IMG/VR virus record: IMGVR_UViG_3300045988_010208 | DNA length: 64,000 nucleotides | Origin: a virus | Taxonomy: Duplodnaviria; Heunggongvirae; Uroviricota; Caudoviricetes | Reading direction: 5' to 3' (one strand) | Part shown: piece after piece, positions 1-64,000 of the stretch | Layout of the letters: each line of letters opens with the position of its first letter | Position numbering within the stretch: position 1 is the stretch's first letter | Notes under the pieces: model-generated | Database searches by the model: none | Told to the model about the DNA's origin: nothing | The model's input: the letters and a program-made list of their open reading frames with translations, nothing else | Translations under genes and position numbers: made by a program

Positions 1-2
1 GA

Positions 3-5797
<5,795 letters not shown>

Positions 5798-5799
5798 TA

Positions 5800-6966
5800 A
5801 TGGCAGTAGGTGAAATTCAAATTAGTGCCTTGCCTCAAGCAGCCTTACCAATTGACCTTAGTGATATCTTCCATCTTAAGCAGGGTATTGAGGATAAGAG
5901 ATGCACTCTTGAGCAATTACTTGCTCCACACTCAAGCCTAAGAAATAACCCTCACGGTGTTACTAAAACACAAATTGGTTTAGATAACGTTATCAATGCT
6001 CTTCAGTTAGTTGCTGCAAATAACTTATCAGATGTTACTAATGTCACTGAGGCAAGGGCAAATCTACAGATTATGTCTTCAGAAGAGGTTAATAGCCTTG
6101 TCCAACAGCATATTAATGATAAGAGTAATCCACACAATACAACTAAAGCACAGGTTGGTTTAAGTAATGTTCAGAACTGGACAACATCCAACCTTTATAA
6201 TGAAGATGCAGATAAGTACGCTACAGCAAGAGCAGTAAATAACTTGTACAAGGCTGTTCAGGCTTCTTATCCAGTAGGTACTATCCATCTCTCTATGAAT
6301 CCTGCAAACCCTTCTACATATTTAATTTGTGGAGGTACTTGGGAGTTAGTTTCAAGAGGAAGAGCACTTGTAGGTTATGATAGTGCTTCTAGGCCAGTTG
6401 GTAGTAACTTTGGCTCAAGTAGTATTAGTTTATCTAGTAACAACCTACCATCACATAGCCATTCAATCTATCTAACTGGTGGTGGGCATACTCATGGTGC
6501 TACTATTACTATTGATGGCTTTGATTACGGCAATAAGAGCACAAACAGTTTCGATTATGGAACAAAGACCACTAATAGCACTGGTGCTCACACCCACTCA
6601 GTGAGTGGTTCAACAAATACCACAGGTAATCACACACATACTGTAGGTGGTCGTTACGGAGGTGACTCTATTGGTGGTAAACAACGTGTTCAGGTCTCAG
6701 GGACTGCTCAGGTTTCCAGTGTAGCTGGTGACCACTCACACACTATTAGCGGTTCAACAAATACCACAGGCAATCACCAACACACTGTTGCAATTGGTGC
6801 TCACACGCATACTGTTGCAATTGGTGCTCATACCCATAAAGGCACAGTAACTTTGCAGTCATCTGAGCATACTCACTCAGGTACTACAGGCACTACAGGT
6901 GCTGGTCAAGCATTTAGCGTTGAACAACCATCCTTTGTGGTTTATGTATGGCAAAGAACCGCTTAA
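5800..6966 (+). CDS. tail fiber protein with His-rich HxH repeat tip domain
   Basis: 388 aa; C-terminal region carries repeated GAHTHSVSG / GNHTHTVGG / AIGAHTHTV motifs like the metal-coordinating HxH repeats of T4-type fiber tips; C-terminal ~140 aa paralogous to that of the next gene. Confidence 0.6.
   Translation: MAVGEIQISALPQAALPIDLSDIFHLKQGIEDKRCTLEQLLAPHSSLRNNPHGVTKTQIGLDNVINALQLVAANNLSDVTNVTEARANLQIMSSEEVNSLVQQHINDKSNPHNTTKAQVGLSNVQNWTTSNLYNEDADKYATARAVNNLYKAVQASYPVGTIHLSMNPANPSTYLICGGTWELVSRGRALVGYDSASRPVGSNFGSSSISLSSNNLPSHSHSIYLTGGGHTHGATITIDGFDYGNKSTNSFDYGTKTTNSTGAHTHSVSGSTNTTGNHTHTVGGRYGGDSIGGKQRVQVSGTAQVSSVAGDHSHTISGSTNTTGNHQHTVAIGAHTHTVAIGAHTHKGTVTLQSSEHTHSGTTGTTGAGQAFSVEQPSFVVYVWQRTA
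6550..6960 (+). repeat. paralogous tail-fiber tip segment (copy 1)
   Basis: DNA and protein similarity to 9010-9365, e.g. shared GGTGCTCACACCCACTCAGTGAGTGGTTC and GGTGGTCGTTA.GG.GGTGACTCTAT.GGTGGTAAACAACGTGTTCAGGT. Confidence 0.8.
6784..6837 (+). repeat. 27-bp tandem duplication inside fiber tip coding sequence
   Basis: ACTGTTGCAATTGGTGCTCACACGCAT followed immediately by ACTGTTGCAATTGGTGCTCATACCCAT (encodes TVAIGAHTH twice). Confidence 0.8.
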
Positions 6967-7017
6967 AAAATTCTTTTACAGGGGGCTGTATAGCCCTCTT
7001 TCTAGAGGACAAAAATA

Positions 7018-9369
7018 ATGGCAGATTACAAGTTGAGTGAATTAAACTCAATCGATACAATCCGTTCAGATGACCTTCTTCATGTCAGGGTTAAAAAGAG
7101 ACCTGAAATGCTGGGTGATGAAGACCGTCGAATGACCTATCAAGATTTCTTAGCATCTTTTAAGCTTGAAAGATTTGTTCAGATTGCTGGTAGCACTATG
7201 ACGGGTGACTTAGGGATTGTTAAGTTACTTTATGGTGGTAAGGCAGTCTTTGACCCTACAGGCTCTTCTGAGATTAATATTGGGGATGTTTTAAAGACTT
7301 TTAAAATTAACGCAAATGGTCTTAAACTAACTATTGCAGATGCTTCGAGGTCAGCAACTGTTTATCATACTCTGAATAAACCAAGTCCTAATGAACTTGG
7401 GATGAGAACTAATGAAGAGAATGATGCAAGATATGCAAAACTGGCTAACTCGAATACGTTTAAAGCCAAGCAAACTATTACATCGAATGGTGAGATTTTA
7501 ACGCTAGTCACCCCTGCGGAGGCGAGTTCAGCGTACTGTGCCCTTGTAGGTAGAGACGCGAGTAATGAAAAGAATTGGGCTATTGGGAACCTAATTAGAG
7601 GCAGCTTTGATGTTCAAATCAAGAGTAGACAAGGTTCCATCCTCACTCTAGGTACAACTGTAACGATTAATAAGACCCTTGCTGTTGTTGGTCAGGTCAA
7701 ACCTTCTGACTTCTCTAACTTAGATGCTAGATACTTTACTCAGACAGTTGCTAATCAGAGATTTGCACAGTTAGCTGGCAATAACACATTTAGTGGTTCT
7801 AATATTTTCACTAATAATTTTGTTATTAAGAAGAATGCTAATGCTATTACTATTCAAAATGTAGATACAACTACGGCTTTGTATATCCAAGCAAGAAAAT
7901 CAGATGGAGCTAATAAGTGGTACATTGGCAATGACGGTGATGAGAGTATTGTAAACATCTATAACTATTTAGCAAAAACACAAATCTCACTAGGCAACAC
8001 CATTACTATGAGCAAAACAGTCCAAATTGGTGGTCAAGTTCAACCTTCTGATTGGACTAACATTGACTCTAGATATATTCCGGCAGCAACATTAAGTACA
8101 ATTGCAAGAACTAATGCACAAAATACTTTTAATGGTGTACAGAAAGTTGTTACTGATGCTGAAGCCCTAATTGTGAAAAACTATACTCAGAACAGACCAT
8201 TGTATATCCGTGGTGTGGACACTGCTAATGTGTCAAGGTGGTGGGTAGGTGTTGGTGGGGCAGATACTAATGATGTAACACTAAATAACAGTTTTTCTGG
8301 CACTCAGTTAGTTTTAGGTAACTCATCTGCAAGTATCAATAAGACATTAACCCTAGCAGGGCAGATTCAACCCTCAGATTTCTCTAACTTAGATGCCAGA
8401 TACTTTACTCAATCAGCAGCTAATCAGGAATTTATGTATGCAGGTTCCACAGGTACTGGTAGTGAAGTAGGTGATAGTGATGGCATTGCTTGGAATGCTA
8501 AAACTGGTCTGTATAATGTTACAGGTTATGGTGGAGGCTCAACACAACTTGTTTTCCAAATGTATCAGGGTGCAAGCTCTACTCCCTCTGCTCAATTAAA
8601 ATTCAACTACAGGAATGGGGGTTTTTGGTATAGGTCATCAAGGGATGGTTTTGGTTTTGAAGAGGACTTCACACAAATTTATACAGAGAAGTATAAACCA
8701 ACTCCTTCAGCTATTGGTGCATACACTAAAGCAGAGACTGACCAGAAGATTGCAGAAGCGATTAGTGACTCTACAGACCTGAATAAAATCTATCCAGTAG
8801 GGATTGTGACATGGTTTAACAGTAATGTTAACCCTAATACAGCACTCCCTGGGTTAACTTGGACGTATCTGAACAATGGTGTTGGTAGAACTATTAGAAT
8901 TGCAGCAGCAAACGGTTCAGATGTTGCTACAACTGGTGGTTCAGATTCTGTAACGTTATCTGTTGGTAACTTACCTTCACACACTCATAGCTTCTCTGCG
9001 ACTACTTCATCATTTGACTATGGTACTAAAACCACTAACACTACTGGTGCTCACACCCACTCAGTGAGTGGTTCTACTAACAACACTGGTGCTCATACAC
9101 ATACAGTTGGTGGTCGTTATGGTGGTGACTCTATCGGTGGTAAACAACGTGTTCAGGTATCTGGTACAGAACAGGTATCTAGCTCTGCTGGTGCTCACGC
9201 TCACACTGTATCTGGTACTGCTGCCTCTAACGGAAACCATGCTCACACTGTTGGTATTGGTGCTCACAGTCATACAGTTAGTGGTAACACTGGTGGTACA
9301 GGTTCTGGTTCAGCATTTAGTGTAACTAACCAGTTCTATAAGCTGATGGCTTGGGTAAGAACTGCTTAA
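7018..9369 (+). CDS. long tail fiber protein (receptor-binding) with internal repeats and HxH tip domain
   Basis: 783 aa; three internal ~40-aa repeats (..GQVKPSDFSNLDARYFTQ..); C-terminus LPSHTHSFS..GAHTHSVSG..GNHAHTVGIGAHSHTVSG paralogous to 5800-6966. Confidence 0.65.
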   Translation: MADYKLSELNSIDTIRSDDLLHVRVKKRPEMLGDEDRRMTYQDFLASFKLERFVQIAGSTMTGDLGIVKLLYGGKAVFDPTGSSEINIGDVLKTFKINANGLKLTIADASRSATVYHTLNKPSPNELGMRTNEENDARYAKLANSNTFKAKQTITSNGEILTLVTPAEASSAYCALVGRDASNEKNWAIGNLIRGSFDVQIKSRQGSILTLGTTVTINKTLAVVGQVKPSDFSNLDARYFTQTVANQRFAQLAGNNTFSGSNIFTNNFVIKKNANAITIQNVDTTTALYIQARKSDGANKWYIGNDGDESIVNIYNYLAKTQISLGNTITMSKTVQIGGQVQPSDWTNIDSRYIPAATLSTIARTNAQNTFNGVQKVVTDAEALIVKNYTQNRPLYIRGVDTANVSRWWVGVGGADTNDVTLNNSFSGTQLVLGNSSASINKTLTLAGQIQPSDFSNLDARYFTQSAANQEFMYAGSTGTGSEVGDSDGIAWNAKTGLYNVTGYGGGSTQLVFQMYQGASSTPSAQLKFNYRNGGFWYRSSRDGFGFEEDFTQIYTEKYKPTPSAIGAYTKAETDQKIAEAISDSTDLNKIYPVGIVTWFNSNVNPNTALPGLTWTYLNNGVGRTIRIAAANGSDVATTGGSDSVTLSVGNLPSHTHSFSATTSSFDYGTKTTNTTGAHTHSVSGSTNNTGAHTHTVGGRYGGDSIGGKQRVQVSGTEQVSSSAGAHAHTVSGTAASNGNHAHTVGIGAHSHTVSGNTGGTGSGSAFSVTNQFYKLMAWVRTA
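9010..9365 (+). repeat. paralogous tail-fiber tip segment (copy 2)
   Basis: See 6550-6960; about 85% identical stretches at nucleotide level. Confidence 0.8.
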
Positions 9370-9448
9370 TCCCTTATTGACTGATTGTTAAGATGGTGTT
9401 AATATTCTTTATGGGTATTCTCACCATCTTGGCTGATGAGGTGATTAA

Positions 9449-9643
9449 ATGCCTACAATCCTAGCAATTCTTCTAAAAAATCTAGGTAGTTTCTTCTGGA
9501 AACTCATTTTATCCCTTCTAAGTGAATACATGATTGAGAAAGTGTTCTTTAAGCTTGCAAGATACCTTGCGAGTAAAACAGACACACCTATTGATGATGA
9601 GTTCGTAGATAACTTAGAAAAAGCTTTTAAGGGGGAGAAATAA
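9449..9643 (+). CDS. small hydrophobic protein
   Basis: 64-aa ORF with hydrophobic N-terminal half, directly after the tail fiber gene. Confidence 0.3.
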   Translation: MPTILAILLKNLGSFFWKLILSLLSEYMIEKVFFKLARYLASKTDTPIDDEFVDNLEKAFKGEK

Positions 9644-10015
9644 ATGAAGTGGCTAGAGGAAGCTTTTAAAAATAATATTGGTGCAATTGTAGTTGGTATT
9701 TTTAGTGTTATTGGGATGTATACCACCATGCAAGTTTCGGATGGTAAACAAGAAGTGTCTATCACAACAAAGTTACAGCAGTTAGATAATTATTCCAAAA
9801 GTAATTATTCAGCTATTCGTGATTTACAGTCTGATATGAGGCTGCTTCAGCTAGGGATGGAGAACCAGAAAGTCCAGTTAGAGAATGTTAAGGGTGAGAA
9901 CGCAAAACTTACTAAGACTCTTGATAAATTCTCTGATAGTGTGAACAATCTGGCTCAATCAGTATCAGCCCTCCAAGCTATTACTGAAAAGAACACAAAG
10001 AATACTGAAAAGTAA
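9644..10015 (+). CDS. membrane-anchored coiled-coil protein
   Basis: 123 aa; one N-terminal hydrophobic helix (IGAIVVGIFSVIGMY) then heptad-like Q/L/N-rich region; followed by an intrinsic terminator. Confidence 0.4.
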   Translation: MKWLEEAFKNNIGAIVVGIFSVIGMYTTMQVSDGKQEVSITTKLQQLDNYSKSNYSAIRDLQSDMRLLQLGMENQKVQLENVKGENAKLTKTLDKFSDSVNNLAQSVSALQAITEKNTKNTEK

Positions 10016-10021
10016 AGTTTA

Positions 10022-10055
10022 AGGCTCCTTTTTACGGGAGCCTTTTTTGTTTTAT
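10022..10055. terminator. intrinsic terminator between convergent genes
   Basis: Hairpin GGCTCC-TTTTTAC-GGGAGCC followed by TTTTTTGTTTTATTT; sits between the 3' ends of 9644-10015 (+) and thyA (-). Confidence 0.7.
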
Positions 10056-10951
10056 TTACCTACTGACAAAGGTGCTTCAATCTTTCCTGCATGTTGGTAA
10101 TTGTAAATGCCACCAATAAAATCACTTGCAGTGAGATGTTTTAAGTCACTTAAAGTGTTAAGTGGGATACCAATCTCAAAAGTTGGTGCATGGAACTCTT
10201 CATTGTTCATCAGTTCATAAACCTGCTTCATATGATTCTGATAAATCTGAGTATCTCCAAAGACACCTATCAAGTACCGTGGAGTGTATCCAGTCATCTT
10301 ACAAAGAACTTCCAGAATAAAACCATAAGATGCAATATTAAACGGGAGTCCTAAAAAGGTGTCTACTGAACGCTGATACCATTGTAAGTCAACTTCACCC
10401 TCGTTAGTGATATAAATCTGAAACAGAACATGACAAGGTGCTAAAGCCATCGAGTTGGATGCAATATCTGCTGCATTCCAAGCATTAACAAGCATGTAGC
10501 GGTCTGTAATATCACCCTTCATCTTCGTTACTAAGGTCTCTAACTGGTCTACAACACAACCATTATGACCTTCAAAGTTTCTCCACTGAACCCCGTAGAT
10601 TCTCCCACCTGCGTCATCTAACCAGTCTTGTTCAGAAGAATAATTAGAGCTTAACCAGCGTTTAAAATCATCTGACCAGATAGTCCAGCGTTCTCCATCA
10701 TTTTCATCCCAAGTGCGGTAACGGAGTTCACCCAGTTTATTCTCACCATTCAGGAACCATAAAGCTTCCCCAATAACTTGCCGTGTAAACACCTGTTTAG
10801 ATGTTAAGAGCGGGAAACCAGTTCGCATATCAAAACGAAACTGAGGTGGAGCAAAAGCAGAGATAACATCTCCAGTTCGTGTAGTACGCAGTTCACCAAC
10901 GGATAAAACATGGTTCAAGATATTTTTGTAACTTGTATCTGCTTGTGACAT
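10052..10951 (-). CDS. thyA: thymidylate synthase
   Basis: 299 aa; ThyA signatures: RTGFPLLTSKQVF, EALWFLNG, active-site ALAPCHVLFQ. Confidence 0.92.
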   Translation of the reverse strand: MSQADTSYKNILNHVLSVGELRTTRTGDVISAFAPPQFRFDMRTGFPLLTSKQVFTRQVIGEALWFLNGENKLGELRYRTWDENDGERWTIWSDDFKRWLSSNYSSEQDWLDDAGGRIYGVQWRNFEGHNGCVVDQLETLVTKMKGDITDRYMLVNAWNAADIASNSMALAPCHVLFQIYITNEGEVDLQWYQRSVDTFLGLPFNIASYGFILEVLCKMTGYTPRYLIGVFGDTQIYQNHMKQVYELMNNEEFHAPTFEIGIPLNTLSDLKHLTASDFIGGIYNYQHAGKIEAPLSVGK

Positions 10952-10952
10952 A

Positions 10953-11498
10953 TCAAAAGTGTCCTTTTACTTGTGGAACATAAATTTCAAAAGTTGCTTT
11001 ACCATCCTCTGATGGTTTTGACTGTACCTTTGTAAACACACGGTTATCATACAGCTTCTCAAAGAAGTTTTCAAAAGGTAAATGCACAGTGGCCTCTTCA
11101 GTAACTTTATGGAAAACAGTATGGAACACCACACTAGCATACGGTAAAGCATTGACAAGGATACCTGCACCACCAATTACAAAGACATCTTCATCAATAG
11201 AGCTATCAAGATACTTCAAAAATGCTCCAAATGACTCTTTACTGGCTTTAGCATACATTACATCATCTTTGCCAAAGTCTATGCCTAAGTATGGTACAGA
11301 ATTTGTTAAGACGAGGTTTGCACGTTCTGGTAATGGTTTACTACCCAGAGTCTTAAAAGTCTCATTACCCATCACTACTAAATTATCTTTAGTGAGTCTC
11401 TTAAACTCTTGCATATCCTGTTTATGTCGAGGCCACGGCATACCAGTTGGAGTACCAAACTCCCCATTTTCACCACTTGCAAAGATTAATTTAATCAT
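10953..11498 (-). CDS. dihydrofolate reductase
   Basis: 181 aa; N-terminal IFASGENGEFG..MPWP....D...FK..T....VVMGNETFKTLG pattern of DHFR; adjacent to thyA as in T4 (frd-td). Confidence 0.85.
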   Translation of the reverse strand: MIKLIFASGENGEFGTPTGMPWPRHKQDMQEFKRLTKDNLVVMGNETFKTLGSKPLPERANLVLTNSVPYLGIDFGKDDVMYAKASKESFGAFLKYLDSSIDEDVFVIGGAGILVNALPYASVVFHTVFHKVTEEATVHLPFENFFEKLYDNRVFTKVQSKPSEDGKATFEIYVPQVKGHF

Positions 11499-11755
11499 TT
11501 TGTAAACCCTTTCTTAATGAACCAGTTGATAACATTCTTCACAGCTTTATTGCTATGGTAGATTAAGTGTGGCGTGGGTTGGTATGAACCATAAGCCCAG
11601 AATGATAACTGCTCACCACAACCAACACATGTCGTACTCTCTTCAGCTATATGACCATTAACAATCACATGAACTTCACCTTGTAAATCTGTACACCCAC
11701 AATGTGGACATCGGATAGGTGTTCCATCAGACTCATAGCAGTGTTCAATTTTCAT
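11495..11755 (-). CDS. small zinc-ribbon protein
   Basis: 86 aa with CPHCGC ... CVGCG Cys pairs. Confidence 0.45.
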   Translation of the reverse strand: MKIEHCYESDGTPIRCPHCGCTDLQGEVHVIVNGHIAEESTTCVGCGEQLSFWAYGSYQPTPHLIYHSNKAVKNVINWFIKKGFTK

Positions 11756-12271
11756 CTATTTAACCTCAAAAACTGGCTCAAGAACCAATATAAAGTCTAC
11801 ACAATCATCTTCTTCATCCAGAATACCGTCAAAGTTCTTAGGTACAAAGTCGAAGAGGTTCATAGAATATCGGTCAGAAGTAACCCTGATAGTGTTCCCT
11901 ATATTCTCTACAGTTAATATTGTACGGCTTTCTGTTACCTCACTTAGAAGATTACTCACAAAGTCATCTAAGAAGTGTTTCATCAGTGACTTGAAGCCTT
12001 TAGGGTAATCTGTACCAGAGTATGTTTCAATCTGAGGCACAAGCTTAACATTTATACTAGTCTTTGTTAAGAATGTGCTAGAGAACATGCTATCAGGTAA
12101 CTTACAAACAGTCTTTCCAGTACCTTCATGTTCAATCTCAACAAAACCAGCTTCGTCGCCACATGTGACTATTTTAAAAGATGCTTCATTCTCATACTGT
12201 GAAGCCATAAACTTTTTAAGCATCTCTTTAAGGAAATCTGCATGAGCATCTTGTAAGTAGACATCAATCAT
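11756..12271 (-). CDS. hypothetical protein
   Basis: 171-aa ORF abutting neighbours on the minus strand. Confidence 0.4.
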   Translation of the reverse strand: MIDVYLQDAHADFLKEMLKKFMASQYENEASFKIVTCGDEAGFVEIEHEGTGKTVCKLPDSMFSSTFLTKTSINVKLVPQIETYSGTDYPKGFKSLMKHFLDDFVSNLLSEVTESRTILTVENIGNTIRVTSDRYSMNLFDFVPKNFDGILDEEDDCVDFILVLEPVFEVK

Positions 12272-12284
12272 AGTTAATCACCTA

Positions 12285-12644
12285 TTATGGGAACAGACAC
12301 TTAATGTCATCGTTTTTGAAAACAAAACTTGTGTAGTTATGACCATCAACATCCAGCCAAACAGCCTGAACATCTACACCATCAAGATTCTGGTAAAGCT
12401 CTTTGATGAAGTGGTCTTTTACAATCTGACTGCTAGTTGTTTCCAACTTAATGTTCGAGATTGCTGAACCTACAGCCATATAACCCATGACACGTTTCTT
12501 CTCAGTATGCTTAATCTTACCATCTTTGTAAGCCATAATGAGATTGGAAAGAATCTTTACACCATAATACTTTTCAAGGTGAGTAGGTACACCATAAAAG
12601 CCTAATGCGAAGTTTTCAGAGTGGATAATGTTTTCACGTTTCAT
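12285..12644 (-). CDS. hypothetical protein
   Basis: 119-aa ORF on the minus strand. Confidence 0.4.
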   Translation of the reverse strand: MKRENIIHSENFALGFYGVPTHLEKYYGVKILSNLIMAYKDGKIKHTEKKRVMGYMAVGSAISNIKLETTSSQIVKDHFIKELYQNLDGVDVQAVWLDVDGHNYTSFVFKNDDIKCLFP

Positions 12645-12645
12645 A

Positions 12646-12975
12646 TTAATCTGCCAACCTTAAATTGAAATTAACACCAAATTTTTCACATACTTCCAAC
12701 ATATACTCAAGGGAAACATTACCAGTGAGGTGGATTATGTTGGATACACGAGCCTGAGAGATACCACAAATTTTAGCAACTTGCTCTTGAGAAAGACCTC
12801 TTGATTTAATCTCTCTCTTAAAACGATGTGCAACGAAGTCTCTCATTTCGTCTACATCCATTGGACAAATATAACTCTCCATTTCAGCCTCTCTATCAGC
12901 CTCCCAATCATCTTGTGGGGCATAAGGGTCAAAAAACTCATTCATCTTTCTTCTTCCGTTTGCGTGAAGTGTCAA
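12646..12975 (-). CDS. HTH (XRE-family-like) DNA-binding protein
   Basis: 109 aa; helix-turn-helix signature GLSQEQVAKICGISQARVSNI. Confidence 0.55.
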   Translation of the reverse strand: MTLHANGRRKMNEFFDPYAPQDDWEADREAEMESYICPMDVDEMRDFVAHRFKREIKSRGLSQEQVAKICGISQARVSNIIHLTGNVSLEYMLEVCEKFGVNFNLRLAD

Positions 12976-13150
12976 TCAATGAATCTATGTTTGTAGCCCT
13001 AACCTTTTCACGTTCATCGTTAAGATAATCATCAAGAGCCTTTTCAATCTGTGAATCATCTTGACAGATAACTGTAAAGACTGTAAAGCCGTCTGTATCG
13101 TCAATTATCTTACCATAACCGCTTCTGGGATGTAACTTTTTAAGAGCCAT
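12938..13150 (-). CDS. hypothetical protein
   Basis: 70-aa ORF with Lys-rich C-terminus; 3' end overlaps the start of 12646-12975. Confidence 0.3.
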   Translation of the reverse strand: MALKKLHPRSGYGKIIDDTDGFTVFTVICQDDSQIEKALDDYLNDEREKVRATNIDSLIDTSRKRKKKDE

Positions 13151-13151
13151 A

Positions 13152-13535
13152 TCAAATACCTGTGCAGCTTCTGTTTTCTAAGAAATATTCAACACCGTAC
13201 ATAGCTTTTTGCATCAAATCTTCTTTAAACTGGATACGATGGTTGAGCATAGCCTGTACATCAATATCATCATGGTGCTTTTCTTTAATATTTGCAGATT
13301 GCAGGAAATACTCTGCAAGAACACGATATTGATAGTCAGTTACCTTATCAGTCATCTCTGTTAAAGACTCTTCAGAGATTGGTTTAAGTAGCTCACCATT
13401 CGCTAGAGCAACCCCTTTAACAATCTGGCAAGTGTCTTCTGGAACACCTGATAAATCCACATTTGGAAGTTCTGTTGCACTGACTGGTAAATTCATTGCC
13501 ATAACCATTGCAGCAGCTAATAAAATCTTTTTCAT
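13152..13535 (-). CDS. secreted/periplasmic protein
   Basis: 127 aa; N-terminus MKKILLAAAMVMAMNLPVSA|TE is a classical Sec signal peptide with AxA-like cleavage site. Confidence 0.5.
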   Translation of the reverse strand: MKKILLAAAMVMAMNLPVSATELPNVDLSGVPEDTCQIVKGVALANGELLKPISEESLTEMTDKVTDYQYRVLAEYFLQSANIKEKHHDDIDVQAMLNHRIQFKEDLMQKAMYGVEYFLENRSCTGI

Positions 13536-13715
13536 AATGACCTCAAAGTTATATTAAATTTTGTATTACATTGAGTATAAAAATAAGCTATAACACCTGA
13601 CTTGTCAACAGATTTTATAGCTTATTTGGCAGATTTTTTATAAGGCTACTGCCATCCTTCCATACATTACCTAACCAAGCCGAACATCACACAACCAGAC
13701 CGAGCCGCACCCCGC

Positions 13716-13794
13716 CTTATTAAAAGACCCTCTTTAAAGGCCTTTTAAAAAGGTGAGTCTCATTTTAATGTAGTTGAGACTAACTACCCACACC
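13716..13794. repeat. intergenic repeat module A, copy 1
   Basis: ~79 bp CTTATTAAAAGACCCTCTTTAAAGGCCTTTTAAAAAGGTGAGTCTCATTTTAATGTAGTTGAGACTAACTACCCACACC; about 90% identical to 15230-15308; contains inverted repeat GTCTCA..TGAGAC. Confidence 0.8.
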
Positions 13795-13845
13795 TTACCT
13801 CACCTGACCTGACCTGACCCTACCTAACATTACCGTGCCGCACCT

Positions 13846-13921
13846 CACTTAAAAACCTTCTTAGAAGACTCTTAAGTGATGTAATCGAATTTTAATGTAG
13901 CTCCGATTAACTACCCATACC
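13846..13921. repeat. intergenic repeat module B, copy 1
   Basis: CACTTAAAAACCTTCTTAGAAGACTCTTAAGTGATG... with inverted repeat CACTTAA/TTAAGTG; recurs at 15360-15395. Confidence 0.7.
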
Positions 13922-13965
13922 TGACCAAACCTTGCCAAACCTTACCTCACCCAACTACACCGAAC

Positions 13966-14002
13966 CTTATTAAAAGACCCTCTTAAAGACCTTTTAAAAA
14001 GG
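13966..14002. repeat. intergenic repeat module A, partial copy
   Basis: CTTATTAAAAGACCCTCTTAAAGACCTTTTAAAAAGG, first half of module A, fused to a terminator hairpin. Confidence 0.7.
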
Positions 14003-14018
14003 AGCCTCCGAAGAGGCT
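13990..14018 (-). terminator. intrinsic terminator (minus strand) after 14030-14470
   Basis: Minus-strand RNA: hairpin AGCCUC-UUCG-GAGGCU followed by UUUUUAAAA. Confidence 0.6.
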
Positions 14019-14029
14019 GCCTAGTCAAC

Positions 14030-14470
14030 TTAGAAAGGTTTTCTACGTTGCTTGTTAATGTTAGCTTTCATAGCAGCTAAATGGTTTTGCTGTTCAATTA
14101 GTCGTGAACGTTCTTGATGGCTAAGTGCCATAGTGTTCACATTCTCAATTGCTTGAGTGGCTTGCTTTAAAGCTCGACCAATCTTACCAGACATTTTACG
14201 TTTTGCAATAGTTGCTTGATGCTTAGGTTCAACCACACGATAACCAACACCCATTGAAGCAACCAGATAAATCTTCTCTTCTTTAAGAAGCTTCTCAATA
14301 AACTTCTCAAGTCGGTTTAGACGTGTAAGCGCATAAGCCTTCATTTCATCTTCGTACTTAACAATGTCACCTTGATAAGTTGGCTTCACAATACCTAAGA
14401 AGGTGTCCATCTCAGAATGTGATACAGTGTCACCGTAACTAAACTTTGCTGCTAATGCTTTCGTATTCAT
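14030..14470 (-). CDS. hypothetical protein
   Basis: 146-aa ORF; basic C-terminus. Confidence 0.4.
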   Translation of the reverse strand: MNTKALAAKFSYGDTVSHSEMDTFLGIVKPTYQGDIVKYEDEMKAYALTRLNRLEKFIEKLLKEEKIYLVASMGVGYRVVEPKHQATIAKRKMSGKIGRALKQATQAIENVNTMALSHQERSRLIEQQNHLAAMKANINKQRRKPF

Positions 14471-14472
14471 AA

Positions 14473-15078
<606 letters not shown>

Positions 15079-15229
15079 TTAGTTGATTGTTAAGTTGTTT
15101 GTAAAGAACCCTCAACAGAAGACTCTTTAGAAACTTGGTAGATTTTTAACGTGGCTACTACCATCCACCCATACCAGACCAGACCAGACCAAGCCAAGCC
15201 CAACACTACCGAACCGGACACGACCAGAC

Positions 15230-15308
15230 CTTATTAAAAGACCCTGTTTAAAGACCTTTTAAAAAGGTAAGTCTCATTTTAATGTAGCTGAGACTAACTA
15301 CCCACACC
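15230..15308. repeat. intergenic repeat module A, copy 2
   Basis: Near-identical copy of 13716-13794 in a different intergenic region. Confidence 0.8.
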
Positions 15309-15359
15309 AAACCATAGCATACATCGCATTACCGGACAGAACCATACTTTACCAAACAT

Positions 15360-15395
15360 CACTTAAAAACCCTCTTAGAAGACTCTTAAGTGATG
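15360..15395. repeat. intergenic repeat module B, copy 2 (partial)
   Basis: CACTTAAAAACCCTCTTAGAAGACTCTTAAGTGATG. Confidence 0.7.
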
Positions 15396-15461
15396 CTGGT
15401 GAGTACCCGTTGGTTTATGCTGCTCAGTATACTCACCAAATTTTCTATGTCAACAACTTTT

Positions 15462-15608
15462 TATATAAAAGTCCTGATAGCTATATGTGTTACAAAACAG
15501 AAGATTGTGAACAAGACACCCATTGCAAAGGATGTGTTCAAAAGTTTACTTGTTATGTAAGACAATACAAAGACAACTAATGCAAACAGAATGATTGTGC
15601 TTAACATA
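15462..15608 (-). CDS. possible small hydrophobic (two-helix) membrane peptide, about 48 aa
   Basis: Not in the ORF track (<60 aa). My translation: MLSTIILFALVVFVLSYITSKLLNTSFAMGVLFTIFCFVTHIAIRTFI; starts a few nt after the ligase stop. No strong RBS; coordinates approximate. Confidence 0.25.
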
Positions 15609-15610
15609 GT

Positions 15611-16750
15611 TTACTCATAATCCCTAATAACTAGCCCAACAGGAAACTGTAAAGAACCCTTACGAGTCATCTTCTGGAACTGTACTGTTAAAGGTTTCCC
15701 GATAAACTCTTCAGGGTGCTCAGCAAGATACTGTTTCTTCTCATGAGTAGTCTTCCATGAAACATCTACAAAGACGTTAGGGAGAGTCTCTACAACGAAC
15801 TTACCATGACCACGTTTATCGGTCTTGACACCAGTCACTTTAAACTCTTCAGTGTGCATCTTCTTGTGCTTAATCAAGAAGTATGAACGGTGACCACACT
15901 CGTAGAAAGATTCTTCAGAGATTGAGCGGTACATTGCACCTTCAAACTTAGCTTCAACCCACTTATCATGAGCTTCATCAAACTCTTCCCAAGAGTTAAC
16001 ACGACGAGACTTAACAGGGACAACTCTACAGCCGTCTCTAAAGTCATTCAATGGTGAAGTCTCAATAATATCTCTACGCTCAGGCCAAGTCTTAGTGCTG
16101 TCACAGATATCATACCAGTAAAACTTGAGTAAATGTCGGTCAGGATTGTCTTCATTTTTAATCATGGAGACAATATCTTCTAAATCCAACCCATGAGCAT
16201 AGATTTCACCATCAAATTCATCAACGTCTTTATGGAGCCTCAACATTGCCATAATGTCAGGTATTAGTTCAGTAGGAATTTTATAAATAGTGTTCTCACG
16301 AGAATATGCTGTAAATACACTGCCAATACTTAAGTGTCTTGAAATTCTACAACGTACACCATCCAGTTTTGGTTGAGCGTCAGCAGGGAACTTCAGATAC
16401 TTTGCATGGCTAACCTTTGCAGCATCATGAGCAAGCTGTACACCTACCTTCTCAGTATTCTGTGCAGACTCTTTTGTGTAAGCATAACCTTTACGGTCAA
16501 CTTGCTTTTTATACTTAGCAGCAACTTCAAAGAGAGCTTGCTGTTCAGCGTTACGCTCATTCTTTTTACCGATGTTTTTAGGTTCTGCTGTGTACTCTTC
16601 AAACATCATCTTGCCATTTTCTTTACCGTAGGTTGTGATAACTTTATCACCTACAGCAACACATGACCAGACGTTAAAGGAGCCATCTTTATTTTGTTTG
16701 TACAGAATTGTCATTTTATTCCTCTGAGTGATACCAAGTATTGCAAGCAT
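15611..16750 (-). CDS. ATP-dependent DNA ligase
   Basis: 379-aa ORF with adenylation motif I KxDG (PKLDGVRC). True start is probably the internal Met of ..NKMTILYKQ.., which has an AGAGGA-type RBS and would remove the overlap with 16716-16907. Confidence 0.6.
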   Translation of the reverse strand: MLAILGITQRNKMTILYKQNKDGSFNVWSCVAVGDKVITTYGKENGKMMFEEYTAEPKNIGKKNERNAEQQALFEVAAKYKKQVDRKGYAYTKESAQNTEKVGVQLAHDAAKVSHAKYLKFPADAQPKLDGVRCRISRHLSIGSVFTAYSRENTIYKIPTELIPDIMAMLRLHKDVDEFDGEIYAHGLDLEDIVSMIKNEDNPDRHLLKFYWYDICDSTKTWPERRDIIETSPLNDFRDGCRVVPVKSRRVNSWEEFDEAHDKWVEAKFEGAMYRSISEESFYECGHRSYFLIKHKKMHTEEFKVTGVKTDKRGHGKFVVETLPNVFVDVSWKTTHEKKQYLAEHPEEFIGKPLTVQFQKMTRKGSLQFPVGLVIRDYE

Positions 16751-16907
16751 TACATGCGTAAAGCTCTAAGTCATTTTTATCCGGTTTATGAAAACAATTT
16801 GCTCCGCAGTGGCAACGGAATGGCTTTCCACCAACTGTTAGGGTGAATGATTGAATCTTCCCATCAGGAGTTCGTACAGCATTTTTGTGCTTGTCTTCTT
16901 TGTTCAT
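16716..16907 (-). CDS. small zinc-ribbon protein
   Basis: 63 aa; CHCGANC ... CNACN cysteine pairs. Confidence 0.4.
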   Translation of the reverse strand: MNKEDKHKNAVRTPDGKIQSFTLTVGGKPFRCHCGANCFHKPDKNDLELYACNACNTWYHSEE

Positions 16908-17209
16908 TTTCTCTTACCACCAATCTCTACGTCGATAACTTGAACATCGCCAGCAACATCAAACTTATGAATGATGCTTTCCACAGTGTAAGTCCAACCA
17001 TCAATGCGAACCAACTCGCCTTCTCGTGGGACGATTGGATTACGTTGAGCTACGGTTGTGGTGGAGTGAACAACATCATAACGATAGGTATAGTTTACTA
17101 ATACTTCCATCGTGAAAACCTCACTCAATAACCGTGGTATGTGATTGACCATTTTTTCCATAGCTATAAGATGTTGTTGTTTGAGAGTTTGGACATCTGA
17201 CAACAACAA
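16904..17209 (-). CDS. hypothetical protein
   Basis: 101-aa ORF, start overlapping neighbour stop. Confidence 0.35.
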   Translation of the reverse strand: MLLSDVQTLKQQHLIAMEKMVNHIPRLLSEVFTMEVLVNYTYRYDVVHSTTTVAQRNPIVPREGELVRIDGWTYTVESIIHKFDVAGDVQVIDVEIGGKRK

Positions 17210-17357
17210 TATCCCTACTTATAGCATCACCATGTAACTTGTATACTCTGCAATCTTGCATTTCTGGTGGGAGGCTGTAAGAAGCATTTTTATCTTCATA
17301 AGAAGGGTTGCAGCCAGATAGAAAAATAACACCAAGCGCAATTACTGCTTTCCACAT
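17121..17357 (-). CDS. small lipoprotein (mature about 60 aa)
   Basis: ORF-track ORF 17121-17381 trimmed to internal Met with AGGAGA RBS; signal peptide MWKAVIALGVIFLSGC with lipobox L-S-G-C. Confidence 0.5.
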   Translation of the reverse strand: MWKAVIALGVIFLSGCNPSYEDKNASYSLPPEMQDCRVYKLHGDAISRDIVVVRCPNSQTTTSYSYGKNGQSHTTVIE

Positions 17358-17370
17358 AACACTTCTCCTA

Positions 17371-17616
17371 TTACTGTTCACGATGTTCTACTTCTCTGTA
17401 TGTTCGTCGATAGTTTATAATAAGCTGTGCTAACTCGTTGCTTTTAACATCTGAACGTAGCAGTTGCCAGTCAAAACCTTTACCGACTCTTCCATACAAA
17501 CTAAATAATTTTACTTTGCGTTTCATTTTGGTGTCCCCCCAATACTCAGAGGTCAATACTAATACGTTCGCCCTTAAGGACTCCTGTGCGGTCTCTTGCA
17601 ATCTTACCGTCAACAA
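17371..17616 (-). CDS. hypothetical protein
   Basis: 81-aa ORF in the minus-strand block. Confidence 0.3.
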   Translation of the reverse strand: MLTVRLQETAQESLRANVLVLTSEYWGDTKMKRKVKLFSLYGRVGKGFDWQLLRSDVKSNELAQLIINYRRTYREVEHREQ

Positions 17617-17773
17617 TAAGGATGTGTGCAGTCCTTAAAGAGTCATGATTAAAACCTTTTACGAACTTGCTAGGCATGACTACAATGGACATCTCCTGAA
17701 TTAACTCTGGAGTGTAGCAGTTATCATGAAGTTGCTGAATAACGTCTGCAAGTGTCATTTTTGATGTCTCCAA
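17546..17773 (-). CDS. hypothetical protein
   Basis: 75-aa ORF; overlaps the downstream ORF in another frame. Confidence 0.3.
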   Translation of the reverse strand: METSKMTLADVIQQLHDNCYTPELIQEMSIVVMPSKFVKGFNHDSLRTAHILIVDGKIARDRTGVLKGERISIDL

Positions 17774-17964
17774 TATTCAATATCTACAAGCTCTTGTGCA
17801 ATGCTTTTCAGATTACCTTTCAAGAAAACCTTCTCAGAACCTGAAAGAGATGAATTGTCAATTAACCTGTTCATTCTCTCAAACAACTTCTGCTTACGAT
17901 TTTTGATAGTCTCCTTTGAAGCACCTTTCATCATCGCTGCATGGGTTCTTCCACGATGGCTCAT
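17755..17964 (-). CDS. hypothetical protein
   Basis: 69-aa ORF, basic N-terminus. Confidence 0.3.
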   Translation of the reverse strand: MSHRGRTHAAMMKGASKETIKNRKQKLFERMNRLIDNSSLSGSEKVFLKGNLKSIAQELVDIEYWRHQK

Positions 17965-18015
17965 AAGCCCTCCTATATAAGATATAGTATAAGGTACTCT
18001 TCCATGAGCACCTTG

Positions 18016-18531
18016 TCAACTTAGTTTTGCAAACTCTCCGTGGAGTTTAATAGCAGCTTCACAGTAAGCTTTATGGGCTTCTTCTTCTGTTGTGTATGTC
18101 CCTATATGTATAGTCTTGCCATTATGGTTAATCTGGGCTATCCACTTACCAGACTTACTTCTACTTGTGCCTTTTAAGTTTTTTGATGTTCTAGGTTGTC
18201 TCCTATTAGACATGTTCTGTTCTTTTGTGGCCTCTCTTAGATTGTCCCAAGCGTTATTCAAACCATCTCCATCTTTGTGGTCAATGTGTTTATCAGGCCA
18301 CTTGCCTGTCATCCAGAACCAAGCAATTCGGTGATTGCCTGTCCTGTATCCTAAAATCTGTGTGTGCATATACACACCAGACCTTGTGCGCTTAATTGCT
18401 CCGGCTGGGCTTCCAATAACCACCCTACTACTGTGTGGAGGTCTGCCAATCCATGTTAAGACCCCTGTTTCGGGGTCATAATCTAACCAAGATTTTAACT
18501 GTTCATGTGTGAATCCACAATCTCTCATCAA
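18016..18531 (-). CDS. HNH homing endonuclease with AP2-like DNA-binding domain
   Basis: 171 aa; HNH motif HIDHKDGDGLNNAWDNLREATKEQN; C-terminal SGKWIAQINHNGKTIHIGTYTTEEEAHKAY resembles AP2 domain; start overlaps the DNA polymerase stop; paralogue of 28096-28620. Confidence 0.8.
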   Translation of the reverse strand: MMRDCGFTHEQLKSWLDYDPETGVLTWIGRPPHSSRVVIGSPAGAIKRTRSGVYMHTQILGYRTGNHRIAWFWMTGKWPDKHIDHKDGDGLNNAWDNLREATKEQNMSNRRQPRTSKNLKGTSRSKSGKWIAQINHNGKTIHIGTYTTEEEAHKAYCEAAIKLHGEFAKLS

Positions 18532-21257
18532 TGCACCTCATACCAGCTCTTACCAACCTTACCTGTGCCAGTTACAAGCGTCTCACTCTTCAAACCTAAA
18601 TTCTTAGATGCCTGACCATACATCCAGTCAGTTATGGCTTTAACTTCTTGAGTCATACTTTCTGGGCATTCCCAACTGTTTTCATCGTGGTATGCCAGCA
18701 AAAGCCTAGCACCGATTGCTGGTTTTCGTCCATTTAATTTTGTCAATCCTTCTTCACATGCTCTTCTACAAGCAAGGTTAATTGCCTCATTTTGAATCTG
18801 AGCCTCTGAACCCATGAGCAAATAATTCAATAACTTATGTGGAGATTTACACCACAACCAAGCTCCAGCAACCTTTACAAAACCCCCTTTAGAGATTGCA
18901 GCAGTCTTACCAAACACCTCTTCAAGTGCCTTTTTAGTTGCTTTGTAGTCAGCTTCCAAGTCATCTAGCAGCTTCTTAATTTTAGGCAAACGAATAAAGT
19001 AAGTCTGTTTAGTCAGCGCACCTTCCTGAGTAGTTGCAGCTTTAATCGTCTTAGCAAACTTCTCATCACCTGCACCGAACAGCAGTGCATAGATACCATT
19101 CTTAGCTTTCTTACGACCTTTGCTAATCTCATGAAGAAGATTCTCATCCTGAGTAGCTCGACAAGTCAAGATGTCCTGCTCATCATTCAAGCTAAAGTAA
19201 ATGCTATTCAGTGTATGCGCATCAGTCCCTGAATAGACAACGTACAGGTCATTCTCAGAGTCATAGCGAAGGTACTTATCAATTTCTGGGTTGAGGTACT
19301 CATCAAAGTGTTTGCAGTAATAGCGTCCATCTTCTTGACGAATAAACTCAATCTCTTCTTTACCTTGCGTTACCGCTTTGGTGAAGTCTTTATCACCCAT
19401 AAAGTTACAAAGCAGAACTAGCTGGGCTGAGTTCATATCTACAGAGACAACGTTAGTACCTTCCTCACAAATCCACACTGCCCTCATTGGTTCCCCATAG
19501 ACAGCAGCCCCAGACGGTACGTTTACAATACCATATTGTGTCATACGTCCAGTTGAAGTACCAAACACCATTGCACCAGCACTAAGGCGACCATCAGGAC
19601 GAATCTGGTTCAACCAACCTTTTTCATCATCCTTTGAGTTCTCAATAGTTCTGCGTCGGTGCATCAAAGTATAGTACTTAGCAATCTTCTGTCCAAGCTC
19701 ACCTTCAATCGTATCATAGGATGATTCGGTAAGTTTTGGTGAAGTACGGATTAAGCAAGGCTCAAGCAAATCTGTGTATTTCTTCACAGACCAGTTATGC
19801 TCAATGTACTGGACACCTTCATGTTCAACATAACTCAAACCACACCGCTCAACCATTTCCTGCCACTTAGGATGTTTTGTAATCATCTTTTTATTGTCTT
19901 TGAAACGACAAACTTTGACAGGACGACCATCTGAGTCTTTCTTGTAGTTCCAGTCATCTGGAATCCAACCAACTGATTTCAAGTAGTCTTTAACAACTGC
20001 TACCTGAGTCATACGAGAAACTTCAAACTCAATTGGTGTATACGGTGCATCAATCAAACCTGTGTAGCGACTTGACTCAAGTTCAAAGTGGTTAACAACG
20101 TGACTGTTATAGTACTTCACAGTTTTAACTGTTTTTACTGGCTTCCAGTCTTTGCATTTCTTACCAATCTTTGCGTTCAACTCATTGCAAATTGCACGAG
20201 CATCCTTCATTGCTACAAAGCCTTCCTTGTACTCTTCACCAGTTACAGTGTTGGTTGGTGTATAGCAATTTCTCTTTTCAATGTTAAAAATCTTTGTAGT
20301 TGGCTTACCAAATGGCTTGATTTCATATGTTTGCATCTCACCATTACGTACCTGCTGACGATACTTTGTCTTAGGGTACTTGGTAATTCTTTTCAGTCCA
20401 TCTGCATGACCAAATGTTTCAACATACTCATTCCAAGCTTTTGCAAACTCTTCTCCAGTGACTTTACCTTTGGTCTTAATAGTTGGAGGAAGATGTGGTT
20501 CAACCTCTGAAGCAAGCTCATTAGTCAACTTGTCAAGTTCCTTTACATGGAACTCCATAAGCTCTTTATCAGCTTTCCAACCATTAATAGCTTGTTGACT
20601 CATCCAGAAAGATGTTTCTTTAGCTCGCATGTAGGTTTCATAAGTGTCTATACCACACTTCTTAAGCTTGAGATACTCATTATCAAGTGCCCGTTTAGTT
20701 TTGGCGTTAATACGGATATCTTCTACAACACGAGTGAAGATTTCTGCATTCCACACACCCCAATGTTCAATCTCTGGTTTACGGACACCAACACGAGCAC
20801 CCCATGCAGCCAAGCCATGAGCACCTTTATAACCCTTTGGAGTTGGTCTATCCATCCACTGAACACGAGACTGGATAAGAGAGTCCTGAAAGAAATTACT
20901 CCACGGTTTACACTTTGGATTATCAAAGTTCCATAAATCAGGTGCAATGTGATTGAAAACCCACCAGTCATAACCGAGACCATTATGGATGCAAAGACGT
21001 TTTGCCTTTAACGCAAATTCAACACCTTCACGTAAACCACCTTTGATGTACTTAGTGTACTTGTGACCGAGGATAGGCTCATCTGTAAAGACCCATACAG
21101 GTGGCTCTTCATCGTCAGATTTATAGTCTGCGAAAGCCATTACGTGAACTTTAGTGAACTCAAGGAGTAAACCATCAGTTTCTGTATCACCAACCAAGTG
21201 TAAGTTTTTAAAATCTACGTTTTCCATTTTTACTCCCTCTAAAATCATTAACCTCAT
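18528..21257 (-). CDS. DNA polymerase, family A, with 3'-5' exonuclease domain
   Basis: 909 aa; exo motif VGDTETDG; Pol A motif B RKKAKNGIYALLFGAG; motif C LAYHDENSWE. Confidence 0.9.
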   Translation of the reverse strand: MRLMILEGVKMENVDFKNLHLVGDTETDGLLLEFTKVHVMAFADYKSDDEEPPVWVFTDEPILGHKYTKYIKGGLREGVEFALKAKRLCIHNGLGYDWWVFNHIAPDLWNFDNPKCKPWSNFFQDSLIQSRVQWMDRPTPKGYKGAHGLAAWGARVGVRKPEIEHWGVWNAEIFTRVVEDIRINAKTKRALDNEYLKLKKCGIDTYETYMRAKETSFWMSQQAINGWKADKELMEFHVKELDKLTNELASEVEPHLPPTIKTKGKVTGEEFAKAWNEYVETFGHADGLKRITKYPKTKYRQQVRNGEMQTYEIKPFGKPTTKIFNIEKRNCYTPTNTVTGEEYKEGFVAMKDARAICNELNAKIGKKCKDWKPVKTVKTVKYYNSHVVNHFELESSRYTGLIDAPYTPIEFEVSRMTQVAVVKDYLKSVGWIPDDWNYKKDSDGRPVKVCRFKDNKKMITKHPKWQEMVERCGLSYVEHEGVQYIEHNWSVKKYTDLLEPCLIRTSPKLTESSYDTIEGELGQKIAKYYTLMHRRRTIENSKDDEKGWLNQIRPDGRLSAGAMVFGTSTGRMTQYGIVNVPSGAAVYGEPMRAVWICEEGTNVVSVDMNSAQLVLLCNFMGDKDFTKAVTQGKEEIEFIRQEDGRYYCKHFDEYLNPEIDKYLRYDSENDLYVVYSGTDAHTLNSIYFSLNDEQDILTCRATQDENLLHEISKGRKKAKNGIYALLFGAGDEKFAKTIKAATTQEGALTKQTYFIRLPKIKKLLDDLEADYKATKKALEEVFGKTAAISKGGFVKVAGAWLWCKSPHKLLNYLLMGSEAQIQNEAINLACRRACEEGLTKLNGRKPAIGARLLLAYHDENSWECPESMTQEVKAITDWMYGQASKNLGLKSETLVTGTGKVGKSWYEVH

Positions 21258-21423
21258 ACATTACTGCAAAAAATTATAAAAAGCAAGTTGACAATGCACT
21301 TGACAAGGTGTTAATCTTTGCGAAGTGGGTTTTTACTTAAAAGGTTACTTAACAGTTTAACTATACAGATACTTTAAAACTCTTAAAAGATTATTTAATA
21401 GCTTTTAAAAAGCTTTAAAGTAT

Positions 21424-21440
21424 AACGTATAGAATACGTT
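21424..21440. promoter_or_regulatory. palindromic candidate operator in divergent intergenic region
   Basis: AACGTAT-AGA-ATACGTT inverted repeat in the 227-bp AT-rich region between DNA polymerase (-) and 21485 (+). Confidence 0.3.
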
Positions 21441-21484
21441 AAGATAAAAGATTAAAACTTAATAGTTACTTAAAAGAGGCTTAC

Positions 21485-21907
21485 ATGCAGAAAATGTTTG
21501 TTCACCCAGACATAGCTGACTTTGTTAGAGCTTTGCAGAAGTTGGAAGAACTTGACATTGCTGCTCAACGGGAATATGTTCACCATCACAGGAGAATGGT
21601 TGATATACAACATGAAATAGAGTTATCTGAAAACTATGAAGATGACTTAAAATGCTCTGTATTTGAGCATATGAAAGATGTTGCTACAGCGAGACGTAAA
21701 GCTAAAGACACAGTTGCTTTACTAGATTCTCTTAAAAAGAGGTTGCAAAGTGGTACAGACCTGTGTAATCTAGCGTCACTGATTAACGATGTTGAAACTT
21801 CTTGGGATAGGCACTATTATCCACGTTCTGAAAAGACACTTGACTTTTCTTCATCAGAAAACTTAAAATGTTCTAGAAAGAAGCTTAACCAACTGAGAGA
21901 GAAATAA
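21485..21907 (+). CDS. hypothetical protein
   Basis: 140-aa ORF, first gene of the plus-strand block. Confidence 0.4.
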   Translation: MQKMFVHPDIADFVRALQKLEELDIAAQREYVHHHRRMVDIQHEIELSENYEDDLKCSVFEHMKDVATARRKAKDTVALLDSLKKRLQSGTDLCNLASLINDVETSWDRHYYPRSEKTLDFSSSENLKCSRKKLNQLREK

Positions 21908-21908
21908 T

Positions 21909-22709
21909 ATGAATATCGATGTAGAAAAGATGCTTGAAGAAAAAGGTATTGACGAAGCGTTCTTAATCAATGCCGTAGAAAGCATGGCTATGATTCTTCG
22001 TGGCAACAACTACACAGAACAGTTTATGCCTGCAAGTTATAACTTGCCTGAAGACAAGTCTGATAACGGTGCTTTTGCAGAACAGGTCAACATGATGCTT
22101 TGCGACAAAACACTCGCTTTAGCATCTATCGTTGTAGGTGTTGATGCTCTTGCAGAGTTCATTTTTTATGAGATGCAGAAAAATGACTATATTGCCATGA
22201 CCACTGAAGAAAAAGACTTGCTACTACTCGCAGGTAATGATGAACTAATTGACCTGTTAATTTCATCAACAAGTGCTGTTATGGCTGCTCTTGAGAAGCG
22301 TATGGAAGAGAAACTTTCACGATATGAAAAACTTGATTGGGGCGTAGAAGAACTAAACCCACGAATCAAGGAGATTATCCAGCAAACTAAAGAGTCTTTG
22401 GAAGAAGCTGTTGAAAATGACTCTGTAGCTGATATAGAACCACTTCAGGTGAAAGTTGCACTGATGATTCCAGCTATCTCTACGATGATGAATATCGTTG
22501 CACTAATCCAGCTTTCACAGATGATGGGTGTGAGTATTGAGTTCATTGAGGAGATGACTGGCGGTGTCAGTATGCAAGCAATCAATGATGTTTTGGTGAA
22601 CATTGGTGCTTCAATCATTGAAGAGAAACTGCGCATTAACTTCGGTGATGATTTTGTGAAGCAAATCTCAGCTATGGCTGAAAAAGAGTCTGCTGAGCAA
22701 CTGCACTAA
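21909..22709 (+). CDS. hypothetical acidic protein
   Basis: 266-aa ORF; followed by a terminator-like hairpin. Confidence 0.4.
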   Translation: MNIDVEKMLEEKGIDEAFLINAVESMAMILRGNNYTEQFMPASYNLPEDKSDNGAFAEQVNMMLCDKTLALASIVVGVDALAEFIFYEMQKNDYIAMTTEEKDLLLLAGNDELIDLLISSTSAVMAALEKRMEEKLSRYEKLDWGVEELNPRIKEIIQQTKESLEEAVENDSVADIEPLQVKVALMIPAISTMMNIVALIQLSQMMGVSIEFIEEMTGGVSMQAINDVLVNIGASIIEEKLRINFGDDFVKQISAMAEKESAEQLH

Positions 22710-22727
22710 GCCTTTATAAATCTTACA

Positions 22728-22753
22728 AGCCTCCTTAGTTGGGGGCTTTTTAG
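22728..22753 (+). terminator. intrinsic terminator
   Basis: AGCCUCC-UUAGUU-GGGGGCU hairpin (one G-U pair) followed by UUUUU. Confidence 0.55.
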
Positions 22754-22770
22754 TAATTAATGGAGATAAA

Positions 22771-23514
22771 ATGAGTAAAATCATCGCATTTACTGGAAAG
22801 GCACGTTCTGGAAAAGACACCTCATGTTCTATTGTGAAGAACATCTTAGAAGATGAGTACGGCTACAATGTTGAAGTAATGGCCTTTGCAGACAACCTTA
22901 AACTATCTGCATCAAAGATATTTGACTTGACTTGGAATGACCTGTACGGTGAAACTAAAGAGACTCCACAGGTTTTTGACTTATCATATCCTGAACTGAT
23001 GTCAAAAGTTACGGAAGCTATGGAGTTCACCTTCAGAGATGAACGTTACCATATGGACTTCAAGCTTATGTCAGAGTTAACCGGACGACTAATCATGGAG
23101 CTTAAGAAGGTTGCTAAACCGACTCTATTGACACGTCTGGGGTTTAGCAAAAAGTATAAATTCTCATCAAGACAAATTCAACAGATTTGGGGTACTGAAG
23201 TTGTCCGTAAAGTAATGGGCGACAAGTTCTGGTCTAAAGACCTTGAAAAAAGAATGGTTATATTCCATGAAATGTGCTCACTTAGAAATCAATATGGTTT
23301 TGTCTTAATCAGTGATTTAAGATTTGACTCTGAAGCTGAATGGCTGAGTAGATTTGCACACCAAACTATTGAAGTAAAAAGAGACAATGTGGACAAAGTT
23401 TCATCACATGTTTCAGAAAATGGGATTTCTACAAAATATGAGCGTGACATTATTCATAATAATGGTACTCTTGCAGACCTTGAGAACAAGCTAAGAGCCA
23501 TCATTAAAGTTTAA
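22771..23514 (+). CDS. deoxynucleoside monophosphate kinase
   Basis: 247 aa; N-terminal P-loop IIAFTGKARSGKDT matches the T4 gp1 dNMP kinase N-terminus pattern. Confidence 0.7.
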   Translation: MSKIIAFTGKARSGKDTSCSIVKNILEDEYGYNVEVMAFADNLKLSASKIFDLTWNDLYGETKETPQVFDLSYPELMSKVTEAMEFTFRDERYHMDFKLMSELTGRLIMELKKVAKPTLLTRLGFSKKYKFSSRQIQQIWGTEVVRKVMGDKFWSKDLEKRMVIFHEMCSLRNQYGFVLISDLRFDSEAEWLSRFAHQTIEVKRDNVDKVSSHVSENGISTKYERDIIHNNGTLADLENKLRAIIKV

Positions 23515-23522
23515 AAGAGAGA

Positions 23523-23723
23523 ATGAAGATGAGAGTAAAAGACAATTTTAAAGTTATTGACCACCGTTTAGTGGAACTCTCATCTCTTTCCAATGAGGTA
23601 ATGATTGAACGTCTTAAGAGAGTTGAATCACGAAGGAAAGAGATTGCAGATGAAATTCATGAACTGGACAAGATTGAAAATGGATTAAAAGCAGAACTAC
23701 AACGAAGAGGTGCTAATGTCTAA
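23523..23723 (+). CDS. small coiled-coil protein
   Basis: 66-aa ORF, charged and helical. Confidence 0.35.
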   Translation: MKMRVKDNFKVIDHRLVELSSLSNEVMIERLKRVESRRKEIADEIHELDKIENGLKAELQRRGANV

Positions 23724-25701
23724 AGGTCGTAAATTGAAAGAGGCTGGTCAGTTTATTGGTCATTGTGCATGTCCACGTTGTGGTTCATCAGATGCTGGTT
23801 CAATCTATCATCATGACGATGATTCTTATTCGATGACTTGCTTTAGCTGTAACAAAGGTTTCCCAGAGTGGGATTTTGATAAAGGGCAAATCGTGAGCAC
23901 TTATTCTACTGGTTCAGACAATAAAAACCGTACTTTCCGTGGAATGGATTTAGTCGATGTAAAAGAAAACCTTGAAGCAATGGACTTGAAAGACAGGAAG
24001 ATTCCTGCAAAAGTTCTTGAGCGTTTGGGTATTAAGGTTGACATTGACAGTGATGGTGAAATTGATGCGCATTTCTATCCAACTTACAAACGTAATGAAG
24101 ATGGTAAGCTAGAGCACGTCGGTTACCGTGTACGTCATCGTTATCCAGAAGACCATCCAAAAGAGCACCTACGCGGTAAGCTAAAAGACTTCTCAGGTGG
24201 TGTTGGAGACATTAAAGGTGAACTGGCAATGTTCGGTTCATGGATTGCTCCAGAAGGTGGTAACCGTCTATTCATCTGGGAAGGTGAGATGGAATGTGCG
24301 ACAGCAATCTATATGACTTCTCTTGCGATTAAGGACAAATCTCGTCGTAAGAATTACTGTCACGTATCTGTTCCATCAGGTGCAAACATTAAGTCTATCA
24401 AAGACAACTATCAGTACATCACATCATTTGACGAGATTTACTTGTGCTTTGATAACGATGAAGCAGGTGCTAAAGCTACTAAAGAGGCTGCTGGCATCCT
24501 CCCTATCGAAAAGGTTCGTTTGTTCCAGTATCCAGAGGGTGTAAAAGACCTTAACGAATGGTGGACAAAGTTCTATAAAGAGAAAGATACAGTTCTGGAA
24601 GGATTTAAGCAGCGTATCTACAATGCACCCCGTTACTGCCCTGCTGGTATCAAGAACTTCGCAGATGGTTTTGAGGCAATGAAGAATCGTGGTCAGATTC
24701 CATTGATTCCTTTCCCAGAATCTTTCGGAGATTTGAACAGACTGACTTATGGTGGTTATGGTCTAGGTGAGATTACAACTCTGGCAGCACCATCTTCAGT
24801 GGGTAAATCAGCATACACTCGTGAAATGATTTACACTGCTTGGAAAGATACCGATTACAATATTGGTGTAATTCCTGTAGAGGATACCTATGAAGAGTTG
24901 ATGGAGATGCTCTGTGCAATCCACCTGAGCAAGCAGATTTCTGAGATTCCTTATGACGAACGTGATTGGGATGAATTGAAGGAAGCACATGCAGAACTGT
25001 CTAAAGGTCGTCGTATCCACATCGTTGACCATCAAGGGGCAATTGACCAAGATAACTTGCTGGAATTTGTTGACTATCTTGTTAACAGTTTAGACTGTAA
25101 GATTATTATTCTTGACCCTATTACGTTGGCTCTGTCACGTTCAGATACGGATGAAGAGGAAGTTTTGTCTGAGCTATTGCGTCGTTGCAAACGCTACCAG
25201 TATGCACAGGTGAACGTCTGTCACGTTCGTAAGAGTGCAGGTGGTCAGAAGGCTAACTCTGAAGGTGGAGATATCTCTGAAGAGGATATTAAAGGTTCTG
25301 GTGCGTATTTCCAGATTTCTATGAACAACATCCTGTTAATGCGTAACAAAGTTGACCCAGACCCTGTTAAGAAAAACTTGACAAAAATCAAGCTAACTAA
25401 ATGTCGTCGTCACGGTAAGTCAACGGGTATTGCTGGTCATACTTGGTACAATCCAGATACAGGACGCCTCATCAAAGCATCTGGTTGCGGAGTTGACATT
25501 GATGGTGCAGCAGAAAATATTCGCCAACAGTTTGGTATTGGTGAAGCTGAAGACCATTACGATGACTCTTTGCCACATTATGAGGATGAAGTATTTGACC
25601 GTGAGACTGGTGAAGTCTATACTGAAGAGCAGCGCCAAAGCTCAACGATTCCACCTGTATTAAGTGAGGATGCAGATGACTGCCCATTCGAAACTGAGTG
25701 A
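23710..25701 (+). CDS. bifunctional DNA primase-helicase (T7 gp4-like)
   Basis: 663 aa; N-terminal zinc finger CPRCGSSD...CFSCNKG; central TOPRIM-like region; C-terminal DnaB-type Walker A LAAPSSVGKSAY. Confidence 0.85.
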   Translation: MLMSKGRKLKEAGQFIGHCACPRCGSSDAGSIYHHDDDSYSMTCFSCNKGFPEWDFDKGQIVSTYSTGSDNKNRTFRGMDLVDVKENLEAMDLKDRKIPAKVLERLGIKVDIDSDGEIDAHFYPTYKRNEDGKLEHVGYRVRHRYPEDHPKEHLRGKLKDFSGGVGDIKGELAMFGSWIAPEGGNRLFIWEGEMECATAIYMTSLAIKDKSRRKNYCHVSVPSGANIKSIKDNYQYITSFDEIYLCFDNDEAGAKATKEAAGILPIEKVRLFQYPEGVKDLNEWWTKFYKEKDTVLEGFKQRIYNAPRYCPAGIKNFADGFEAMKNRGQIPLIPFPESFGDLNRLTYGGYGLGEITTLAAPSSVGKSAYTREMIYTAWKDTDYNIGVIPVEDTYEELMEMLCAIHLSKQISEIPYDERDWDELKEAHAELSKGRRIHIVDHQGAIDQDNLLEFVDYLVNSLDCKIIILDPITLALSRSDTDEEEVLSELLRRCKRYQYAQVNVCHVRKSAGGQKANSEGGDISEEDIKGSGAYFQISMNNILLMRNKVDPDPVKKNLTKIKLTKCRRHGKSTGIAGHTWYNPDTGRLIKASGCGVDIDGAAENIRQQFGIGEAEDHYDDSLPHYEDEVFDRETGEVYTEEQRQSSTIPPVLSEDADDCPFETE

Positions 25702-25953
25702 TAGTTATAAAAGAGAGGGGTTCACACCCTTCTTTGAAGAAAAAAGTTTAAATAAATTTCAGGAAGAGTGTTTGACAAAGATTGATAGGTTCTATAGAAT
25801 GCTCCTTATGAAATGCGATGGGGAAGTTGAGATAAAAGAAGATTTCCACCAAAGCATGATTACAGTCATCATTGCGCTGCCTCAGCATAATATTAGCTGG
25901 CTGTTTATAATTAAAGAAAATGTGTTTGAATATCAAGTATATCGGAGAATATC

Positions 25954-26103
25954 ATGAAACACTCTAAAGCATTTGAAAAAGTTTTTGGGGATTCCTTAAA
26001 AGCCACTGCTGGAAAACCAGCAAAATACTATGAAGAGAAACGTGTAAGAACTGGAAAAACTGCACGTAAAGCAGCTTCTAAAGATAAGCACAACTTCCAG
26101 TAA
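25954..26103 (+). CDS. possible small basic protein (49 aa)
   Basis: Not in ORF track; ATG preceded by GGAGAA RBS; my translation MKHSKAFEKVFGDSLKATAGKPAKYYEEKRVRTGKTARKAASKDKHNFQ. Confidence 0.3.
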   Translation: MKHSKAFEKVFGDSLKATAGKPAKYYEEKRVRTGKTARKAASKDKHNFQ

Positions 26104-26110
26104 TTAGTAT

Positions 26111-26139
26111 TTGACAATAGAGTATCAACAAATTAGAAT
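26111..26139 (+). promoter_or_regulatory. sigma70-type promoter upstream of SSB-like gene
   Basis: TTGACA -17 nt- TAGAAT about 35 nt upstream of the 26176 start. Confidence 0.6.
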
Positions 26140-26175
26140 TGGTACTCTTCATAAATTGAGATAGAGGTTTAAATA

Positions 26176-27033
26176 ATGTCTAAAGTTGTTAAAATGAAAG
26201 CTCCGGTAGAGAAGTACAACGGTACTGAACGTCAAACTCTGCGTTACCTGCTGAAAGATGTCTGGTTTTATTACCTGAACACTTCACCACGTCCGGGGAA
26301 AGGTAAGTCTATTGATAAAAAATTCCCAGGAAAAGATTGTAACTACAGCGTATCAATTCTGGCAGAGGACGGTAACAAACTGTTTAAAGAGTTTACTAAG
26401 TCTAAGAAAAATCCAGAAGGCTGGGATAAAGTTACTACTGAAGCAGTTGATGCAGATGACTTCGAAGAGAAGTTTGGTTGTAAACCACCTTTTGAAGCAG
26501 ATACTTACTACATCTTGAAAGTAAGTCGTGCAGCAGCTTATAAAGATGGTGCTGTATGGACAGCTAAACAGTCATTCCCTGTAATGCTGATTGAAGAAGT
26601 AAATGGTAAGCGTGTAGCTGTTAAGCAGCCGATGAAGAAAATCAAAGCTCAAGCATCTGATAAACATGAAGATGACAAGAACTATGACGTAATTCATCCA
26701 GATATCGCAGTTGGTAACGGTTCTTTTGGTAGTGTGATTCTTTCTACTCACTTCTACACTTTTGAGAACAATGTTCTGACAAAACCTATTCAGGAACAGT
26801 TTATCATTGATACTCTTGTACCTTACACTGGTGGCAACGGTGCTAACGGTGAGCCTGAACTGGATGAAGATGAACTGGCTATGCTTGGTCTTGATGGTGT
26901 TGAAGATAACGGTGAAATCACTGAAGAAGACGCAACAGACCATAAATCTTCGAATGCTTCTGATGATGGTGATGATGAAGATTTGCCAGACCCAGATGAC
27001 GAAGAAGATGAAGACTTCGATACAGAAGACTAA
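26176..27033 (+). CDS. putative single-stranded DNA-binding protein with acidic C-terminal tail
   Basis: 285 aa; strongly acidic C-terminus DDGDDEDLPDPDDEEDEDFDTED; located in replication module with own promoter and terminator. Confidence 0.5.
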   Translation: MSKVVKMKAPVEKYNGTERQTLRYLLKDVWFYYLNTSPRPGKGKSIDKKFPGKDCNYSVSILAEDGNKLFKEFTKSKKNPEGWDKVTTEAVDADDFEEKFGCKPPFEADTYYILKVSRAAAYKDGAVWTAKQSFPVMLIEEVNGKRVAVKQPMKKIKAQASDKHEDDKNYDVIHPDIAVGNGSFGSVILSTHFYTFENNVLTKPIQEQFIIDTLVPYTGGNGANGEPELDEDELAMLGLDGVEDNGEITEEDATDHKSSNASDDGDDEDLPDPDDEEDEDFDTED

Positions 27034-27051
27034 TCTCTAAAAGTTACTTTA

Positions 27052-27079
27052 AAGCCCTGTACTTAGTATGGGGCTTTTT
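27052..27079 (+). terminator. intrinsic terminator
   Basis: AAGCCC...GGGGCTTTTT hairpin with T-tract after the SSB-like gene. Confidence 0.5.
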
Positions 27080-27095
27080 CATATGGAGAGCCATA

Positions 27096-28142
27096 ATGGA
27101 GAAGTACACATTAACAAAACTTCCCGATTCAGTTACACATGTTTTTATTGACTCTGACAGCATTGCCTATAAAGGTGCTTGTGTAGTTGAGAAAGCAAAA
27201 TATAAATATGTCAATAAACTCACAGCAGAAGAATCTGATTCGTTTGATAATGCAAAAGATGCTGCAAGATGGTTAGCAGACCAGAGAATCCTTGTGGAAG
27301 AGCTTGGTCTGACATTTGATGAAGATGAATGGGAAAGACAGACTTGGAAAGAAGCTAAGAGTGAAAAAGAAGCTATCATGGCTACTCAACAGGTGCTTCA
27401 GGAATGGCTTAAGGTTGTTGGTAAAAAAAGAACTTGGGTAGGTTATTTAACAGAGAAAGGTGTGCATAAACATAAAGACATTAAAGGTCTTGAGCACCAA
27501 TATCAAGGTAACCGTAAAGATGCTGTCACACCAACACACTTAGTTGCTTGTCGTGAATATCTTCTGTCAAGACCAGAGTTCAAATTGATTCTTGATGGAT
27601 TTGAAGCTGACTCTATCGTTATTGCTAAAGCTGAAAAGATGGGTAAAAAGGCTGCCTTAATGAGTATTGATAAAGACCTTCGCCAAGCTGAAGGGACTTA
27701 CTGCATTGATATGACCTATGAAAAGTCACCTTTGATTTTCATTGCTGACAACAACGTAGGTGAAATTTGGGATTGCCCAATAAAATCGACACCAAAAGCT
27801 AAGAAGACAGTTGGGGTAGGTTTTAAATTTCTTTGCTATCAAGCCGTGGCTGGTGATAATGCGGATAATTATTTTGGCTTAAAAGGTGTTGGCAAGGTTA
27901 CTATAATGAAAGCCCTTGAGGGTAAAACCACTTACAAAGAGTGTCTTGATGCAATTTATGAGCTTTATGCTAAGAAAGAGTCATACACTTATGTCTCGTG
28001 GGATGGTCAAACAATTACCAGAACACCTTTAGAGTTAATGCAGCAACACTTTTTCTTAGCTTATCAGGAAAGAAACAAGAAAGACGATTTCACTTTTGAT
28101 AAGTATGGGTGGACACCAAATGTTAACTCAACAAACTCTTAA
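27096..28142 (+). CDS. putative 5'-3' exonuclease / flap endonuclease
   Basis: 348 aa; N-terminal acidic FIDSDSIAYKG and H3TH-like GLKGVGKVTIMKALEG; position in replication module. Confidence 0.5.
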   Translation: MEKYTLTKLPDSVTHVFIDSDSIAYKGACVVEKAKYKYVNKLTAEESDSFDNAKDAARWLADQRILVEELGLTFDEDEWERQTWKEAKSEKEAIMATQQVLQEWLKVVGKKRTWVGYLTEKGVHKHKDIKGLEHQYQGNRKDAVTPTHLVACREYLLSRPEFKLILDGFEADSIVIAKAEKMGKKAALMSIDKDLRQAEGTYCIDMTYEKSPLIFIADNNVGEIWDCPIKSTPKAKKTVGVGFKFLCYQAVAGDNADNYFGLKGVGKVTIMKALEGKTTYKECLDAIYELYAKKESYTYVSWDGQTITRTPLELMQQHFFLAYQERNKKDDFTFDKYGWTPNVNSTNS

Positions 28143-28620
28143 AGAATACCTGCACTATGACCCCGAAACAGGGGTCTTTACTTGGTTAGTTGGTAGAAAA
28201 GGTAAGGCCAAAGCTGGCTCAGTAGCAGGTCTTAAACATCATAGTGGTTATATCTATATAAAACTCTTCGGAAAAAGATATGCAGCACACAGACTGGCAT
28301 TCTTGTATATGAAAGGATACCTCCCAAAATTTGTTGACCACAAGAATGGTATCAGGCACGACAACTGGTTCGACAATTTGAGAGAGTGTAGCAGGTCAGA
28401 CAACAACTGCAATGCAGTCAAAAGAAAAGATAATAAGTCTGGTGTGAAGGGTGTATATTACCACAAGCAAAGAGGTAGATGGGCTGCACAAGTCAAGCAT
28501 AATAAAGTATGCTACCATCTAGGTTTATTTGACTCTATCACTGAGGCTGAATCAGTTGTCAAAAAGAAAAGAGAAGAACTCCATAGAGAGTTTACAAATC
28601 ACGGAGAAGCTCATGAATGA
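28096..28620 (+). CDS. HNH homing endonuclease with AP2-like domain
   Basis: 174 aa; VDHKNGIRHDNWFDNLRECSRSDN HNH motif; paralogue of 18016-18531 (shared YDPETGV..TW and GKW/RWAAQV motifs). Confidence 0.8.
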   Translation: MISMGGHQMLTQQTLKEYLHYDPETGVFTWLVGRKGKAKAGSVAGLKHHSGYIYIKLFGKRYAAHRLAFLYMKGYLPKFVDHKNGIRHDNWFDNLRECSRSDNNCNAVKRKDNKSGVKGVYYHKQRGRWAAQVKHNKVCYHLGLFDSITEAESVVKKKREELHREFTNHGEAHE

Positions 28621-29117
28621 TTAAAGTTAAAGGTTTTGGGAGTTGCCCCACTTATGGTCACTGGATTTCACTATGTGGTGAAGTTGACCCAGCAAAGCAC
28701 TTTGGTTTTGTCTACCTAGTGTACTGCAAAAAGACTGGACAGTACTATTTGGGTAAGAAACAGCTTAACAGTGTGACCAAAAGAAAAGTTGCTGGGAAGA
28801 CTCGGAAGAAGGTAGTCACTAAGGAAAGTGATTGGATGACTTACGAGACTTCTTCTGAGTATATTAAAAAAGATATTGAGAGCTTTGGAAAAGAATTTTT
28901 TGACTTTTACATTATCCAAACCTACTACACAAAAGGTGGTCTAGTTTATGGTGAAGCAAACCTTCAACATAAGTTCGATGTAATGACAAAAAGGATTGAC
29001 TCGAAGCTCAGACTCTTCTACAATGCCAATATTGCAGCAATTAAGTTTATTACTAAAGAAACTTATGAAGATGCTGAAAAAAGAATCCATAAGGTAATGA
29101 AAGCAAATTGTGCTTGA
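28617..29117 (+). CDS. putative GIY-YIG homing endonuclease
   Basis: 166 aa; N-terminal GFVYLVYCKKTGQYYLGKK fits the GIY-(x10)-YIG spacing; directly follows the HNH gene. Confidence 0.5.
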   Translation: MIKVKGFGSCPTYGHWISLCGEVDPAKHFGFVYLVYCKKTGQYYLGKKQLNSVTKRKVAGKTRKKVVTKESDWMTYETSSEYIKKDIESFGKEFFDFYIIQTYYTKGGLVYGEANLQHKFDVMTKRIDSKLRLFYNANIAAIKFITKETYEDAEKRIHKVMKANCA

Positions 29118-29123
29118 TAACTA

Positions 29124-29387
29124 TTGAGAGAGAATAAAATGTTTAACAAAAGTAAAGCTGTGAGTCATGTAGCAAAAGTTGACAGCAAGATTGAAGAACT
29201 TGAGCGCATTCTTGCAAATGCTAGAGAGTCAATAATTAAAGAAGTTGAAGCTGTTGAATCTCAAATGCAGCACCTAATGCTGAAACGTCAAGAACTACGT
29301 GAGCATCTAGAATATATTGAAACACGAGAGCTAAAGGTTAACAAATATTTTAAGGAGTCCGAATGTTTAACTCAAGAGAATCAGTAA
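29124..29387 (+). CDS. hypothetical coiled-coil protein
   Basis: 87-aa ORF. Confidence 0.3.
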   Translation: MRENKMFNKSKAVSHVAKVDSKIEELERILANARESIIKEVEAVESQMQHLMLKRQELREHLEYIETRELKVNKYFKESECLTQENQ

Positions 29388-30118
29388 AAAACTGGAACCT
29401 TCGTTGTGGAAACACTCAAAAGCAACCTTACAGTGATGAGTATTGGGAATCTTTAAAATCTCAATCTCTGTGTATGCTTGAAGAAGCAAAAGAGCTTGTA
29501 AAAGCAATTGAAGAGAAAGACCCCATTGAGACACTGGATGCTCAGGCGGATTTGCAATATGTTCTTGACGGATTGATTTATCTGTCACAACATGACCATA
29601 ACGGTGCTATGAAAGCTGTTTGCCATAATAATGACCTGAAGTACACAGATGACTACGAAGAAGCTTTAAAACGTCTTGCAGACATTGAAAAGCGTACTGG
29701 TCAAGAGTGTATTATCAGAATGTCAGTAGTTGATGGTAAAGAGTGGTATGCGATTGTTCGTGCAGCCGATGGGAAGATTATGAAGCAATCAAATCTCCCT
29801 AAAGTACAGCTTGGTGAATACATTGTAGAGCTTGAAAGCCAAGAACTTTTTGTGGTAGTATCTGAGACATGCGTTATCTGCAAAGGTATTGTAGGTAGCT
29901 TAAAGGATTTGGGTGTAGATGGTTTTGTAGAAGTTAATCCAATTACCTCTAAAGCAGATAAAGACTTCTGTAAAGAGAACGGACTATGGATTGCAGATAT
30001 TGTCTACTATGATGGTGAGCAGTTCCATGTAACCTCATACCCGAAACTGAATTATGATGCTAATAACCTGAAGTGCTGGTTAAAAGGGGTTGGTTATAAT
30101 GGATTCACAGAACATTAA
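29363..30118 (+). CDS. hypothetical protein (weak MazG-like pyrophosphohydrolase resemblance)
   Basis: 251 aa; LEEAKELVKAIEE...DAQADLQYVLDGL loosely resembles the EExxE...D motif of all-alpha NTP pyrophosphatases; not verified. Confidence 0.3.
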   Translation: MFNSRESVKNWNLRCGNTQKQPYSDEYWESLKSQSLCMLEEAKELVKAIEEKDPIETLDAQADLQYVLDGLIYLSQHDHNGAMKAVCHNNDLKYTDDYEEALKRLADIEKRTGQECIIRMSVVDGKEWYAIVRAADGKIMKQSNLPKVQLGEYIVELESQELFVVVSETCVICKGIVGSLKDLGVDGFVEVNPITSKADKDFCKENGLWIADIVYYDGEQFHVTSYPKLNYDANNLKCWLKGVGYNGFTEH

Positions 30119-30422
30119 TAAAGAGTGTGTGGCTCAGAAGAGCCACTTCTCAAACTACAATATTTCTATGACGGTGTTTATGTATGACCCGTTACTTGAG
30201 AAGTATGGTGAGACTCCAGATACACTTCTGGACAATGAACAAGTTTTAAAAGCAGTCCTGTACAAATACGGGATTGATATTGAGAAAGAGTATTCCTTTG
30301 AAATCTGCCAACACAGGAATACTTTCGGTAAAGTTGTGATGGCTCCACTCTTTATGGGTGTAGAAAGGACTGACTATGGTTGGTTGTATCTAAAAAGAAA
30401 CTTGGAGAAATACCGTGTCTAA
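30090..30422 (+). CDS. hypothetical protein
   Basis: 110-aa ORF. Confidence 0.35.
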   Translation: MVIMDSQNINKECVAQKSHFSNYNISMTVFMYDPLLEKYGETPDTLLDNEQVLKAVLYKYGIDIEKEYSFEICQHRNTFGKVVMAPLFMGVERTDYGWLYLKRNLEKYRV

Positions 30423-30750
30423 AGCAAAAAAGCTATCTTATGATGACATTATCTCAGGTGCTAAATTAGGTGTTGATAGTATCGGACAAGATGTTAAGCA
30501 CGGGGACACAGTTATGTACTGTGATGACCGAAGAGGCAGAAGTGCAATCTTGTTTGGAAGAATTGTTTGCAAGATACGAGGTAATTACGTTGTTGCAGAC
30601 ATGGATGAGAGCACTGCACAAGAACTTGAAGCAATTATGAATGGCAATACACCATCGTGGTTCCTAAATTGTATGCACACTTCTTCAGTCACAAAAGTAA
30701 GTGATAAGTTTTACGATATGTGGCAGAATGAGCAAATTTTCAAGATTTAA
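30415..30750 (+). CDS. hypothetical protein
   Basis: 111-aa ORF followed by a strong terminator. Confidence 0.35.
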   Translation: MSKAKKLSYDDIISGAKLGVDSIGQDVKHGDTVMYCDDRRGRSAILFGRIVCKIRGNYVVADMDESTAQELEAIMNGNTPSWFLNCMHTSSVTKVSDKFYDMWQNEQIFKI

Positions 30751-30765
30751 ACTATGGAGCCTCTT

Positions 30766-30790
30766 CGGAGGCTCTTTTCATCTGTAGGAT
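30766..30790 (+). terminator. intrinsic terminator
   Basis: GAGCCUC-UUCG-GAGGCUC tetraloop hairpin followed by UUUU; just upstream of nrdA. Confidence 0.7.
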
Positions 30791-30796
30791 TCAAAA

Positions 30797-33031
30797 ATGA
30801 TTAAGACAATTAAAAAATCAAACGGTACAGTAGTAAGCTTTGACCCAGAAAGACTGAACAAGTGGGCATCATGGGCAGATAAGCGTGGAATTATCTGGTC
30901 AGAAGTCACTATGGAAGCTATGAAACGTGTCTATGAAGGATGCACTACAAAAGAGATGCACCAAGCCATGATTGATGTTTGTGTTGATAAACAAACTCAA
31001 GAGTACTCAGACATGGCTGGACGGCTACTTTTGGGTATTATCTACAAAGAAGCTTTTGGAGGCTTTACTAAGGTTCCTACACTGATTACCTTCGTTAAAA
31101 ATATGGAGAGAGCAGGACTTTGGGAGAAGATGGACTATTCACAGGAAGAGCTTGAATACCTGCAAGGTTACATCGTACACTCAAAAGATATCTCTTACGG
31201 TTATGCAGTCTTGAAACAGTTCAGAGACAAGTACGGTATCCGTGATATTAAAACTGGAAGACTTTTTGAGTCACCACAGTTTATGTTTATGGGTATGGCT
31301 ATGAAAGCCTTTGAGAAGCAACCAAAGCACCGTAGACTGCAAGATGTTATCAAGCTGTACACTTACCTGTCTGACCTGAAGATTAATGCTCCTACACCTT
31401 ATTTAAACGGTTTAAGAGCCACCAAGTCAGGCTATGCGTCATGCTGTTTGATTAAGGCAAATGATACTGCTGAGTCTCTCGGTATTGCTGCAAAGGTTGC
31501 TTATGATATGACCACAAAGCAAGCTGGTATTGGTATGCTGATGGAGACACGTACTATTGGTGATGGTATCCGTCAAAATACGATTGAGCACATGGGTAAG
31601 CTACCTTATTACAAGCTTGTACGTTCATCTGTAGAGGCAAACAAACAGAAGAGCCGTGGTGGTTCAGCTAATAACTTCTACACTGCTCTAGACCCGCAGA
31701 TTGAAGATTTACTGCGTTTGAAGCACCCTACAACGGTTCCTTCTAAACGTATTAATGAGATGGACTACTCATTCGGCACAAATGATTATTTCTGGCAGTG
31801 TGTTCAGTATGATACAGATTGGTTGCTATTCTCTTACAAAGATGCACCAAAACTCTATGACATGTTCTACACAGCATCTGCTGATGAGTTTGCTATGGCA
31901 GTTGGTCACGCAGTACATTCAGGAGTTAAGCACAGACGAGTAAAGGCTCGTGAAATTGCTAAGCTGTTTATTCAGCAGCGTTATGCTACAGGTCGTGTGT
32001 ATCCATTCTTCACTAACAATGCAAACACACATACACCATTTAAAGAGCCTTTGAAGATGTCAAATCTTTGTATGGAAATTGTGTTGCCAGTGTATGGTTT
32101 TGAGAAAGAGACAGACCTTTACAGAGACGATGCTGTGAAAGAGGATGGTGAGGTGGCTCTTTGCTTCCTAGCTAGTTTGGTTGCAGGGAGAATTTCAGAA
32201 GATGAATACGCTGACGTTGCTTATTATGCTCTTGCAATGGTTGACTCCGTTATTGACCTTATGGATTATCCGTATCCGTCGATGCGTAACCATGTTCAGA
32301 AGCGTCGTTCTGTTGGGATTGGCCTTACAAATGTGGCTCATTACCTTGCGAAGAACTACGTGAACTACTCTTCACGAGCAGGTAAAACGAAACTTCATGA
32401 ACTTGCAGAGATGCACTCTTACTATCTGCATGAAGCCTCTCTGAGACTTGCTAAAGAGCGTGGTGTTCCAGAGTACATGAAGTTCACTAAGTATCCTGAA
32501 GGCTGGGTTCCTCCAAAGACAGCTAACAAGAAGATTGATGAAAAGCATGATGCAAAACTACGATATGATTGGGATGACTTAGCACAACGTATCAAAGAAA
32601 ATGGTGGAATCCGAAACTCTGTATTAGAAGCTTACATGCCTAATGAGAGTTCTTCACTAGCAACTAATACGACAAACGGCTTGTACCCAATTCGTGACTT
32701 TATTTTAACTAAAAAGTCTGCAACTGGTAACGTGCTGTTTATTGTTCCAGATTATGAAGAGTTGAAGTATGTCTATGAGATTGCTTGGGATATTGGCACA
32801 TTTGATATGATTGATTGTTATGCAATTGTTCAAAAGTTCACTGGTCAAGCTATCTCTTCAGATTTCTATGTTGACTATGCAAAGTCTAAGAAGGTATCAT
32901 TGGCTCAAGCTTTGAAGTACATGATTTATGCCAACTCGGTAGGTATGAAAACCATGTACTACCTTAACAGTCGCATTGGTGTAGGTAAGTCTGCACTGCA
33001 AGATGCTTATTGCGAGGGTTGTGGTGTTTAG
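30797..33031 (+). CDS. nrdA: ribonucleoside-diphosphate reductase (class I) large subunit
   Basis: 744 aa; catalytic NLCMEI motif; C-terminal CEGCGV redox cysteine pair. Confidence 0.92.
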   Translation: MIKTIKKSNGTVVSFDPERLNKWASWADKRGIIWSEVTMEAMKRVYEGCTTKEMHQAMIDVCVDKQTQEYSDMAGRLLLGIIYKEAFGGFTKVPTLITFVKNMERAGLWEKMDYSQEELEYLQGYIVHSKDISYGYAVLKQFRDKYGIRDIKTGRLFESPQFMFMGMAMKAFEKQPKHRRLQDVIKLYTYLSDLKINAPTPYLNGLRATKSGYASCCLIKANDTAESLGIAAKVAYDMTTKQAGIGMLMETRTIGDGIRQNTIEHMGKLPYYKLVRSSVEANKQKSRGGSANNFYTALDPQIEDLLRLKHPTTVPSKRINEMDYSFGTNDYFWQCVQYDTDWLLFSYKDAPKLYDMFYTASADEFAMAVGHAVHSGVKHRRVKAREIAKLFIQQRYATGRVYPFFTNNANTHTPFKEPLKMSNLCMEIVLPVYGFEKETDLYRDDAVKEDGEVALCFLASLVAGRISEDEYADVAYYALAMVDSVIDLMDYPYPSMRNHVQKRRSVGIGLTNVAHYLAKNYVNYSSRAGKTKLHELAEMHSYYLHEASLRLAKERGVPEYMKFTKYPEGWVPPKTANKKIDEKHDAKLRYDWDDLAQRIKENGGIRNSVLEAYMPNESSSLATNTTNGLYPIRDFILTKKSATGNVLFIVPDYEELKYVYEIAWDIGTFDMIDCYAIVQKFTGQAISSDFYVDYAKSKKVSLAQALKYMIYANSVGMKTMYYLNSRIGVGKSALQDAYCEGCGV

Positions 33032-33086
33032 TTTTAACAACTATGAGGGTCGTAAAAGACCCTCTAAAAATAACTTTGGAGAGACC

Positions 33087-33344
33087 ATGAAAGACTTAAT
33101 AGAAAAACATGAGCGACCTATATACTTGCTCCACAAGCCTCGGAAAACGATGTACTATGTAAGTAGCACAGGCATGATGATAAAACAAAAGGATGACTCA
33201 TGGGTTGCTGGTATCTCTTACATCTCTACAGCAGATGGTAAAATCTATGCAAGACCTTATGAGATGTTTAACAAAGAAAATTGGGAAGTTTTAGACAGAA
33301 AACAAGCCTCAGAAATGATAAAGAAAGGAGAAATCACGCTATGA
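33087..33344 (+). CDS. hypothetical protein between nrdA and nrdB
   Basis: ORF-track ORF 33003-33344 trimmed to internal ATG (MKDLIEKHERP..) with GGAGAG RBS, since the longer form overlaps nrdA. Confidence 0.35.
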   Translation: MKDLIEKHERPIYLLHKPRKTMYYVSSTGMMIKQKDDSWVAGISYISTADGKIYARPYEMFNKENWEVLDRKQASEMIKKGEITL

Positions 33345-34414
33345 TTAACCAGCACCCAATCTTTTTAGGTGGTGAGAGAAAAACTTTTGACTCACTTAAT
33401 AAACACTACCCAAAAATCTTTGAACTTTATAAACAACAAAAAGCACAAGACTGGTCAGAAGATGAGTTTCCTTTTGAACAATCACGTCTTGATTTTGAGA
33501 GTGTGCCAGCATCAATGTCAGGTGTAATGCTTGAGATTCTGAAGTGGCAGTGGGAAGCAGATACTCAAGTTGCTAAGAGCTTGGCATTTGCCTTTGCACC
33601 ATTTATCTCTGATGACATCTATGCAACTGCAATTATGAAGCAGTCTGAGATTGAAAACCTTCATGCTCTTACTTACTCAGAGATTGTAAGGCAATGTATT
33701 AAAAACCCTGAAACAATCTTAGATGAGATTAACCAGAATGTTGCTGTGCAAGACCGATTAAAAACTGTGAATCGTGTTCTTGAAGAATTACTGGATGAAG
33801 GTATAAACTATCGTCTGAGTTATGTGCGTGATTCACTTCTGGACAAAGACCCTTTACACTTCCATAAAGTGATTCTGAAAGGGCTGTTTGCAGTGACTGC
33901 ACTTGAAGGTATATCTTTTATGGCATCCTTTGCATGTACCTTTGCACTTGATGCTCAAGATAAATTTCAGGGTATTGCTCAAGCTGTCCAGAAAATTATG
34001 CTTGACGAAATCCTTCACACTAAAATTGATATTGAAGTTTTAAAAGAAACTTTAAGAGATGATGAGTGGCAGAAAGCTTTTCAACAAATCCTTCCAGAGA
34101 TTAAAGTAATCTTAGATGAAGTAGTTGAAAGTGAAGAGAAATGGTCGTATTATATCTTCTCCGAAGGACGTGCTGTAGTTGGCTTAAATACAAAGCTTCT
34201 TCATGAGTGGGTTTACTATAATGCTGCCCCACTGTATGATATGTTTGGCATTCCCAGAGATTTTGTAGCTCCTAAAGAACCACCTTTGAAGTACATGATT
34301 AAGAAGATGGAAATTGATAAAGAGCAGAATGCTAATCAGGAGCAACAGAACGGTGCGTACCTATTGAATACTGTTGTAGATGATTTGAGTAGTGGATTTT
34401 TAGAGGTTCCTTAA
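33341..34414 (+). CDS. nrdB: ribonucleoside-diphosphate reductase (class I) small subunit
   Basis: ORF 33281-34414 trimmed to ATG at 33341 (AAGGAG RBS, ATGA overlap with upstream stop); ferritin-like iron-ligand motifs (LEGISFMASF, DEILHT). Confidence 0.88.
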   Translation: MINQHPIFLGGERKTFDSLNKHYPKIFELYKQQKAQDWSEDEFPFEQSRLDFESVPASMSGVMLEILKWQWEADTQVAKSLAFAFAPFISDDIYATAIMKQSEIENLHALTYSEIVRQCIKNPETILDEINQNVAVQDRLKTVNRVLEELLDEGINYRLSYVRDSLLDKDPLHFHKVILKGLFAVTALEGISFMASFACTFALDAQDKFQGIAQAVQKIMLDEILHTKIDIEVLKETLRDDEWQKAFQQILPEIKVILDEVVESEEKWSYYIFSEGRAVVGLNTKLLHEWVYYNAAPLYDMFGIPRDFVAPKEPPLKYMIKKMEIDKEQNANQEQQNGAYLLNTVVDDLSSGFLEVP

Positions 34415-34656
34415 TGACTTATGTAATTTACTCCAAAACTGGATGCCCTCAGTGTGAGACTGCAAAGAATTTTGCAAAAGCTCGTGGTATTGACCATGTT
34501 GTGAGGATGTTAGGGCAGGATTATGAGCTATCAGAACTAATGGATATTGCACAGATGCCAGTTCGTCAGATGCCATTCATCATGAAAACTGATGGACAAA
34601 ACCTAAAACCTGTTGGGACGCTACAGAATTTTATGACAGAGGTGAATAATGCTTAA
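34414..34656 (+). CDS. glutaredoxin/NrdH-like redoxin
   Basis: 80 aa; N-terminal VIYSKTGCPQCETAK CxxC active site; immediately after nrdB. Confidence 0.7.
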   Translation: MTYVIYSKTGCPQCETAKNFAKARGIDHVVRMLGQDYELSELMDIAQMPVRQMPFIMKTDGQNLKPVGTLQNFMTEVNNA

Positions 34657-34855
34657 ACGCATTTGGGAAGGTTTGGTTGTTGATGCACCAGCTATTGTGA
34701 TTGGTATGCTTATTGTTAACCTATTTACTGACTTTGAACAAGGTTCATTGTTTGGAGCCATGTTACTATGGGTTATCTTCGAAATATTAGAGATACAGTT
34801 AGGTATCACTGAAAAACTAAGAGAACTCTTTGCGAAGTTTTCTAAAAAGATTTAA
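34649..34855 (+). CDS. small membrane protein
   Basis: 68-aa hydrophobic ORF. Confidence 0.35.
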   Translation: MLKRIWEGLVVDAPAIVIGMLIVNLFTDFEQGSLFGAMLLWVIFEILEIQLGITEKLRELFAKFSKKI

Positions 34856-34861
34856 AATGAA

Positions 34862-34885
34862 AGGGTCTCTTCGGAGACCTTTTTA
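34862..34885 (+). terminator. intrinsic terminator
   Basis: GGUCUC-UUCG-GAGACC hairpin followed by UUUUU. Confidence 0.7.
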
Positions 34886-34903
34886 GCATGTAAAGGGGCA
34901 ATA

Positions 34904-37048
34904 ATGAACAAAGTACAGATTATTAAAAAGAATGGCTCACTCGAAGAACCTGATATCAAAAAAGTTTTAGCAGCAGTCACAAAGTCAGCTAATAGGGTTG
35001 GGTATAAAGAACTCCCACCAGATGTTACCCAAGCTCTTGAGTCAGCATTTATGAGGATTCTGGTAAAATCCACTAAGCAGAATAATTTGCTAATTTCTGT
35101 AAATGATATTCACAGTATTGTTGAGGGTGCTTTGGCAGAAGTCAATCACGAGATTTATGAATCTTACTCAACATATAGAAATTACCGTAAAGAAGTTGCT
35201 CAAAATTGGGATGAACTCTACCAGAAGACCAGAGATACACTCTTCTTAGGTGACAGAGAGAATGCTAACTTTGACAGCAGTTTAATTTCTACAAAAGGTT
35301 CAATTATTCGTGGTTACCTGACTAAAGAAATCTTTAAACAGTACCATTTAACACCAGAGGAACTTGAAGCCATTGAAAAAGGGTTTATCTATATCCATGA
35401 TTTAAGAGACCTAATTTTTGGTGGTATCAACTGTTGCCTGTTTGACATTGGTAAAGTACTGAAAGGTGGCTTTGAAATGTCTGGCATTGAATATTGTGAA
35501 CCAAAGTCTGTGCTATCAGCCTTACAGGTTATTGGTGATGTAGTTCTTTCAGCAACTGCACAGCAATTTGGTGGCTTTACTTTAGCAGAGATTGATAAGG
35601 TACTTGTACCGTATGCTAAGAAGTCTCTACATTACCATGCTGAAAAAGCAGCGTCTTACGGTATTCCTAAAGAACATTACCACAATTATGTCATGGAGCA
35701 GCTACAGATTGAATTAACTCAAGGTTTTCAGTCTCTTGAAATGAAGCTCAATACTGTACCTTGCAGCCGTGGGGATTTTGCATTCACAACTTTGACATTC
35801 GGGTTACTTGACTCAGATATGTCCAATGAAGATAACCGACTGCAATACATGATTGCAAGTACTCTCCTAGATGTTCGTATGAATGGACAAGGTAAGAGCA
35901 AGAAGCCTGTTGTATTCCCTAAACTGGTTTATATTTATGACCAGAAGAGACACGATGAGAATATCTGTCAAGGCCACCTGTACAGTAAAGCTATTGAGTG
36001 TTGCTCTAAAGCAATGTATCCAGATTTCTTAAGTGTATCTGGTCATGGTGCTGTAGCAGAGGCTTTTGAGCGTTCTGGCAAGGTAATTTCACCGATGGGT
36101 TGCCGAGCGTTCTTATCACCATATCTTAACGATAATGGGGAAGAGTTCTATGTTGGTCGTGCTAACATTGGTGCTGTATCTTTGAACTTACCAATGATTT
36201 ACCAGTATTCTAAAGAGAATGGCTTAGATTTCTGGAAAGAGCTTGATAAGTACCTAGAAATGATTCGCAGCTTCCACAAGAAACGTTACGAAATGATTGC
36301 TAATATGCCAGCAAGTTCTAACCCTCTTGCATTCACACAAGGTGGTCTGTATAAAGGAACTAAGAAGCCTACTGACAGGGTTGGTTGGGATATTGTGAAG
36401 TCTTTCACAGCTTCTTTTGGGGTTACTGCGCTTGATGAGCTGTCTGTTCTTGCTGAAGGTAAACGACTTCATGAAGTTGGAAGCTGTAGTTTTGCATACG
36501 ATGTGCTGGAATATATCAACATGAAGACTGAAGAGTTTAAAAATGAAGATGGCTTCTTATATGCAGTCTATGGCACTCCAGCAGAATCACTTTGTGGAAC
36601 TCAGCTAAAACAGTTCAGAGATATGTTTGGAGTTATCAAGGGTGTTTCTGATAAGGAATACTTTACAAACAGTTTCCATATGAATGTTGCAGCAGACATC
36701 TCACCATTTGAGAAGCAGGACTTAGAAGAGCCATTCTTCCATATCTGTAGAGGCGGCAGAATCCAGTATGTAAGAGTAGCTAACCCAGAAAACTTAACAG
36801 CACTTAAAAGTTGTATTACAAGAGGGATGTTGAAAGGTTTCTATCAGGGACTTAACTTTGACTTAGCAATCTGTGAACATTGTGGTAACAGACCAAAGGC
36901 TGATGTTGAAGAATGTGAGGTTTGTCATTCACACGATATCTCTGTGATTAACAGGGTGTGCGGGTACTTGTCATTCACAAAAATTAAAGGTCAGTCTCGA
37001 ATGAATGACGCTAAGATGGCAGAAATTAAGGATAGGGTTTCTATGTAA
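34904..37048 (+). CDS. nrdD: anaerobic ribonucleoside-triphosphate reductase (class III)
   Basis: 714 aa; C-terminal zinc ribbon CEHCG...CEVC and glycyl-radical motif RVCGYL. Confidence 0.9.
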   Translation: MNKVQIIKKNGSLEEPDIKKVLAAVTKSANRVGYKELPPDVTQALESAFMRILVKSTKQNNLLISVNDIHSIVEGALAEVNHEIYESYSTYRNYRKEVAQNWDELYQKTRDTLFLGDRENANFDSSLISTKGSIIRGYLTKEIFKQYHLTPEELEAIEKGFIYIHDLRDLIFGGINCCLFDIGKVLKGGFEMSGIEYCEPKSVLSALQVIGDVVLSATAQQFGGFTLAEIDKVLVPYAKKSLHYHAEKAASYGIPKEHYHNYVMEQLQIELTQGFQSLEMKLNTVPCSRGDFAFTTLTFGLLDSDMSNEDNRLQYMIASTLLDVRMNGQGKSKKPVVFPKLVYIYDQKRHDENICQGHLYSKAIECCSKAMYPDFLSVSGHGAVAEAFERSGKVISPMGCRAFLSPYLNDNGEEFYVGRANIGAVSLNLPMIYQYSKENGLDFWKELDKYLEMIRSFHKKRYEMIANMPASSNPLAFTQGGLYKGTKKPTDRVGWDIVKSFTASFGVTALDELSVLAEGKRLHEVGSCSFAYDVLEYINMKTEEFKNEDGFLYAVYGTPAESLCGTQLKQFRDMFGVIKGVSDKEYFTNSFHMNVAADISPFEKQDLEEPFFHICRGGRIQYVRVANPENLTALKSCITRGMLKGFYQGLNFDLAICEHCGNRPKADVEECEVCHSHDISVINRVCGYLSFTKIKGQSRMNDAKMAEIKDRVSM

Positions 37049-37055
37049 CATCGAA

Positions 37056-37613
37056 ATGAATTACGAACTAATATATAATGCAATTATTAAGAAGGCACAT
37101 TCTGAAAGGGGTGTGCCTCTTACATACTACAAATGTCAAGGTAAGGGGTATGAAAGACACCATATCGTACCAGTATGTCTAGGTGGCGATAAAATTAGTG
37201 GAGATAATATTGCTTTACTTACACCTAGAGAACACTATATAGCTCATAAATTACTGGTTAAGATGTATCCAAACAATCATAAGTTATGGTTTGCATGGAA
37301 CAGGTTAGCTCATGATGGTTTAGATAGGAAAATATCATCCAGAGACTATGAAAAGGTAAGGGCTTTAAACTCGAAAGCTTTATCTATTGTGAATAAAGGC
37401 AGGGTTTTCACTGAAGAGCATCGAAGACGATTAGGAGAATCCCAAATAGGCAATACAAAGTCAAAAGGTTGTAAAAGGTCTATAGAAACAAGGAAGAAGA
37501 TGTCAGAAGCCGGAAAAAAGCCAAAGAAAAAGAAAACTTGCCCTCATTGTGGCATGACTGGTGGTGCTGGTAACATGACTCGATATCATTTTGACAATTG
37601 TAAGAAAAAATAA
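37056..37613 (+). CDS. HNH homing endonuclease
   Basis: ORF 37005-37613 trimmed to first ATG after the nrdD stop; HNH motif HHIVPVCLGGDKISGDNIALLTPREH; C-terminal CPHCG zinc finger. Confidence 0.7.
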   Translation: MNYELIYNAIIKKAHSERGVPLTYYKCQGKGYERHHIVPVCLGGDKISGDNIALLTPREHYIAHKLLVKMYPNNHKLWFAWNRLAHDGLDRKISSRDYEKVRALNSKALSIVNKGRVFTEEHRRRLGESQIGNTKSKGCKRSIETRKKMSEAGKKPKKKKTCPHCGMTGGAGNMTRYHFDNCKKK

Positions 37614-37777
37614 CCTTATGTAAAACTTGACAAGGTGGTGTGGGTCTTGATAGGCTTACATCACCTTTTTTATTGGATGTTAGATATGGCAGAGAGTATT
37701 ATTGGGTTGTTCATAGGTTCTGTCTTACTAGGGTTCTTTTTAGGACTCTCTTATTGTGAATTGAGAGATAAGTTAAA

Positions 37778-37978
37778 ATGTTTAAAATATCAAAAACGTT
37801 GATATACATACTCCACATTCTAATCTTCTTCTTTGGGGTTAGTGTTATGGTATGGGGTTTTTCAGACCCACAATGGAGTTTATCATATCATGGACAAATG
37901 GATTTATGGTCATGCTTCAAACCATTTTTAGGGTTAGCTATAGCATTCAGTGCATTACCAACTAGGGTGAAATTATGA
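37778..37978 (+). CDS. small membrane protein
   Basis: 66 aa with hydrophobic N-terminus ILHILIFFFGVSVMVWG. Confidence 0.35.
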   Translation: MFKISKTLIYILHILIFFFGVSVMVWGFSDPQWSLSYHGQMDLWSCFKPFLGLAIAFSALPTRVKL

Positions 37979-38370
37979 TTAAGTTGAACCAAAAACAGTT
38001 AGAGTGGGTTAAAGACTACGCCTCAGAGTGCGGCTCTTGCGAAAAGAATCACGTAAAATACTCAACATTCCATACAGTCTTCACATTGTACATCAGCGAC
38101 AACGTTCTAAGCGATTCCGTAGAAGATAGTGTAGCATTACCTAATGAATTACTTGATAAACTAGCTGTAGTCTCTGGAACTTGGTCTGAAGAAGATGGTC
38201 ACAAACTATCTGACGATGTTGTCTTCTACACCCTTGAAAACATCATGAATCCAGAGTACATTATGCTAATGACTTGCGCACAAGATTGTGTACCATTACA
38301 AAACTTTATTAAAGAGCACTGTGAAGAGTTTATTACTAAACAGGTTCCTTGTCAGGTGGTGTTTGAATGA
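37975..38370 (+). CDS. hypothetical protein
   Basis: 131-aa ORF, overlapping start. Confidence 0.35.
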   Translation: MIKLNQKQLEWVKDYASECGSCEKNHVKYSTFHTVFTLYISDNVLSDSVEDSVALPNELLDKLAVVSGTWSEEDGHKLSDDVVFYTLENIMNPEYIMLMTCAQDCVPLQNFIKEHCEEFITKQVPCQVVFE

Positions 38371-38666
38371 GTAAAACAATTCGAAGAAAAGGTTTAAAGA
38401 ACGTTCATGGGCTTTATGAGTGGAGAAATGAGGTACGTAACAGAGAAAACGCTTCAGATGTCTACTTCCATTCTGATATGATGTCCAGAAAAGGTGGCTC
38501 TTATGACTTTACAAGCCAACCTTGTAGAGAGATTAAGAAGGCTACTAAACGTCTTACAAGAACACAAATAAGGCAGCTTTCTAAGACATCTTTCTTAGAT
38601 GAAGACTTTGACATTGATAGTAAGTCCCCAAAGAAAGCTGCTAAGAACACTTATATGTATTGGTGA
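38367..38666 (+). CDS. hypothetical protein
   Basis: 99-aa ORF. Confidence 0.35.
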   Translation: MSKTIRRKGLKNVHGLYEWRNEVRNRENASDVYFHSDMMSRKGGSYDFTSQPCREIKKATKRLTRTQIRQLSKTSFLDEDFDIDSKSPKKAAKNTYMYW

Positions 38667-38675
38667 GGTAACTAG

Positions 38676-39161
38676 ATGAATTACATGGAGATTAGACCAT
38701 TTGATACAGCTAATGGTGAAGGGGTTCGTGTAAGCCTCTTCGTAGCTGGTTGTAAGCATCACTGTGAAGGCTGCTTTAACAGGGAGTCTTGGAAGTTTAA
38801 TGCTGGTAAAGAGTTCACTTATGCAAACCTCTATGGAATCATCCAGTTAATGGGTGACGATGCTGTCAGTGGGTTGTCAATACTTGGTGGAGAACCTCTG
38901 GATGATAGAAATATTCAAGAGGTTACCAACATATGCAAACGTATTAAAACTGTTTATCCAGAGAAGTCTATATGGTTATGGACGGGTTTTCAACTACACG
39001 AAAAAATTCACCTAGATGTGATGAAATATGTTGACGTGGTGATTGATGGTAAGTATGATTCATCTAAACCAACAGTTAAACCGTATCGTGGTTCTGATAA
39101 CCAAAACCTCTGGAGAAAAGAGTATGGGTGGCAAGGCGATTGTCAGTGGAGAGCCGAGTAA
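38676..39161 (+). CDS. nrdG: anaerobic ribonucleotide reductase activating protein (radical SAM)
   Basis: 161 aa; radical-SAM cluster motif CKHHCEGCFN (Cx3Cx2C). Confidence 0.85.
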   Translation: MNYMEIRPFDTANGEGVRVSLFVAGCKHHCEGCFNRESWKFNAGKEFTYANLYGIIQLMGDDAVSGLSILGGEPLDDRNIQEVTNICKRIKTVYPEKSIWLWTGFQLHEKIHLDVMKYVDVVIDGKYDSSKPTVKPYRGSDNQNLWRKEYGWQGDCQWRAE

Positions 39162-39227
39162 GTCTCGTCGTAAAGTAGGTTATCGGTAAAGGCCACTTTA
39201 CAATGCTCTACAGAACAAACTTAGCCG

Positions 39228-39545
39228 TTGGTGTCACTGAAGAAGAACTTAAAACATTTTGTGAAAAGATTGAGAGAGAGATACGAAATGGGAATCTGGA
39301 ATAGTTTTAAAGCAAAAGTAAAAGCAGCACTAGCTTCATTAGGTATGCTCACTGGGGTTGATGTGACTCATCTTATGCAGAACTTTAAGATGGATGAGAA
39401 GCTGGCTAATGAGATTATGAAAAGTATCTATGTAGGCCGTGGTAAAGGTGGTAAGAAACAAGCCCACCGTCCGTCTGGTGCAGCAGCTATTAAACGAGCA
39501 GCTAAGAAAGCTCGTAACCGTAAACGTAATAAGAAGGCTAAATAA
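39228..39545 (+). CDS. small basic protein
   Basis: 105-aa ORF; C-terminal tail KRAAKKARNRKRNKKAK; real start may be the internal MGIWNSF Met. Confidence 0.35.
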   Translation: MVSLKKNLKHFVKRLRERYEMGIWNSFKAKVKAALASLGMLTGVDVTHLMQNFKMDEKLANEIMKSIYVGRGKGGKKQAHRPSGAAAIKRAAKKARNRKRNKKAK

Positions 39546-39547
39546 TC

Positions 39548-39868
39548 ATGAGCAAAGTTTATAACACTCGCAAATTACAGATTTTCGTACTGTGTCAGTT
39601 TATGGCTAAAGAATACAATTTCTACTATTGTGGTACAGGTTTCATTAGCGACGATGATGGCTCATACCTCCCATTCAAAGAAGCTGTAAAGCTCTTTAAT
39701 GGAGAGGAAAGCTCTAAGAAAGATATTGAAAAGGTTAAGCTAACCTACAGCAAGAAAGATAAGAAGATTATCTGCCTAGATAACTTTGTAAAAGTTACTG
39801 GAGAAGCAAAAGAGTTTATGGATGAGAGTGAGATTTCATTCACAAGCATCTTGAAAGTAGCTCAGTAA
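39548..39868 (+). CDS. hypothetical protein
   Basis: 106-aa ORF followed by a terminator. Confidence 0.35.
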   Translation: MSKVYNTRKLQIFVLCQFMAKEYNFYYCGTGFISDDDGSYLPFKEAVKLFNGEESSKKDIEKVKLTYSKKDKKIICLDNFVKVTGEAKEFMDESEISFTSILKVAQ

Positions 39869-39881
39869 ACAGATACTATAA

Positions 39882-39906
39882 GGGAACTGTAAAGGTTCCC
39901 TTTTTT
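39882..39906 (+). terminator. intrinsic terminator
   Basis: GGGAAC-UGUAAAG-GUUCCC hairpin followed by UUUUUUAUUUU. Confidence 0.7.
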
Positions 39907-39920
39907 ATTTTGGAGATAAA

Positions 39921-40436
39921 ATGTATCTGTCAAACCTGAAACGTTCGGCTGCAATGTCAGTTCTAAGACTCAGCTTTGAGGAACGTCAAGAGTTCATTGA
40001 CTCCCACCAATACGACCCTTCTAACTCGAATCACATGGTTCTTTGGAATCGTGATAACTTCCGTGAAAGAGCACTTGTCCGTTATTACCCACACTACACA
40101 ATAGATAACCTGTATGAATGGTGCGTTGTGAAGAACACTATTGCAACACTGAACAATCTTTGCAGGTATACAGGTAAGCAAGCATTTACATTAGGCCACC
40201 ACAAACCTGTTACAAAGGGTGGTGAGCATCACTGCGCAAACTGGTTTATCCAGACTAAACTTGATAACCAGAAGCAAGGGGATAATCTTCTAAGCACACC
40301 TAAGATGACCTATGAAGAGCAAGAGAAATATATCAAAAATAATATGCCAGATGTGCTTGACAACAACTATACAGATTTGGCAATATCTCTCCTGTTGAAG
40401 TTCGAGACAGTTTATAGGGCAACTTACAATGGCTAA
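39921..40436 (+). CDS. putative HNH endonuclease
   Basis: 171 aa; GHHKPVTKGGEHHCANWFIQTKLDNQKQG resembles an HNH core. Confidence 0.45.
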   Translation: MYLSNLKRSAAMSVLRLSFEERQEFIDSHQYDPSNSNHMVLWNRDNFRERALVRYYPHYTIDNLYEWCVVKNTIATLNNLCRYTGKQAFTLGHHKPVTKGGEHHCANWFIQTKLDNQKQGDNLLSTPKMTYEEQEKYIKNNMPDVLDNNYTDLAISLLLKFETVYRATYNG

Positions 40437-40707
40437 AGAGAAGTGGGAGATTTTACCATTAGTCAGTGAAGGTGGTAATGGTTGTGAAATGTACATGATA
40501 CGTGGTCATGTTCCAGAACCAATTGCACTTGAGATGGTAAACAACTTTACAGATGGTTCTTACAAAGACTTAGGAGAGCCAACTATAAAGCAGCAATGGG
40601 TAAAGCCTGTACCAGACAGCACAGGTAACTGTAGTGTACTTTATCACGTTGTAGACCCTGCAAAATGCAAATCTGCAATGGCAGTAACAAACGTAACTTT
40701 TGATTGA
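40429..40707 (+). CDS. hypothetical protein
   Basis: 92-aa ORF. Confidence 0.35.
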   Translation: MAKEKWEILPLVSEGGNGCEMYMIRGHVPEPIALEMVNNFTDGSYKDLGEPTIKQQWVKPVPDSTGNCSVLYHVVDPAKCKSAMAVTNVTFD

Positions 40708-41600
40708 GAGAGAAAACTATGAAAACTGTTATTGAAGCCGTCGTCACCGCACAAGAGAAATTCTTCCACACAGAAAAATTTAATATCATTCAATTCCCAT
40801 CTGGAGAAATTGGTGGAAACTTCTCTGAAGATTTTGTTAAGTTTACTGAGCGTAATGCTGGTAAGATTGACAATGTTATACTTACTGTACAGGGATATGA
40901 CAAAGATACACTGTTTGCATTAGCTTTGGCTAAGGATGCCGTTGACAGTCTTGTTCCCCAGAAATCAGCGATGAAAACCGTTGTTTTCGGGTTCTTACCA
41001 AATGCTCGATATGACCGCCACATGTTCAAAGGTGATGCAGCAGCACTGAAAGTCTTTGCCAACCTAGTTAATGCAATGGGCTTTGATGCAGTATGTGCTC
41101 TTGACCCTCACAGCAATGTTGCAGAAAACTTATTTAAGTGCTTTCAGAGCATGAAGCAAAAAGATGTGGCAGTACACTTTGCAAGTGACCCACGCATTGA
41201 TTTCTTGGTAGCCCCAGATGCAGGTGCAGCTAAGAAGACTGAAGATGCCGCTAAAGAGGTGGATAAACCATATATCACAATGGCTAAGGTGCGAAACCTT
41301 AAGACTGGAGAAATCACTGGTATGCGAATCCTTGACGATGTTGATTTGACCGATAAAACTGTCATGATTCTTGATGATATCTGTGATGGTGGTCGAACAT
41401 TCGTAGAGGCAGCTAAACACCTACGTGAAGCAGGTGCAAAACGTGTGGAACTCTATGTAACTCATGGTATTTTCTCTAAAGGTGTTGAAAACTTACTTGA
41501 CAATGGTATTGACCATATCTACACTACAAACACTTTAGGTGAAGCTAAAGACCGTGGCTTAACACATTACGGCCAAGTTACTGTAGCAACCATTGATTGA
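40704..41600 (+). CDS. PRPP synthetase-family protein (ribose-phosphate pyrophosphokinase or ADP-ribose pyrophosphokinase homologue)
   Basis: 298 aa; type I phosphoribosyltransferase-fold PRPP-binding loop VMILDDICDGGRTF; directly upstream of the NAMPT-like gene. Confidence 0.75.
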   Translation: MREKTMKTVIEAVVTAQEKFFHTEKFNIIQFPSGEIGGNFSEDFVKFTERNAGKIDNVILTVQGYDKDTLFALALAKDAVDSLVPQKSAMKTVVFGFLPNARYDRHMFKGDAAALKVFANLVNAMGFDAVCALDPHSNVAENLFKCFQSMKQKDVAVHFASDPRIDFLVAPDAGAAKKTEDAAKEVDKPYITMAKVRNLKTGEITGMRILDDVDLTDKTVMILDDICDGGRTFVEAAKHLREAGAKRVELYVTHGIFSKGVENLLDNGIDHIYTTNTLGEAKDRGLTHYGQVTVATID

Positions 41601-41608
41601 AACTTTAT

Positions 41609-41630
41609 AGGGGCTTGAAAGCCCCATTTT
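41609..41630 (+). terminator. weak terminator-like hairpin / attenuator
   Basis: GGGGC-UUGAAA-GCCCC hairpin followed by AUUUU; weak T-tract. Confidence 0.35.
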
Positions 41631-41645
41631 GAGAGAGATTAAAAG

Positions 41646-43427
41646 ATGACTAAATCACTTTATGCAGTACCAGCAGGTTTAAACGCAGATGCTTACAAAT
41701 CTGGTCATGTTTACCAGTATCCTAGTGCAACAGAGTACTTGATGTTCAACCTGACACCACGTAGCGACAAATGGTTTAACAGCCCTTTAGCAATTGATGG
41801 TGTAGTGGCTTTTGGTATTCAACGTTTTGTTAAAGATTACTTGATAGACCACTGGAACGCCACTTTCTTTGAACGTGATAAAAAAGAAGCAATTGACGAA
41901 ATCTTAGAAGTCATGAATGGTGTTCTGGGTAAAGATGCTATCGGTCGAGAGCATTGGGAAGCACTTCACGACTTAGGTTATCTGCCAGTTGAAGTATACG
42001 CTGTAGAAGAAGGCACAGTTGTCCCGATGCGTGTCCCAATGATTGTCTTCCAGAACACTGTTTCAGGTTTCCATTGGGTAGCAGGTTATCTGGAAGATGC
42101 TTTCTCTGCTGAGATTTGGAAGGCTTGCACCATTGCAACTATCGCATTGCACTACAAACGTATCTGTAAGAAGTGGGCTGACCTTACTTGCGACAACGAC
42201 TTACATTTACCTTATCAGTGCCATGACTTTGCTATGCGTGGTATGTCCGGCTTTACTGATGACGCATTTAACGCTGTAGGCCACTTAACCAGCTTTAAAG
42301 GAACTGATAGCTTCCCTGCTGTATACACGGCTAAACGCATCTATGGACAGTCTTACCCAATCTGTGATATTGGTAGCTCTGTACCAGCCACTGAACACTC
42401 TGTAATGTGTGCAAACATTGCTTGGGGAGGTGGTAATGAACTGATTGAAGAAGAAAGACGCTTTAAAGGTGAGTTACAAACCTTCCGTCGTTTCTTAACA
42501 GAAACTTACCCAACTGGTATTGCAAGTATTGTTTCAGATACTTATAACTTCTGGAGAACTGTGTCAGAAATCTTACCAGCACTCCGTAAAGAAATTATGG
42601 AACGTGATGGCAAACTGGTAATTCGTCCTGACTCTGGAGACCCTGTACATATTGTCACAGGTTATAAAGCAATCCACTTAGAGTGTGCTAAGAAGGCTTA
42701 TTATGAGCACCTAAGCAAGCTGGAAGCCAGTGACACAATGTTGAATGCTGTTCTGAACATGAAGCTTGAAAACATCAGCTATGGTATTGCTGGATGGCTA
42801 CTGTCAGAAGGCTACGAAATGGTTGTTGACAGAGAAGACTTTGAAGCTGCTGATACAGTGATGTTGAAAAATGCTTATATGGTTGGTTCTGCAAACGTTG
42901 TAACACGCCCTGTAGCTGAGATTGATGGAGCTATTAAGACACTGTACAACATCTTTGGGGGAACTATTAACTCTAAAGGGTTTAAGGTACTGGATGAGCA
43001 CATCGGCCTTATCTATGGTGACTCTATCACGCTGGAACGTGCAAACGAAATCCTGAAGCGTCTGTATGAAATGGGTTTTGCAAGCTCTAACGTAGTGTTT
43101 GGTGTAGGTTCTTACACTTACCAGTACATGACTCGTGACACCTTTGCATTTGCTGTCAAAGCAACTCTTGCAAGCATTGGTGGTAAAGAGATTATGCTTG
43201 CAAAAGACCCTAAAACAGATAGTGGTGTTAAGAAATCTGCCTTTGGTGGTGTAGCACCTATGTGGGATGGGGATAAGCTGAAAGCTGTAGATGGCTATGG
43301 ATTCCAGAGTTTTGCAGATGCACTTGACCACCCAGCTTGTGCTTTACGTTTAGTCTTTAGCGACTCTGAGCAGTTCGGTTACACAACTCTTGGTGATATT
43401 CGAAATAATATTGACAAGCAGCTTTAA
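41646..43427 (+). CDS. nadV: nicotinamide phosphoribosyltransferase-family protein (NAMPT/NadV-like)
   Basis: 593 aa; size and position match phage NadV-type genes paired with a Prs homologue; family call is by recognition, no motif verified. Confidence 0.7.
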   Translation: MTKSLYAVPAGLNADAYKSGHVYQYPSATEYLMFNLTPRSDKWFNSPLAIDGVVAFGIQRFVKDYLIDHWNATFFERDKKEAIDEILEVMNGVLGKDAIGREHWEALHDLGYLPVEVYAVEEGTVVPMRVPMIVFQNTVSGFHWVAGYLEDAFSAEIWKACTIATIALHYKRICKKWADLTCDNDLHLPYQCHDFAMRGMSGFTDDAFNAVGHLTSFKGTDSFPAVYTAKRIYGQSYPICDIGSSVPATEHSVMCANIAWGGGNELIEEERRFKGELQTFRRFLTETYPTGIASIVSDTYNFWRTVSEILPALRKEIMERDGKLVIRPDSGDPVHIVTGYKAIHLECAKKAYYEHLSKLEASDTMLNAVLNMKLENISYGIAGWLLSEGYEMVVDREDFEAADTVMLKNAYMVGSANVVTRPVAEIDGAIKTLYNIFGGTINSKGFKVLDEHIGLIYGDSITLERANEILKRLYEMGFASSNVVFGVGSYTYQYMTRDTFAFAVKATLASIGGKEIMLAKDPKTDSGVKKSAFGGVAPMWDGDKLKAVDGYGFQSFADALDHPACALRLVFSDSEQFGYTTLGDIRNNIDKQL

Positions 43428-43440
43428 AAGTATATGATAA

Positions 43441-43464
43441 GAGGCTCCTACGGGAGCCTTTTTA
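43441..43464 (+). terminator. intrinsic terminator
   Basis: GGCUCC-UACG-GGAGCC hairpin followed by UUUUU; ends the two-gene NAD-salvage unit. Confidence 0.7.
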
Positions 43465-43480
43465 ATTTCTGGAGAAAGAT

Positions 43481-43786
43481 ATGAAAATCAAAGAGATGAA
43501 CATTAACGTTGTCCTAGAAGAACGTTGGGAAAACATTAAGAAACCTGAAGATGGTAAAAAGTTCCTTAACAAAATTTTAGTAGCAGCTAAAGAAGAACTG
43601 ACTGGCAAGATTGCAGCAGCAATCACAATAAAAGTCTGTGTAAAAGGTCTTCCACAACATCACCAATTTGCACTTGACGAGTTTAAAGAAAGCTTCTACA
43701 ATCCAAACAAACAGATACTTGAAAGTAACTTTGCAGTGTCTACAAGTATCGTCCATGACAGAAGCTTTATCCTTTACAAAACATGA
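43481..43786 (+). CDS. hypothetical protein
   Basis: 101-aa ORF. Confidence 0.4.
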   Translation: MKIKEMNINVVLEERWENIKKPEDGKKFLNKILVAAKEELTGKIAAAITIKVCVKGLPQHHQFALDEFKESFYNPNKQILESNFAVSTSIVHDRSFILYKT

Positions 43787-43796
43787 GAGGTGAGTC

Positions 43797-43973
43797 ATGC
43801 AAGCATATTGGATAGAAATTTTACTGTCACTTGGTAGTGTAGCAGTATTTGTTTACCTTCTTTGCAAGTACTATGCAGAGCACAAGAAGTGTGACTACTG
43901 TAACGGAGAAGGGTACACAAGAGCAGGCTGTTGCCCTATGTGTGGTGGTTCTGGTAAAATGTTTAATAAGTAA
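43797..43973 (+). CDS. possible small membrane-anchored Cys-rich (zinc-finger) protein, 58 aa
   Basis: Not in ORF track; GAGGTGA RBS; my translation MQAYWIEILLSLGSVAVFVYLLCKYYAEHKKCDYCNGEGYTRAGCCPMCGGSGKMFNK (CxxCxGxG + CxxCxGxG). Confidence 0.4.
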   Translation: MQAYWIEILLSLGSVAVFVYLLCKYYAEHKKCDYCNGEGYTRAGCCPMCGGSGKMFNK

Positions 43974-44001
43974 TTTAACAGTAAACTAAGAGGAAAGTAT
44001 T

Positions 44002-46368
44002 ATGCGCATGGTAAATGACCACGCAGAAGTGATTAAGAGTTCAACTTCTTTGGAGACATCTCAAGCACAGATTACAATGACACCTGAAATGTTCAGCCTT
44101 CTGAGTTCTGGTGTATACACATTCAAAGAAAGGGCAGTGATTCGTGAACTGTCATGTAATGCAGTAGATGCTCAGAAAGAAGCTGGAAAAGAGAACATCC
44201 CATTCCATGTGCATTTACCTACTCGATTTGAGCCTTACTTTGAAGTCCGTGACTTTGGAACTGGTTTAACCCATGACAAAGTAATGAGTTTGTACCTGAA
44301 CTACGGGGCTTCTACGAAGAATGACTCTAATGATTACATTGGTGCAATGGGTATCGGCTCAAAATCACCATTTGCAATTGCTCAGTCATTCACAGTGTCT
44401 AGCTATGTTGATGGTGTTGTTAATAAGTACTCTGTTTACCTTGAGAATGGTATCCCTCAAGTAACTAAGCTTACTACTAACCCAACAAATGAACCTAATG
44501 GCTTAGCTGTACGTGTGGCAGTTGCTGACCACCGTATTTCAAAGTTCTTTGAAGAGGCTGGTCACGTATACTCATACTTTGCTGTAAAACCAGAAAGTAA
44601 CATTGTATATGATGATGTGTTAGCAGATATGAACGTCATTGCTCGTGAAGAAGGTGTTTATGATGCCATGATTCATAAGCAAAGCTGGCGTTCTAGTGGT
44701 AACAGGACAGAGTTTAATGTGGTGATGGGTAATATTGCCTATCCAGTGAACATGGAAGCATTACTTGGTGATGATTTCTTCAAAGTCTTGCCAGAGTTTT
44801 TCCGTAGGAGCGTAGACCTTGTAAACATTTACATGCCTATTGGTTCAGTCGCTATTGCAGCTTCTCGTGAAGCATTGCAGATGAATGATACGACAAAAAA
44901 TGTTATCATTGAGGCTACTAAAAAGATAACTGAAGCAATTACAAAGGATGTTATCAAGAAAGTTAATAGCCAACCTACACTCATGGATGCTGCACAGGCT
45001 TATGCAGAGTTACGTTTGAACTCACGAGAAATGTTTAATGCTGTGTGTCCAAAGCTAGAGTGGGGAGGTGTTAAGCTTGATTCTCTGGAAGAAGAATTGC
45101 TAAACATTCGTCGTGGGATTATCTACGCAGAAGACGGCTCAGTCATTTATGAACGTGACGGTAAAGGTAATATCAAGGTTGATAGGAACGGGAACAATAT
45201 CCCTAAAGTGGATTATCTTTATAATCCAGTTGCTTATGTCAAGTTCAACTCTTTAGAGAGTAAGATTCGTGCAACAGCACTTTCCTACACTCAAGAGGCA
45301 AGTATGTTCAATATCTTTGGTGCAATGCGTAAAAGCCAAATTGAACAGTTTTTGTTCGTGATAAATGACCGTCGTAATAAAAATGGCACTGAGAAGACTG
45401 TAGGCCGCAATCAGATTCTGCGTGGTGCATGTCGAGATTACGCCAATGAGTCAAATCTGTTTCACAGATACAATGGTATTGTGTTTGTATTCTCGACTGA
45501 AAAAGAGTTAGATGATTTAATCAACCTGCATAAACTTGATAAAAGTTTGTTAAAGATTGTGAAAATGTCTGATAAGGAGCACCATTACCAGCGTAAAGAA
45601 GCTGTCAGGGGTGTTGTAAAACTCTGGAAAGCAGTTCCGGCAGAAGGTGTAGCCTCCTACAAAGAGGTGTCAGAAGACTTAGACACAATTGAAGAACCTC
45701 AGCTTTACATTAAGGCAGTTGGTGACACAGTTGATGGCGAATGTTTTTGCTCATCTCCAGAAGATGTAGCTAAGTCAGTTGCTAATGTTATAGGGAAGAC
45801 AGTCTATGTTTTCCGAAAAGCAAATTGGAAAAAGATACCAGAAGACTGGATTGAAGTAGATGAGAAGCTCTTGAACGACAGCTTAACTGATGTTCATTGG
45901 ATTAATCATAACAGGTATATGACACGCATCTACATGAATGGTGTTCTTGACCTTACAAGCAGTTGGATTATTGCCAGAAACTTTACATTCAATAACAGGA
46001 AGATTTCTCGTGGCTATTGCTATTCACGAGATACTAGCAAAACTATCTTCCTAGAAGGTAATGAAGAGGCTGTAGAGGCTATGTTCGGTAAAATCCAGTA
46101 TGTTGCTGCACCGTTTGCATACACTTACACTATTAGTAGATTGCAAACTTTGAAAGAATGCCTTGACAATGATACAAAACTGTACAAGAAAATTAAGAAA
46201 GCTGGTGACCGCATGGTCATTAAGGTGACAAACTACCTTTCAAAAAGAAAACAAGAGAACTTCTTGCTTTCTCATTTAGATTGGAATAAAGTGTCACCCA
46301 TCGAAGTGAGTAAGTTCTTAGGCTTTGATGTGAAGTGTGTTCCAGAAGGGACTACAATTTACGATTAA
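44002..46368 (+). CDS. rIIA: rIIA-like protein with N-terminal GHKL-type ATPase motifs
   Basis: 788 aa; N-terminal RELSCNAVDAQ, RDFGTGL and GAMGIGSKSPF boxes as in T4 rIIA / GHKL ATPases. Confidence 0.65.
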   Translation: MRMVNDHAEVIKSSTSLETSQAQITMTPEMFSLLSSGVYTFKERAVIRELSCNAVDAQKEAGKENIPFHVHLPTRFEPYFEVRDFGTGLTHDKVMSLYLNYGASTKNDSNDYIGAMGIGSKSPFAIAQSFTVSSYVDGVVNKYSVYLENGIPQVTKLTTNPTNEPNGLAVRVAVADHRISKFFEEAGHVYSYFAVKPESNIVYDDVLADMNVIAREEGVYDAMIHKQSWRSSGNRTEFNVVMGNIAYPVNMEALLGDDFFKVLPEFFRRSVDLVNIYMPIGSVAIAASREALQMNDTTKNVIIEATKKITEAITKDVIKKVNSQPTLMDAAQAYAELRLNSREMFNAVCPKLEWGGVKLDSLEEELLNIRRGIIYAEDGSVIYERDGKGNIKVDRNGNNIPKVDYLYNPVAYVKFNSLESKIRATALSYTQEASMFNIFGAMRKSQIEQFLFVINDRRNKNGTEKTVGRNQILRGACRDYANESNLFHRYNGIVFVFSTEKELDDLINLHKLDKSLLKIVKMSDKEHHYQRKEAVRGVVKLWKAVPAEGVASYKEVSEDLDTIEEPQLYIKAVGDTVDGECFCSSPEDVAKSVANVIGKTVYVFRKANWKKIPEDWIEVDEKLLNDSLTDVHWINHNRYMTRIYMNGVLDLTSSWIIARNFTFNNRKISRGYCYSRDTSKTIFLEGNEEAVEAMFGKIQYVAAPFAYTYTISRLQTLKECLDNDTKLYKKIKKAGDRMVIKVTNYLSKRKQENFLLSHLDWNKVSPIEVSKFLGFDVKCVPEGTTIYD

Positions 46369-46373
46369 AGTGT

Positions 46374-46403
46374 TTGACAAGGGGCTTCAAAGCCCCTTAG
46401 AAT
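46374..46403 (+). promoter_or_regulatory. promoter-like element with hairpin in spacer
   Basis: TTGACA, then GGGGCTT-CAA-AGCCCC hairpin, then TAGAAT at 18-nt spacing; about 45 nt upstream of 46448. Confidence 0.4.
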
Positions 46404-46447
46404 AGCCTTACAAAATGGTTTATTAACTAACAAGAGAGAGTAATAAG

Positions 46448-47557
46448 ATGACTACTAAAACTAAAGCACAGATTGACGCAGAAATTTACAAACTGGTTAA
46501 AGAAGGTAAGCTGACTAAAACAGCTATTGCACAGAAATTTAATACTTCAACCCGTTCAGTTGGTCGTGCTGTAGAGCGTCATGAAGCAACCTTAAAAGGT
46601 AATAAGAAGGCGACTTCTACACCAGCTACGAAGACTTTGAAACAAGTTGCTAAGACTTTTAAAAAGAAATCTGGCAAACAAGTTGAAAAGGTCGTTAAAG
46701 ATGCTGTACAGAAAGCTCCAGTAAATAAACTGCATGAAGCTATGCAGAAAGATGACAAAATTGAGTACATGATTACTGGTGACTCTGTAATTATGACTTA
46801 CGGTTCAGAGTCTGAAATTGTTGAATCTACTCATCCGAACTATCAAGAGATTGTAGTTCATGTTGTGAAAGGTGAGTTCAAGAAAGCCTTTGAACTGATG
46901 AACATTCGTAAGTCTATCGAAAACTTCACTCAGGGTGCTATCACAATCAAAGGTGACAAGTTATTCTACGGTGCTGTTGAGATGCGCTCTACTCTGGTTG
47001 ACCGTATTCTTCACATGATGAAGACTGGAGATAAAGGTTTTGAACGCCTTGTGATGTTCTTCGAAAAACTGATGGAAAACCCATCTAAAGACTCTGTAGA
47101 ACAACTTTGGGGCTTTGTATCTCACCTTGATGTTGAAATTGATGAAGAAGGCTACATCATTGGTTGGAAGAAAGTCTCTACTCGTGAAGGTAAGCTGGTT
47201 GACTCCCACACCTACAGAGTACCTAATGATTTGGGTAACATTGTAGAGATGCCACGTTGGATGGTTGATAATAACCGTAACGTAACTTGCTCTCAAGGTC
47301 TTCATGTTGGTGCTTGGGATTATGTTCGTTGCTTCTCAGGTGATACAATCCTGAAGGTTCGTGTCCATCCACGAGATGTTGTATCTGTTCCAACTGATTA
47401 CAATGATATGAAGATGCGCTCGTCTCGTTATGAAGTTGCAGCAATCGTTGATAGTCAACGTAAAGTGCTGAAAGCATGGGATGGCAAGACTGACGCTTTA
47501 CATGTCATCGTCGGTACTGCTGGAGAACTTATCTCCCAACGTAAACGTGAAATCTAA
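46448..47557 (+). CDS. rIIB: putative rIIB-like protein
   Basis: 369-aa ORF immediately downstream of the rIIA-like gene; N-terminal HTH-like segment; call rests on synteny. Confidence 0.4.
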   Translation: MTTKTKAQIDAEIYKLVKEGKLTKTAIAQKFNTSTRSVGRAVERHEATLKGNKKATSTPATKTLKQVAKTFKKKSGKQVEKVVKDAVQKAPVNKLHEAMQKDDKIEYMITGDSVIMTYGSESEIVESTHPNYQEIVVHVVKGEFKKAFELMNIRKSIENFTQGAITIKGDKLFYGAVEMRSTLVDRILHMMKTGDKGFERLVMFFEKLMENPSKDSVEQLWGFVSHLDVEIDEEGYIIGWKKVSTREGKLVDSHTYRVPNDLGNIVEMPRWMVDNNRNVTCSQGLHVGAWDYVRCFSGDTILKVRVHPRDVVSVPTDYNDMKMRSSRYEVAAIVDSQRKVLKAWDGKTDALHVIVGTAGELISQRKREI

Positions 47558-47572
47558 TAAGTAATTTCTTAA

Positions 47573-47596
47573 AAGGCTGCTTCGGCGGCCTTTTTT
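47573..47596 (+). terminator. intrinsic terminator
   Basis: GGCUGC-UUCG-GCGGCC hairpin followed by UUUUUUAUUU. Confidence 0.65.
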
Positions 47597-47657
47597 ATTT
47601 GTATTTTGTGCAGAGTGCTGTATAATTGTTGTCACGATAAACTAAACAGGAGAACCA

Positions 47658-48206
47658 ATGAAGAAATTGATTCTAGGTTTGTGCTTAATGTTTACAGCAC
47701 ACTTATCTTATGCAGTTGACTGCCCAGAGCTATCAATTAGCCAAAAAGTAAACATGTTAAAAGCTTACCAGTATGGTGAGAATAACATGGGTAAAGGTTG
47801 GGGTATCACTCTAGCTGCTATAGCCTTACAAGAGTCAGAGTTAGGTCTGAAGGTAGAGAATAAAAAGACGCATGATTATGGTATTTTCCAGAATCACTTG
47901 AAGACTGTTGTAAAGCGTAACAAAATCAGTCCTAATGTGGCTAAAAAGAAACTCTTAAAAGACTTTGACTATGCTGCGAAGGAAACGCACAAAGAGCTTG
48001 AGTTTTGGACAAAGGTACATGGTCAGCCAAAGTCAAAGAAGACTTTACAAAAAGTTTTAGCATCATATAATGCTGGGTATTCGTACAGAATCCCTAAAGC
48101 TAAGAAATATTCTCAAGATGTTTATAACAATATGAAAGTAATTGCTCAATGTGAATTTGCAACAAACATTTCTAAGGTAGACCATGAAAAAATTAAGAAA
48201 GTCTGA
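47658..48206 (+). CDS. secreted lytic transglycosylase (SLT domain)
   Basis: 182 aa; signal peptide MKKLILGLCLMFTAHLSYA; SLT motifs LQESELG (catalytic E-S), YGIFQ, SYNAGYSY. Confidence 0.6.
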   Translation: MKKLILGLCLMFTAHLSYAVDCPELSISQKVNMLKAYQYGENNMGKGWGITLAAIALQESELGLKVENKKTHDYGIFQNHLKTVVKRNKISPNVAKKKLLKDFDYAAKETHKELEFWTKVHGQPKSKKTLQKVLASYNAGYSYRIPKAKKYSQDVYNNMKVIAQCEFATNISKVDHEKIKKV

Positions 48207-48879
48207 TGAAGTATTGTGCCATGCTTATGACTTACATCCTCATGAGTTAGGACTTGATTCCTGTGTATGGACTCCAGAACAGTGCAGGGATTTTGAAGAC
48301 ACCGCAAGAGAAGTTGTATGTTCACTTGAAGAGTTCCACACATCAGAACCAATTGTGAACGTTGTGGACAAAGAGACTGGGCAATCAATAGGTGTAAAAC
48401 GTGATAGTTTAGTCATAATCAATAAAGACCTTATAGAAAAAGGGAATCTCATCTTAGCAGATATTGATGGTGTTCTTACAAATTTTAATCACGAAGATTG
48501 TTCAACGGAATTGACTGATGGCTCATTTTCACAGTACACTAATCTTCTTGACTCTGTAAGAGCAAAACCAACGTATGTTTTCAATATCATTGATGCAATT
48601 GCTAATCATGCTGCCGTTGGACTCTTGACAGCGAGAGGCGAATCTCAGAGAATACCCACTGAGATGTTTTTAAGGCATAACACGGAGCATGACTACATGC
48701 TTTTTATGCGTGGTTTTGGGACTAACTCTATAAGTGCAGAAAGTTTGAAAGTGAGGATGATTCAGTCTTGCATCCTGCCTTACTTTAATATAGTATGTTT
48801 TATAGAAGACACAGAGAAGAATGTGCAGAAGGTGAACAGAATCCTTCCACACATTAAAACCATGTTAGTTAAACATTGA
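48184..48879 (+). CDS. putative HAD-superfamily phosphatase
   Basis: 231 aa; HAD motif I ILADIDGVLT, motif II-like GLLTARGE, motif IV-like FIEDTEKN. Confidence 0.4.
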   Translation: MKKLRKSDEVLCHAYDLHPHELGLDSCVWTPEQCRDFEDTAREVVCSLEEFHTSEPIVNVVDKETGQSIGVKRDSLVIINKDLIEKGNLILADIDGVLTNFNHEDCSTELTDGSFSQYTNLLDSVRAKPTYVFNIIDAIANHAAVGLLTARGESQRIPTEMFLRHNTEHDYMLFMRGFGTNSISAESLKVRMIQSCILPYFNIVCFIEDTEKNVQKVNRILPHIKTMLVKH

Positions 48880-48889
48880 GAGAAAACTT

Positions 48890-49354
48890 ATGAACAATAT
48901 CATTACGGTAGCACTGGACGATACGGTAAACAAATCTGCAATAGTTCGTAAAATGATTCAAGGTAACTTTGAAGGTAAAATTTTTCGTGCTGTTAATGTA
49001 AAAGCTGATGGCAGCATTCGTGAATATCGTGCATTATTGAATGTTAAAAAACACGTAAAAGGTGCTGGTTCAACGACTGCACACAAAGAAAACCTGATGA
49101 CTATCTATGATATGGGTAAGGCTTCAGAGTTAGGTGCTGAAGGTATCGTTAAAGAAGGTGCTCCGTATCGCTCTTTCAATCTGGAAACTACTCTTATGCT
49201 TTCCTTTACAAGTGGTTCTAAAACAATCACTTATCTCTTTACTGATGCTGCAACGGTATCTGCTATCAAGGATAGCACTGTCAAAGCTGGGGTAGCTGCT
49301 GCTGCAAAAGCTTCTTCGATGGCTGCAAATGTCCTTGCTAAAGTCCTCGGTTAA
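48890..49354 (+). CDS. hypothetical protein
   Basis: 154-aa ORF with Ala-rich C-terminus; followed by a terminator. Confidence 0.4.
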   Translation: MNNIITVALDDTVNKSAIVRKMIQGNFEGKIFRAVNVKADGSIREYRALLNVKKHVKGAGSTTAHKENLMTIYDMGKASELGAEGIVKEGAPYRSFNLETTLMLSFTSGSKTITYLFTDAATVSAIKDSTVKAGVAAAAKASSMAANVLAKVLG

Positions 49355-49365
49355 GGTTAAGATAC

Positions 49366-49388
49366 AGGCTCCTTCGGGAGCCTTTTTC
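49366..49388 (+). terminator. intrinsic terminator
   Basis: GGCUCC-UUCG-GGAGCC hairpin followed by UUUUU. Confidence 0.7.
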
Positions 49389-49406
49389 ATTTCAGGAGAT
49401 TGTTAA

Positions 49407-49754
49407 ATGACATTTAAAGAGTTCTGTCAAGCCACTTTCATAATTGTTTTCTTAGTTGGGGCAGGTGTCTGGGGAGGATACTCTTACAGAGACTATCAAG
49501 TTGCTGAAACTGAGCTAAACAACCAAAAGCTCATAAGTGTTGCTAAAGATGCTTATCAGGAAGGATTAGTCACACTGAGCACCAATTACAAAAATGATTT
49601 GAAAGATGTGCTTGCTAAGAATAAGCATACAAAAGAGGTACTAACATATGAAAAAACTAAGCCAGAGTTTTATAATGTTTGTGTTACTGATAACTATGTC
49701 AGGGTGTTCAACGAACAAAGTGAGCAGTACATTCAAAAACTCCCAAGTAAGTGA
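49407..49754 (+). CDS. candidate i-spanin (inner-membrane anchored periplasmic protein)
   Basis: 115 aa; N-terminal TM helix FIIVFLVGAGVWGGY then charged helical region; 3' end overlapped out of frame by a lipoprotein ORF. Confidence 0.4.
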   Translation: MTFKEFCQATFIIVFLVGAGVWGGYSYRDYQVAETELNNQKLISVAKDAYQEGLVTLSTNYKNDLKDVLAKNKHTKEVLTYEKTKPEFYNVCVTDNYVRVFNEQSEQYIQKLPSK

Positions 49755-49917
49755 GAGTGATAAGTACACTCAAGAAGAATCACGGTACATCATCAAAGGC
49801 AACACAGGCAGTGATGTAGCAGCAGCCCTTGAGTTCTATCGTGATGGATTTTACCAGTGCACAATCAAAGCTAATAACCTTATTGATATGATTTTATTAG
49901 GGAATAAGCAGCAATGA
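49648..49917 (+). CDS. candidate o-spanin (outer-membrane lipoprotein)
   Basis: 89 aa; signal peptide MKKLSQSFIMFVLLITMSGC with lipobox-like MSGC; starts inside 49407-49754 in another frame. Confidence 0.4.
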   Translation: MKKLSQSFIMFVLLITMSGCSTNKVSSTFKNSQVSESDKYTQEESRYIIKGNTGSDVAAALEFYRDGFYQCTIKANNLIDMILLGNKQQ

Positions 49918-50183
49918 CAGAGAATCAAGATACTTTCTATGTAGAAGGTTACTTACTGTTACCACGACCAAAAGAAACTTATATGCGAATTGATTTCTCA
50001 CCAACCATCATGGATAATGTGATGTGCCATCTCTTTATGCAAGGTGTCACAGCACAACTTAAGCATGTTGGCAAAGAGTGCAAAATAAAGGTTGACACTC
50101 ATCCAGAAATCAAAGAGAATCACTACACATGGTTCTTACCAGACTCTAAAGAAATCTTAGCAGTTCTTAAAACGAGGAAGTAA
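49914..50183 (+). CDS. hypothetical protein
   Basis: 89-aa ORF. Confidence 0.35.
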   Translation: MTENQDTFYVEGYLLLPRPKETYMRIDFSPTIMDNVMCHLFMQGVTAQLKHVGKECKIKVDTHPEIKENHYTWFLPDSKEILAVLKTRK

Positions 50184-50185
50184 CT

Positions 50186-50512
50186 ATGCAGATTAATGGA
50201 AGAGATTTTGTAGCTGTTTACTACGAGAAAGGTAAAGAAGTTGGCGTAGCACAAGTATCTTATGGCAATGGTAAGTGGCTATATGGAACAATCGCAGTAG
50301 TAGGCACAAGAAGTGATACAAAAACCTTTAAAGATTGTGTTGACCTTCTTGAAGAATCCATCCAGAATCATTGGTGTCTGATATGGATGACTGACAATGA
50401 AGTGATAGAACGTTTCAAAAAGATTGATATCAACATTGACAGTATTGAGCATGTTGATTTATATGAACTAACTGAGAAGGTAAACTATGAAAGTAATACT
50501 AGCCAGAGATAA
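50186..50512 (+). CDS. hypothetical protein
   Basis: 108-aa ORF. Confidence 0.35.
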   Translation: MQINGRDFVAVYYEKGKEVGVAQVSYGNGKWLYGTIAVVGTRSDTKTFKDCVDLLEESIQNHWCLIWMTDNEVIERFKKIDINIDSIEHVDLYELTEKVNYESNTSQR

Positions 50513-50714
50513 AAAGACACGGAAAATTATCCGGTCAGCAGTATCCATTGGAAGAAATGAAGTGATTCCTTTTACAGCAAATGATGTGATAATCTACAGG
50601 AAAAAATTAACATTCAGTTATTGCTTACGTGGCTTTATCTCCCAGCCATTGGAAGACTTTAAAAGTCGTTGTGGTAAAGGTATCATCATTCAAGAGGCAA
50701 TTATCAATGGCTGA
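50487..50714 (+). CDS. hypothetical protein
   Basis: 75-aa ORF. Confidence 0.3.
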   Translation: MKVILARDKKTRKIIRSAVSIGRNEVIPFTANDVIIYRKKLTFSYCLRGFISQPLEDFKSRCGKGIIIQEAIING

Positions 50715-50907
50715 CTTCTGCAAAGACTGTTCCATCGAAATGTTCGGACGTGATACAGGTGACTTAAAAGGTCTCATCACTGAAGATGACTTTAAAGCTG
50801 GCTATGCAATGCCAGTAATCTGTGAAGGTTGTGGGTGTATCTGGGTAGACCACGAAGGGCAACGTGTAAAACCTTCAGAAGATAAAGAATCTTGGGAGAG
50901 ATGTTAA
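50707..50907 (+). CDS. small Cys-rich protein
   Basis: ORF 50629-50907 trimmed to internal ATG overlapping the upstream stop; CKDC...CEGCGC cysteine clusters. Confidence 0.35.
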   Translation: MADFCKDCSIEMFGRDTGDLKGLITEDDFKAGYAMPVICEGCGCIWVDHEGQRVKPSEDKESWERC

Positions 50908-51693
50908 ATGGGTATTGTAAAAATTATCAATGGCGATATCTTTGACGCATTTGATAAAGGTAAGTTTGACATCATTGGTCATGGTTGCAACTGTATGAAT
51001 TTCATGGGTGCAGGTATTGCAGCAACTATTTCTAAGCGTTATCCAAAAGTGTATGATACTGATACAGAAGTTTACCTGTTTGCAGGTGGCATTCGTCACA
51101 AACCCTGTGAAAATTTACTAGGCAATTTCTCTGTAGCACGTTTAAAACAAGGTCGTATAGCTAACCTTTACACCCAACTTCATACTGGTAAAGATGCCCG
51201 ATACAGTGCTTTAGAGTCATCTTTGAAACAGCTTAACAGATACTGTGAAGTTAACCAGTTGAAGAAAGTTGGCCTGCCTATGATTGGTGCAGGTATCGGT
51301 GGACTTGACCCTCAAGCTGTCACAGTTATCATCAATCAGGTGATGAAGAGCGTAGATGTTTACCTGTATGTCTACGAGGCAGAGATGTACAACAAGTTAC
51401 ACTCAGGTTGGAAGAACTACTGTGAACCAGAATACTTTGCGGGTGTAGTAGTGTTCACAGACAACACAGTTACCCTCTTCAGACGAAGAAAAGGTAAGAT
51501 ACATCAAAGTAACCCTCCGGTTGAAAAGATGTCTCTAAGTAACGCTCTAGTTACCCACCTGTCGAAGAGCAATCACAGAATTGCAGTAACATTTGGCAGT
51601 GATGCAGATACATATATCTATGCAAGAACTGATGAGGATGTTGAGGAAATTTTCTCTTCACCAGAAGTTACCTTCTTAGACGCAAAGAACTAA
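50908..51693 (+). CDS. macro-domain-like protein (putative ADP-ribose binding/processing)
   Basis: 261 aa; N-terminal IINGDIF...IIGHGCNCMNFMGAGIAATISKRYP pattern typical of macro/Appr-1-p-type domains; C-terminal 100 aa unassigned. Confidence 0.5.
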   Translation: MGIVKIINGDIFDAFDKGKFDIIGHGCNCMNFMGAGIAATISKRYPKVYDTDTEVYLFAGGIRHKPCENLLGNFSVARLKQGRIANLYTQLHTGKDARYSALESSLKQLNRYCEVNQLKKVGLPMIGAGIGGLDPQAVTVIINQVMKSVDVYLYVYEAEMYNKLHSGWKNYCEPEYFAGVVVFTDNTVTLFRRRKGKIHQSNPPVEKMSLSNALVTHLSKSNHRIAVTFGSDADTYIYARTDEDVEEIFSSPEVTFLDAKN

Positions 51694-51724
51694 GAAACTC
51701 TGTAGAATATTCACAATAGATTAA

Positions 51725-51768
51725 GCCTTTCTTATCTGGTAAATTTTTCAGGTAAGGAGGGCTTTTTT
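51725..51768 (+). terminator. terminator-like hairpin
   Basis: GCCUUUCUU ... AAGGAGGGC stem (two G-U pairs, long loop) followed by UUUUUU. Confidence 0.4.
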
Positions 51769-51775
51769 ATTTCAG

Positions 51776-51945
51776 AATTGTGCAGGTAGAGTTCTGTAGA
51801 GAAATCTGTAGAGAGAATTTTGAACTCCAAAGGGAAAATCCATTTTCAAGTTGTGCAGGTAATCTCCAAAGAGCTTTTTCATTTTCAAAACGTGCAGAGA
51901 AAAATCAGGTCGGGCAAGAAAAATCATTTTAGAATTGTGCAGGTA
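51776..51945 (+). promoter_or_regulatory. four spaced copies of motif AAAATC-ATTTTCA-RAATTGTGCAGGTA
   Basis: Copies near 51776-51788, 51849-51861, 51889-51900 (degenerate) and 51933-51945, in an ORF-free 420-bp region between the macro-domain gene and the small-gene array. Confidence 0.5.
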
Positions 51946-52121
51946 GGTGGGTGTAGGTGGGGATGTCACCATTTCTCACAAGGCTACCACATCCGAAAAG
52001 AAAAGTCAACAGAAAAATTTGTAGCGGATTGAAAAATAATTCTTGATTTGTGTTCTGTTTTGTGGTATTCGCGCGCACCCGTTTCATTGCATTTTTGCCA
52101 AAAATATTTTTAAAATTTTTC

Positions 52122-52180
52122 TTGACTATTCGAACGGGGTTATCTAGTATTTGCATCAACGGGGAGGAAATGACTTCCCC
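52122..52180 (+). promoter_or_regulatory. type-1 promoter-stem-loop cassette (copy 1)
   Basis: TTGACT -17 nt- TAGTAT, then hairpin GGGGAGG-AAATGA-CTTCCCC at the predicted transcript 5' end, then conserved leader to ATG 52214; AT-rich UP-like tract upstream. Confidence 0.65.
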
Positions 52181-52213
52181 ACTAAATAAACCCTTAAACT
52201 AGGAGATTCTAAA

Positions 52214-52597
52214 ATGGCATATCGTGCACCTAAATTCATCAATAAAGACAATTTCCGCAATGCACTGGAAAAATCACTTGATGAGAATTTTACAGGTCAG
52301 GTTATTGTTGTACACGCATTCAATTTTAAATATGACGTAAATGGTAACAGGATTAACCATTACACGGCAACCATGTTAGACGGTACTCTGTCAAGTGAAA
52401 AAGCCGTACTGAATGCACTTGCTGGACGTGGTAAAAACCTGATAAAATGCAATAAGAGACGTTATCAGGGCGGCGCATATGGTTACGATGATGCTGTTTA
52501 TCATCTTGAGAATATGGGCTATTCAGTGGAAAAAGCTGGAGTGTCTCAAATAATCGGTAGTGATGGTTATGTAACAATCTTCAAAATTAACGAATAA
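52214..52597 (+). CDS. hypothetical early protein
   Basis: 127-aa ORF with AGGAG RBS, preceded by a type-1 cassette. Confidence 0.5.
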   Translation: MAYRAPKFINKDNFRNALEKSLDENFTGQVIVVHAFNFKYDVNGNRINHYTATMLDGTLSSEKAVLNALAGRGKNLIKCNKRRYQGGAYGYDDAVYHLENMGYSVEKAGVSQIIGSDGYVTIFKINE

Positions 52598-52602
52598 AGT
52601 AC

Positions 52603-52638
52603 TTTACAAGGGGCTTATAGTTCGATAAAGTAAGCCCC
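52603..52638 (+). promoter_or_regulatory. type-2 stem-loop cassette (copy 1)
   Basis: TTTACA then hairpin GGGGCTTA-N13-TAAGCCCC, then conserved leader AGATAAAGAGCTTTACCACTAAATCCTAAA. Confidence 0.55.
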
Positions 52639-52683
52639 AGATAAAGAGCTTTACCACTAAATCCTAAATTGGAGAACTTAAAA

Positions 52684-52941
52684 ATGGCTATTATCAAAAA
52701 CGTTGTAATTCCTGCAAAAACTCGTGATGACGCTCGCGTTATGGCTAAAAAGTTATGCGGGAAAGTGGTTGACAACGGAAAACAATCTAATGTAAGGTGG
52801 GGCGTGAAGGCTGATAAACATTTAACCTTAAAACGCAGTTCAAATAACCTTTTTAAAGGTGTAAAAACACTCGGTAAAGTGAACGTATTCACTAAACAAG
52901 GTTACAAAATGCACTTATCATTAACTGGCAATTTAACCTGA
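52684..52941 (+). CDS. hypothetical early protein
   Basis: ORF-track start at 52669 is a TTG codon; ATG at 52684 (MAIIKNVV..) has a GGAG RBS at correct spacing; 85 aa. Confidence 0.5.
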   Translation: MAIIKNVVIPAKTRDDARVMAKKLCGKVVDNGKQSNVRWGVKADKHLTLKRSSNNLFKGVKTLGKVNVFTKQGYKMHLSLTGNLT

Positions 52942-52949
52942 TAAAGTAC

Positions 52950-52985
52950 TTTACAAGGGGCTTAAAAGTTGATATCTTAAGCCCC
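52950..52985 (+). promoter_or_regulatory. type-2 stem-loop cassette (copy 2)
   Basis: TTTACA + hairpin GGGGCTTAA-N11-TTAAGCCCC + conserved leader up to ATG 53030. Confidence 0.55.
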
Positions 52986-53029
52986 AGATAAAGAGCTTTA
53001 CCACTAAATCCTAAACTGGAGATTCAAAA

Positions 53030-53542
53030 ATGAAAACTGTAGACGCTACCTTTGAAGTTGTAAAAGAAAAATTCACCGTTATCTATGAAGCGGTAAATTG
53101 CTACGAAGCAAGCCATAATCTTGATAATTGGAAGTTTACAGATGACCATCAAGGCGGCGTGACTATTAAAAACCCTAACTGTCAGCGTAACGATTTTAAA
53201 TATGCAATCCCTTTAAATTATAGCCTTAAACAACTTTCTAGTGACTATGCAAAACAAGGCCGGGAAAACCCATCAAAACAGGCTTACATCAGCTTACAGA
53301 AAGAACTAGAAAGAGATTTAGAAGCTTCAGAATACAACCTTGCCGCGAAAGTTATCGATGCAAATGGTCAAACAATTTTAGACAGTTTTTATCTAGGATA
53401 TGCCTTTGATTGGTGCTATAGTGACGGTGATGATTTAGAGGATAGACTAAAAGAAGAGGTGAGTAATTCAGACGCAGAAACTGAAGTATTAGAACGTTTG
53501 GAATCATTAAAAGACTCAGTGATGAATATCTTTAAGAACTAA
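53030..53542 (+). CDS. hypothetical early protein (acidic)
   Basis: 170-aa ORF after a type-2 cassette. Confidence 0.5.
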   Translation: MKTVDATFEVVKEKFTVIYEAVNCYEASHNLDNWKFTDDHQGGVTIKNPNCQRNDFKYAIPLNYSLKQLSSDYAKQGRENPSKQAYISLQKELERDLEASEYNLAAKVIDANGQTILDSFYLGYAFDWCYSDGDDLEDRLKEEVSNSDAETEVLERLESLKDSVMNIFKN

Positions 53543-53551
53543 ATAGATTTC

Positions 53552-53586
53552 TTTACACGGGGTTATCAAGCTGATAAGATAGCCCC
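53552..53586 (+). promoter_or_regulatory. type-2 stem-loop cassette (copy 3, stem with compensatory change)
   Basis: TTTACA + hairpin GGGGTTATC-N10-GATAGCCCC (U-G replaces C-G of other copies) + leader to ATG 53631. Confidence 0.55.
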
Positions 53587-53630
53587 AGATAAAGAGCTTT
53601 ACTAACAACCTTAAACTAGGAGATTCTAAA

Positions 53631-53927
53631 ATGAAATTATCAAATAAAGTCCGTGAAAATCTAAGCAAGTTACTTAACAAAATTGATTTTATTGAGACAT
53701 CAAGGAATAGTCATGATGTTATGGAATGGTTACACGGAAAAATAAAAGGCCGTCGTGTAGTGATTTGCTTATGGAATAGTTGCAGGGAGTATAAAAAACC
53801 TGTATTGCAGGTCAATATTTATGATGATACTTTTAAAAGCCCTGTAAAGTCTAAAAGCGATTTATTAGAATCTTATGAGATAACTGTAAGTGGCAAAGTA
53901 TCACGTAAAGAGGAAACACCATGTTAA
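53631..53927 (+). CDS. hypothetical early protein
   Basis: 98-aa ORF after a type-2 cassette. Confidence 0.5.
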   Translation: MKLSNKVRENLSKLLNKIDFIETSRNSHDVMEWLHGKIKGRRVVICLWNSCREYKKPVLQVNIYDDTFKSPVKSKSDLLESYEITVSGKVSRKEETPC

Positions 53928-54253
53928 TGACTGGCATCACTGCAATCATTGCCATTCTCGCGCTTTATAAGGCATATAAAGCCTATAATCTAGCAAATAA
54001 GGCAATCACACAGCAGGTTAGCAATAACCTTGTAGAAAGCTTTCTAGGGCGCCTCAGTGATGAGCAAATAAAGCGGCTAGAGATGAGCTTCAGATATAAA
54101 GCGAAAACCTATCAGATAAGTGACATCTTCAAAGATGATTTTCAGTTAGTCGATGATTATAATTCACTGATAAATGCTTTAAATATCAGTGACTTGAAAG
54201 ACTATTACGCTGTAATTGTCCAAGAATTGAGCAAACGAAAACAAAGTGTTTGA
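53921..54253 (+). CDS. hypothetical early membrane protein
   Basis: 110 aa; N-terminal hydrophobic helix MLMTGITAIIAILALY; ATG overlaps upstream stop. Confidence 0.45.
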   Translation: MLMTGITAIIAILALYKAYKAYNLANKAITQQVSNNLVESFLGRLSDEQIKRLEMSFRYKAKTYQISDIFKDDFQLVDDYNSLINALNISDLKDYYAVIVQELSKRKQSV

Positions 54254-54309
54254 CACTGGTTTTTAGATAGATTAAATTACACATCAACGGGGAGGGAATG
54301 ACCTTCCCC
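54250..54309 (+). promoter_or_regulatory. type-1 promoter-stem-loop cassette (copy 2)
   Basis: TTGACA -17 nt- TAAATT, then hairpin GGGGAGGG-AATGA-CCTTCCCC, then leader to ATG 54345. Confidence 0.65.
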
Positions 54310-54344
54310 ACTAAGTAAAGTCCTTAAACTAGGAGATTCTAAAA

Positions 54345-54548
54345 ATGGCTATTATTAACGGCTTACACATTGAAGCTACACACATCAAAGATATTAAAGT
54401 TGGTGATGTAGTTCTCTTTCACGGCGTAGAAAAAACCGTCACGGCGAAAGATATCAAAGAGGATTCTTTCATGGGTAGGACTCTTTTCGGTGATTCTTAT
54501 TGCTTAGGTTACCTTGCAGTTTTAAAAGTTGTCAAAATTAACAAATAA
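54345..54548 (+). CDS. hypothetical early protein
   Basis: 67-aa ORF, AGGAG RBS. Confidence 0.5.
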   Translation: MAIINGLHIEATHIKDIKVGDVVLFHGVEKTVTAKDIKEDSFMGRTLFGDSYCLGYLAVLKVVKINK

Positions 54549-54553
54549 AGTAC

Positions 54554-54589
54554 TTTACAAGGGGCTTAAAAGTTGTTACCTTAAGCCCC
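54554..54589 (+). promoter_or_regulatory. type-2 stem-loop cassette (copy 4)
   Basis: TTTACA + hairpin GGGGCTTAA-N11-TTAAGCCCC + leader to ATG 54635. Confidence 0.55.
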
Positions 54590-54634
54590 AGATAAAGAGC
54601 TTTACCACTAAATCCTAAACTGGAGATTCAAAAA

Positions 54635-55177
54635 ATGAAATGCTTTCACGGTACTACTCAAGAAAACTTTATCAACCTGATTAATAATGGTGATAAGCCA
54701 TCAGGTGCATGGAATTGTTCGGATATGGATGGCAATTTTTACGTATACCCAGAAAATAAAATTTATGGTGACGATGAGGAAGAGATAGTATCCGAAGGTA
54801 TTCAACAGGCGTTAGGAAATGCCACTATCACGGCAGCTTTCCAGATGAAAACCCAAAACATTGTTATCTTGGAACTTGATATTCCAGAGGATGAATTAAA
54901 TGATGATTATTCTTGTGATAATATGTCTGGCGTAGCAAGTTTTACAGAATACTTCGATTTAAATTGGATTAAAAAGGTTTACGTAACCGAGTTTAATGCG
55001 ATGTTTTCGCCTTTTTGTCTTCCTTCATTGGATAACCCGAATTTAAACTATCTTGATGAGTCTCTGGAACTTCTTGCTAAAAGCGTTCAACAGTCGGACA
55101 GTATTCAGGTTTTTTGTGACATCATGGATACACTGGCAGGAAACATCGCAGAAGAGGATTTAAAGAGCTTTTTTTAA
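54635..55177 (+). CDS. hypothetical early protein (acidic)
   Basis: 180-aa ORF after a type-2 cassette. Confidence 0.5.
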   Translation: MKCFHGTTQENFINLINNGDKPSGAWNCSDMDGNFYVYPENKIYGDDEEEIVSEGIQQALGNATITAAFQMKTQNIVILELDIPEDELNDDYSCDNMSGVASFTEYFDLNWIKKVYVTEFNAMFSPFCLPSLDNPNLNYLDESLELLAKSVQQSDSIQVFCDIMDTLAGNIAEEDLKSFF

Positions 55178-55243
55178 AAACCTATGTAATCACCTTATAA
55201 ACACTAATCAGCCCCTTGTAGGGGCTTTTAGAGGACTTAAATC

Positions 55244-55477
55244 ATGCTTACAACCGTTTATCTCATCCTCTCAATTTGTAATGGTCATTCATGCGATTTT
55301 AAAGGGCTTGAAGAGTTTACAGGAAGTAAAGAAAATGCCATTCAGGTGTGCCAGATAGCAAGACAAGACTACCCCGCCAGTGACGACATTCAATGCTACT
55401 TTAAAACAGAAGATGACGACGGAATCTATTTCGACAGTGTTGATGGTCAATATGAAATTATCATTGAAAAAGACTAG
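55244..55477 (+). CDS. hypothetical early protein
   Basis: 77-aa ORF; upstream hairpin-like AGCCCCTTGTAGGGGCT. Confidence 0.45.
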   Translation: MLTTVYLILSICNGHSCDFKGLEEFTGSKENAIQVCQIARQDYPASDDIQCYFKTEDDDGIYFDSVDGQYEIIIEKD

Positions 55478-55534
55478 ACAAGCCTGATAAAAGTCTGTAA
55501 ATTGTCAATCAACGGGGAGGGAATGACCTTCCCC
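55475..55534 (+). promoter_or_regulatory. type-1 promoter-stem-loop cassette (copy 3)
   Basis: TAGACA (overlapping the stop of 55244-55477) -17 nt- TAAATT, then hairpin GGGGAGGG-AATGA-CCTTCCCC, leader to ATG 55569. Confidence 0.6.
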
Positions 55535-55568
55535 ACTACATAAAACCCTTAAACTAGGAGATTCAAAA

Positions 55569-55910
55569 ATGGCTTATGTAACCGTAATTACCGATAAAGC
55601 TGACTCATCTTGGTCAACTCAAGTAAGTGATAAGATGACACCTATGCAGTGCCTAAAATACTTTGAGCAATGGAATAAAGGCGAGGATGTAAGCCCCTTC
55701 CAAGTGATGCAGATTATCCATACAGATAACGAAGGGAAGAAAACAACTCTGAATAGTGAGTACTACGCAAGCCGTTTTGAAACGAGAAGTAAAACAATGA
55801 AGCTCTTACGTGAATCCGGTTATCCTCATATTGCCGCTCTAATCTGGGATGACCTGTTAAAAAGTCAGCGTATCAGCTATGTAAAACCTGAAAAAATATT
55901 CATCAGTTAA
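55569..55910 (+). CDS. hypothetical early protein
   Basis: 113-aa ORF after a type-1 cassette. Confidence 0.5.
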   Translation: MAYVTVITDKADSSWSTQVSDKMTPMQCLKYFEQWNKGEDVSPFQVMQIIHTDNEGKKTTLNSEYYASRFETRSKTMKLLRESGYPHIAALIWDDLLKSQRISYVKPEKIFIS

Positions 55911-56039
55911 TCAATAACTTATAAAAAACTTTTAAAAAAGTGTTGACAATACCTCTTGACATTGGTAACTTTGTTCGAGGGGGTTTATCTAAAAGGGATT
56001 CACTTAAAAGATTCTTTATAGATAAGCTTAAAAAATTGC

Positions 56040-56095
56040 TTGCAATCAGCTATCAAAACAAGTAAATTACTAATCAACGGGAGGGATAACCTCCC
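56040..56095 (+). promoter_or_regulatory. type-1 promoter-stem-loop cassette (copy 4, shortened stem)
   Basis: TTGCAA -17 nt- TAAATT, then hairpin GGGAGG-GATAA-CCTCCC (one base pair lost from both arms), leader to ATG 56130; extra TTGACA motifs at 55940-55980. Confidence 0.6.
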
Positions 56096-56129
56096 CACTA
56101 AATAAAATCCTTAAACTAGGAGAGTCAAA

Positions 56130-56660
56130 ATGAACAAGTTTAAAGCTATCAACTACATTCGTTCAAATGCTGTAATGTCTAAGCCTGTTAAAGACACATA
56201 TGAGTTCCGTTGTAATGGGGTACACTTTGCAACCATCACCAAATCAGAAAACGGGGCTTATTATGTACATCGTCGTAATGTTGCAACCGTTGTAGTCTCT
56301 CACTTTATGCAATCTGTAGCGGAACTATTGCCGTTATTCTTAGAAATTTATCTAGATGAGTGTAAAAACGTTCGTAACCACGTTAAAAACCTTTTAAACG
56401 GTTATAAAATGGCTTATGAACGTTCTATCAAGTCCTTAAACAAGTTCTATAAAGCCCCTGTAAATACTGTTTCAATGGCCTACAGTGTAAGCGGTGAGTT
56501 GGTTAGCCTCTTCGAAGTGGAAGAAATCGAACTCTATGACTCACGTCCTAGCGGTTACTCTAAGACTCTAGGAGAAGGTTTAACCTTCAATATCAAGAAC
56601 TTAGAAAAAACTTTAAAAGATATTGAAAAAGATATTGACGAAACAATCAAAAGTCTGTAA
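56130..56660 (+). CDS. hypothetical early protein
   Basis: 176-aa ORF; its last codons overlap the next cassette promoter. Confidence 0.5.
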   Translation: MNKFKAINYIRSNAVMSKPVKDTYEFRCNGVHFATITKSENGAYYVHRRNVATVVVSHFMQSVAELLPLFLEIYLDECKNVRNHVKNLLNGYKMAYERSIKSLNKFYKAPVNTVSMAYSVSGELVSLFEVEEIELYDSRPSGYSKTLGEGLTFNIKNLEKTLKDIEKDIDETIKSL

Positions 56661-56694
56661 ATTGTCAATCAACGGGGAGGGAATGACCTTCCCC
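56635..56694 (+). promoter_or_regulatory. type-1 promoter-stem-loop cassette (copy 5)
   Basis: TTGACG -17 nt- TAAATT (overlapping stop of 56130-56660), then hairpin GGGGAGGG-AATGA-CCTTCCCC, leader to ATG 56740. Confidence 0.6.
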
Positions 56695-56739
56695 ACTAAA
56701 TAAAACCATTAATCAACTTCCTAAACTGGAGATTCTAAA

Positions 56740-56988
56740 ATGGCTACTATCCGCGCAACTGTTAACGAATTTGGCTTCTACTCTCTGGACGTTAAATTTG
56801 ACCTTGTAGGTACTGATAACGCCTTTGAAATGGTGAAAGGCCTTATCAGCCAGACCATCAGTGACTACAACCCCTCTGATGAATTCTGGAAAGAAACAAA
56901 ACAGGAAGCTCTCAAAGAGGGTTATACATACCACTACTGGGGTGAAAAAATTGTCTCCCTGTACTACGACAAAGAAGGCACTAACTAA
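56740..56988 (+). CDS. hypothetical early protein
   Basis: 82-aa ORF, last gene of the plus-strand array. Confidence 0.5.
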   Translation: MATIRATVNEFGFYSLDVKFDLVGTDNAFEMVKGLISQTISDYNPSDEFWKETKQEALKEGYTYHYWGEKIVSLYYDKEGTN

Positions 56989-57025
56989 ACGCCGCAACGG
57001 GGCTAAATAGCCCCAGATACCTTAA

Positions 57026-57051
57026 CAGCCCCGTTTAAGGGGCTTTTTTAC
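57026..57051 (+). terminator. intrinsic terminator ending the plus-strand array
   Basis: AGCCCC-GUUUAA-GGGGCU hairpin followed by UUUUUU; preceded by a cassette-like GGGGCT-AAAT-AGCCCC remnant (56999-57014). Confidence 0.65.
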
Positions 57052-58703
57052 GTCTATCAAATTCCTTTCCAGAATCTTAAAACCCACCTAACAAGTCAGA
57101 ACTTTACCACTGATTCGATAGAATCTATCCCAGACCTTAAAAAATAATAACTCTATAGTCTACTCTATAGCATTTTATCAAATCAACTTAAATATAAGCC
57201 CATAACCCGAAAGGGAAGGGCAACCCCTTAAACGCTCTATAAAGCTCTATAACAGCCTTATCAACCTAACTTAAGCAATCATATTAACCCACTCTAAAAA
57301 GCCCTTCCTAGAGCTTCCCAGAGCCTTAAAAGAATCTTATAAGGGTGTAAGCTTTATCATCTCGTTAGTATTCTTGTGAATATCTAAAAAGGACTTGTTA
57401 GTGTCTTAAAAGTATGTTATAGGGGCTTAAAAGTTACGTAAAAGTAGCTTAAAAGTTACGTAAATGCTAGCCCCCTTAACATTTTCTTAACAATTTCTTA
57501 ACAAACCCTACATAGTTATGCTTTTAAGGCACTTGTTAGCCCCTTGTTAAATCTCTGTTAAGACCACGTAAAAGCCTTGTAAGAGTCTTTGACATAGCCT
57601 TTAAAGCTCCTGTAAAGCCCTATAAAGAGGTGTCTGTATAGTTGGGGTGTAACTACTAGGAAGAGACTTAAAAGGGGCTATACAGAGCTTTTAAGAGGGC
57701 TATTTAGAGAATCACTAAGAGGAGAAGGGAACGATAAGAAAGAAGAGTTGTGTTTGTAAACAACCACTGTGACCATGTTAATAGCTTGTTAAAAAGATTA
57801 AACACTTGTTAGAAACTTGTTAATTATCTTAACAAAATAACTCTTTAAAATTAACTTGTTAGCTCTTGTTAGTCATCTGTTAAGATTCTGTAAAGCCTAT
57901 TCAGCACTTGTTAGGAAACTGTTACAGCCTTGTTAGTTCTGTTAAGAAACTGTTAAGACCTTTGAAGAGTTGTTAAGAAGATGTGAGAACTGTTAAGAGA
58001 TTGTTAAGGATATTTTAAAATTTTGCAAAGTACTTGTAAGGGAGCTGTTAAGGGCTACCAAGCAGATATACATCTTCTACAGATATTTTTGAGTTCCTTC
58101 AAAGACCCTAAAAAATGACTTGATAGTCCTATTTTATAAAAATTTTAAGATTTTGAATAATTACCTATACAGTCTTTTAAAAATACAGGTAGAAACAGGC
58201 TTATAAGATACCTTGTTAATACCGTGTTAGACCTTGTGAGATAAGGTCTGTAAAGATATTCCTGTTAAGTTTGTTAAAACAGTCTATATAGAGGTTTAGT
58301 AATACCTAGTGAACACCTATAGAGGGTATCATAGCTGACATAATGGGTTACTGTTAAGTAACACAGATAACCTAGAGATTAAGAGGTGTATAGGAGCTTC
58401 TAAGAGGGTGTAGAGGGATGATTAAGGTGATTGTATAGGTTGTTAAGAAGGCTTGTTAGAAGAGTGTTTAGAAGGCTTGTTAGAGGGCTAGTTAGAAGGG
58501 TTATACAGAGGGGCTATTAAGACCACTAGATAGTTACTAAGATACTATATAGTACTATATAACTATATAGAGAGTAAGATTAAGAAGGTTGTTAAGAAGG
58601 GTAGATATTTTATTCACATATGATGGTGACCCAGAGGTTGGGACAACCAATAAAATTTTATAAAAATTAAAAAGCCCCCAATTAAGGAGGCTCTTAAGAT
58701 ATT
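57052..58703. repeat. ORF-free region dense in short degenerate direct repeats
   Basis: About 1.65 kb with no ORF of 60 aa or more on either strand; roughly 35 copies of YTGTTARR (CTTGTTAG, CTGTTAAG, TTGTTAAG), many CTATAKAG-type copies, a 17-bp direct repeat CTTAAAAGTTACGTAAA x2 near 57428-57465, TATATAG clusters near 58540-58570. Confidence 0.8.
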
Positions 58704-59309
58704 TTAAATCAGTGTTTCCAGAACTGTTTTTAATGATGACTTGGTTGTCTGATAAAAATGAGTGAATCCATTGTTGTTATCAAATATCTGCATCATAACA
58801 GCATCTCCCTTGATTGGGTACACTCGGATATCATAGTGAAACCCATTAAAGACAGCAGAACCGTTACAGAACACACTAAAATCATCCACTGAGATATACT
58901 CTTCATGCCCTGTGATTTTTATACAGACACCTTTGCTCGGTCTCTTAGGGTTGATATCTTCCATCACAGACATATTCTGTCCACCAAGAGATACCATAGT
59001 GACCACTTTACGGTTCTTCTGTTTAAAGTACATTTTAACTTTCTGTAAAGTGTCTTCATAGAACGGATAAGACTTCTCTACAAAGACTCCTTCTAATGGC
59101 TCTTTACCATTTTCAACTTCTCTGTTATGCTGTACTGCAAAGATAATTTGTTCGAACCAGTCAAGATTTTCTTCGGAGAGTGCTTCTCGAATATCACTCC
59201 AGTCAAGGACTAGGTAGTTACCTTCAACTTCTTTTAAGTTATCTTTTTCCATAGCTATCACACCATTATCGTAAAACTTGGTAATCTGGTACTGCAAACT
59301 TGTTGTCAT
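58704..59309 (-). CDS. hypothetical protein
   Basis: 201-aa ORF, first gene of the minus-strand block; start may be the internal Met to avoid overlap. Confidence 0.4.
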   Translation of the reverse strand: MTTSLQYQITKFYDNGVIAMEKDNLKEVEGNYLVLDWSDIREALSEENLDWFEQIIFAVQHNREVENGKEPLEGVFVEKSYPFYEDTLQKVKMYFKQKNRKVVTMVSLGGQNMSVMEDINPKRPSKGVCIKITGHEEYISVDDFSVFCNGSAVFNGFHYDIRVYPIKGDAVMMQIFDNNNGFTHFYQTTKSSLKTVLETLI

Positions 59310-59730
59310 TGTTTTTAATGAGGTCTTCTTCTGTTACTAAGAATGTAAGACCACACAAGTGTGTATATCGGCTATCATACTCAAATATTTTAAGTAAGTA
59401 TTTACCATCATGATAGACAGATTCTACTACACCTTTTGCAACAATCTTCCCAGTCTTGAAGTCTTTAAGACGGTATACATTACCAACTTTAGGGACTGTT
59501 TTCACTTCAGGTTCTTTTAGCTTCTCACCAGCTTCTACATCACCTAGTAAGTGAGAACTTTCAAACGCTACATATTGCATATAAGCTTCTGAGCATTCCC
59601 AGATAAAACAGTGTACAAGAACCTTAGCAGCATGTCTTGAGCAATTCAGTTTATCACAAATCTCTTTGTACATGTCATCTTTAGTTGAGTTGTCAAGCAT
59701 TGCTTTTTGAACGACTTCTTTAATTTTCAT
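59266..59730 (-). CDS. hypothetical protein
   Basis: 154-aa ORF. Confidence 0.4.
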   Translation of the reverse strand: MKIKEVVQKAMLDNSTKDDMYKEICDKLNCSRHAAKVLVHCFIWECSEAYMQYVAFESSHLLGDVEAGEKLKEPEVKTVPKVGNVYRLKDFKTGKIVAKGVVESVYHDGKYLLKIFEYDSRYTHLCGLTFLVTEEDLIKNNDNKFAVPDYQVLR

Positions 59731-59783
59731 TTCGCTACCTTCTAAGTTTCTACAAAGGGGCTATCAAGTAACCCCTCAAGTTA

Positions 59784-60008
59784 TTACTCAGACTTTTCAG
59801 TCTTCTTTTCAGATTTCTTACTAGTCTTCTTCTCAGCTTTCTGCTCAGGCTCCTTCTCAGAAGTTGCCTTGATAACCATATCAAGAAGCTCTGATAAGTC
59901 ACTCTTCAGCAGAGTAACAGGCTGCTCGTTGTAGAAGTTTTTGTCAAGATAAACTTTGAACTCTTCAATAGAAGGGAATCCAAAAATTGGTACAGGTGTC
60001 TTAATCAT
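59784..60008 (-). CDS. hypothetical protein with Lys/Glu-rich C-terminal tail
   Basis: 74-aa ORF; C-terminus KAEKKTSKKSEKKTEKSE. Confidence 0.35.
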   Translation of the reverse strand: MIKTPVPIFGFPSIEEFKVYLDKNFYNEQPVTLLKSDLSELLDMVIKATSEKEPEQKAEKKTSKKSEKKTEKSE

Positions 60009-60084
60009 TACTTAGTTTCTCCATAGGCATCTTTTAAGATTGCCTTGTTAATCATTTCAGCGATTGCAAAACGAACACATACAG

Positions 60085-60588
60085 CTATAATTGTAGGTTG
60101 CATTCTTTACTTACCTCTTCAAGTTTAACCTCAGAGTCCTTAAGTCGTTTCTTATGAACTCTGAATCTCATTAGTGAGGTGATGATACCAACTAAAGGGA
60201 CAGCATACAAGTACCAAACATCATATACCTTTGCAGTAATCTGTGTAATGGTCAAGTCTTGAGCTATGTAACTAATTGCTGATACGGCTAGTAATGTTGC
60301 TAAGAAGAAAACCAGTATCATAGCAATACTCAGACAACCTCTGGCATGGTATTCATGCTTAATGCACTTATTCTTTTCGTCAACAACCCTGTTGTAGTCA
60401 TTTGTAAAGTCTCTGTAGAAAGCTTTCAAGTATTCTTGAGTGTAGCCTTCAAAGCAACCTGTGCCATACCAATAATCACCACCAAAGTGTGCTATGATAC
60501 CGGTATCTCCATTTGGTTTCGTCACTCTTAAAGAAGTGTGATGGCGAGTATCCTGAAAATCTATCTTGTATCTTTCTTCGTAAATCAT
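60085..60588 (-). CDS. hypothetical membrane protein
   Basis: 167 aa; hydrophobic segments LSIAMILVFFLATLLAVSAISYI and AVPLVGIITSLM. Confidence 0.4.
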   Translation of the reverse strand: MIYEERYKIDFQDTRHHTSLRVTKPNGDTGIIAHFGGDYWYGTGCFEGYTQEYLKAFYRDFTNDYNRVVDEKNKCIKHEYHARGCLSIAMILVFFLATLLAVSAISYIAQDLTITQITAKVYDVWYLYAVPLVGIITSLMRFRVHKKRLKDSEVKLEEVSKECNLQL

Positions 60589-60803
60589 TTTTCAACCCCT
60601 CTCAATCGTTTGTTCCATTCAAGGTCAACAAGTCTTTGCAGGACTTTCCCTCTAGGTGTTACACCTTTTAAATCTGCATCATAGCAACGGTAAAAGTCAC
60701 CTTCAGCGTGTTTACCATAGCATTTTCTGATATTCTGGCTTCTACGATACTGTTCTAACAGGGAAAGTTTGTAGTAATCTTCAACTGTAGTTAACTTTTT
60801 CAT
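60585..60803 (-). CDS. hypothetical protein
   Basis: 72-aa ORF, overlapping start/stop with neighbours. Confidence 0.35.
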   Translation of the reverse strand: MKKLTTVEDYYKLSLLEQYRRSQNIRKCYGKHAEGDFYRCYDADLKGVTPRGKVLQRLVDLEWNKRLRGVEK

Positions 60804-61345
60804 TCTTTCACCATAGCATTTCTGAACTGGCGTTGTGTTTCTCTTGTAATTTCGTTTGGAGTAAACCCTGCTTTTAGCATATCTCTGAAAAGAGCTTCTA
60901 AGTGGTTCCTCTCAATGATGTAAATGGCATTCTGAATAGCTGTTTTACGCTCCTTCAAGTCACTGCTAATCTCTTCACACTTACTGGTAAGCTCTGTATC
61001 AACTCTCTTAAAGGGTGGTATAATATGTGTATGACCACCTTTAGCAGCATCCATGAAAAATTTAAAAGATTCTTCAGAGTCCTTTAAAGCAATTCCTATA
61101 AAGTTTTTGTAAGCACCTGTGAAAGATAAGGAATCAATCTCAGCAGTTGAGTATACAGTCCCTGCACACAGTCTTGCAGAAGTACTAAATGTGTGGTTTG
61201 GTGTTGTGTCAAAGTCTAAGTTCTTCAGTGGTCGGAAATAAACTGTACCATTTTGTGAGATGTGTGTTACAACAGCCTCAACACTCTTTGAGGGGTTCTG
61301 CTTAACATACAAAATAATTTTATCGTGCTCTTTCACTTTAGCCAT
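60800..61345 (-). CDS. hypothetical protein
   Basis: 181-aa ORF. Confidence 0.4.
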   Translation of the reverse strand: MAKVKEHDKIILYVKQNPSKSVEAVVTHISQNGTVYFRPLKNLDFDTTPNHTFSTSARLCAGTVYSTAEIDSLSFTGAYKNFIGIALKDSEESFKFFMDAAKGGHTHIIPPFKRVDTELTSKCEEISSDLKERKTAIQNAIYIIERNHLEALFRDMLKAGFTPNEITRETQRQFRNAMVKE

Positions 61346-61417
61346 ATCTACTCTCCAGAAACTAAAAAGGGAACTACCTCTCGATAGCTCCCATCATAAT
61401 CAGTTTTGTATAATCGG

Positions 61418-61999
61418 TCAAGAGTATTTTTTAGGCAGTAATGCACTGCGCTTGTTACTCTCTTCACTCAATAGTGCAATGAAATCATCACTTTTACCTT
61501 TCCACGGGCTAAATGAAGGGATATGCTCACGGATAGCCTCAATCACTGTTTTAAGTGCTGTGTTCTTCATCCACCAATCAGGGTCTGCTGATGCTACCAC
61601 GTAGTACCCACCGTCATCAGTTAAAATTGGCTCTGAAATACATGGTGAAATCAAAGTGGTGATAATTGAACCATTGTTCATGTAGTATGTGCGCTTCATA
61701 ACCTTTTCAAGAAGCTTGTGAAGGTCACCAAACAGTGTTACAAGTTCTTTGTGGTCGATGTCTTTTTCGAGGCTTGCTCGGTACTTCAATAGTGCAGCAT
61801 CAACCTCTCTGTCATTAAACTTGAAATATTGCACTTCTTCCACAAGGCAAACACTGATATTGTTAACGTTCATAGTCAACTTGCAAACTTTTACAGGAGA
61901 ATTGATGTTTGGTTGAAAAAGTGCTACACACCCTTCAATATTTCCAAAGTGTTGGACTAGTGTTACTTGTGGAATGATATCCTGTTGCTCTTCGGACAT
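61418..61999 (-). CDS. hypothetical protein
   Basis: 193-aa ORF. Confidence 0.4.
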   Translation of the reverse strand: MSEEQQDIIPQVTLVQHFGNIEGCVALFQPNINSPVKVCKLTMNVNNISVCLVEEVQYFKFNDREVDAALLKYRASLEKDIDHKELVTLFGDLHKLLEKVMKRTYYMNNGSIITTLISPCISEPILTDDGGYYVVASADPDWWMKNTALKTVIEAIREHIPSFSPWKGKSDDFIALLSEESNKRSALLPKKYS

Positions 62000-62343
62000 T
62001 ACAGTTTCCTCATTAAATACTTTTTAAGTTGTGTGTTAGGTTTCTCAAAAACTTCTATAGAAGATATCTTGACAGATTCACCACGCATACCAGTATGTTT
62101 GAATATGTAATACTCTAGCATCCCTATGTACTTTGCTGGTAAATCATATTTGACATACACCGTCACAGAATCTTCAAATTCGACAACCTTTGTACCATCT
62201 TTGTAGTTAAACTCTTTAGGATGATTGTAGTTATCTATGTCATACATTAAAAAGAGTCTTTTACGTTGTAAGTCAAGCTTATTTGTTAAAGACTCTTTGA
62301 TATCTGAGAAGTTTTTGTAAACTGTTACATGGAGCTTACTCAT
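61999..62343 (-). CDS. hypothetical protein
   Basis: 114-aa ORF, abutting neighbours. Confidence 0.4.
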   Translation of the reverse strand: MSKLHVTVYKNFSDIKESLTNKLDLQRKRLFLMYDIDNYNHPKEFNYKDGTKVVEFEDSVTVYVKYDLPAKYIGMLEYYIFKHTGMRGESVKISSIEVFEKPNTQLKKYLMRKL

Positions 62344-62629
62344 CGTTAAACTCTCTGACGAAGAAATAGTTGACTTTGTTATTACCTACCATAAGGTCAA
62401 AGCAGGTATTTTCAAAAGGCTTATTGTAGGCATCGTATGAAACATATGGGTCAGCTACTTGCTTAGTGCTTAACTTCTTACTTGATGGGTTTAAGAGGCC
62501 ACCATACAGCTTCTTGATAGCCTCTTCTACAACAGACCAGATAATTTCGTCAGTAATTTCTTCGTACAGGTCAAGTTCACGCTCTAGTGAGAAGTCACAA
62601 ATAGGGAAAACAACCTGTACTTTACTCAT
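62336..62629 (-). CDS. hypothetical protein
   Basis: 97-aa ORF. Confidence 0.4.
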   Translation of the reverse strand: MSKVQVVFPICDFSLERELDLYEEITDEIIWSVVEEAIKKLYGGLLNPSSKKLSTKQVADPYVSYDAYNKPFENTCFDLMVGNNKVNYFFVREFNDE

Positions 62630-63024
62630 TAACGAATAACCTGTGAGACTTGAATTGCTTCAGTTACTGACAAGTCACCTACTTTCTCTTCTTTGATAAA
62701 AGTGAAGGTGAGTTCAACAGGTTCTTGCTCTTCTTGCTCAACTGGAACACCATTAAGCTCATCAAAGATTGATTGAGTTGTCCAGTCTTCTCCACCATCT
62801 GGATAATGGATTGCGTAAAGTGGAAACTCTAAATTATACCAAGCAAAAACAGGGCAACCATCTGCATCATCTCGACATCTGTGGAGATATGTGTTTGTAC
62901 CTTCAAAATGCAAATGAAGATTACCATTCTTCTCAAAGAGAAGAGCATCTTGCAGGTCTAGTTCCTCATTTTCGCTGTAACGGCTGACATCAACTTTAAC
63001 GTGAATATGACTGTTATTATTCAT
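62629..63024 (-). CDS. hypothetical acidic protein
   Basis: 131-aa ORF. Confidence 0.4.
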   Translation of the reverse strand: MNNNSHIHVKVDVSRYSENEELDLQDALLFEKNGNLHLHFEGTNTYLHRCRDDADGCPVFAWYNLEFPLYAIHYPDGGEDWTTQSIFDELNGVPVEQEEQEPVELTFTFIKEEKVGDLSVTEAIQVSQVIR

Positions 63025-63415
63025 AAAAACCTCTCTCTGCTTGTTCGATTTTTGCTCTTAGAACTTCACACCGTTCGATGTGATATCTGGCCTCATTCTC
63101 ATGTGTTGCCAAAGTCCTTTCAAGAACTGTTTTATAGTAACTTGCAAGCTGCTCTCTTGTCAAGGGGTGTTCTGAAATAATATCAAGGCCACTTTCCCCT
63201 AGAGTATTAAACTGCCCGTGTTCATTTACATGGTAAGTTTCAAACTTGAACAGACCGTTGTTAGCAGACTCAATAGGCGACAGTTCAGCTAACTCAACAG
63301 TGAACATTGTGTGTACCCTATCACCAACTGTAACGATGTTACTCCCAATGATTCTCACCATTGAGCCATTGCGAGTGTACTTAAAAGTCCCAACGTCATC
63401 AGCCCAAAGTTTCAT
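63017..63415 (-). CDS. hypothetical protein
   Basis: 132-aa ORF. Confidence 0.4.
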   Translation of the reverse strand: MKLWADDVGTFKYTRNGSMVRIIGSNIVTVGDRVHTMFTVELAELSPIESANNGLFKFETYHVNEHGQFNTLGESGLDIISEHPLTREQLASYYKTVLERTLATHENEARYHIERCEVLRAKIEQAERGFYE

Positions 63416-63427
63416 AGTTTTCTCCTT

Positions 63428-63458
63428 AGAAAATAAAAAAGGCTCCCGAAGGAGCCTA
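63428..63458 (-). terminator. intrinsic terminator (minus strand) after the endolysin gene
   Basis: Minus-strand RNA: GGCUCC-UUCG-GGAGCC hairpin followed by UUUUUUAUUUU. Confidence 0.65.
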
Positions 63459-63466
63459 TGAAGATA

Positions 63467-63931
63467 TTACTTTGGGTATACACTGTCAAGATAAATGTCA
63501 GCTTCCATTCTACGTCTGTTTTTCAGGCCGTTTGAAGTGACCTTCTTACCTTTGACTGTAACCTTGTTCCACCATTGCATAGCTTCTGCACAACCGACCT
63601 TATTACCAGCATTGTGGCGCTTGATAAATGTGGAATCCTGCATAGCTGTGATGCCAATGTTGTATGTTTCACTTACAAGTGCGTCAAACTCGTTCTGAGA
63701 AGTTGGAACCTTGACGGCTTTATTCACTGCTGCAACGAACTTTTCAACATCTTCGAGAAGATACTGTTCAGCTTGTTCAGCGGTAATCTTCATACCCATC
63801 TTAACAGGTTTACCAGAAATACGGATTGTCCCGTACCCAATTGTAGGGATTCCAGCAGAATCTTCGTAAGCCTCTAGCTTAAGACCTTCAAAGAACTTAA
63901 TAGCTTCTAAACCTTTTCTTGAGAGTTGCAT
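63467..63931 (-). CDS. endolysin, phage lysozyme (GH24, P22 gp19 / T4 e-like)
   Basis: 154 aa; LEAIKFFEGLKLEAYEDSAGIPTIGYGT matches the catalytic Glu/Asp region and GYGH-type motif of lambdoid/P22 lysozymes. Confidence 0.85.
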   Translation of the reverse strand: MQLSRKGLEAIKFFEGLKLEAYEDSAGIPTIGYGTIRISGKPVKMGMKITAEQAEQYLLEDVEKFVAAVNKAVKVPTSQNEFDALVSETYNIGITAMQDSTFIKRHNAGNKVGCAEAMQWWNKVTVKGKKVTSNGLKNRRRMEADIYLDSVYPK

Positions 63932-64000
63932 TATGCCTCCCCTGCTGGGTTAACAGTAACTGTTGCTGCATTAGATGTTACAGAGCCACCTGCACCAGTA

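Follow-up and report, generated by a model that had tools for sequence, protein, structure and literature searches.

The stretch of DNA that we analyzed (the window; 64,000 nucleotides) is a segment of a Felixounavirus (Felix O1-like) genome, and more than 200 public genomes are about 95% identical to it. A first-pass annotation had proposed that it carries at least five free-standing homing endonuclease genes (HEGs). All five reading frames are indeed found at the positions claimed for them. Three can be kept as HEGs and will be called HEG1, HEG2 and HEG4; the other two, a GIY-YIG gene and an HNH-like gene, are near-universal in relatives. The features that matter for the argument are these:

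18016-18531, minus strand: HEG1, a free-standing homing endonuclease gene with HNH_3 and AP2 domains (Pfam; phrog_99, 1e-64)
18524-19023, minus strand: 3' end of the polymerase gene adjoining HEG1, a diverged tract (flank identity table, alignment)
27607-28106, plus strand: 3' end of the 5'-3' exonuclease gene (exo) adjoining HEG2, a diverged tract (identity to relatives)
28096-28620, plus strand: HEG2, a homing endonuclease gene with HNH_3 and AP2 domains (Pfam; phrog_99, 3e-75; paralogy with HEG1)
28617-29117, plus strand: a gene of 166 amino acids with a GIY-YIG domain only (Pfam SegE_GIY-YIG, PF19835, E 9e-27, 94 bits)
36964-37048, plus strand: the last ~27 codons of nrdD, a recoded tract linked to HEG4 (flank comparison with relatives)
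37042-37048, plus strand: left copy of the 7-nt repeat TATGTAA, containing the nrdD stop codon (sequence)
37056-37613, plus strand: HEG4, a homing endonuclease gene with a colicin-type HNH motif (HH..N..H), NUMOD3 and a C-terminal CxxC..H..C cluster (Pfam, PHROG, motif)
37617-37623, plus strand: right copy of TATGTAA, at the end of the HEG4 insertion (sequence)
37632-37667, plus strand: an intrinsic terminator-like hairpin with a 16-pair stem and a T run (alignment with the empty allele; annotated as "terminator" in the wV8 and Barry records)
39921-40436, plus strand: a gene of 171 amino acids with an H-N-N (HNH-like) motif, GH93..GG..HH..N107W..DN116 (PHROG, family alignment)

Twelve relatives were compared with the window base by base; the numbers given for the whole collection are counts by BLAST coverage and not a curated genotype table. 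One relative, finno, is 95% identical to the window overall across a 24-kb region and is empty at the polymerase, exo and nrdD sites, and insertion boundaries were read against it. HEG1, HEG2 and HEG4 are reading frames of their own between genes, lying in neither an intron nor an intein, and no Rfam intron matches were found in the window. Neither a scan of 30 other window ORFs nor a paralogue search found further endonuclease genes.

HEG1 and HEG2 are true paralogues (37% identity, E 2e-29), as had been claimed. DH..N..N motifs are visible in both translations. HNH_3 scores 53.9 bits in HEG1 and 47.9 bits in HEG2 (cut-off 24.8); AP2 scores 38.1 bits in HEG1 (cut-off 33.3) and 31.3 bits in HEG2 (E 2.6e-7), just under the cut-off. 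For the AP2 region there are also matches to plant AP2/ERF structures. HEG1 overlaps the end of the polymerase gene, again as first described, with the polymerase TGA at 18528-18530 and a TTG start at 18529-18531; an alternative and probable start is the ATG at 18526-18528, which overlaps the TGA by 1 nt (TGATG). Relative to the empty allele of finno the insertion is 18020-18523, that is 504 nt, or essentially the ORF alone. Full-length HEG1 occurs in 50 records among about 260 related ones, and the copies in the relatives are intact (dN/dS 0.03-0.06). The adjoining polymerase tract exists in at least three haplotypes that are 20-25% different, mainly at third codon positions; across the collection 34 records are at least 90% identical to it and 255 lie at 60-90%. 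The longest perfect run shared with any relative (655 nt, 18005-18659, with DaR-2019a) covers HEG1 and the adjoining polymerase tail. HEG1 and this tail haplotype do not always go together: VSe11 and LF82P9 have HEG1 on a finno-type tail.

HEG2 replaces 12 nt of the empty alleles with 507 nt (about 28107-28613). The last ~12 codons of exo come from the insert, HEG2 and the end of exo overlap by 23 nt, and the likely start of HEG2 is the ATG at 28120, inside the inserted DNA. The site is empty in finno, LF82P9, TH10 and LF82P3. Among about 260 related records 43 have full-length HEG2, and dN/dS in the relatives is 0.21-0.33. Identity of the exo 3' tract is 91-100% for relatives that have the window-type or type B HNH gene and 70-83% for those with the type C HNH gene or an empty site. 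Across the collection it is bimodal (99 records at 90% or more, 156 at 60-80%).

The start codon of HEG4 (ATG at 37056) lies 8 nt past the nrdD stop, with a 7-nt spacer, which agrees with the first description. Its HNH motif, ERHHIVPVCLGGDKISGDNIALLTPREHYIAH, aligns to the pyocin AP41 and colicin E9 DNases (E 0.003), NUMOD3 scores 23.2 bits (cut-off 20.4), and the protein has a match in phrog_655 ("homing endonuclease", 6e-57). Its gene is annotated as "MobE-like HNH homing endonuclease" in the records of Barry, VpaE1 and BPS17S6. The insertion (37049-37616, 568 nt) is bracketed by the two copies of TATGTAA. Since in HEG-less phages the terminator-like hairpin stands directly after the nrdD stop, HEG4 has been placed upstream of the nrdD terminator, and it is presumably co-transcribed with nrdD. 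The site is empty in Felix O1, finno, LF82P5, LF82P9 and LF82P3; 52 of about 260 related records have the full-length gene, and dN/dS in the relatives is 0.03-0.12.

The recoded tract in front of HEG4 is only about 85 nt long and begins right behind the RVCGYL glycyl-radical motif of nrdD. Compared with HEG-less alleles it has about 25 differences, of which 16-18 are at third positions, and 5-6 amino-acid changes. Its distribution in the collection is bimodal, with 93 records at 95% identity or more, 151 at 60-90% and none at 90-95%. In at least 12 of 60 listed records an empty site directly follows the HEG-type tail; such genomes could reflect either loss of the HEG or the background that existed before insertion.

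The GIY-YIG gene lies directly behind HEG2, as had been noted, and overlaps its stop codon (ATGA). The domain occupies residues 22-139, retains the GxxY and YxGKK motifs and the invariant Glu and Asn, and has the catalytic domain of I-TevI as its best structural match. Pfam found no DNA-binding or other second domain in the 166-residue protein; a C-terminal extension is present only in a distant relative of 270 residues (P0009). The gene, which is under purifying selection, is present in 12/12 relatives, where no empty site was seen, and at 80% coverage or more in 262 of 298 matching records. It follows exo directly in finno, which is free of HEGs, and is syntenic in Erwinia phage Panisse, a member of another genus. 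The first-pass annotation had explained the HNH and GIY-YIG tandem by sequential insertion. Because the GIY-YIG gene is near-universal and follows exo in HEG-free phages as well, the tandem is better described as a single event, in which an HNH gene entered between exo and a long-established gene. By its distribution, the GIY-YIG gene is to be classed as a core syntenic gene of Ounavirinae and not as a polymorphic HEG here.

The gene at 39921-40436, in the nrd/NAD cluster, is a real ORF, as claimed, but it does not follow nrdG (38676-39161) directly, two ORFs lying between them, and its assignment as HNH is sub-threshold. It matches phrog_3500 (3e-93) and, at 4.8e-6, phrog_2214 ("HNH"); Pfam HNH scores below threshold, and fold searches gave no significant HNH match. 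The sole grounds for calling it HNH-like are phrog_2214 and the conserved H..GG..N..N motif. The family has only 17 representatives among 1.84 billion proteins. Within the group the gene is nevertheless found at 80% coverage or more in 241 of 257 records and is intact in 12/12 relatives (dN/dS 0-0.16), among which no empty site was seen. On this comparative evidence it, too, is classed as a Felixounavirus core gene and not as a polymorphic one.

A comparison of junctions in related phages had been proposed as a check on mobility, with uniform presence counting against it. Near-uniform presence is what is found for the two genes just described, which count as having failed the check. The 3' junctions of polymerase, exo and nrdD are polymorphic, the result that this check takes as support: genomes that share about 95% identity and are otherwise colinear have or lack the HEGs at exactly the same positions, and each window-type allele occurs in some 17-21% of relatives. 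HEG1, HEG2 and HEG4 also assort independently among the 12 relatives, where all four presence/absence combinations for pairs of sites are seen. All copies in these relatives are intact, and their dN/dS values (0.03-0.33) indicate purifying selection. The diverged tracts at the three insertions are of the kind to be expected from co-conversion or target-site immunity. Taken together, the polymorphism, the intact genes and the diverged flanks fit the original suggestion that these three junctions may be active homing sites.

We therefore regard it as quite probable that this segment holds three free-standing HNH genes spread by homing and that the GIY-YIG gene and the gene at 39921-40436 are fixed and not mobile. 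Each HEG is a promoter-less, ORF-sized cassette that sits directly behind the stop of a conserved gene and is tightly coupled to it; the genes concerned are those for DNA polymerase, 5'-3' exonuclease and NrdD. If the homing reading is correct, the endonuclease would, during mixed infection, cut alleles that lack the HEG, within the 3' end of the host gene or close to it, and repair of the break from the HEG-carrying genome would copy the HEG together with a flanking stretch. Clustered, largely synonymous substitutions in the 3' end would protect the allele that carries the HEG. In the long term this would produce the patchwork that the relatives show, in which some sites are occupied and others empty, one site holds alternative HNH-AP2 alleles, and some genomes retain the HEG-type flank but have no HEG. 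The nuclease activity of HEG1, HEG2 and HEG4 is predicted from conservation, and for cleavage, repair-mediated copying and target immunity we infer a parallel with SegF, SegG and MobE of phage T4.

It might be argued instead that the three HNH genes are passengers, either inactive or not homing, whose patchiness comes from ordinary homologous recombination and deletion among co-infecting Felix O1-like phages, their flanks being part of general mosaicism. These genomes are indeed mosaic and have further indels and patches of low identity away from HEGs, and the link between flank haplotype and HEG1 allele at the polymerase site is not a strict one. Some of the flanking divergence could reflect general mosaic recombination. 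However, the catalytic motifs are intact and every examined copy is full-length with low dN/dS, which points to selection on protein function. The divergence is concentrated beside the insertions and ends sharply, and most 100-nt bins below 85% identity to finno abut the polymerase and exo sites. The remaining such bins are at 16800, 17300-17599, 22100-22299 and 23200. Two of these patches, 17300-17599 and 22100-22299, adjoin no HEG in the window. Linkage of tract and HEG is clear at nrdD and at exo and not strict at polymerase. At nrdD the association of tail and HEG4 is perfect in 11 relatives (6 with and 5 without HEG4), and none of the 60 listed records combines HEG4 with the other tail. 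We consider the passenger explanation improbable.

Another suggestion is that the HNH-AP2 and HNH-NUMOD3 proteins are kept mainly for the benefit of the phage, in cutting competitor genomes, initiating recombination-dependent replication or regulating adjacent genes. Purifying selection on the HEGs is as strong as on core genes, they are closely linked, both translationally and transcriptionally, to genes of replication and nucleotide metabolism, and several divergent alleles with shared termini are kept at the same site. Yet the low frequency of each allele, and the absence of all three from finno, mean that none is required; exclusion of competitor markers, moreover, is part of the homing mechanism and not an alternative to it. 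This leaves the suggestion with very little probability. Equally hard to sustain is the original reading that all five genes are currently mobile HEGs and that the tandem arose by two successive insertions: the GIY-YIG gene has a bona fide SegE-type domain, its 270-residue relative, found in an unrelated contig, has a terminase gene as its neighbour, as typical free-standing HEGs may, and the gene at 39921-40436 has its HNH-like motif, but the distribution of both genes, the lack of empty sites among the 12 relatives and, for the GIY-YIG gene, the missing DNA-binding domain and the position behind exo in finno and Panisse largely refute it.

At most, the two fixed genes would be ancient domesticated relatives of HEGs that are now immobile. 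A more specific proposal is that both descend from HEGs and have acquired a core function in Ounavirinae, such as degradation of host DNA, exclusion of competitor phages or the processing of intermediates in recombination or replication. Endonuclease II of T4 is a GIY-YIG enzyme that degrades host DNA. The proposal is a possible one, and we put it forward tentatively. The GIY-YIG gene shares the SegE-type catalytic domain (PF19835) with the Seg endonucleases and differs from them in the absence of a C-terminal DNA-binding domain.

T4-type phages have free-standing HNH homing endonucleases, MobA-E, of which MobE lies between nrdA and nrdB. HEG1, HEG2 and HEG4 resemble the Mob genes in being small HNH ORFs between conserved genes of replication and nucleotide metabolism with a patchy distribution in close relatives. 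They differ in belonging to Ounavirinae, in the AP2 DNA-binding domain of HEG1 and HEG2, and in the combination of NUMOD3 with a C-terminal Cys/His cluster in HEG4. HEG1 and HEG2 match HNH_3, as do I-HmuI-type enzymes, and weakly match the I-HmuI chain 1u3e. SegF (gene 56), SegG (gene 32) and MobE of T4 carry out intronless homing with co-conversion and localized marker exclusion. The window, seen through comparative genomics, shares with them a candidate target in the neighbouring conserved gene, substitutions clustered by the insertion and a flank that travels with the HEG. In contrast to these systems, its nrdD tract is very short and begins exactly behind the glycyl-radical motif, and the HEG-type tract is also present in a sizeable group of genomes without the HEG.

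Six HNH endonuclease copies were reported in the Felix O1 genome, with no analysis of empty sites or flanks (Whichard et al. 2010, PMC3185647). HNH endonuclease genes in a phage of this type were, in this sense, already known. HEG2 and Felix O1 ORF106 represent one allele (95.8% nucleotide identity), and ORF95 stands at the HEG1 site but is a different allele (39.5% amino-acid identity). Felix O1 has no HEG after nrdD, unlike the window, and has an extra HNH gene, ORF128, between prs and nadV that is absent from the window. The three genes behind DNA polymerase, exonuclease and nrdD are probably ordinary selfish HEGs, real but expected for phages of the Felix O1 type. As a secondary reading, the three haplotypes at nrdD (a recoded tail with the HEG, a recoded tail lacking it, and an unrecoded tail that also lacks it) may represent the full cycle of invasion, resistance and loss within a single genus.

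Three intact and constrained HNH genes of the window behave as insertion/deletion polymorphisms, each at a fixed position behind a conserved gene, and flank haplotypes are tied to these genes, imperfectly at the polymerase. We call these homing endonuclease genes (HEGs) HEG1, HEG2 and HEG4 and their insertion sites, behind the DNA polymerase (pol), exonuclease (exo) and nrdD genes, sites 1, 2 and 4; a site without its HEG is empty, as all three are in phage finno. Genes 3 and 5 are two other nuclease-like genes. Presence means that at least 80% of a gene is covered in a record.

Candidate endonuclease genes of the window, with the insertion relative to finno and the records in which each is present
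18016-18531, minus strand: HEG1, after pol; HNH_3 and AP2, both above Pfam cut-offs; insertion 18020-18523, 504 nt, essentially the ORF only; 50 records
28096-28620, plus strand: HEG2, after exo; HNH_3, with AP2 slightly below the Pfam threshold; insertion 28107-28613, 507 nt in place of 12 nt; 43 records
28617-29117, plus strand: gene 3; SegE-type GIY-YIG domain (E 9e-27); 262 of 298 records
37056-37613, plus strand: HEG4, after nrdD; colicin-type HH..N..H motif, NUMOD3 and C-terminal CxxC..H..C cluster; insertion 37049-37616, 568 nt, flanked by a 7-nt repeat, TATGTAA, whose left copy contains the nrdD stop; 52 records
39921-40436, plus strand: gene 5; HNH PHROG match (4.8e-6), no Pfam HNH at threshold; 241 of 257 records

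A 24-kb query (17000-41000) matched 284 phage records, 205 of them over at least 80% of its length. Almost all are phages of Felixounavirus or of other Ounavirinae and share about 95% identity with it. The gene order is that of Felix O1: ligase, small ORFs and DNA polymerase on the minus strand; dNMP kinase, primase/helicase, exonuclease, MazG-like, nrdA, nrdB, glutaredoxin, nrdD, nrdG, prs and nadV on the plus strand. Records that bear the names 'Staphylococcus phage SA1' and 'Campylobacter' phages match all along the Felix O1-type region and so seem to be mislabelled or mixed.

The first-pass annotation, made from the sequence alone, had claimed at least five free-standing HEGs, and all five ORFs are indeed there. 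HEG1 overlaps the polymerase stop as described (TGA and ATG make TGATG at 18526-18530), gene 3 was rightly called GIY-YIG-like, and HEG1 and HEG2 are paralogues, since they are 37% identical at E 2e-29; they were the sole paralogous pair when phmmer compared the five proteins with all six-frame ORFs of the window. The likelier start of HEG2 is the ATG at 28120, within the inserted DNA. HEG4 matches phrog_655 'homing endonuclease' at 6e-57. Gene 5 had been placed after nrdG; it does lie downstream, but two ORFs intervene. PHROGs revealed no further endonuclease gene among 30 other ORFs scanned, and NCBIfam and PADLOC gave zero matches for any of the five proteins. Since Rfam at gathering threshold gave no match within the window, no intron was detected there.

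The same annotation had proposed comparing the junctions in related phages, and had conceded that the same endonucleases uniformly at the same sites would speak against it. HEG1, HEG2 and HEG4 come through this comparison, with 50, 43 and 52 carriers and empty sites in finno. Genes 3 and 5 do not, because they are near-universal in relatives and gene 3 is syntenic in a different genus: in Erwinia phage Panisse (Kolesnikvirus) its homologue directly follows exo and precedes the MazG-like gene, as in the window. Citrobacter phages, too, are among the gene 3 matches. Hence three of the five survive and two were over-called; the observation is confirmed in part, and the interpretation is partly supported.

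At site 2 the insert supplies the final ~12 codons of exo, and its stop overlaps the start of gene 3, so that the native coupling of exo and gene 3 is restored. HEG4 lies between nrdD and a terminator, because a 16-pair terminator hairpin (37632-37667) directly follows the nrdD stop in empty genomes. No convincing candidate for an own promoter was found for HEG1, HEG2 or HEG4. A fourth site is empty in the window itself: in Felix O1 an HNH endonuclease gene of 513 nt (ORF128) separates prs from nadV, where the window has a spacer of just 41 nt (41589-41631).

Genotypes at the three sites in 12 relatives compared base by base
Site 1: window-type allele in 7; two other HNH-AP2 alleles in 4 (39-44% amino-acid identity); empty in finno
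Site 2: window-type allele in 3; two other alleles, types B and C, in 5 (55-58% amino-acid identity); empty in 4
Site 4: window-type allele in 7; no other alleles; empty in 5

Pairs of sites show all four combinations of presence and absence, so the sites assort independently. Every HEG copy in these relatives is full-length, with dN/dS of 0.03-0.33, similar to pol, exo and nrdD. The alleles at site 1 all have identical last 69 nt (18016-18084, 100%, the 3' end). Divergent alleles at site 2 are near-identical over the first ~80 nt (28107-28188) and the last ~55 nt (28558-28613), the middle being ~60% identical. Such common termini on divergent alleles look like cassette exchange and suggest that alleles replace one another through recombination inside the conserved ends.

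Beside the insertion at nrdD, the last ~85 nt of that gene share 97-99% identity with every HEG4-positive relative and ~73% with every HEG4-negative one, and over the 100 nt before them both groups are at 93-100%. The tract starts directly after the RVCGYL glycyl-radical motif and contains ~25 differences, 16-18 of them at third codon positions, with 5-6 amino-acid changes. Across the collection a 100-nt segment of the tail is bimodal (93 records at 95% or more, 151 at 60-90%, 0 at 90-95%). The last 45 nt of nrdD (37004-37048) are also ~84% identical to 23 Vibrio phage records (e.g. VRU, in an NrdD-like gene). A synthetic query, in which the precise empty site was joined to the HEG-type tail, listed 60 records. 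HEG4-positive records match it as two pieces separated by ~570 nt, those with the other tail as a single piece at ~88%, and at least 12 records match it unbroken at 97-98.5% (among them SPJ41, P219, JLBYU32, REP8-12, SWJM-02, Tf and DE7). Tail identity and these match patterns together define three nrdD haplotypes; none of the 60 records listed shows the fourth combination, in which HEG4 would stand on the other tail. The HEG-less genomes with the HEG-type tail would fit either loss of the HEG or an ancestral background.

At exo the last 500 nt are 91-100% identical in relatives with a window-type or type-B gene and 70-83% in those with type C or an empty site; across the collection, 99 records at 90% or more stand against 156 at 60-80%. 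The first ~200 nt of gene 3 split differently: Felix O1 and VSe11 are at 96-97%, type-B carriers at 87-98%, and LF82P5, type-C carriers and empty-site relatives at 79-90%. Because LF82P5 combines a window-type HEG2 and upstream flank with a downstream flank of the other type, a recombination breakpoint lies at the 3' end of HEG2.

The polymerase tail has at least three haplotypes. Strict linkage of HEG1 to one of them was considered and rejected, as the flank comparison shows imperfect linkage. The longest run of perfect identity with any relative (655 nt, 18005-18659, DaR-2019a) comprises HEG1 and 128 nt of pol tail. Finno is 95.4% identical overall, and the 100-nt bins below 85% mostly abut sites 1 and 2; the others are 16800, 17300-17599, 22100-22299 and 23200. 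Of these patches, 22100-22299 is inside a 'minor tail protein' gene (21909-22709) and 17300-17599 is in the small-ORF region downstream of the polymerase. Both are 57-83% identical to relatives that are ~95% identical overall, and neither lies next to an endonuclease gene of the window.

Other polymorphisms occur nearby. VSe11 has an 810-nt insert in the polymerase gene (window 19081-19087; L003 2579-3390) and a 745-nt insert in nrdD (window 36101-36105; L003 20407-21153), each with an endonuclease ORF and, on the coding strand, a match to group I introns that stays below threshold (E 0.004 and 2e-6). PMBT20 has an nrdD insert of the same kind; the window genes are uninterrupted at these positions. 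The 3' ~900 nt of the Felix O1 polymerase gene are a diverged haplotype, though without the insert. A 99-aa ORF (38367-38666; phrog_1774 match, sub-threshold Pfam DUF5499, no nuclease signature) is present or absent through an insertion at about 38381/38408-38643/38648. Felix O1, DaR-2019a, finno, NRG857CP1 and TH10 are without it, and VSe11 is without the entire 37677-38657. A 186-nt segment (16717-16904), holding a 63-aa minus-strand ORF (16716-16907) with no Pfam match, is cleanly missing in LF82P5, LF82P9, LF82P2 and LF82P3. Several relatives have unrelated sequences of 245 or 403 nt instead of 39159-39426 (the start of ORF 39228-39545), Felix O1 and VSe11 are longer by 154 nt at 39179-39192, and LF110P4, LF82P2 and NRG857CP1 have 355 nt instead of 37689-37799.

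What, then, are genes 3 and 5? Gene 3 retains the GIY-YIG motifs with invariant Glu113 and Asn115 and is under strong purifying selection. No DNA-binding domain was found in it, sequence comparison with the PDB gave no useful match, and its structural match to I-TevI is weak. A distant relative of 270 aa, which has a C-terminal extension, is encoded next to a terminase gene on an unrelated contig. Apparent internal stops in relatives were an artefact of translating naively across a gap in the BLAST alignment; in finno and DaR-2019a the annotated ORFs are intact. Public labels vary: 'NAD synthetase' (Felix O1 RefSeq, phrog_447), 'HNH homing endonuclease' (Panisse, Maleficent) and 'GIY-YIG homing endonuclease'. 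The first has no support in Pfam or NCBIfam, and the first two are unreliable.

Gene 5 belongs to a small family (17 representatives among 1.84 billion proteins) that conserves the motif H93..G100 G101..N107..N116. An H-N-N nuclease could have this motif and the strand-strand-helix topology predicted for the protein. Its HNH assignment stays unproven, because profile and fold searches do not confirm it: single-sequence and profile searches of the PDB returned only spurious protein A repeat matches, and Foldseek ranked the Cas9 HNH domain second, but at E 5.4. In finno the DUF7390 ORF (39548-39868) bears the label 'putative HNH homing endonuclease', which no domain supports, and DUF7390 and gene 5 are fused in one metagenomic protein (P0011, 259 aa). 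The description that suits genes 3 and 5 best is that of fixed, nuclease-like and possibly domesticated genes.

SegF, SegG and MobE of T4 carry out intronless homing. If the three HNH enzymes act likewise, they would cleave HEG-less alleles close to where the host gene ends (3'), repair of the break would then copy the HEG together with its flank, and carriers would be protected by their recoded tails. The concept is already established in T4-type phages, and the Felixounavirus pattern repeats it. For Felix O1, Whichard et al. 2010 (PMC3185647) reported six HNH endonuclease copies and no introns, homing endonucleases are among the variable genes listed when Felixounavirus genomes were later compared (PMC8300805, PMC6669636), and public genomes already hold identical or near-identical alleles of HEG1, HEG2 and HEG4. 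Our finding is thus a correct recognition of a known feature.

Its use lies mainly in annotation and phylogenetics. The three HEGs and the adjoining 85-500 nt of host-gene sequence, being mobile or converted DNA, need masking in Felixounavirus trees and in assessing the relatedness of therapeutic phages. At nrdD, ~52 records carry the HEG, at least 12 are HEG-less with the HEG-type tail, and the remainder are mostly HEG-less with the other tail; we infer that the second class is cleavage-resistant and the third cleavable. For studies of endonuclease spread, target resistance and gene loss, the nrdD site offers a clean system with natural replicates.

Follow-up and report, generated by a model that had tools for sequence, protein, structure and literature searches.

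The locus under study lies in a 64,000-nt stretch of DNA (the window) that shares 99% identity with phage Felix O1, long used for typing and biocontrol of Salmonella, and corresponds to the gap between gene 96, which encodes the DNA polymerase on the minus strand, and gene 97 on the plus strand. Gene 97 (21485–21907, plus strand) is the first gene of the rightward block, encodes a protein of 140 residues conserved across Ounavirinae, and is followed by the replication genes for a dNMP kinase, a primase-helicase and an exonuclease; the replication proteins on both sides of the gap (polymerase, primase-helicase, exonuclease) are annotated as T7-like. A Pfam search with the gene 97 product gave no match, and PHROG 4039, to which it belongs, is listed as function unknown. 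Its single-sequence structure model is all-helical and of low confidence (mean pLDDT 63).

The gap had been described as an AT-rich spacer of 227 bp between the polymerase gene and position 21485. Its composition (79% A+T in 21330–21484 versus 61% across the window) and its placement agree with that description, but its length is better given as 257 bp (21228–21484), because the polymerase most likely starts at 21227 and not at 21257. The ATG at 21225–21227 (minus strand) is kept in 24 of 24 distinct aligned sequences and is the annotated polymerase start in Suspvirus and Mooglevirus, whereas the ATGs further upstream are not conserved. An invariant Shine-Dalgarno sequence, GAGGGAG (21233–21239, minus strand), precedes it with a gap of 5 nt, and the translation from 21227, MENVDFKNLHLVGDTETDG, leads directly into the exonuclease D-x-E motif.

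Divergent promoters at the 96/97 gap were already assumed by Whichard et al. 2010 (PMC3185647), who found no sigma-70-like sequences there, though they listed the P41 promoter at genes 40/41; the phage has no RNA polymerase gene of its own (PMC3185647). The text of the same paper has genes 96, 101 and 105 transcribed within 5 minutes, its Table 3 places genes 96–98 in a later-peaking set, and the timing of Felix O1 transcription is stated there to be not known (PMC3185647). Our literature search found no start-site mapping, transcriptome or origin work on Felix O1-like phages and no mapped transcript 5′ ends for any Ounavirinae phage, and the promoters described below are predictions. The motif strings of the region were absent from the papers searched, and a CRISPRi-ART study was limited to SUSP1 gene fitness. 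As a class, early control regions with a host-type promoter are ordinary in lytic phages, and the observations below partly support the view that the gap is such an expected element, a conserved control region of a Felix O1-type phage.

The most prominent feature of the gap is a rightward sigma-70-type promoter, here termed P97 (21288–21317, plus strand), with the −35 box TTGACA at 21288–21293, an 18-nt spacer and the −10 box TAATCT at 21312–21317. The −35 box matches the consensus at all six positions and is invariant in 24 distinct sequences. In the −10 hexamer only three of the six positions agree with the consensus, T1, A2 and T6 being kept (TAATCT, or TAGTCT in Mooglevirus), while the spacer ends with TGt (21309–21311; a TGg variant also occurs), an extended −10 TG of the kind that can offset a weak −10 hexamer. 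P97 thereby combines the −35 hexamer, a −10 element with A2 and T6 at a distance of 16–18 bp, and the TG. Its matrix score of 11.5 ranks 38th among 639,720 scored positions in the window (top 0.006%), and P97 is the top plus-strand match in five Ounavirinae lineages, Felixounavirus, Suspvirus, Mooglevirus, Wc4-1 and Kolesnikvirus; these include distant ones whose remaining gap sequence fails to align. Record MZ726792 carries a promoter annotation at 21288–21315. Upstream lies an A-rich element (AAAAAATTATAAAAAGCAAG, 21268–21287, plus strand) in which AAAAAGCAAG is invariant, and the context AAAAAGnnG-TTGACA is found again at many of the approximately 18 predicted sense-oriented noncoding sigma-70-type promoters of Felix O1, a set that includes P97 and in which 15 have a perfect TTGACA. 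We therefore regard a strong rightward sigma-70-type promoter that uses the first TTGACA, conserved in every lineage examined, as solidly established at the level of sequence and comparison. The transcript start is predicted at about 21323–21325.

The leftward side is far less clear. The region had been proposed to act as a bidirectional promoter, and while the rightward half is borne out by P97, no canonical promoter for the polymerase gene was found in the 1.2 kb upstream of it, where no minus-strand site in 21228–22400 scores 8 or more. The leftward half of the bidirectional activity is weakly indicated, by two weak candidates that both score like hundreds of background sites. The first, P96a (21258–21286, minus strand), lies back to back with P97 and comprises TTGCTT at 21286–21281, a 17-nt spacer and TAATGT at 21263–21258. 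Its matrix score is only 5.7, but its spacer stays fixed at 17 nt though the spacer sequence varies, and its −10 box retains T-A-n-n-G-T in five versions, among them TAATGT, TAGGGT, TAGTGT and TAAGGT. Wc4-1 has a good back-to-back leftward promoter at the matching relative place (score 10.8), as does the Felix 40/41 region with P40 (11.6). The invariant AAGCAA that forms the P96a −35 box is, however, equally well explained as part of the upstream element of P97. The second candidate, P96b (21357–21389, minus strand), has TTAAGA or TTTTAA, a spacer of 15–17 nt and TATAGT at 21365–21360; in the alignment it coincides with the invariant stretches TTAACTATACAG (21357–21368) and CTTAAAAGA (21382–21390). 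It scores 7.0–7.3, which corresponds to a rank of about 600–730, and is annotated as a promoter with three mismatches in MZ726792. P96b would be directed towards P97, and transcription from the two would overlap over about 30 nt. Two further leftward sites were rejected, a TATAAT at 21279–21274, which matches perfectly in Felixounavirus but is not kept elsewhere and lacks a suitably spaced −35 box, and TTATCT-17-TATACT (score 7.9), the −10 box of which is lost in other genera.

Within P97, the TTGACA motif occurs twice, at 21288–21293 and 21300–21305. The two hexamers had been noted as overlapping; they are in fact direct repeats 12 bp apart in the arrangement TTGACAA-TGCA-CTTGACAAGGTG, in which the second box, CTTGACAAGGTG (21299–21310, plus strand), lies inside the promoter spacer. 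In dinucleotide-preserving shuffles of the region itself, which underlie the P values given here, two or more TTGACA hexamers are rare (P=0.0013), and among the originally listed features this pair is the only one that stands out against the shuffles alone. The second box is invariant in 24 distinct sequences and the 4-nt linker between the boxes (21295–21298) varies freely; in a fourth lineage a single change is found in the second box (CTTGACAGGGTG). The string TTGACAAGGTG occurs three times without mismatch in Felix O1, and two of these occurrences form the −35 box of other predicted promoters, whereas by our own estimate, which was not computed with a tool, about 0.08 copies would be expected by chance.

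The same period-12 tandem is found at promoter P41 in the divergent gene 40/41 region, where it is present in four lineages, and the resemblance between the two loci extends well beyond the tandem. Both have, at P41 in the four lineages, the module TTGACAA-N4/5-CTTGACAAGGTG with a −10 box TAnnnT after it, ACTTAAAAGRYT about 12 nt into the predicted transcript, ACTTAAAAGGTT at an equal distance of 48–49 nt from the first TTGACA, a dyad in the middle of the leader and CTTAAAAG beside the ribosome-binding site, and both are located at a point of divergent transcription. P41 differs from P97 in its 17-nt spacer, in a good back-to-back leftward partner (TTGACT-17-TACCAT, score 11.6), in a dyad of unrelated sequence (AGATATC...GATATCT) and in a shorter and less AT-rich leader. 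The layout is better conserved at P41 than at P97, with 91% mean column identity across the four lineages.

The leader downstream of P97 is likewise conserved. Identity to other genera amounts to 0.88–0.96 in the promoter core (21278–21334) and to 0.82–0.85 in the 160-nt leader, compared with 0.54–0.68 at third codon positions and 0.53–0.68 in the stretch 21241–21277. The promoter core and leader thus appear to be under purifying selection and to evolve far more slowly than third positions of codons in the flanking genes. Indels between genera that shift the reading frame rule out a small conserved ORF in the leader. The repeats reported for the region are present, CTTAAAAG at 21336, 21382 and 21469 and ACTTAAAAG at 21335 and 21468. 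Five boxes of the form CTTAAnAG occupy the leader, all in the sense orientation, including CTTAAAAG (21336–21343) and CTTAACAG (21348–21355), which lie together (21336–21355, plus strand) at about +12 to +32 relative to the predicted P97 start, where Mooglevirus has CTTAATAG, and CTTAATAG (21458–21465) and CTTAAAAG (21469–21476) at the distal end (21458–21479, plus strand), where the last box overlaps the gene 97 Shine-Dalgarno sequence AAGAGG (21474–21479). Some 8-mer is found three or more times by chance with P=0.11 and is not rare in such AT-rich DNA; genome-wide, however, CTTAAAAG has 29 copies in the window versus 5.9 expected and 15 versus 2.0 expected in the noncoding sense strands of Felix O1, with a single copy in the reverse orientation there. 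It is the most frequent over-represented noncoding 8-mer and the second in the enrichment ranking.

Two dyads are also found in the leader. The palindrome AACGTAT-AGA-ATACGTT exists as reported at 21424–21440, and its arms extend to 8 bp at 21423–21441 (plus strand; TAACGTAT-AGA-ATACGTTA), with the −10-like TAGAAT (21430–21435) at its centre. A perfect inverted repeat with arms of at least 8 bp is obtained by chance with P=0.18. In nine distinct sequences seven pairs are kept in 100% of cases, two pairs have changed on both sides (A-T to T-A and C-G to T-A), and this pairing pattern was reached by 1 of 500 shuffles. An inverted-repeat search identified a second dyad, AGCTTTTAAAAAGCT with 7-bp arms (21400–21414, plus strand), where one-sided changes in three sequences give plus-strand G-U wobbles at two pairs and a third pair is broken in two sequences. 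The repeats and the palindrome are thus credible because of conservation and genome-wide statistics, and not from the shuffles alone.

Taken together, these observations make it probable that the gap is an early divergent control region, with the host sigma-70 promoter P97 directed rightward, a weaker promoter directed leftward and candidate control sites in the spacer and leader. Host RNA polymerase with sigma-70 would recognise P97, and transcription would begin near 21324, giving a 160-nt untranslated leader and then gene 97 and the replication genes. Leftward transcription of the polymerase gene would depend on a promoter that is much weaker or needs a factor, for which TTGCTT-17-TAATGT, with its −35 box abutting that of P97, appears the likeliest candidate. 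The second TTGACA box in the P97 spacer, the sense CTTAAnAG boxes and the two leader dyads are the putative control sites, through which a phage-made factor would most likely time or limit early transcription either on the DNA, in an operator-like manner, or on the leader RNA. The analysis thus supplies, for the replication genes, a specific and conserved predicted early promoter, together with a control cassette in two copies, the boxes of which are defined, and a testable origin candidate; these are precise experimental targets, and the engineering of Felix O1-type phages could benefit from them.

It is possible, if rather doubtful, that the conserved leader acts as RNA, the sense CUUAAnAG boxes and the hairpins at 21400–21414 and 21423–21441 forming a cis-acting leader; a phage or host RNA-binding factor might then control mRNA stability or processing, gene 97 translation or nut/put-like terminator read-through. 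The orientation of the boxes points in this direction, as CTTAA[ACT]AG in noncoding DNA is found 26 times in sense and 4 times in antisense, whereas CTTAA.AG in coding DNA is unbiased (17 and 17), and the sense strand downstream of the predicted starts holds 5 of 5 boxes here and 2 of 3 at P41; in this genome, however, orientation with respect to transcription is inseparable from orientation with respect to replication. For gene 97 as for gene 41, the last box adjoins the ribosome-binding site; at gene 97 it is degenerate in Mooglevirus and in a further lineage (L141), and the first box is degenerate in Mooglevirus as well. Pairing evidence is similarly divided. The compensatory changes preserve the palindrome, and the one-sided changes in the second dyad are G-U wobbles on the plus-strand RNA at two pairs, with the third broken; on the other hand, folding of the leader is not significantly more favourable than that of shuffled sequences (z = −1.8), and covariation contributes little to the consensus fold (a term of −0.81). 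No Rfam family matched: Rfam 15 gave nothing at or near gathering score in 20500–22500 at a permissive E-value or in the whole window, and nothing relevant was obtained at gathering scores for seven related loci. In favour of an RNA role, the early units contain many intrinsic terminators, the bypass of which is unexplained (PMC3185647).

The antitermination leaders of the lambda nut and ribosomal boxA type offer a comparison. The similarity is that both main early units here have leaders with a short linear motif and hairpins, and that CTCTTAAAAG resembles the lambda nutL boxA (CGCTCTTAAAAA). The boxA consensus (GCTCTTTAACAA or CGCTCTTA...) is nevertheless not attained, since the best leader match, AACTCTTAAAAG, has 3 mismatches of 12 and its GCT part varies between genera, and no N-like or Q-like protein has been identified.

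The palindrome had been called operator-like, and the region possibly the switch point of replication-gene expression; we consider it unlikely that the palindrome is the operator of a phage repressor, such as the Xre-type HTH protein encoded at 12646–12975, that would block a proximal promoter with the −10 box TAGAAT and so switch the replication genes. As regards the site, the symmetry consists of perfect 8-bp arms and is maintained by symmetric changes in other genera, as would be expected of an operator; an RNA hairpin would give an equal result, and the palindrome, possibly an operator, reads equally well as a hairpin in a transcribed leader. Related copies elsewhere were looked for, but no second one with 4 or fewer mismatches was found in the noncoding parts of the window or of Felix O1 positions 1–45000, and the dyads of the P97 and P41 leaders are unrelated in sequence, which argues against one shared operator protein; a palindrome of such size also appears in 18% of shuffles. 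Situated about 100 bp downstream of P97, the palindrome overlaps only the −10-like hexamer, which is conserved as TAGAAT or TAACAT. In Wc4-1 this hexamer is the −10 box of a well-scoring second promoter (10.3), whereas the corresponding promoter here is weak (6.2). The phage does encode a protein of the kind that binds such dyads, the product of 12646–12975 being an Xre/Cro-type HTH protein (Pfam HTH_3), and because of this a link to the palindrome is plausible in kind only. Lambda PR/OR and PL/OL, where operator sequences lie inside the promoters, can be compared with the putative operator arrangement here. The shared elements are a promoter with a −35 box TTGAC(A/T) for the host sigma-70 enzyme, a conserved element within the spacer, two genomic copies that head two early units and a phage-encoded Xre/Cro-type HTH protein. 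In contrast to lambda, what occupies the spacer here is no dyad but repeats the −35 box directly, the palindrome is downstream of the promoter and not over it, and the phage is strictly lytic.

Less probable still is the proposal that the region is also, or mainly, a transcription-activated replication origin, in which P97 would drive transcription into the DNA that melts most readily in the genome, and the transcript or the opening would prime or load the T7-like polymerase and primase-helicase. The AT-rich leader at 21329–21478 is the least stable 150-bp duplex of the window (64 kb) and likewise of the complete Felix O1 genome (86 kb; nearest-neighbour free energy −161.2 kcal/mol, rank 1 in each), and the stretch is the least stable at window sizes of both 100 and 150 bp. 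It lies directly downstream of P97, so that a promoter stands immediately before a candidate DNA unwinding element, as in origins of that type, it is located between the polymerase gene and the primase-helicase block, and the cumulative GC skew has its minimum here; the literature describes no origin for this phage group. The skew turn, however, coincides with the switch in gene orientation, and a similar orientation switch occurs at genes 40/41. An unwinding element needs A+T richness and not the base-by-base conservation observed, and an ORF-free, repeat-packed region of 1.6 kb (about 56980–58600 of the window) is an equally good or better candidate. Consensus sites for IHF and DnaA, as well as CRP and FNR, were not found even at one mismatch, the CTTAAnAG boxes are the only iteron-like repeats, and for Fis, the T4 late promoter, the MotA box and T7 primase sites one-mismatch matches were obtained but no exact match.

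The closest models for such an origin are the T7 primary origin, in which the promoters 1.1A and 1.1B are combined with an AT-rich stretch, and T4 oriF/oriG, in which a promoter is followed by an unwinding element and an R-loop. The 96/97 gap is similar to these in having a promoter that fires into the most AT-rich, least stable DNA and in being sited among replication genes, with T7-like polymerase, primase-helicase and exonuclease genes adjoining. It differs from them in that P97 is of host type and not for a phage RNA polymerase, and in its strong base-by-base conservation, which an unwinding element does not need. That P97 and the leader cassette constitute the replication origin of the phage, or one of two, seems improbable to us; if they do, the tandem TTGACA and the oriented CTTAAnAG boxes would couple early transcription to the start of replication, and Ounavirinae would have their first defined origin, a counterpart of the T7 primary origin that uses the host polymerase.

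Finally, it is very unlikely that the gap holds a single promoter and otherwise AT-rich filler that seems conserved through close kinship of the compared phages, since, although most available genomes are at least 95% identical and repeats and palindromes of such size are common in AT-rich shuffles, the same genome pairs that differ at third codon positions and in 21241–21277 retain the leader and core at the identities given above, and the layout is duplicated, in better conserved form, at P41.

The tandem boxes do not appear to represent a universal promoter common to unrelated phages. A scan of IMG/VR for the tandem-box pattern gave 72 loci, compared with 1–8 chance loci for each other gap length. 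A Clostridium-phage-like family among them (L015, L073) codes for the peptide VDKALDKV according to our reading-frame check, and several other matches are chance occurrences in GC-rich coding DNA. No tRNA or Rfam RNA was found downstream of the sites in T4-like contigs, a set of which is the only one among the matches to keep a promoter-like tandem-box site.

In the gap between genes 96 and 97 lies the early promoter region, of host type, of a lytic phage, an expected kind of element, and the predicted rightward promoter of gene 97, P97, is a well-supported new assignment on sequence grounds. A 1.2-kb query centred on the region matches 258 phage records, with 99.2–99.3% identity to Salmonella phage Felix O1 and the phages most closely related to it (Felix O1 coordinate = window position + 42244). 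In Felix O1 the gap separates the leftward ORF96, the DNA polymerase gene, from ORF97, and genes for a dNMP kinase, a primase-helicase and an exonuclease follow rightward. Many records and PHROG 4251 call gene 98 (window 21909–22709), directly after gene 97, a 'minor tail protein', a label that looks propagated and is of doubtful value given the gene's location within the early replication block.

The elements listed in the original prediction are real and lie where they were placed, with two corrections. First, the polymerase start codon is almost certainly the ATG at 21227, which is preceded at 5 nt by a strong Shine-Dalgarno sequence, GAGGGAG, is kept in all relatives aligned and matches the position where Suspvirus and Mooglevirus records begin the gene; neither of the in-frame ATGs farther upstream (21248 and 21257) is kept in relatives. 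The gap therefore measures 257 bp, replacing the start and length originally proposed. The Felix O1 polymerase CDS begins at the 21248-equivalent ATG in NC_005282 and in one CDS of AF320576, and at the 21257-equivalent ATG in a second AF320576 CDS. Second, the two TTGACA hexamers (21288 and 21300) are not overlapping but form a direct repeat with a period of 12 bp.

In shuffles of the region itself the TTGACA pair is rare (P=0.0013), while an 8-mer present three times (P=0.11) and a palindrome with 8-bp arms (P=0.18) are not, so the repeats and the palindrome need other evidence. The gap was aligned first among Felixounavirus, Suspvirus and Mooglevirus, then among 24 distinct versions including IMG/VR contigs, after which a fourth lineage was added. 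Identity of the window to other genera is 0.88–0.96 in the core (21278–21334) and 0.82–0.85 in the AT-rich untranslated leader (21335–21470), against 0.53–0.68 at 21241–21277, 0.54–0.68 at third codon positions and 0.68–0.76 in gene 97 itself, which is less conserved than the leader. As judged from this alignment, the gap is under purifying selection.

Both strands were scored with a simple sigma-70 matrix (two hexamers, spacing and an extended −10 bonus). P97, on the plus strand, consists of TTGACA (21288), an 18-nt spacer and TAATCT (21312) with TGt before the −10; its score of 11.5 ranks 38 among 639,720 scored window positions. The equivalent site is the top plus-strand match in each lineage examined, including Pectobacterium phage Wc4-1 (TTGACA-17-TAGGCT, 14.0) and Kolesnikvirus (TTGACA-17-TACATT, 13.4), in which the remaining gap no longer aligns. 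P97 is among about 18 predicted noncoding, sense-oriented sigma-70-type promoters in Felix O1, 15 of which have a perfect TTGACA and many of which are preceded by an A-rich 'AAAAAGnnG' element, and GenBank MZ726792 carries a predicted promoter at exactly its place. With the predicted transcript start near 21324, the leader would be about 160 nt long.

The second TTGACA, box 2 (CTTGACAAGGTG, 21299–21310), lies inside the P97 spacer. Both boxes are invariant and the 4-base linker varies freely (TGCA, TGTA, TTCA, ATCA, ACTG, AGCA and others), the pattern left by two boxes that are recognised separately. Matrix scoring finds no usable −10 after box 2 at P97, and box 2 was therefore rejected as a second promoter. 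TTGACAAGGTG has three exact copies in Felix O1 among 109 TTGACA, with about 0.08 expected by our own rather than a tool-computed estimate, and two further predicted promoters (window 18009–18020, minus strand, from 18020, and 37626–37637) use it as their −35 element. TTGACA is also repeated in tandem (TTGACA-N7-TTGACA) in a promoter-like site at 55943/55956 (55943–55961).

The same tandem module is present at the second point of divergent transcription in the genome, in the rightward promoter P41 of Whichard et al., where the period of 12 is kept across four lineages even with altered box flanks. This gene 40/41 region (Felix O1 21416–21664, locus L012, outside the window) has a mean column identity of 91% across four lineages, above that of the 96/97 gap, and a clear pair of back-to-back promoters, TTGACT-17-TACCAT leftward and the tandem-box P41 rightward; its dyad, AGATATC-TTTCTG-GATATCT, is invariant. 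Whichard et al. (2010, PMC3185647) supposed that divergent promoters lie in the 96/97 gap, listed P41, reported no homologous sequences in that gap and described temporal control as unknown; later genome papers give automated promoter counts only, and we found no start-site mapping, transcriptome or origin studies on the Felix O1-like group in the literature. The new findings are the assignment of P97, a cassette present in two paralogous copies, a TTGACA box conserved within the spacer, a family of oriented CTTAAnAG motifs and a duplex of extreme instability. Twelve unrelated IMG/VR contigs (L034, L047, L057, L108, L110, L099, L106, L114, L116, L094, L096 and L044) each carry one promoter-like TTGACAA-N2-4-CTTGACAAGGTG-TAnnnT site. 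L034 was checked and is T4-like; the other 11 are grouped with it because the sequence flanking the site is similar. The ORF upstream of the site in L034, as we read it, encodes a homologue of gene 55 (late sigma) and points away from the site, and the remaining predicted early promoters of this contig lie on the opposite strand. Downstream of these sites there is neither a tRNA nor an Rfam RNA.

The original interpretation of the gap is half supported: of the bidirectional promoter region, the rightward half stands as P97, and the 1.2 kb upstream of the polymerase gene contains no minus-strand site scoring at least 8; Whichard et al. (2010, PMC3185647) likewise reported none in the gap. The candidate P96a (TTGCTT at 21286, 17-nt spacer, TAATGT at 21263, minus strand) would stand back to back with P97; its spacer is constant at 17 nt with variable sequence, its −10 retains TAnnGT in five versions, and good leftward promoters occupy its relative position in Wc4-1 and at Felix P40, the leftward promoter of the 40/41 region. 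The argument is weakened because its −35 box coincides with the P97 upstream element. The other candidate, P96b (TTAAGA/TTTTAA, 15/17 nt, TATAGT at 21365, minus strand), within an invariant block, is annotated as a promoter in MZ726792 and would face P97. P96a is weakly preferred.

Within the leader, the palindrome (21423–21441) keeps seven pairs in 9/9 distinct sequences, with two pairs altered on both sides, a result reached by 1/500 shuffles; the fourth lineage has the same A-T to T-A swap and 8-bp arms. No related copy was found elsewhere, and the P41 leader dyad is unrelated in sequence. The palindrome is centred on a −10-like TAGAAT, which forms a second promoter that is good in Wc4-1 and weak in the window. 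A second dyad (21400–21414) shows one-sided changes, giving plus-strand G-U wobbles at two pairs and breaking a third, and the fold of the whole leader is not significantly more stable than those of shuffled sequences (z = −1.8). The palindrome and dyad data fit an operator or a leader hairpin alike.

The leader also holds five plus-strand CTTAAnAG boxes (21336, 21348, 21382, 21458, 21469), only the middle one invariant across genera. The window has 29 copies of CTTAAAAG, where 5.9 would be expected, and in Felix O1 16/29 copies fall within the noncoding 11% of the genome. CTTAA[ACT]AG in noncoding DNA is found 26 times sense and 4 antisense, versus 17 and 17 for CTTAA.AG in coding DNA. An unbiased ranking of 8-mers in the noncoding sense strands puts CTTAAAAG second (15 versus 2.0 expected, 1 reverse), with its relatives CTAACAAG first and CTTAACAG fourth. 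The leader boxes therefore belong to a genome-wide oriented noncoding motif family, whose consistent orientation is in keeping with a role in RNA or with some other role that depends on direction; the boxes do not match the boxA consensus.

Finally, no 100- or 150-bp duplex in the window or in the whole Felix O1 genome is less stable than that of the stretch 21329–21478. The place of this stretch directly downstream of the strong promoter P97, beside T7-like replication genes, makes a transcription-activated origin of replication worth testing, although unwinding does not require base-by-base conservation and a repeat-packed ORF-free region at ~57–58.6 kb is a competing candidate. This 1.6-kb region (window ~56980–58600, Felix O1 12306–13927), towards which two transcription units converge, may function as an origin, in packaging or as noncoding RNA, and the duplexes that rank second and third in instability genome-wide both fall within it. 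Its left half carries CTTAAAAG on the plus strand and its right half CTGTTAAG / CTTGTTAG / TTGTTAAG, the first two being CTTAACAG and CTAACAAG on the minus strand; CTCTATAAC and TTCTTAACAA are also present. Between small early genes, two near-identical ~60-nt repeats (52940–53020 and 54545–54625) each contain a hairpin, GGGGCTTAAAAGTTG.TA.CTTAAGCCCC, followed by AGATAAAGAGCTTTACCACTAAATCCTAAACTGGA.

Follow-up and report, generated by a model that had tools for sequence, protein, structure and literature searches.

The closest described system is the operon formed by genes 79-80 of phage Bas63 (JohannRWettstein), in which NAD+ reconstitution pathway 1 (NARP1) was discovered (Osterman et al., bioRxiv 10.1101/2024.02.11.579819). 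With a deletion inside these genes, Bas63 plaqued ~20-fold worse on SIR2-HerA and NAD+ depletion was more severe; ADPR-pyrophosphate (ADPR-PP; m/z 720.010) was detected only with wild-type Bas63 plus the defence system, and the rescue—partial with respect to NAD+—was independent of host pncC and nadR (bioRxiv 10.1101/2024.02.11.579819). Because the Bas63 protein purified poorly, the in vitro chemistry was done with SPbetaL1 proteins: the gene-79 homologue gave no product in a Prs-type assay and converted ADP-ribose (ADPR) and ATP to ADPR-PP (bioRxiv 10.1101/2024.02.11.579819). Both enzyme activities have been shown in vitro for homologues only (SPbetaL1, Gary), and SPbetaL1 NARP1 combines biochemistry with Namat crystal structures (9W5W/9W5X; PMC12774641). 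Type I Thoeris, DSR1, DSR2 and SEFIR all lose their effect in the presence of NARP1, unlike type II Thoeris, which does not deplete NAD+. NARP1-AP, composed of Adps-Adpp-Namat, is described from Vibrio phage Gary and from Achelous, which is closely related to it (bioRxiv 10.64898/2026.01.28.702374), and NARP2 of Vibrio phage KVP40 pairs a Nampt/NadV with a bifunctional enzyme that is both NMN adenylyltransferase and Nudix.

Here, we analyzed 64,000 nucleotides of phage DNA (the window) carrying adps (40719-41600, +) and namat (41646-43427, +), a pair that very likely constitutes a NARP1 operon acting in counter-defence via ADPR and ADPR-PP to NAD+. Judged by sequence, the module itself is already known, as it represents a 99%-identical copy of an experimentally studied phage operon. 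The NAD+-restoring counter-defence role proposed in the initial annotation is thereby supported, as it is by the deletion phenotype of Bas63 genes 79-80. In the proposed mechanism, a host defence system (SIR2-HerA, type I Thoeris, DSR1/2 or SEFIR) would split NAD+ into ADPR and nicotinamide, Adps would move pyrophosphate from ATP onto the free ribose of ADPR to form ADPR-PP, and Namat would swap the pyrophosphate of ADPR-PP for nicotinamide, yielding NAD+ directly, with no need of NMN or of the host's salvage enzymes.

Genomic context and transcription unit

The source genome is a Felixounavirus, the window DNA matching 259 FelixO1-like phage records (top match 97.7%). Flanked by nrdD/nrdG and rIIA, adps and namat lie in a region devoted to nucleotide metabolism, and synteny from nrdD/nrdG to rIIA/rIIB is identical in the window and Bas63. 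Both genes have the same orientation and are separated by 45 nt (41601-41645), in agreement with the earlier description of a 298-aa ORF lying 45 nt upstream of a 593-aa NAMPT-family ORF on the same strand. As called, the adps ORF indeed spans 40704-41600 (+) and encodes 298 aa from a TTG. That TTG overlaps the stop codon of the preceding ORF, whereas an ATG at 40719 is preceded by a Shine-Dalgarno-like run, GAGAGAGA, which also precedes the namat ATG; moreover, public records begin the protein at ATG 40719. The likely adps start is therefore this ATG (293 aa), with the 298-aa version corresponding to the alternative start.

The terminator closest to adps on its upstream side is an intrinsic-terminator-like hairpin at 39880-39902 (+; 9-bp stem, then a T run; −15.1 kcal/mol, z −3.8; 0/200 shuffles equally stable), which ends the preceding unit. 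Directly 5′ of it and abutting it, a consensus scan located promoter-like hexamers (TTGAAA-17-TACTAT; 39851-39879, +; 9/12 matches) as a possible start of the transcription unit, and this promoter-plus-hairpin arrangement was seen again at 34830 and 43411 on the plus strand and at 63489 and 61421 on the minus strand. Downstream, a strong intrinsic-terminator-like hairpin at 43439-43462 (+; 10-bp stem; −16.6 kcal/mol, z −3.3; 0/200 shuffles equally stable) closes the adps-namat unit, and further promoter-like hexamers (TTGACA-16-TATGAT; 43411-43438, +) adjoin it. Given strong terminators at these two places, the unit comprises four ORFs (39921-40436, 40429-40707, adps and namat) and probably begins near 39880. 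The pair had originally been read as a single unit closed by a strong terminator; the terminator is there, but the predicted unit also takes in the two upstream ORFs, and the gap between adps and namat is not free of structure.

Folding the 45-nt gap as RNA (−12.6 kcal/mol, z −3.5) revealed a hairpin at 41610-41625 (+), GGGGCU-UGAA-AGCCCC followed by AUUUUG, the stem of which is invariant in Bas63 and Mooglevirus Sf14. It failed the terminator scan for having too few U residues, and this weak hairpin may act as a leaky terminator or contribute to RNA stability. In FelixO1, a T7 gp3.8-like ORF is inserted into the adps-namat gap.

The two upstream ORFs might be accessory to NAD+ reconstitution, for example in sensing or regulation, making this a four-gene module. 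The region 39902-43439 contains no strong terminator, its ORFs are tightly packed (8-nt overlap or 11-nt spacing), and the arrangement is kept in Felixounavirus and Mooglevirus. The first ORF (39921-40436, +; 171 aa), a homologue of bas63_0077 that overlaps the next by 8 nt, matched phrog_3500 (E 3e-93) and, with weak HNH-like similarity, phrog_2214 (HNH endonuclease; E 5e-6), and in Pfam DUF7167 alone, sub-threshold. The second (40429-40707, +; 92 aa), a homologue of bas63_0078 stopping 11 nt short of the adps ATG, matched phrog_4726 (E 3e-60) and nothing in Pfam. However, the 92-aa protein is confined to Ounavirinae (tblastn: 231 phage records, all FelixO1-like) and absent beside NARP1 of other lineages; the neighbors differ in SPbetaL1, FADO and Achelous; the Bas63 phenotype arose from a deletion within genes 79-80 alone; and SPbetaL1 NARP1 works as two genes after transfer to another phage. 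We consequently consider a four-gene module improbable and retain the two-gene NARP1 operon.

Adps, Namat and their predicted chemistry

By homology to Bas63_0079, to which it is identical at 289/293 positions (98.6%; four substitutions), Adps is a predicted ADP-ribose pyrophosphokinase of the Prs-homologous type. It carries the type I phosphoribosyltransferase ribose-phosphate-binding loop VMILDDICDGGRTF (41361-41402, +; residues 215-228), confirming by direct reading the PRPP-binding loop of the initial annotation; Pfam Pribosyltran matched here (E 9e-12; residues 165-254 in the 298-aa numbering). Alignment places the catalytic lysine at Lys190 (41286-41288, +), equivalent to K162 of SPbetaL1 Adps and K197 of B. 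subtilis Prs; a mutation at this position is given in the methods of the Osterman preprint (bioRxiv 10.1101/2024.02.11.579819). Further matches were to TIGR01251 (E 6e-40; 137 bits, cut-off 113) and phrog_619 (E 8e-99).

Namat (593 aa), a Nampt homologue and by homology to Bas63_0080 a predicted nicotinamide ADP-ribose transferase, differs from the latter by seven substitutions (586/593 identical, 98.8%). It matched Pfam NAPRTase (E 3e-35), NF006629 (E 2e-140) and phrog_448 (E 2e-201); for both genes, profile matches of this strength exclude chance. Among solved structures, SPbetaL1 Namat (9w5w/9w5x; E 5e-128) is its closest relative, and its AF2 model (pLDDT 93.2) retrieved Namat crystal structures as top Foldseek matches (target TM-score 0.95). 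The predicted catalytic His251 (PATEHSV; 42396-42398, +) forms an invariant column in a 34-sequence alignment; H243A is the inactivating mutant of Gary Namat in the aRES preprint. Regular-expression search and mapping placed the selectivity-clamp helix motif, GSYTYQYMTRD, at 43107-43139 (+; residues 488-498), in line with the published Namat signature GSXoXoXoTRD with aromatic residues (PMC12774641), although its third small-residue position is Met rather than the usual Asn or Val. The equivalent stretches read GGALLQKVDRD in Xcc Nampt and GAQTYQRNTRD in H. ducreyi NadV. The β1-β2 loop of the clamp, TPRSDKWFNSPLAIDG (41754-41801, +; residues about 37-52), is identical to that of Bas63, with K42 aligning with SPbetaL1 R40; under the published rule that Lys/Tyr at the third position leaves the fourth residue to stack, as in Bas63 (PMC12774641), W43 is the proposed adenine-stacking residue. 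Finally, a lineage-specific insertion of ~85 aa, Ins2 (42666-42926, +; residues about 341-427), forms a small α/β domain between RPDSGDPVHIVTG and GAIKTLYNIFGG.

Generic profile libraries label the pair as Prs plus nicotinate/nicotinamide phosphoribosyltransferase, with TIGR01251 and NF006629 above cut-off. Such labels would fit classical salvage: a genuine PRPP synthetase would be encoded by gene 1, and a NadV/Nampt that forms NMN from PRPP and nicotinamide by gene 2, with host NadR/PncC routes completing NAD+, or with the extra PRPP mainly feeding phage nucleotide synthesis in the nrd neighborhood. Matches to Pfam Pribosyltran, Pribosyl_synth, NAPRTase and NAMPT_N, the gene names in GenBank records, the location between nrdD/nrdG and rIIA, and the PRPP-dependent NMN formation that Namat keeps in vitro all speak in its favor. 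Yet the housekeeping Prs equivalog models all scored far under cut-off for Adps (e.g., 113 bits vs 296), and BLAST ranked Achelous (Gary-type) Adps (129 bits) and SPbetaL1 Adps (95) above E. coli Prs (66); in sequence, validated Adps proteins are thus nearer to it than E. coli Prs is. The aromatic clamp motif is present here and absent from bona fide Nampt/NadV, the corresponding part of Bas63 has no annotated NMN adenylyltransferase, and in the Bas63 and SPbetaL1 studies Bas63 beat SIR2-HerA even when the host had neither pncC nor nadR, ADPR-PP accumulated in vivo, and the SPbetaL1 gene-79 homologue gave no product in the Prs-type assay. Classical salvage has thus largely been refuted for the Bas63 orthologues already, and we regard it as very improbable here.

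Near-identity to the studied operon, GSYTYQYMTRD, the K42-W43 loop and the Adps scores together point to the two-step NARP1 pathway instead of Prs/NadV salvage. Hence the initial annotation, which had named both chemistries as candidates, was too cautious in stating that sequence alone cannot say which applies; the Bas63 results (phenotype, ADPR-PP, pncC/nadR independence) settle the chemistry it had left open.

A macro-domain protein downstream of the operon

A new side lead is a 261-aa macro-domain protein (50908-51693, +) encoded 7.5 kb downstream of the operon and unlinked to it, a homologue of bas63_0095 ('putative phosphatase'). By sequence, its family includes both NARP1-associated Adpp and T4 AdfM, making it a candidate Adpp (ADPR-1''-phosphate phosphatase) and/or AdfM-like de-ADP-ribosylase. 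RES-type NAD+ phosphorolysis in aRES defence generates ADPR-1''-phosphate. As an extension of the NARP1 reading rather than an exclusive rival, the protein might turn ADPR-1''-phosphate into ADPR and feed Adps in a NARP1-AP-like pathway in trans, so that the phage also resists aRES; we deem this possible but doubtful.

Beyond the macro domain itself (Pfam Macro: 30 bits, cut-off 22), an HMM of 15 NARP1-operon Adpp sequences (aRES preprint, Table S1) matched the protein end to end (110 bits, E 2e-33) as its sole match among 541 window ORF segments. Against Gary Adpp, which has been verified biochemically, and its almost identical homologue in Achelous, the protein shows 28-29% identity; against Otagovirus-type and Bobbio Adpp, the figure is 33-35%. 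His25 aligns with H24 of Gary Adpp, which H24A inactivates (aRES preprint). Since the published survey scanned two genes each side of NARP1, a macro gene 7.5 kb away would escape it; the preprint's table has no Escherichia, Salmonella or Felix phage among its entries.

Against this extension, T4 Tk.4, reported as the anti-DarTG2 macrodomain AdfM, scored 107 bits with the same profile, and T4-like Tk.4 proteins are the closest homologues outside Ounavirinae (35-39% identity). By sequence, the best solved relatives are OARD1/TARG1 (E 5e-6), Poa1p matching weakly (E 0.01), and the protein has an additional C-terminal region of ~100 aa besides lacking operon linkage. T4 is not known to carry NARP1.

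Comparison with known systems

Bacterial chromosomes harbor adjacent Prs-like and Namat-like genes (Paenibacillus pfNARP1, PMC12774641; a Klebsiella michiganensis locus), the Klebsiella pair being the closest non-phage relatives found (47% and 48% identity; aromatic at motif position 3). These pairs lie in a core-genome context beside a divergent NrtR-type (Nudix + WHD_NrtR) regulator, and their Namat-like protein (496 aa) lacks the Ins2 of the window Namat. E. coli Prs (b1207), Xanthomonas campestris 7YQO and Haemophilus ducreyi 9KE8 share folds and catalytic cores with the window pair and are matched by the same generic HMMs; however, identity between Adps and E. coli Prs is only 26-28%, and in bacterial Nampt/NadV motif positions 3 and 7 are not aromatic. 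In KVP40 NARP2, too, a phage Nampt-family enzyme restores NAD+ against NAD+-depleting defences, although NARP2 uses PRPP and NMN instead of ADPR-PP, requires NMNAT and has no Adps partner, whereas the window has both an Adps partner and a Namat-type clamp motif.

The window has homologues of the Gary/Achelous NARP1-AP Adps (39% identity, 129 bits), of its Namat and of its macro protein, the last with the catalytic His conserved. In NARP1-AP, adps and namat flank the macro gene; in the window, the two genes on either side of the operon include no macro gene, and the distant homologue bears the extra C-terminal region. SPbetaL1 NARP1, in which adps likewise precedes namat, has the Adps catalytic Lys, the Namat catalytic His/Arg/Asp and GSXoXoXoTRD in common with the window, and each SPbetaL1 Namat residue contacting NAD+ is conserved or conservatively replaced. 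Identity to the window proteins is about 29-32% (Adps) and 47% (Namat), the window Namat is ~100 aa longer (Ins1, residues 258-275; Ins2), its clamp loop has K42-W43 versus R40, and SPbetaL1 adps and namat overlap at their junction, without the gap or hairpin seen here.

Bas63, finally, differs from the window by the few substitutions given above and, downstream of namat, by bas63_0081/0082 (one extra small gene) in place of a single 101-aa ORF. Genus, synteny, the 45-nt gap with its hairpin, the Namat insertions and the clamp residues are all alike, and by this analogy the window proteins would be expected to act like their Bas63 orthologues.

The gene pair and its counterpart in phage Bas63

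Two neighbouring plus-strand ORFs, at 40704–41600 (298 aa from a TTG start) and 41646–43427 (593 aa), lie 45 nt apart in the ORF list, and the first contains a type I phosphoribosyltransferase loop, VMILDDICDGGRTF, read directly from the sequence at 41361–41402 (+). Profile searches matched the first gene to Pfam Pribosyltran (E 9e-12) and Pribosyl_synth (E 3e-10), TIGR01251 (E 6e-40) and phrog_619 (E 8e-99), and the second to Pfam NAPRTase (E 3e-35) and NAMPT_N, NF006629 (E 2e-140) and phrog_448 (E 2e-201), leaving no room for a chance resemblance of either gene to its family. A Prs-family gene thus stands directly beside a Nampt-family gene on the same strand of a phage genome, as in NARP1 (NAD+ reconstitution pathway 1), where Adps makes ADPR-pyrophosphate (ADPR-PP) from ADP-ribose (ADPR) and ATP, and Namat adds nicotinamide to give NAD+. 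Because the TTG at 40704 shares bases with the TGA stop of the upstream ORF, GAGAGAGA precedes an ATG at 40719 (with the same purine run before the namat ATG), and public records begin Adps at the corresponding ATG, adps more likely spans 40719–41600 and encodes 293 aa. The two ORFs, their spacing and the loop reported in the initial annotation stand, and its length of 298 aa probably gives way to the shorter product.

A megablast search with 40429–43786 returned 259 phage records, nearly all FelixO1-like, with a top identity of 97.7%. One of these records is Escherichia phage JohannRWettstein (Bas63), to whose bas63_0079 and bas63_0080 the two proteins are identical at 289/293 and 586/593 positions, and the gene order (nrdD, nrdG, small ORFs, the pair, small ORFs, rIIA, rIIB) is common to both genomes. 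The four substitutions in Adps and seven in Namat presumably change nothing. Among the other matches, the 147-kb record of Staphylococcus phage SA1 (GU169904.1, 116715–120073) contains a FelixO1-type region at 95.9% identity and two Campylobacter-labelled records likewise match this region; such records are probably mixed assemblies or carry the wrong label.

NARP1 was first found in Bas63, as genes 79–80 (Osterman et al., bioRxiv 10.1101/2024.02.11.579819), and the present pair is orthologous to these two genes, whose counter-defence effect has been demonstrated. In that work, a deletion that began at codon 28 of gene 79 and ended at codon 302 of gene 80 lowered plaque numbers ~20-fold in the presence of SIR2-HerA, NAD+ depletion was more severe with the mutant, rescue of NAD+ by Bas63 NARP1 was partial, and ADPR-PP (m/z 720.010) was seen only when wild-type Bas63 met the defence system (10.1101/2024.02.11.579819). 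Wild-type Bas63 also still beat SIR2-HerA when the host had neither pncC nor nadR, which shows that its rescue does not depend on NMN salvage by the host (10.1101/2024.02.11.579819). As the Bas63 protein purified poorly, the enzymology relied on homologues from the Bacillus phage SPbetaL1: Adps gave no product in a Prs-type assay and made ADPR-PP from ADPR and ATP, and Namat turned ADPR-PP and nicotinamide into NAD+ (10.1101/2024.02.11.579819). Both reactions have been followed in vitro with SPbetaL1, Gary and Paenibacillus homologues only. NARP1 likewise overcomes type I Thoeris, DSR1, DSR2 and SEFIR, but not type II Thoeris, which does not deplete NAD+; the discoverers of NARP1 counted 859 phage genomes that carry it, or 4.3% of those examined.

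This near-identity to an operon of tested phenotype supports the NAD+-restoring counter-defence role that the initial annotation had proposed. Public annotation labels the pair as Prs and NadV, generic HMM cut-offs permit the same reading, and Namat retains PRPP-dependent NMN synthesis in vitro, all of which would suit classical Prs/NadV salvage; as the main role of the pair, however, such salvage is at odds with the Bas63 genetics and metabolomics. The initial annotation had also held that sequence could not tell the two chemistries apart. That question is now resolved in favour of NARP1, by the near-identity to Bas63 and by the Namat motif described below, with the enzyme activities of the two proteins themselves predicted from sequence.

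Class of the Adps and Namat proteins

In the profile-HMM comparison that the initial annotation had proposed, Adps scored 52–113 bits against the Prs equivalog models of NCBIfam, far below every one of their cut-offs (296–536), with NF002095 the best at 113 bits versus 296; the broad subfamily model TIGR01251 was the sole Prs model passed (137 versus 113). BLAST scores were higher with Adps of the Vibrio phage Achelous (Gary-type; 129 bits), SPbetaL1 Adps (95) and a Namat-linked Klebsiella homologue (159) than with E. coli Prs (66). On BLAST bits and HMM scores, the protein thus groups with validated Adps over housekeeping Prs. In raw identity it is about equally far from SPbetaL1 Adps (29–32%) and E. 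coli Prs (26–28%), and its assignment therefore rests mainly on near-identity to Bas63. Its catalytic Lys190, in an AKVRN segment, aligns to K162 of SPbetaL1 Adps and K197 of B. subtilis Prs. A search for a solved Adps structure matched Prs entries only (best E 2e-18) and found no Adps structure paper; because such a structure is absent, the tests for Adps are weaker than those for Namat.

For Namat, a structural paper of 2026 (PMC12774641) defines the features that separate it from Nampt. The core residues H251 (the catalytic His), R327 and D329—the latter two equivalent to SPbetaL1 R306 and D308—are invariant in 34 homologues, and all 20 NAD+-contacting residues of SPbetaL1 Namat are identical or conservatively replaced. 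The Namat clamp motif reads GSYTYQYMTRD (residues 488–498, including Y490 and Y494), with Met at the third small-residue position, typically Asn or Val. The corresponding segments of the Nampt comparators, GGALLQKVDRD in Xanthomonas campestris and GAQTYQRNTRD in Haemophilus ducreyi NadV, lack the aromatic residues of the motif. A variable loop in Namat supplies a further residue that stacks on adenine, either an Arg at position 3 or the residue following a Lys/Tyr (PMC12774641). Here, the residue aligned to SPbetaL1 R40 is K42, with W43 directly after it, identical to the arrangement described for Bas63 Namat (PMC12774641), in which the AlphaFold3 model of that paper predicts stacking of the W43-type residue on adenine. 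Our AlphaFold2 model of the protein, built with 34 homologues (pLDDT 93.2), matched Namat crystal structures first (target TM-score 0.95), then H. ducreyi NadV and then mammalian NAMPT. The Namat-type clamp motif sets the protein apart from the Nampt/NadV class of classical salvage or NARP2, and no NMNAT or Nudix domain was found in the ORFs neighbouring the pair (Pfam) or annotated in the matching Bas63 region.

Two insertions, Ins1 (residues ~258–275) and Ins2 (residues ~341–427, between RPDSGDPVHIVTG and GAIKTLYNIFGG), are absent from SPbetaL1 and FADO Namat and from Nampt. A comparison with Namat of Pseudomonas phage M5.1 (590 aa) gave no support for a shared origin of Ins2: the same two loops carry insertions there, and the sequences align unconvincingly.

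Outside phages, the closest relatives found for the pair lie on a Klebsiella michiganensis chromosome (4211–7491 of the locus examined), where the Adps-like and Namat-like proteins are 47% and 48% identical and the latter (496 aa) has an aromatic residue at position 3 of the clamp motif. Their neighbourhood is core genome (crp, a PRK-family kinase gene, kefB-like, slyX), and a divergent NrtR-type regulator (Nudix plus WHD_NrtR) adjoins them. NrtR is ADPR-responsive, and its position would fit ADPR-induced recycling of ADPR; it is not mentioned in the published NARP1 descriptions that we examined.

Transcription unit and surrounding sequence

The terminator that the initial annotation placed after the second gene at about 43441–43464 is present, its exact position being 43439–43462 (10-bp stem, −16.6 kcal/mol, z −3.3, 0/200 shuffles folding as well). 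The closest terminator upstream of adps is at 39880–39902 (−15.1 kcal/mol, z −3.8), and two plus-strand ORFs, a 171-aa ORF with weak HNH-like similarity (39921–40436) and a 92-aa ORF (40429–40707), are tightly packed between it and adps; the unit bounded by strong terminators therefore comprises four ORFs, and its transcript would run from near 39886 to 43462. A functional module of all four genes is nonetheless not supported: NARP1 loci elsewhere have different neighbours, and two genes were enough when NARP1 was transferred into another phage. As a candidate conserved accessory of NARP1, the 92-aa ORF was rejected, since tblastn found it restricted to FelixO1-like phages with no cross-lineage association. 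The 171-aa ORF contains a stretch resembling HNH (GHHKPVTKGGEHHCANW...N) and weakly matches HNH endonucleases in PHROG (E 5e-6), and it is kept across Felixounavirus and Mooglevirus, unlike sporadic homing endonucleases.

Promoter-like hexamers abut the terminator hairpin at both ends of the unit (39851–39902 and 43411–43462). A transcript initiated at these hexamers would miss the hairpin's 5′ arm and continue past it; one arriving from upstream would end there. Across the window, sigma-70-like hexamers abut strong terminator hairpins at at least five sites (34830, 39851–39902 and 43411–43462 on the plus strand; 63489 and 61421 on the minus strand), in what looks like a compact, insulator-like arrangement.

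The 45-nt gap between adps and namat also folds well (−12.6 kcal/mol, z −3.5), with a GC-rich hairpin at 41610–41625 (GGGGCU-UGAA-AGCCCC, then AUUUUG) whose U residues are too few for the terminator scan to accept it. Its stem is identical in Bas63 and in Mooglevirus Sf14, the proteins of which are 76–82% identical; being invariant in the three sequences compared, it offers no covariation, which neither supports nor contradicts an RNA element. The hairpin may be a leaky terminator or a stabilising element. In FelixO1, a T7 gp3.8-like ORF occupies the gap (5681–6172 of the locus compared), and a gene for an HNH homing endonuclease also falls within the aligned interval in LinBro and ekra. Directly downstream of the operon, where 43428–43800 was compared with 7053–7738 of the Bas63 locus, Bas63 has two small genes of 114 and 111 aa and the window a single 101-aa ORF, a difference that amounts to an indel of ~350 bp.

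Farther along, where plus- and minus-strand genes meet, 1.7 kb (57010–58700) contain no ORF of ≥40 aa on either strand. GC skew reverses near 57600, and there are 32 plus-strand copies of the motif YTGTWAR in this interval versus ~3 expected, often at a spacing of 10–11 nt. tRNA and Rfam scans of the window, this interval included, gave no match. The interval is an iteron-like array that may serve as an origin or a regulator-binding region.

A macro-domain gene apart from the operon, and re-annotation

Some NARP1 operons carry accessory genes, either RyDEP, a RyR-domain glycosidase, or Adpp, a macro-domain ADPR-1″-phosphate phosphatase through which NARP1 (then NARP1-AP) copes with the RES-type defence aRES. 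No RyR domain (PF02026) was found in the ORFs flanking the present pair, and no macro domain in the two ORFs on either side (by hmmscan, which is less sensitive than the HHpred used by the aRES authors), so the pair lacks the macro-domain neighbour within two genes that marks NARP1-AP. A profile that we built from 15 Adpp sequences encoded within NARP1 operons (listed in the aRES preprint, Table S1) likewise had no match within 39000–45000. Its sole match in the window, end-to-end at 110 bits, was a 261-aa protein encoded at 50908–51693 (+), 7.5 kb downstream of namat and homologous to the 'putative phosphatase' bas63_0095.

At its N terminus this protein carries a macro domain (30 bits in Pfam, cut-off 22), and ~100 of its C-terminal residues lie outside any recognised domain. 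It is 28% identical to Adpp of phage Gary (the assayed enzyme), 29% to that of Achelous, which differs from Gary Adpp at two residues, and 33–35% to Adpp of Otagovirus-type phages and Pectobacterium phage Bobbio. Its His25 aligns to H24 of Gary Adpp, the residue mutated (H24A) to inactivate that enzyme in the aRES preprint; the same phage thus encodes a macro domain of the Adpp family that retains the catalytic His. The preprint scanned only two genes on each side of NARP1, and Escherichia, Salmonella and Felix phages are absent from its table; this gene would have gone uncounted.

The profile failed to separate Adpp from AdfM, the anti-DarTG2 macrodomain reported for T4 Tk.4: Tk.4 scored 107 bits versus 110, shares 33% identity with the window protein and 35% with Gary Adpp, and T4-like Tk.4 proteins are the nearest homologues outside Ounavirinae. 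The two published functions thus fall within one sequence family, which might serve both anti-DarTG2 and anti-aRES roles. Because Adpp and AdfM score alike, the role of the window protein may, by sequence, be anti-aRES, anti-DarT2 or both. A tentative reading, which we consider rather doubtful, is that Felixounaviruses (this one and Bas63) carry at 50908–51693 an unlinked third NARP1-AP enzyme; ADPR-1″-phosphate made by aRES would then be converted in trans to ADPR, the substrate of Adps. If so, NARP1-AP would be commoner than the published 15% of NARP1 phages, a share that includes macro genes only where they lie no more than two genes from the operon. The consequence would be modest: the presence of Adpp decides whether aRES stops a NARP1 phage, and operon-only surveys could therefore mispredict host range.

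The main finding needs no new biology, and the value of the check is practical. Records as well as Pfam/NCBIfam cut-offs still say 'ribose-phosphate pyrophosphokinase' and 'nicotinamide/nicotinate phosphoribosyltransferase', generic labels that hide a counter-defence system of hundreds of FelixO1-like phages, some of them used in therapy or typing. Presence of the Namat motif together with failure of the Prs equivalog models offers a simple sequence rule for re-annotation. The system itself is already known: NARP1 was described in 2024 from an operon that is 99% identical to this one in protein.

Follow-up and report, generated by a model that had tools for sequence, protein, structure and literature searches.

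We are highly confident that two adjacent genes of the window (the whole 64-kb stretch of viral DNA that was analysed) are rIIA and rIIB of a Felix O1-like phage (Felixounavirus) and encode a two-protein counter-defence module. The rIIA/rIIB call made in the initial annotation is right, yet what it describes is already known: this is a textbook pair, annotated in databases and named in Felix O1-like phage genome announcements since at least 2015, and its function has been tested in relatives of the same genus and subfamily. What is of broader interest is the rII family, not this particular copy. Some 70 years on from Benzer's rII work, the family offers several handles on rII mechanism: the predicted ATPase is of the GHL/MORC type, the core of its HTH partner has no known fold, the two genes are strictly paired, and natural fusions occur.

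The rIIA gene and its ATPase module

The rIIA gene occupies positions 44002..46368 (+) and encodes 788 aa. In a profile search, which had been proposed earlier as a check of the call, residues 1–770 match positions 1–716 of the 725 in phrog_612 (E 5e-189), the family that T4 rIIA also matches (9e-250); BLASTP aligns aa 24–317 with T4 rIIA at 32% identity (E 2e-37). The three boxes on which the initial annotation of this ORF rested are all present in the translation: NAVDA at aa 53–57 (inside RELSCNAVDA), DFGTGL at aa 84–89 and GIGSKSPF at aa 117–124. They align with RELITNMIDA, DFGPGM and GLGSKSPF of T4, respectively, which bears out the T4 rIIA-like arrangement that had been proposed for them. 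The residues of the N-box (ExxxNxxD; E49, N53 and D56), the G1 box (DxGxG; D84, G86 and G88) and the G2 box (GxxGxG; G114, G117 and G119) follow one another in the correct order. In an alignment of 114 sequences, E49, N53, D56, D84, G86, G114, G117 and G119 are invariant, and G88 is conserved in at least 90% of the homologues. Judged from this alignment, the box matches reflect conservation rather than chance.

The boxes belong to an N-terminal module (44083..44991 (+), aa about 28–330) made up of a GHKL (Bergerat-fold) ATPase domain and a transducer-like second domain, and the predicted structure of rIIA has the three-dimensional GHKL fold. The GHKL assignment is thus upheld by sequence motifs and predicted fold together. 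By curated models, rIIA scores low: its HATPase_c match (E 0.077, 13.9 bits) is below the Pfam cut-off of 26.4, and its NCBIfam HSP90-family match (3e-11, 42 bits) is far under the equivalog cut-off of 455; a precomputed PF13589 match exists in some rIIA homologues. Since motifs and fold support the assignment while scores stay beneath the curated thresholds, we regard rIIA as a divergent GHKL member. RIIA is a predicted ATPase of the gyrase/Hsp90/MutL/MORC type, with a GHKL fold and a transducer-like domain. The GHL/MORC-type GHKL ATPases (Hsp90/TRAP1, MORC2/3, SMCHD1, TopoVI-B and MutL) share 11–15% identity with rIIA, which, unlike them, has an unrelated C-terminal half of ~460 aa and an obligate HTH-containing partner.

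That C-terminal region (44992..46368 (+), aa 331–788) is confidently modelled, with pLDDT mostly above 85, is lineage-variable and lacks a recognisable domain. It gave no Pfam-A match at default or relaxed thresholds and no BLASTP alignment to T4 rIIA, though it lies within the phrog_612 profile. Its identity to the rIIA of phage phiSUSP1 (hereafter SUSP1) is 52%, vs 77% for the N-terminal part. No TM helix is predicted in rIIA (Kyte-Doolittle 19-residue maximum 1.29), and a PDB sequence search found no relative of either rIIA or rIIB.

The rIIB gene and its domains

The 369-aa ORF previously placed in the rIIB position (46448..47557 (+)) is rIIB by both profile and comparison with T4: it matches phrog_609 (E 1e-88), as does T4 rIIB (6.6e-111), and is 38% identical to the T4 protein over 331 aa (E 2e-61). 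A precomputed PF26926 match is recorded for the rIIB cluster representative P0121 (97% identical) and for nearly all listed homologues.

The protein begins with a helix-turn-helix domain (46463..46594 (+), aa 6–49), which at the level of the fold resembles sigma region 4 and LuxR or DeoR-like HTHs. A Lys-rich linker follows (46604..46720 (+), aa 53–91), predicted to be disordered (pLDDT below 50) and varying between the window and the related phage Bas63. The remainder is a conserved core (46727..47545 (+), aa 94–366) with a fold found only in the rIIB family; a BFVD search returned rIIB-family proteins only and gave no functional lead for the core. The final ~130 residues of the core are mosaic and constitute its variable portion within the genus. 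No TM helix is predicted in rIIB (Kyte-Doolittle 19-residue maximum 0.69).

Pairing of the two genes and closest relatives

The rIIB gene lies directly downstream of rIIA, on the same strand, in the window and in all of the 70 related loci that have enough upstream DNA. In most distant loci the gap between the genes is −1 to +2 nt, which suggests translational coupling. Phage RB43 carries a natural RIIA-RIIB fusion of 1,049 aa, and T4 rIIA and T4 rIIB each match separate parts of the single phrog_609 profile. The two genes occur in almost equal numbers of the 50,697 phage records (rIIA in 2,926 and rIIB in 2,911), and 210 phage records cover at least 80% of the rIIA/rIIB region. RIIA and RIIB most likely act as one complex.

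The genus is shared with Bas63 (Escherichia phage JohannRWettstein, Felixounavirus), whose gp84 and gp85 are rIIA and rIIB, respectively, and whose gene order is that of the window: Adps, Namat, small ORFs, rIIA, rIIB, a 182-aa ORF and PNK. Bas63 gp84 is 98.6% identical to the window rIIA, and the rIIA-rIIB spacers differ by one base, with identical promoter and hairpin. Identity falls to only 81.8% between gp85 and the window rIIB, with the divergence concentrated in the linker, the C-terminal third and the tail, and at the DNA level it jumps back to 100% just beyond rIIB. This low and locally confined identity signifies that the window holds a different rIIB allele, 18% different from the experimentally tested allele of Bas63, mostly in the C-terminal third.

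SUSP1 (Suspvirus, Ounavirinae) shares with the window the subfamily, the synteny and a 78-nt spacer with TTGACA, hairpin and TAGAAT; its rIIA and rIIB are 63% and 79% identical to those of the window, and it has an HNH endonuclease between Adps and Namat that the window lacks. The founding members of the family, T4 rIIA and rIIB, agree with the window in PHROG families, GHKL motif order, rIIB architecture and gene order. They differ in sequence (38% identity for rIIB and 32% for rIIA, of which BLASTP aligns the N-terminal ~300 aa), in the rIIA-rIIB gap (11 nt by circular map coordinates, vs 79 nt with promoter and hairpin in the window) and in neighbours (topoisomerase and denB in T4, NARP1 and PNK in the window). 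With NARP1 next to it, the locus appears to be part of a small counter-defence cluster.

Counter-defence role

The initial annotation assigned the pair to the anti-exclusion repertoire of the phage. Family membership and the plating of relatives support this assignment, except that the role extends beyond Rex-type systems. Knockdown of rIIA or rIIB in SUSP1 reduces plating on RexAB-expressing E. coli, and no plating is lost without Rex (PMC11879866). Deletion of g84 or g85 from Bas63 causes a 10^4–10^5-fold loss of plating on QatABCD hosts, which complementation restores, and the same rII deletions produce no defect on hosts without a defence system (PMC11482910). Analogously, transposon insertions in T4 rIIA and rIIB are depleted only when RexAB is present (bioRxiv 10.1101/2025.11.20.689424).

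The reading of the pair as a lysis-inhibition (lysis-timing) system, which would delay lysis via the holin/endolysin pathway, is in our opinion scarcely credible, despite its long standing. PHROGs puts both families under 'lysis', many GenBank records bear the name 'RIIA/RIIB lysis inhibitor', r mutants were historically defined by rapid lysis, and spanin genes are located ~2 kb downstream (49407–49917, following the SUSP1 and Bas63 annotations). Paddison et al., writing in Genetics in 1998, are said to have traced the rapid lysis of T4 rII mutants to an indirect effect of prophage-encoded exclusion. Neither protein bears any likeness to holins, antiholins or periplasmic sensors, the recognisable domains being a GHKL ATPase and an HTH, and neither has a TM helix or a signal peptide. 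The lysis-timing effect mentioned in the initial annotation is best regarded as an indirect historical phenotype, as relatives with rII knocked down or deleted plate normally on defence-free hosts (PMC11879866; PMC11482910; bioRxiv 10.1101/2025.11.20.689424).

The module is made from the early/middle gene block. The RIIA-RIIB complex most likely keeps abortive-infection systems of the host or its prophages, RexAB and QatABCD among them, from firing during infection, and is dispensable where no such system exists. Because one module defeats unrelated defence systems, we tentatively propose that rII acts upstream of the effectors, on an infection signal common to these systems that it would remove or mask, rather than plugging each effector; RIIA would serve as an ATP-driven clamp coupled to RIIB, its nucleic-acid-binding partner. 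We infer this from the domains that the two proteins contain and from the range of systems that they counter.

T4 RIIA and RIIB fractionate with membranes, a location that action at the effector step would fit equally well. A serious, though doubtful, alternative is therefore that the two proteins act at the membrane rather than upstream, as a 'membrane integrity protector' that stabilises the potential or blocks a pore or channel effector. RexAB, which rII counters, kills through membrane depolarisation (bioRxiv 10.1101/2025.11.20.689424; PMC11879866), and T6 RIIB by itself is toxic to E. coli and sets off a gasdermin system (PMC10312443). Directly upstream of rIIA, moreover, a 58-aa ORF (43797..43973 (+), phrog_3931) encodes a single-pass membrane protein with one N-terminal TM helix (Kyte-Doolittle 19-residue maximum 2.11) and two CxxCxGxG motifs; its product, a candidate membrane partner, is 100% identical to the Bas63 counterpart, which carries the annotation 'putative membrane protein'. 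In RIIA and RIIB themselves, neither a TM segment nor an amphipathic anchor is evident, so that any attachment to the membrane would have to be peripheral. The combination of a GHL/MORC-type ATPase with an HTH is typical of machines that clamp nucleic acids or client proteins, and the depolarisation model for QatABCD is only a proposal of the PhageMaP authors, the system having no known membrane action (PMC11482910).

Diversity of rIIB alleles

Alleles of rIIB differ among otherwise near-identical phages, and such differences could alter host range on Qat, Rex and RIIB-sensing strains. One reading, which we offer as speculation and think unlikely, is that Felixounavirus rIIB is an exchangeable, fast-diversifying allele, with rIIA almost invariant, and that RIIB, above all in its C-terminal third and tail, is the part of the module recognised by host immune sensors, given that T6 RIIB by itself sets off a CARD/gasdermin system (PMC10312443). 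If it were true, allele swapping would be an escape route, and the Ounavirinae-specific 78–79-nt promoter/hairpin spacer, which replaces the tight rIIA/rIIB coupling of other rII loci, would let rIIB be replaced and expressed independently. The variation of rIIB and the adjacency of NARP1 are relevant to Felix O1-like biocontrol of Salmonella or E. coli.

Transcription signals of the locus

The TTGACA/hairpin/TAGAAT element that had been noticed between the two genes is present at 46374..46403 (+), where consensus and conservation define a putative sigma-70-like promoter, TTGACA-18-TAGAAT. TTGACA occupies 46374–46379 and TAGAAT 46398–46403, and the 18-nt spacer between them (46380–46397) consists wholly of the hairpin AGGGGCT-TCAA-AGCCCCT, with a 7-bp stem. 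The promoter agrees with the consensus at 11 of 12 positions, and the pattern TTGACA-N16-19-TANAAT occurs three times in the window, vs 0.54 expected. Across the window, the promoter scan gives no enrichment relative to shuffled sequence (24 sites vs 21.9 expected); the site is judged to be real by its conservation, not by its consensus score. Between the window and SUSP1 the promoter/hairpin block is 90% conserved, vs 55% for the stretch from the −10 element to the Shine-Dalgarno sequence. The element is probably an internal rIIB promoter, and the hairpin that it overlaps, where the rIIA message ends, probably a weak attenuator or a stabiliser. Having its own putative promoter in a spacer of 78–79 nt, Ounavirinae rIIB could be expressed separably from rIIA.

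The hairpin was also considered as a strong intrinsic terminator of rIIA, and this was rejected, since only 2 T occur in the 8 nt past the stem, vs 5–6 in nearby real terminators. The stem is invariant across all loci fetched, and no compensatory changes were seen. Hairpins of the form GGGGC-N6-GCCCC occur three times in the window, and only that of the rIIA-rIIB spacer is inside a promoter; the other two, at 41610 (followed by ATTTTG) and 56999 (adjoining a terminator), are intergenic and non-promoter. Searches for tRNA and Rfam families gave no match anywhere in the window, which indicates that no known RNA element is involved.

These observations bear on the possibility that RIIB is mainly a transcription factor and RIIA its ATPase partner, so that phage or host transcription would be reprogrammed and the evasion of defence would follow from this. 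The HTH of rIIB, with its likeness to sigma region 4, LuxR or DeoR-like domains, agrees with such a function, and Iyer et al. 2021 place rIIB among the specific transcription factors (PMC7824862). One form of this possibility has RIIB repressing its own promoter through the palindrome in the −35/−10 spacer; this palindrome, AAGGGGCTT/AAGCCCCTT, is conserved and stands exactly at a common operator position. The operator idea is weakened by the equal stem-loop at the two non-promoter sites, a recurrence that a generic RNA hairpin fits better than a dedicated operator. Furthermore, most rII loci have no such spacer, and autoregulation through its palindrome is therefore not family-wide. Altogether, we consider it very unlikely that RIIB is mainly a transcription factor.

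PeSLs, as reportedly described by Arbiol et al. in 2010, are promoter/stem-loop cassettes of T4-type phages. The rIIA-rIIB element may be akin to them, as a putative strong sigma-70-like promoter and a GC-rich stem-loop are physically linked between two genes; it differs in that its hairpin is inside the −35/−10 spacer and has a poor U-tract. A second candidate of this kind, at 43411–43462, consists of a promoter-like TTGACA-16-TATGAT (43411–43438 (+), 11 of 12 consensus positions) adjoining the terminator hairpin of the Namat-like gene (43439–43462 (+); 10-bp stem, −16.6 kcal/mol, with 5 T among the next 8 nt). The promoter-like site probably begins a transcription unit extending across two small ORFs into rIIA, which would make it the putative promoter of the rII operon. 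One of these ORFs encodes the 58-aa membrane protein. The other (101 aa, 43481..43786 (+), phrog_4262) lies between Namat and rIIA, has the same position in Bas63, LinBro and SUSP1, and is 96% identical to its Bas63 counterpart.

The rII unit is closed by an intrinsic terminator at 47571..47600 (+), in agreement with the terminator reported after the pair: a 10-bp stem (47571–47594) precedes the T-rich tract TTATTTGT (6 T of 8), with a folding energy of −14.7 kcal/mol. The record of phage Tribble annotates a terminator at the equivalent site.

Identity and genomic setting of the gene pair

The source of the window is a Felix O1-like myovirus. The segment 43400-47700 is 96.8% identical to that of Escherichia phage LinBro (Felixounavirus) and matches 277 phage records, mostly of Escherichia, Salmonella and Shigella phages; 210 of these records cover at least 80% of it. 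The initial annotation had placed an rIIA/rIIB-like pair at 44002-47557, and both ORFs were found exactly there: rIIA (44002-46368, + strand, 788 aa) and rIIB (46448-47557, + strand, 369 aa) lie within a long + strand block of nucleotide-metabolism and early/middle genes. PHROG profile searches clearly confirm the family assignment, with strong matches of rIIA to phrog_612 (E = 5e-189, aa 1-770) and of rIIB to phrog_609 (E = 1e-88); the T4 proteins match the same profiles at 9e-250 and 6.6e-111, respectively. BLASTP aligns rIIA with T4 rIIA at 32% identity over aa 24-317 (E = 2e-37) and rIIB with T4 rIIB at 38% identity over 331 aa (E = 2e-61). The locus is an already known feature: deposited relatives carry the rIIA/rIIB names in their annotations, and the genes have been named in published Felix O1-like genomes since at least 2015.

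Probable function in counter-defence

Experiments in Bas63, SUSP1 and T4 make it highly probable that the pair is a conditionally essential counter-defence module, in support of the anti-exclusion role first proposed for it. In Bas63 (Escherichia phage JohannRWettstein), which belongs to the same genus and has rIIA and rIIB 98.6% and 81.8% identical to those of the window, deletion of g84 or g85 reduces plating on QatABCD hosts 10^4-10^5-fold, and complementation largely restores it (PMC11482910). In SUSP1, of the same subfamily (rIIA 63%, rIIB 79% identical), CRISPRi-ART knockdown of either gene lowers EOP on RexAB hosts and leaves it unchanged without Rex (PMC11879866). Likewise, transposon insertions in T4 rIIA/rIIB are depleted only when RexAB is present (bioRxiv 10.1101/2025.11.20.689424). 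T6 RIIB alone switches on a Lysobacter CARD/gasdermin system, from which rIIB-null phages escape (PMC10312443). The name "lysis inhibitor" is historical. It should be noted that the PhageMaP study (PMC11482910) gives Bas63 gp84/gp85 "high sequence homology (>80%)" to T4 RIIA/B; as measured here, rIIB is 36% identical, and rIIA is 32% identical across an alignment limited to its N-terminal 306 aa.

With much lower confidence than for the counter-defence role itself, we favor action of the RII module upstream of the defense effectors, because unrelated systems yield to a single module and because this module consists of a clamp-type ATPase and an HTH protein. The classical view, that RIIA and RIIB act at the level of the membrane, is a serious rival. 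Directly upstream of rIIA lies a 58-aa ORF of phrog_3931 (43797-43973, + strand), 100% identical in Bas63. Its product has a predicted TM helix near the N-terminus and two zinc-finger motifs of the DnaJ CxxCxGxG type (CDYCNGEG and CPMCGGSG), and could be a membrane partner of the TM-less RII proteins.

Just upstream of the rII unit, the Prs-like ORF 40704-41600 and the NAMPT-like ORF 41646-43427 correspond to Bas63 gp79 (98.6% identity) and gp80 (98.8%), the experimentally defined NARP1 pair (Adps and Namat), which rebuilds NAD+ against NAD+-depleting defenses (bioRxiv 10.1101/2024.02.11.579819). Because these ORFs are the NARP1 pair, rII appears to be part of a small counter-defence cluster. 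Databases give the NARP1 genes misleading names, such as "ribose-phosphate pyrophosphokinase" and "nicotinamide phosphoribosyltransferase".

Pairing of rIIA and rIIB

Among 80 rIIB-containing viral loci, 10 were cut by a contig end and left out; an rIIA homologue lies upstream on the same strand in all 70 others. Comparison of the window gap (46369-46447) with loci L015-L083 showed that the end of rIIA overlaps the rIIB start, or is separated from it by 1-2 nt, in most of the distant loci, that Ounavirinae have a 78-79-nt spacer with promoter and hairpin, and that a few loci (L078, L081) have 581-853 nt between the genes, possibly reflecting an inserted gene. In Escherichia phage RB43 the two proteins are naturally joined in one chain of 1,049 aa (BFVD Q56C47). 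This RIIA-RIIB fusion accounts for the layout of the phrog_609 profile (1,055 positions), whose N-terminal part is matched by rIIA proteins and whose C-terminal part is matched by rIIB proteins. Of the phage records, 50,697 in all, 2,926 contain rIIA and 2,911 rIIB. Taken together, the same-strand adjacency, tight gaps, RB43 fusion, profile layout and near-equal counts suggest that RIIA and RIIB form a physical complex, and the fusion would help structural work on it. In one relative (L004, IMGVR_UViG_2706796256_000001), whose genome is otherwise 98-99% identical, the rIIA frame at 1054-3421 stops after 303 aa, the remainder downstream still being 99% identical; either the phage is a naturally occurring rIIA null or the frame break is a sequencing mistake.

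Domain organization of rIIA

The GHKL-ATPase-like boxes reported in the T4 rIIA arrangement, RELSCNAVDA (ExxxNxxD), DFGTGL (DxGxG) and GAMGIGSKSPF (GxxGxG), all pair with those of T4 rIIA in the BLAST alignment. In an alignment of 114 homologues only 22-68% identical to the query, E49, N53, D56, D84, G86, G114, G117, G119 and K121 are invariant, and G88 is kept in at least 90%. Curated sequence models see the domain weakly: Pfam HATPase_c matches at E = 0.077, and the NCBIfam HSP90-family (3e-11) and sacsin ATP-binding (5e-7) models fall below cut-off. These matches span 250-330 residues, enough to take in a second, transducer-like domain as well as the ATPase, a layout that the N-terminal part of rIIA has in common with GHL/MORC clamp ATPases. 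The C-terminal ~460 residues are confidently modelled, and fold and Pfam searches found no match for them. This part is the lineage-variable portion of rIIA, its identity to SUSP1 being 52% versus 77% in the N-terminal module.

Allele diversity of rIIB

The predicted structure of rIIB (mean pLDDT 83) comprises a three-helix HTH (aa 6-49), a disordered Lys-rich linker (aa 53-91) and a mixed alpha/beta core (aa 94-366). In the phage record database, 132 records have an rIIB with at least 95% identity, 68 one with 90-95% and 25 one with 80-90%, whereas the corresponding rIIA counts are 214, 0 and 1. Within Felixounavirus, rIIB is a diversity hotspot, far more variable than the nearly invariant rIIA. 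Relative to Bas63 it diverges only in the linker and in its C-terminal third and tail: comparison of 46448-47557, especially 47072-47557, with the Bas63 locus (L087, 13827-14933) gave DNA identities of 67-81% over 47072-47668, returning abruptly to 100% just past rIIB. Judged from these alignments, such localized divergence points to allele exchange and to a mosaic rIIB allele in the window. This mosaicism and a lineage-specific uncoupling spacer are, as hypotheses, the sole mildly new angles here.

Regulatory elements

The TTGACA/hairpin/TAGAAT element between the genes (46374-46403) is present as initially described, and it recurs in the SUSP1 lineage and in all Felixounavirus loci compared. 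When the window is aligned with SUSP1, the block from -35 to -10 is 90% identical, the stretch from the -10 box to the Shine-Dalgarno sequence 55%, and the Shine-Dalgarno region 87%, a pattern suggesting that the promoter/hairpin block is under selection. The spacer hairpin makes a poor terminator, since just 2 of the 8 nt that follow its stem are T. GGGGC-N6-GCCCC stem-loops occur three times in the window against 0.03 expected, all intergenic. Non-promoter examples are 41610-41625, in the 45-nt Adps-Namat gap, the exact site that an HNH endonuclease gene occupies in LinBro and SUSP1, and 56999-57014, adjoining a strong terminator where the + strand block ends. We read the spacer element as a putative internal promoter of rIIB that overlaps a generic RNA stem-loop, rather than as a dedicated operator. 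In T4, too, rIIB is served by promoters of its own within the last part of rIIA, so an internal rIIB promoter is not a new idea; the 79-nt spacer, however, is particular to the window's group. Among close relatives (window 46380-46397 compared with loci L006, L009, L010, L011 and L004) the hairpin loop reads TTCAAA or TTTGAA, and the whole hairpins are exact reverse complements, as expected from inversion of the palindrome rather than from two independent substitutions.

The likely operon promoter of the rII unit is a TTGACA-16-TATGAT site abutting the Namat terminator hairpin (43411-43462). The two would form a compact insulator-like cassette, in which upstream transcripts would end and new ones start inside the stem. 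The terminator noted after the pair proved a good one (47571-47594, + strand), with a 10-bp stem (-14.7 kcal/mol) and 6 T among the 8 nt after it.

Additional observations

Near-identical phages differ in homing-endonuclease content. In the window, nrdD is intact (34904-37048, 714 aa), and the next ORF (37005-37613, 202 aa) is a NUMOD3/HNH-like homing-endonuclease ORF; in LinBro and Bas63, an insertion with an HNH endonuclease splits nrdD. The rII region also occurs, at 95.6% DNA identity, in MG065664.1 and MG065668.1 ("Campylobacter phage A132" and "A126"; host Campylobacter jejuni), with rIIA proteins 99.4% identical to that of the window. Because these are Felixounavirus sequences, the host label looks contaminated or mislabelled.
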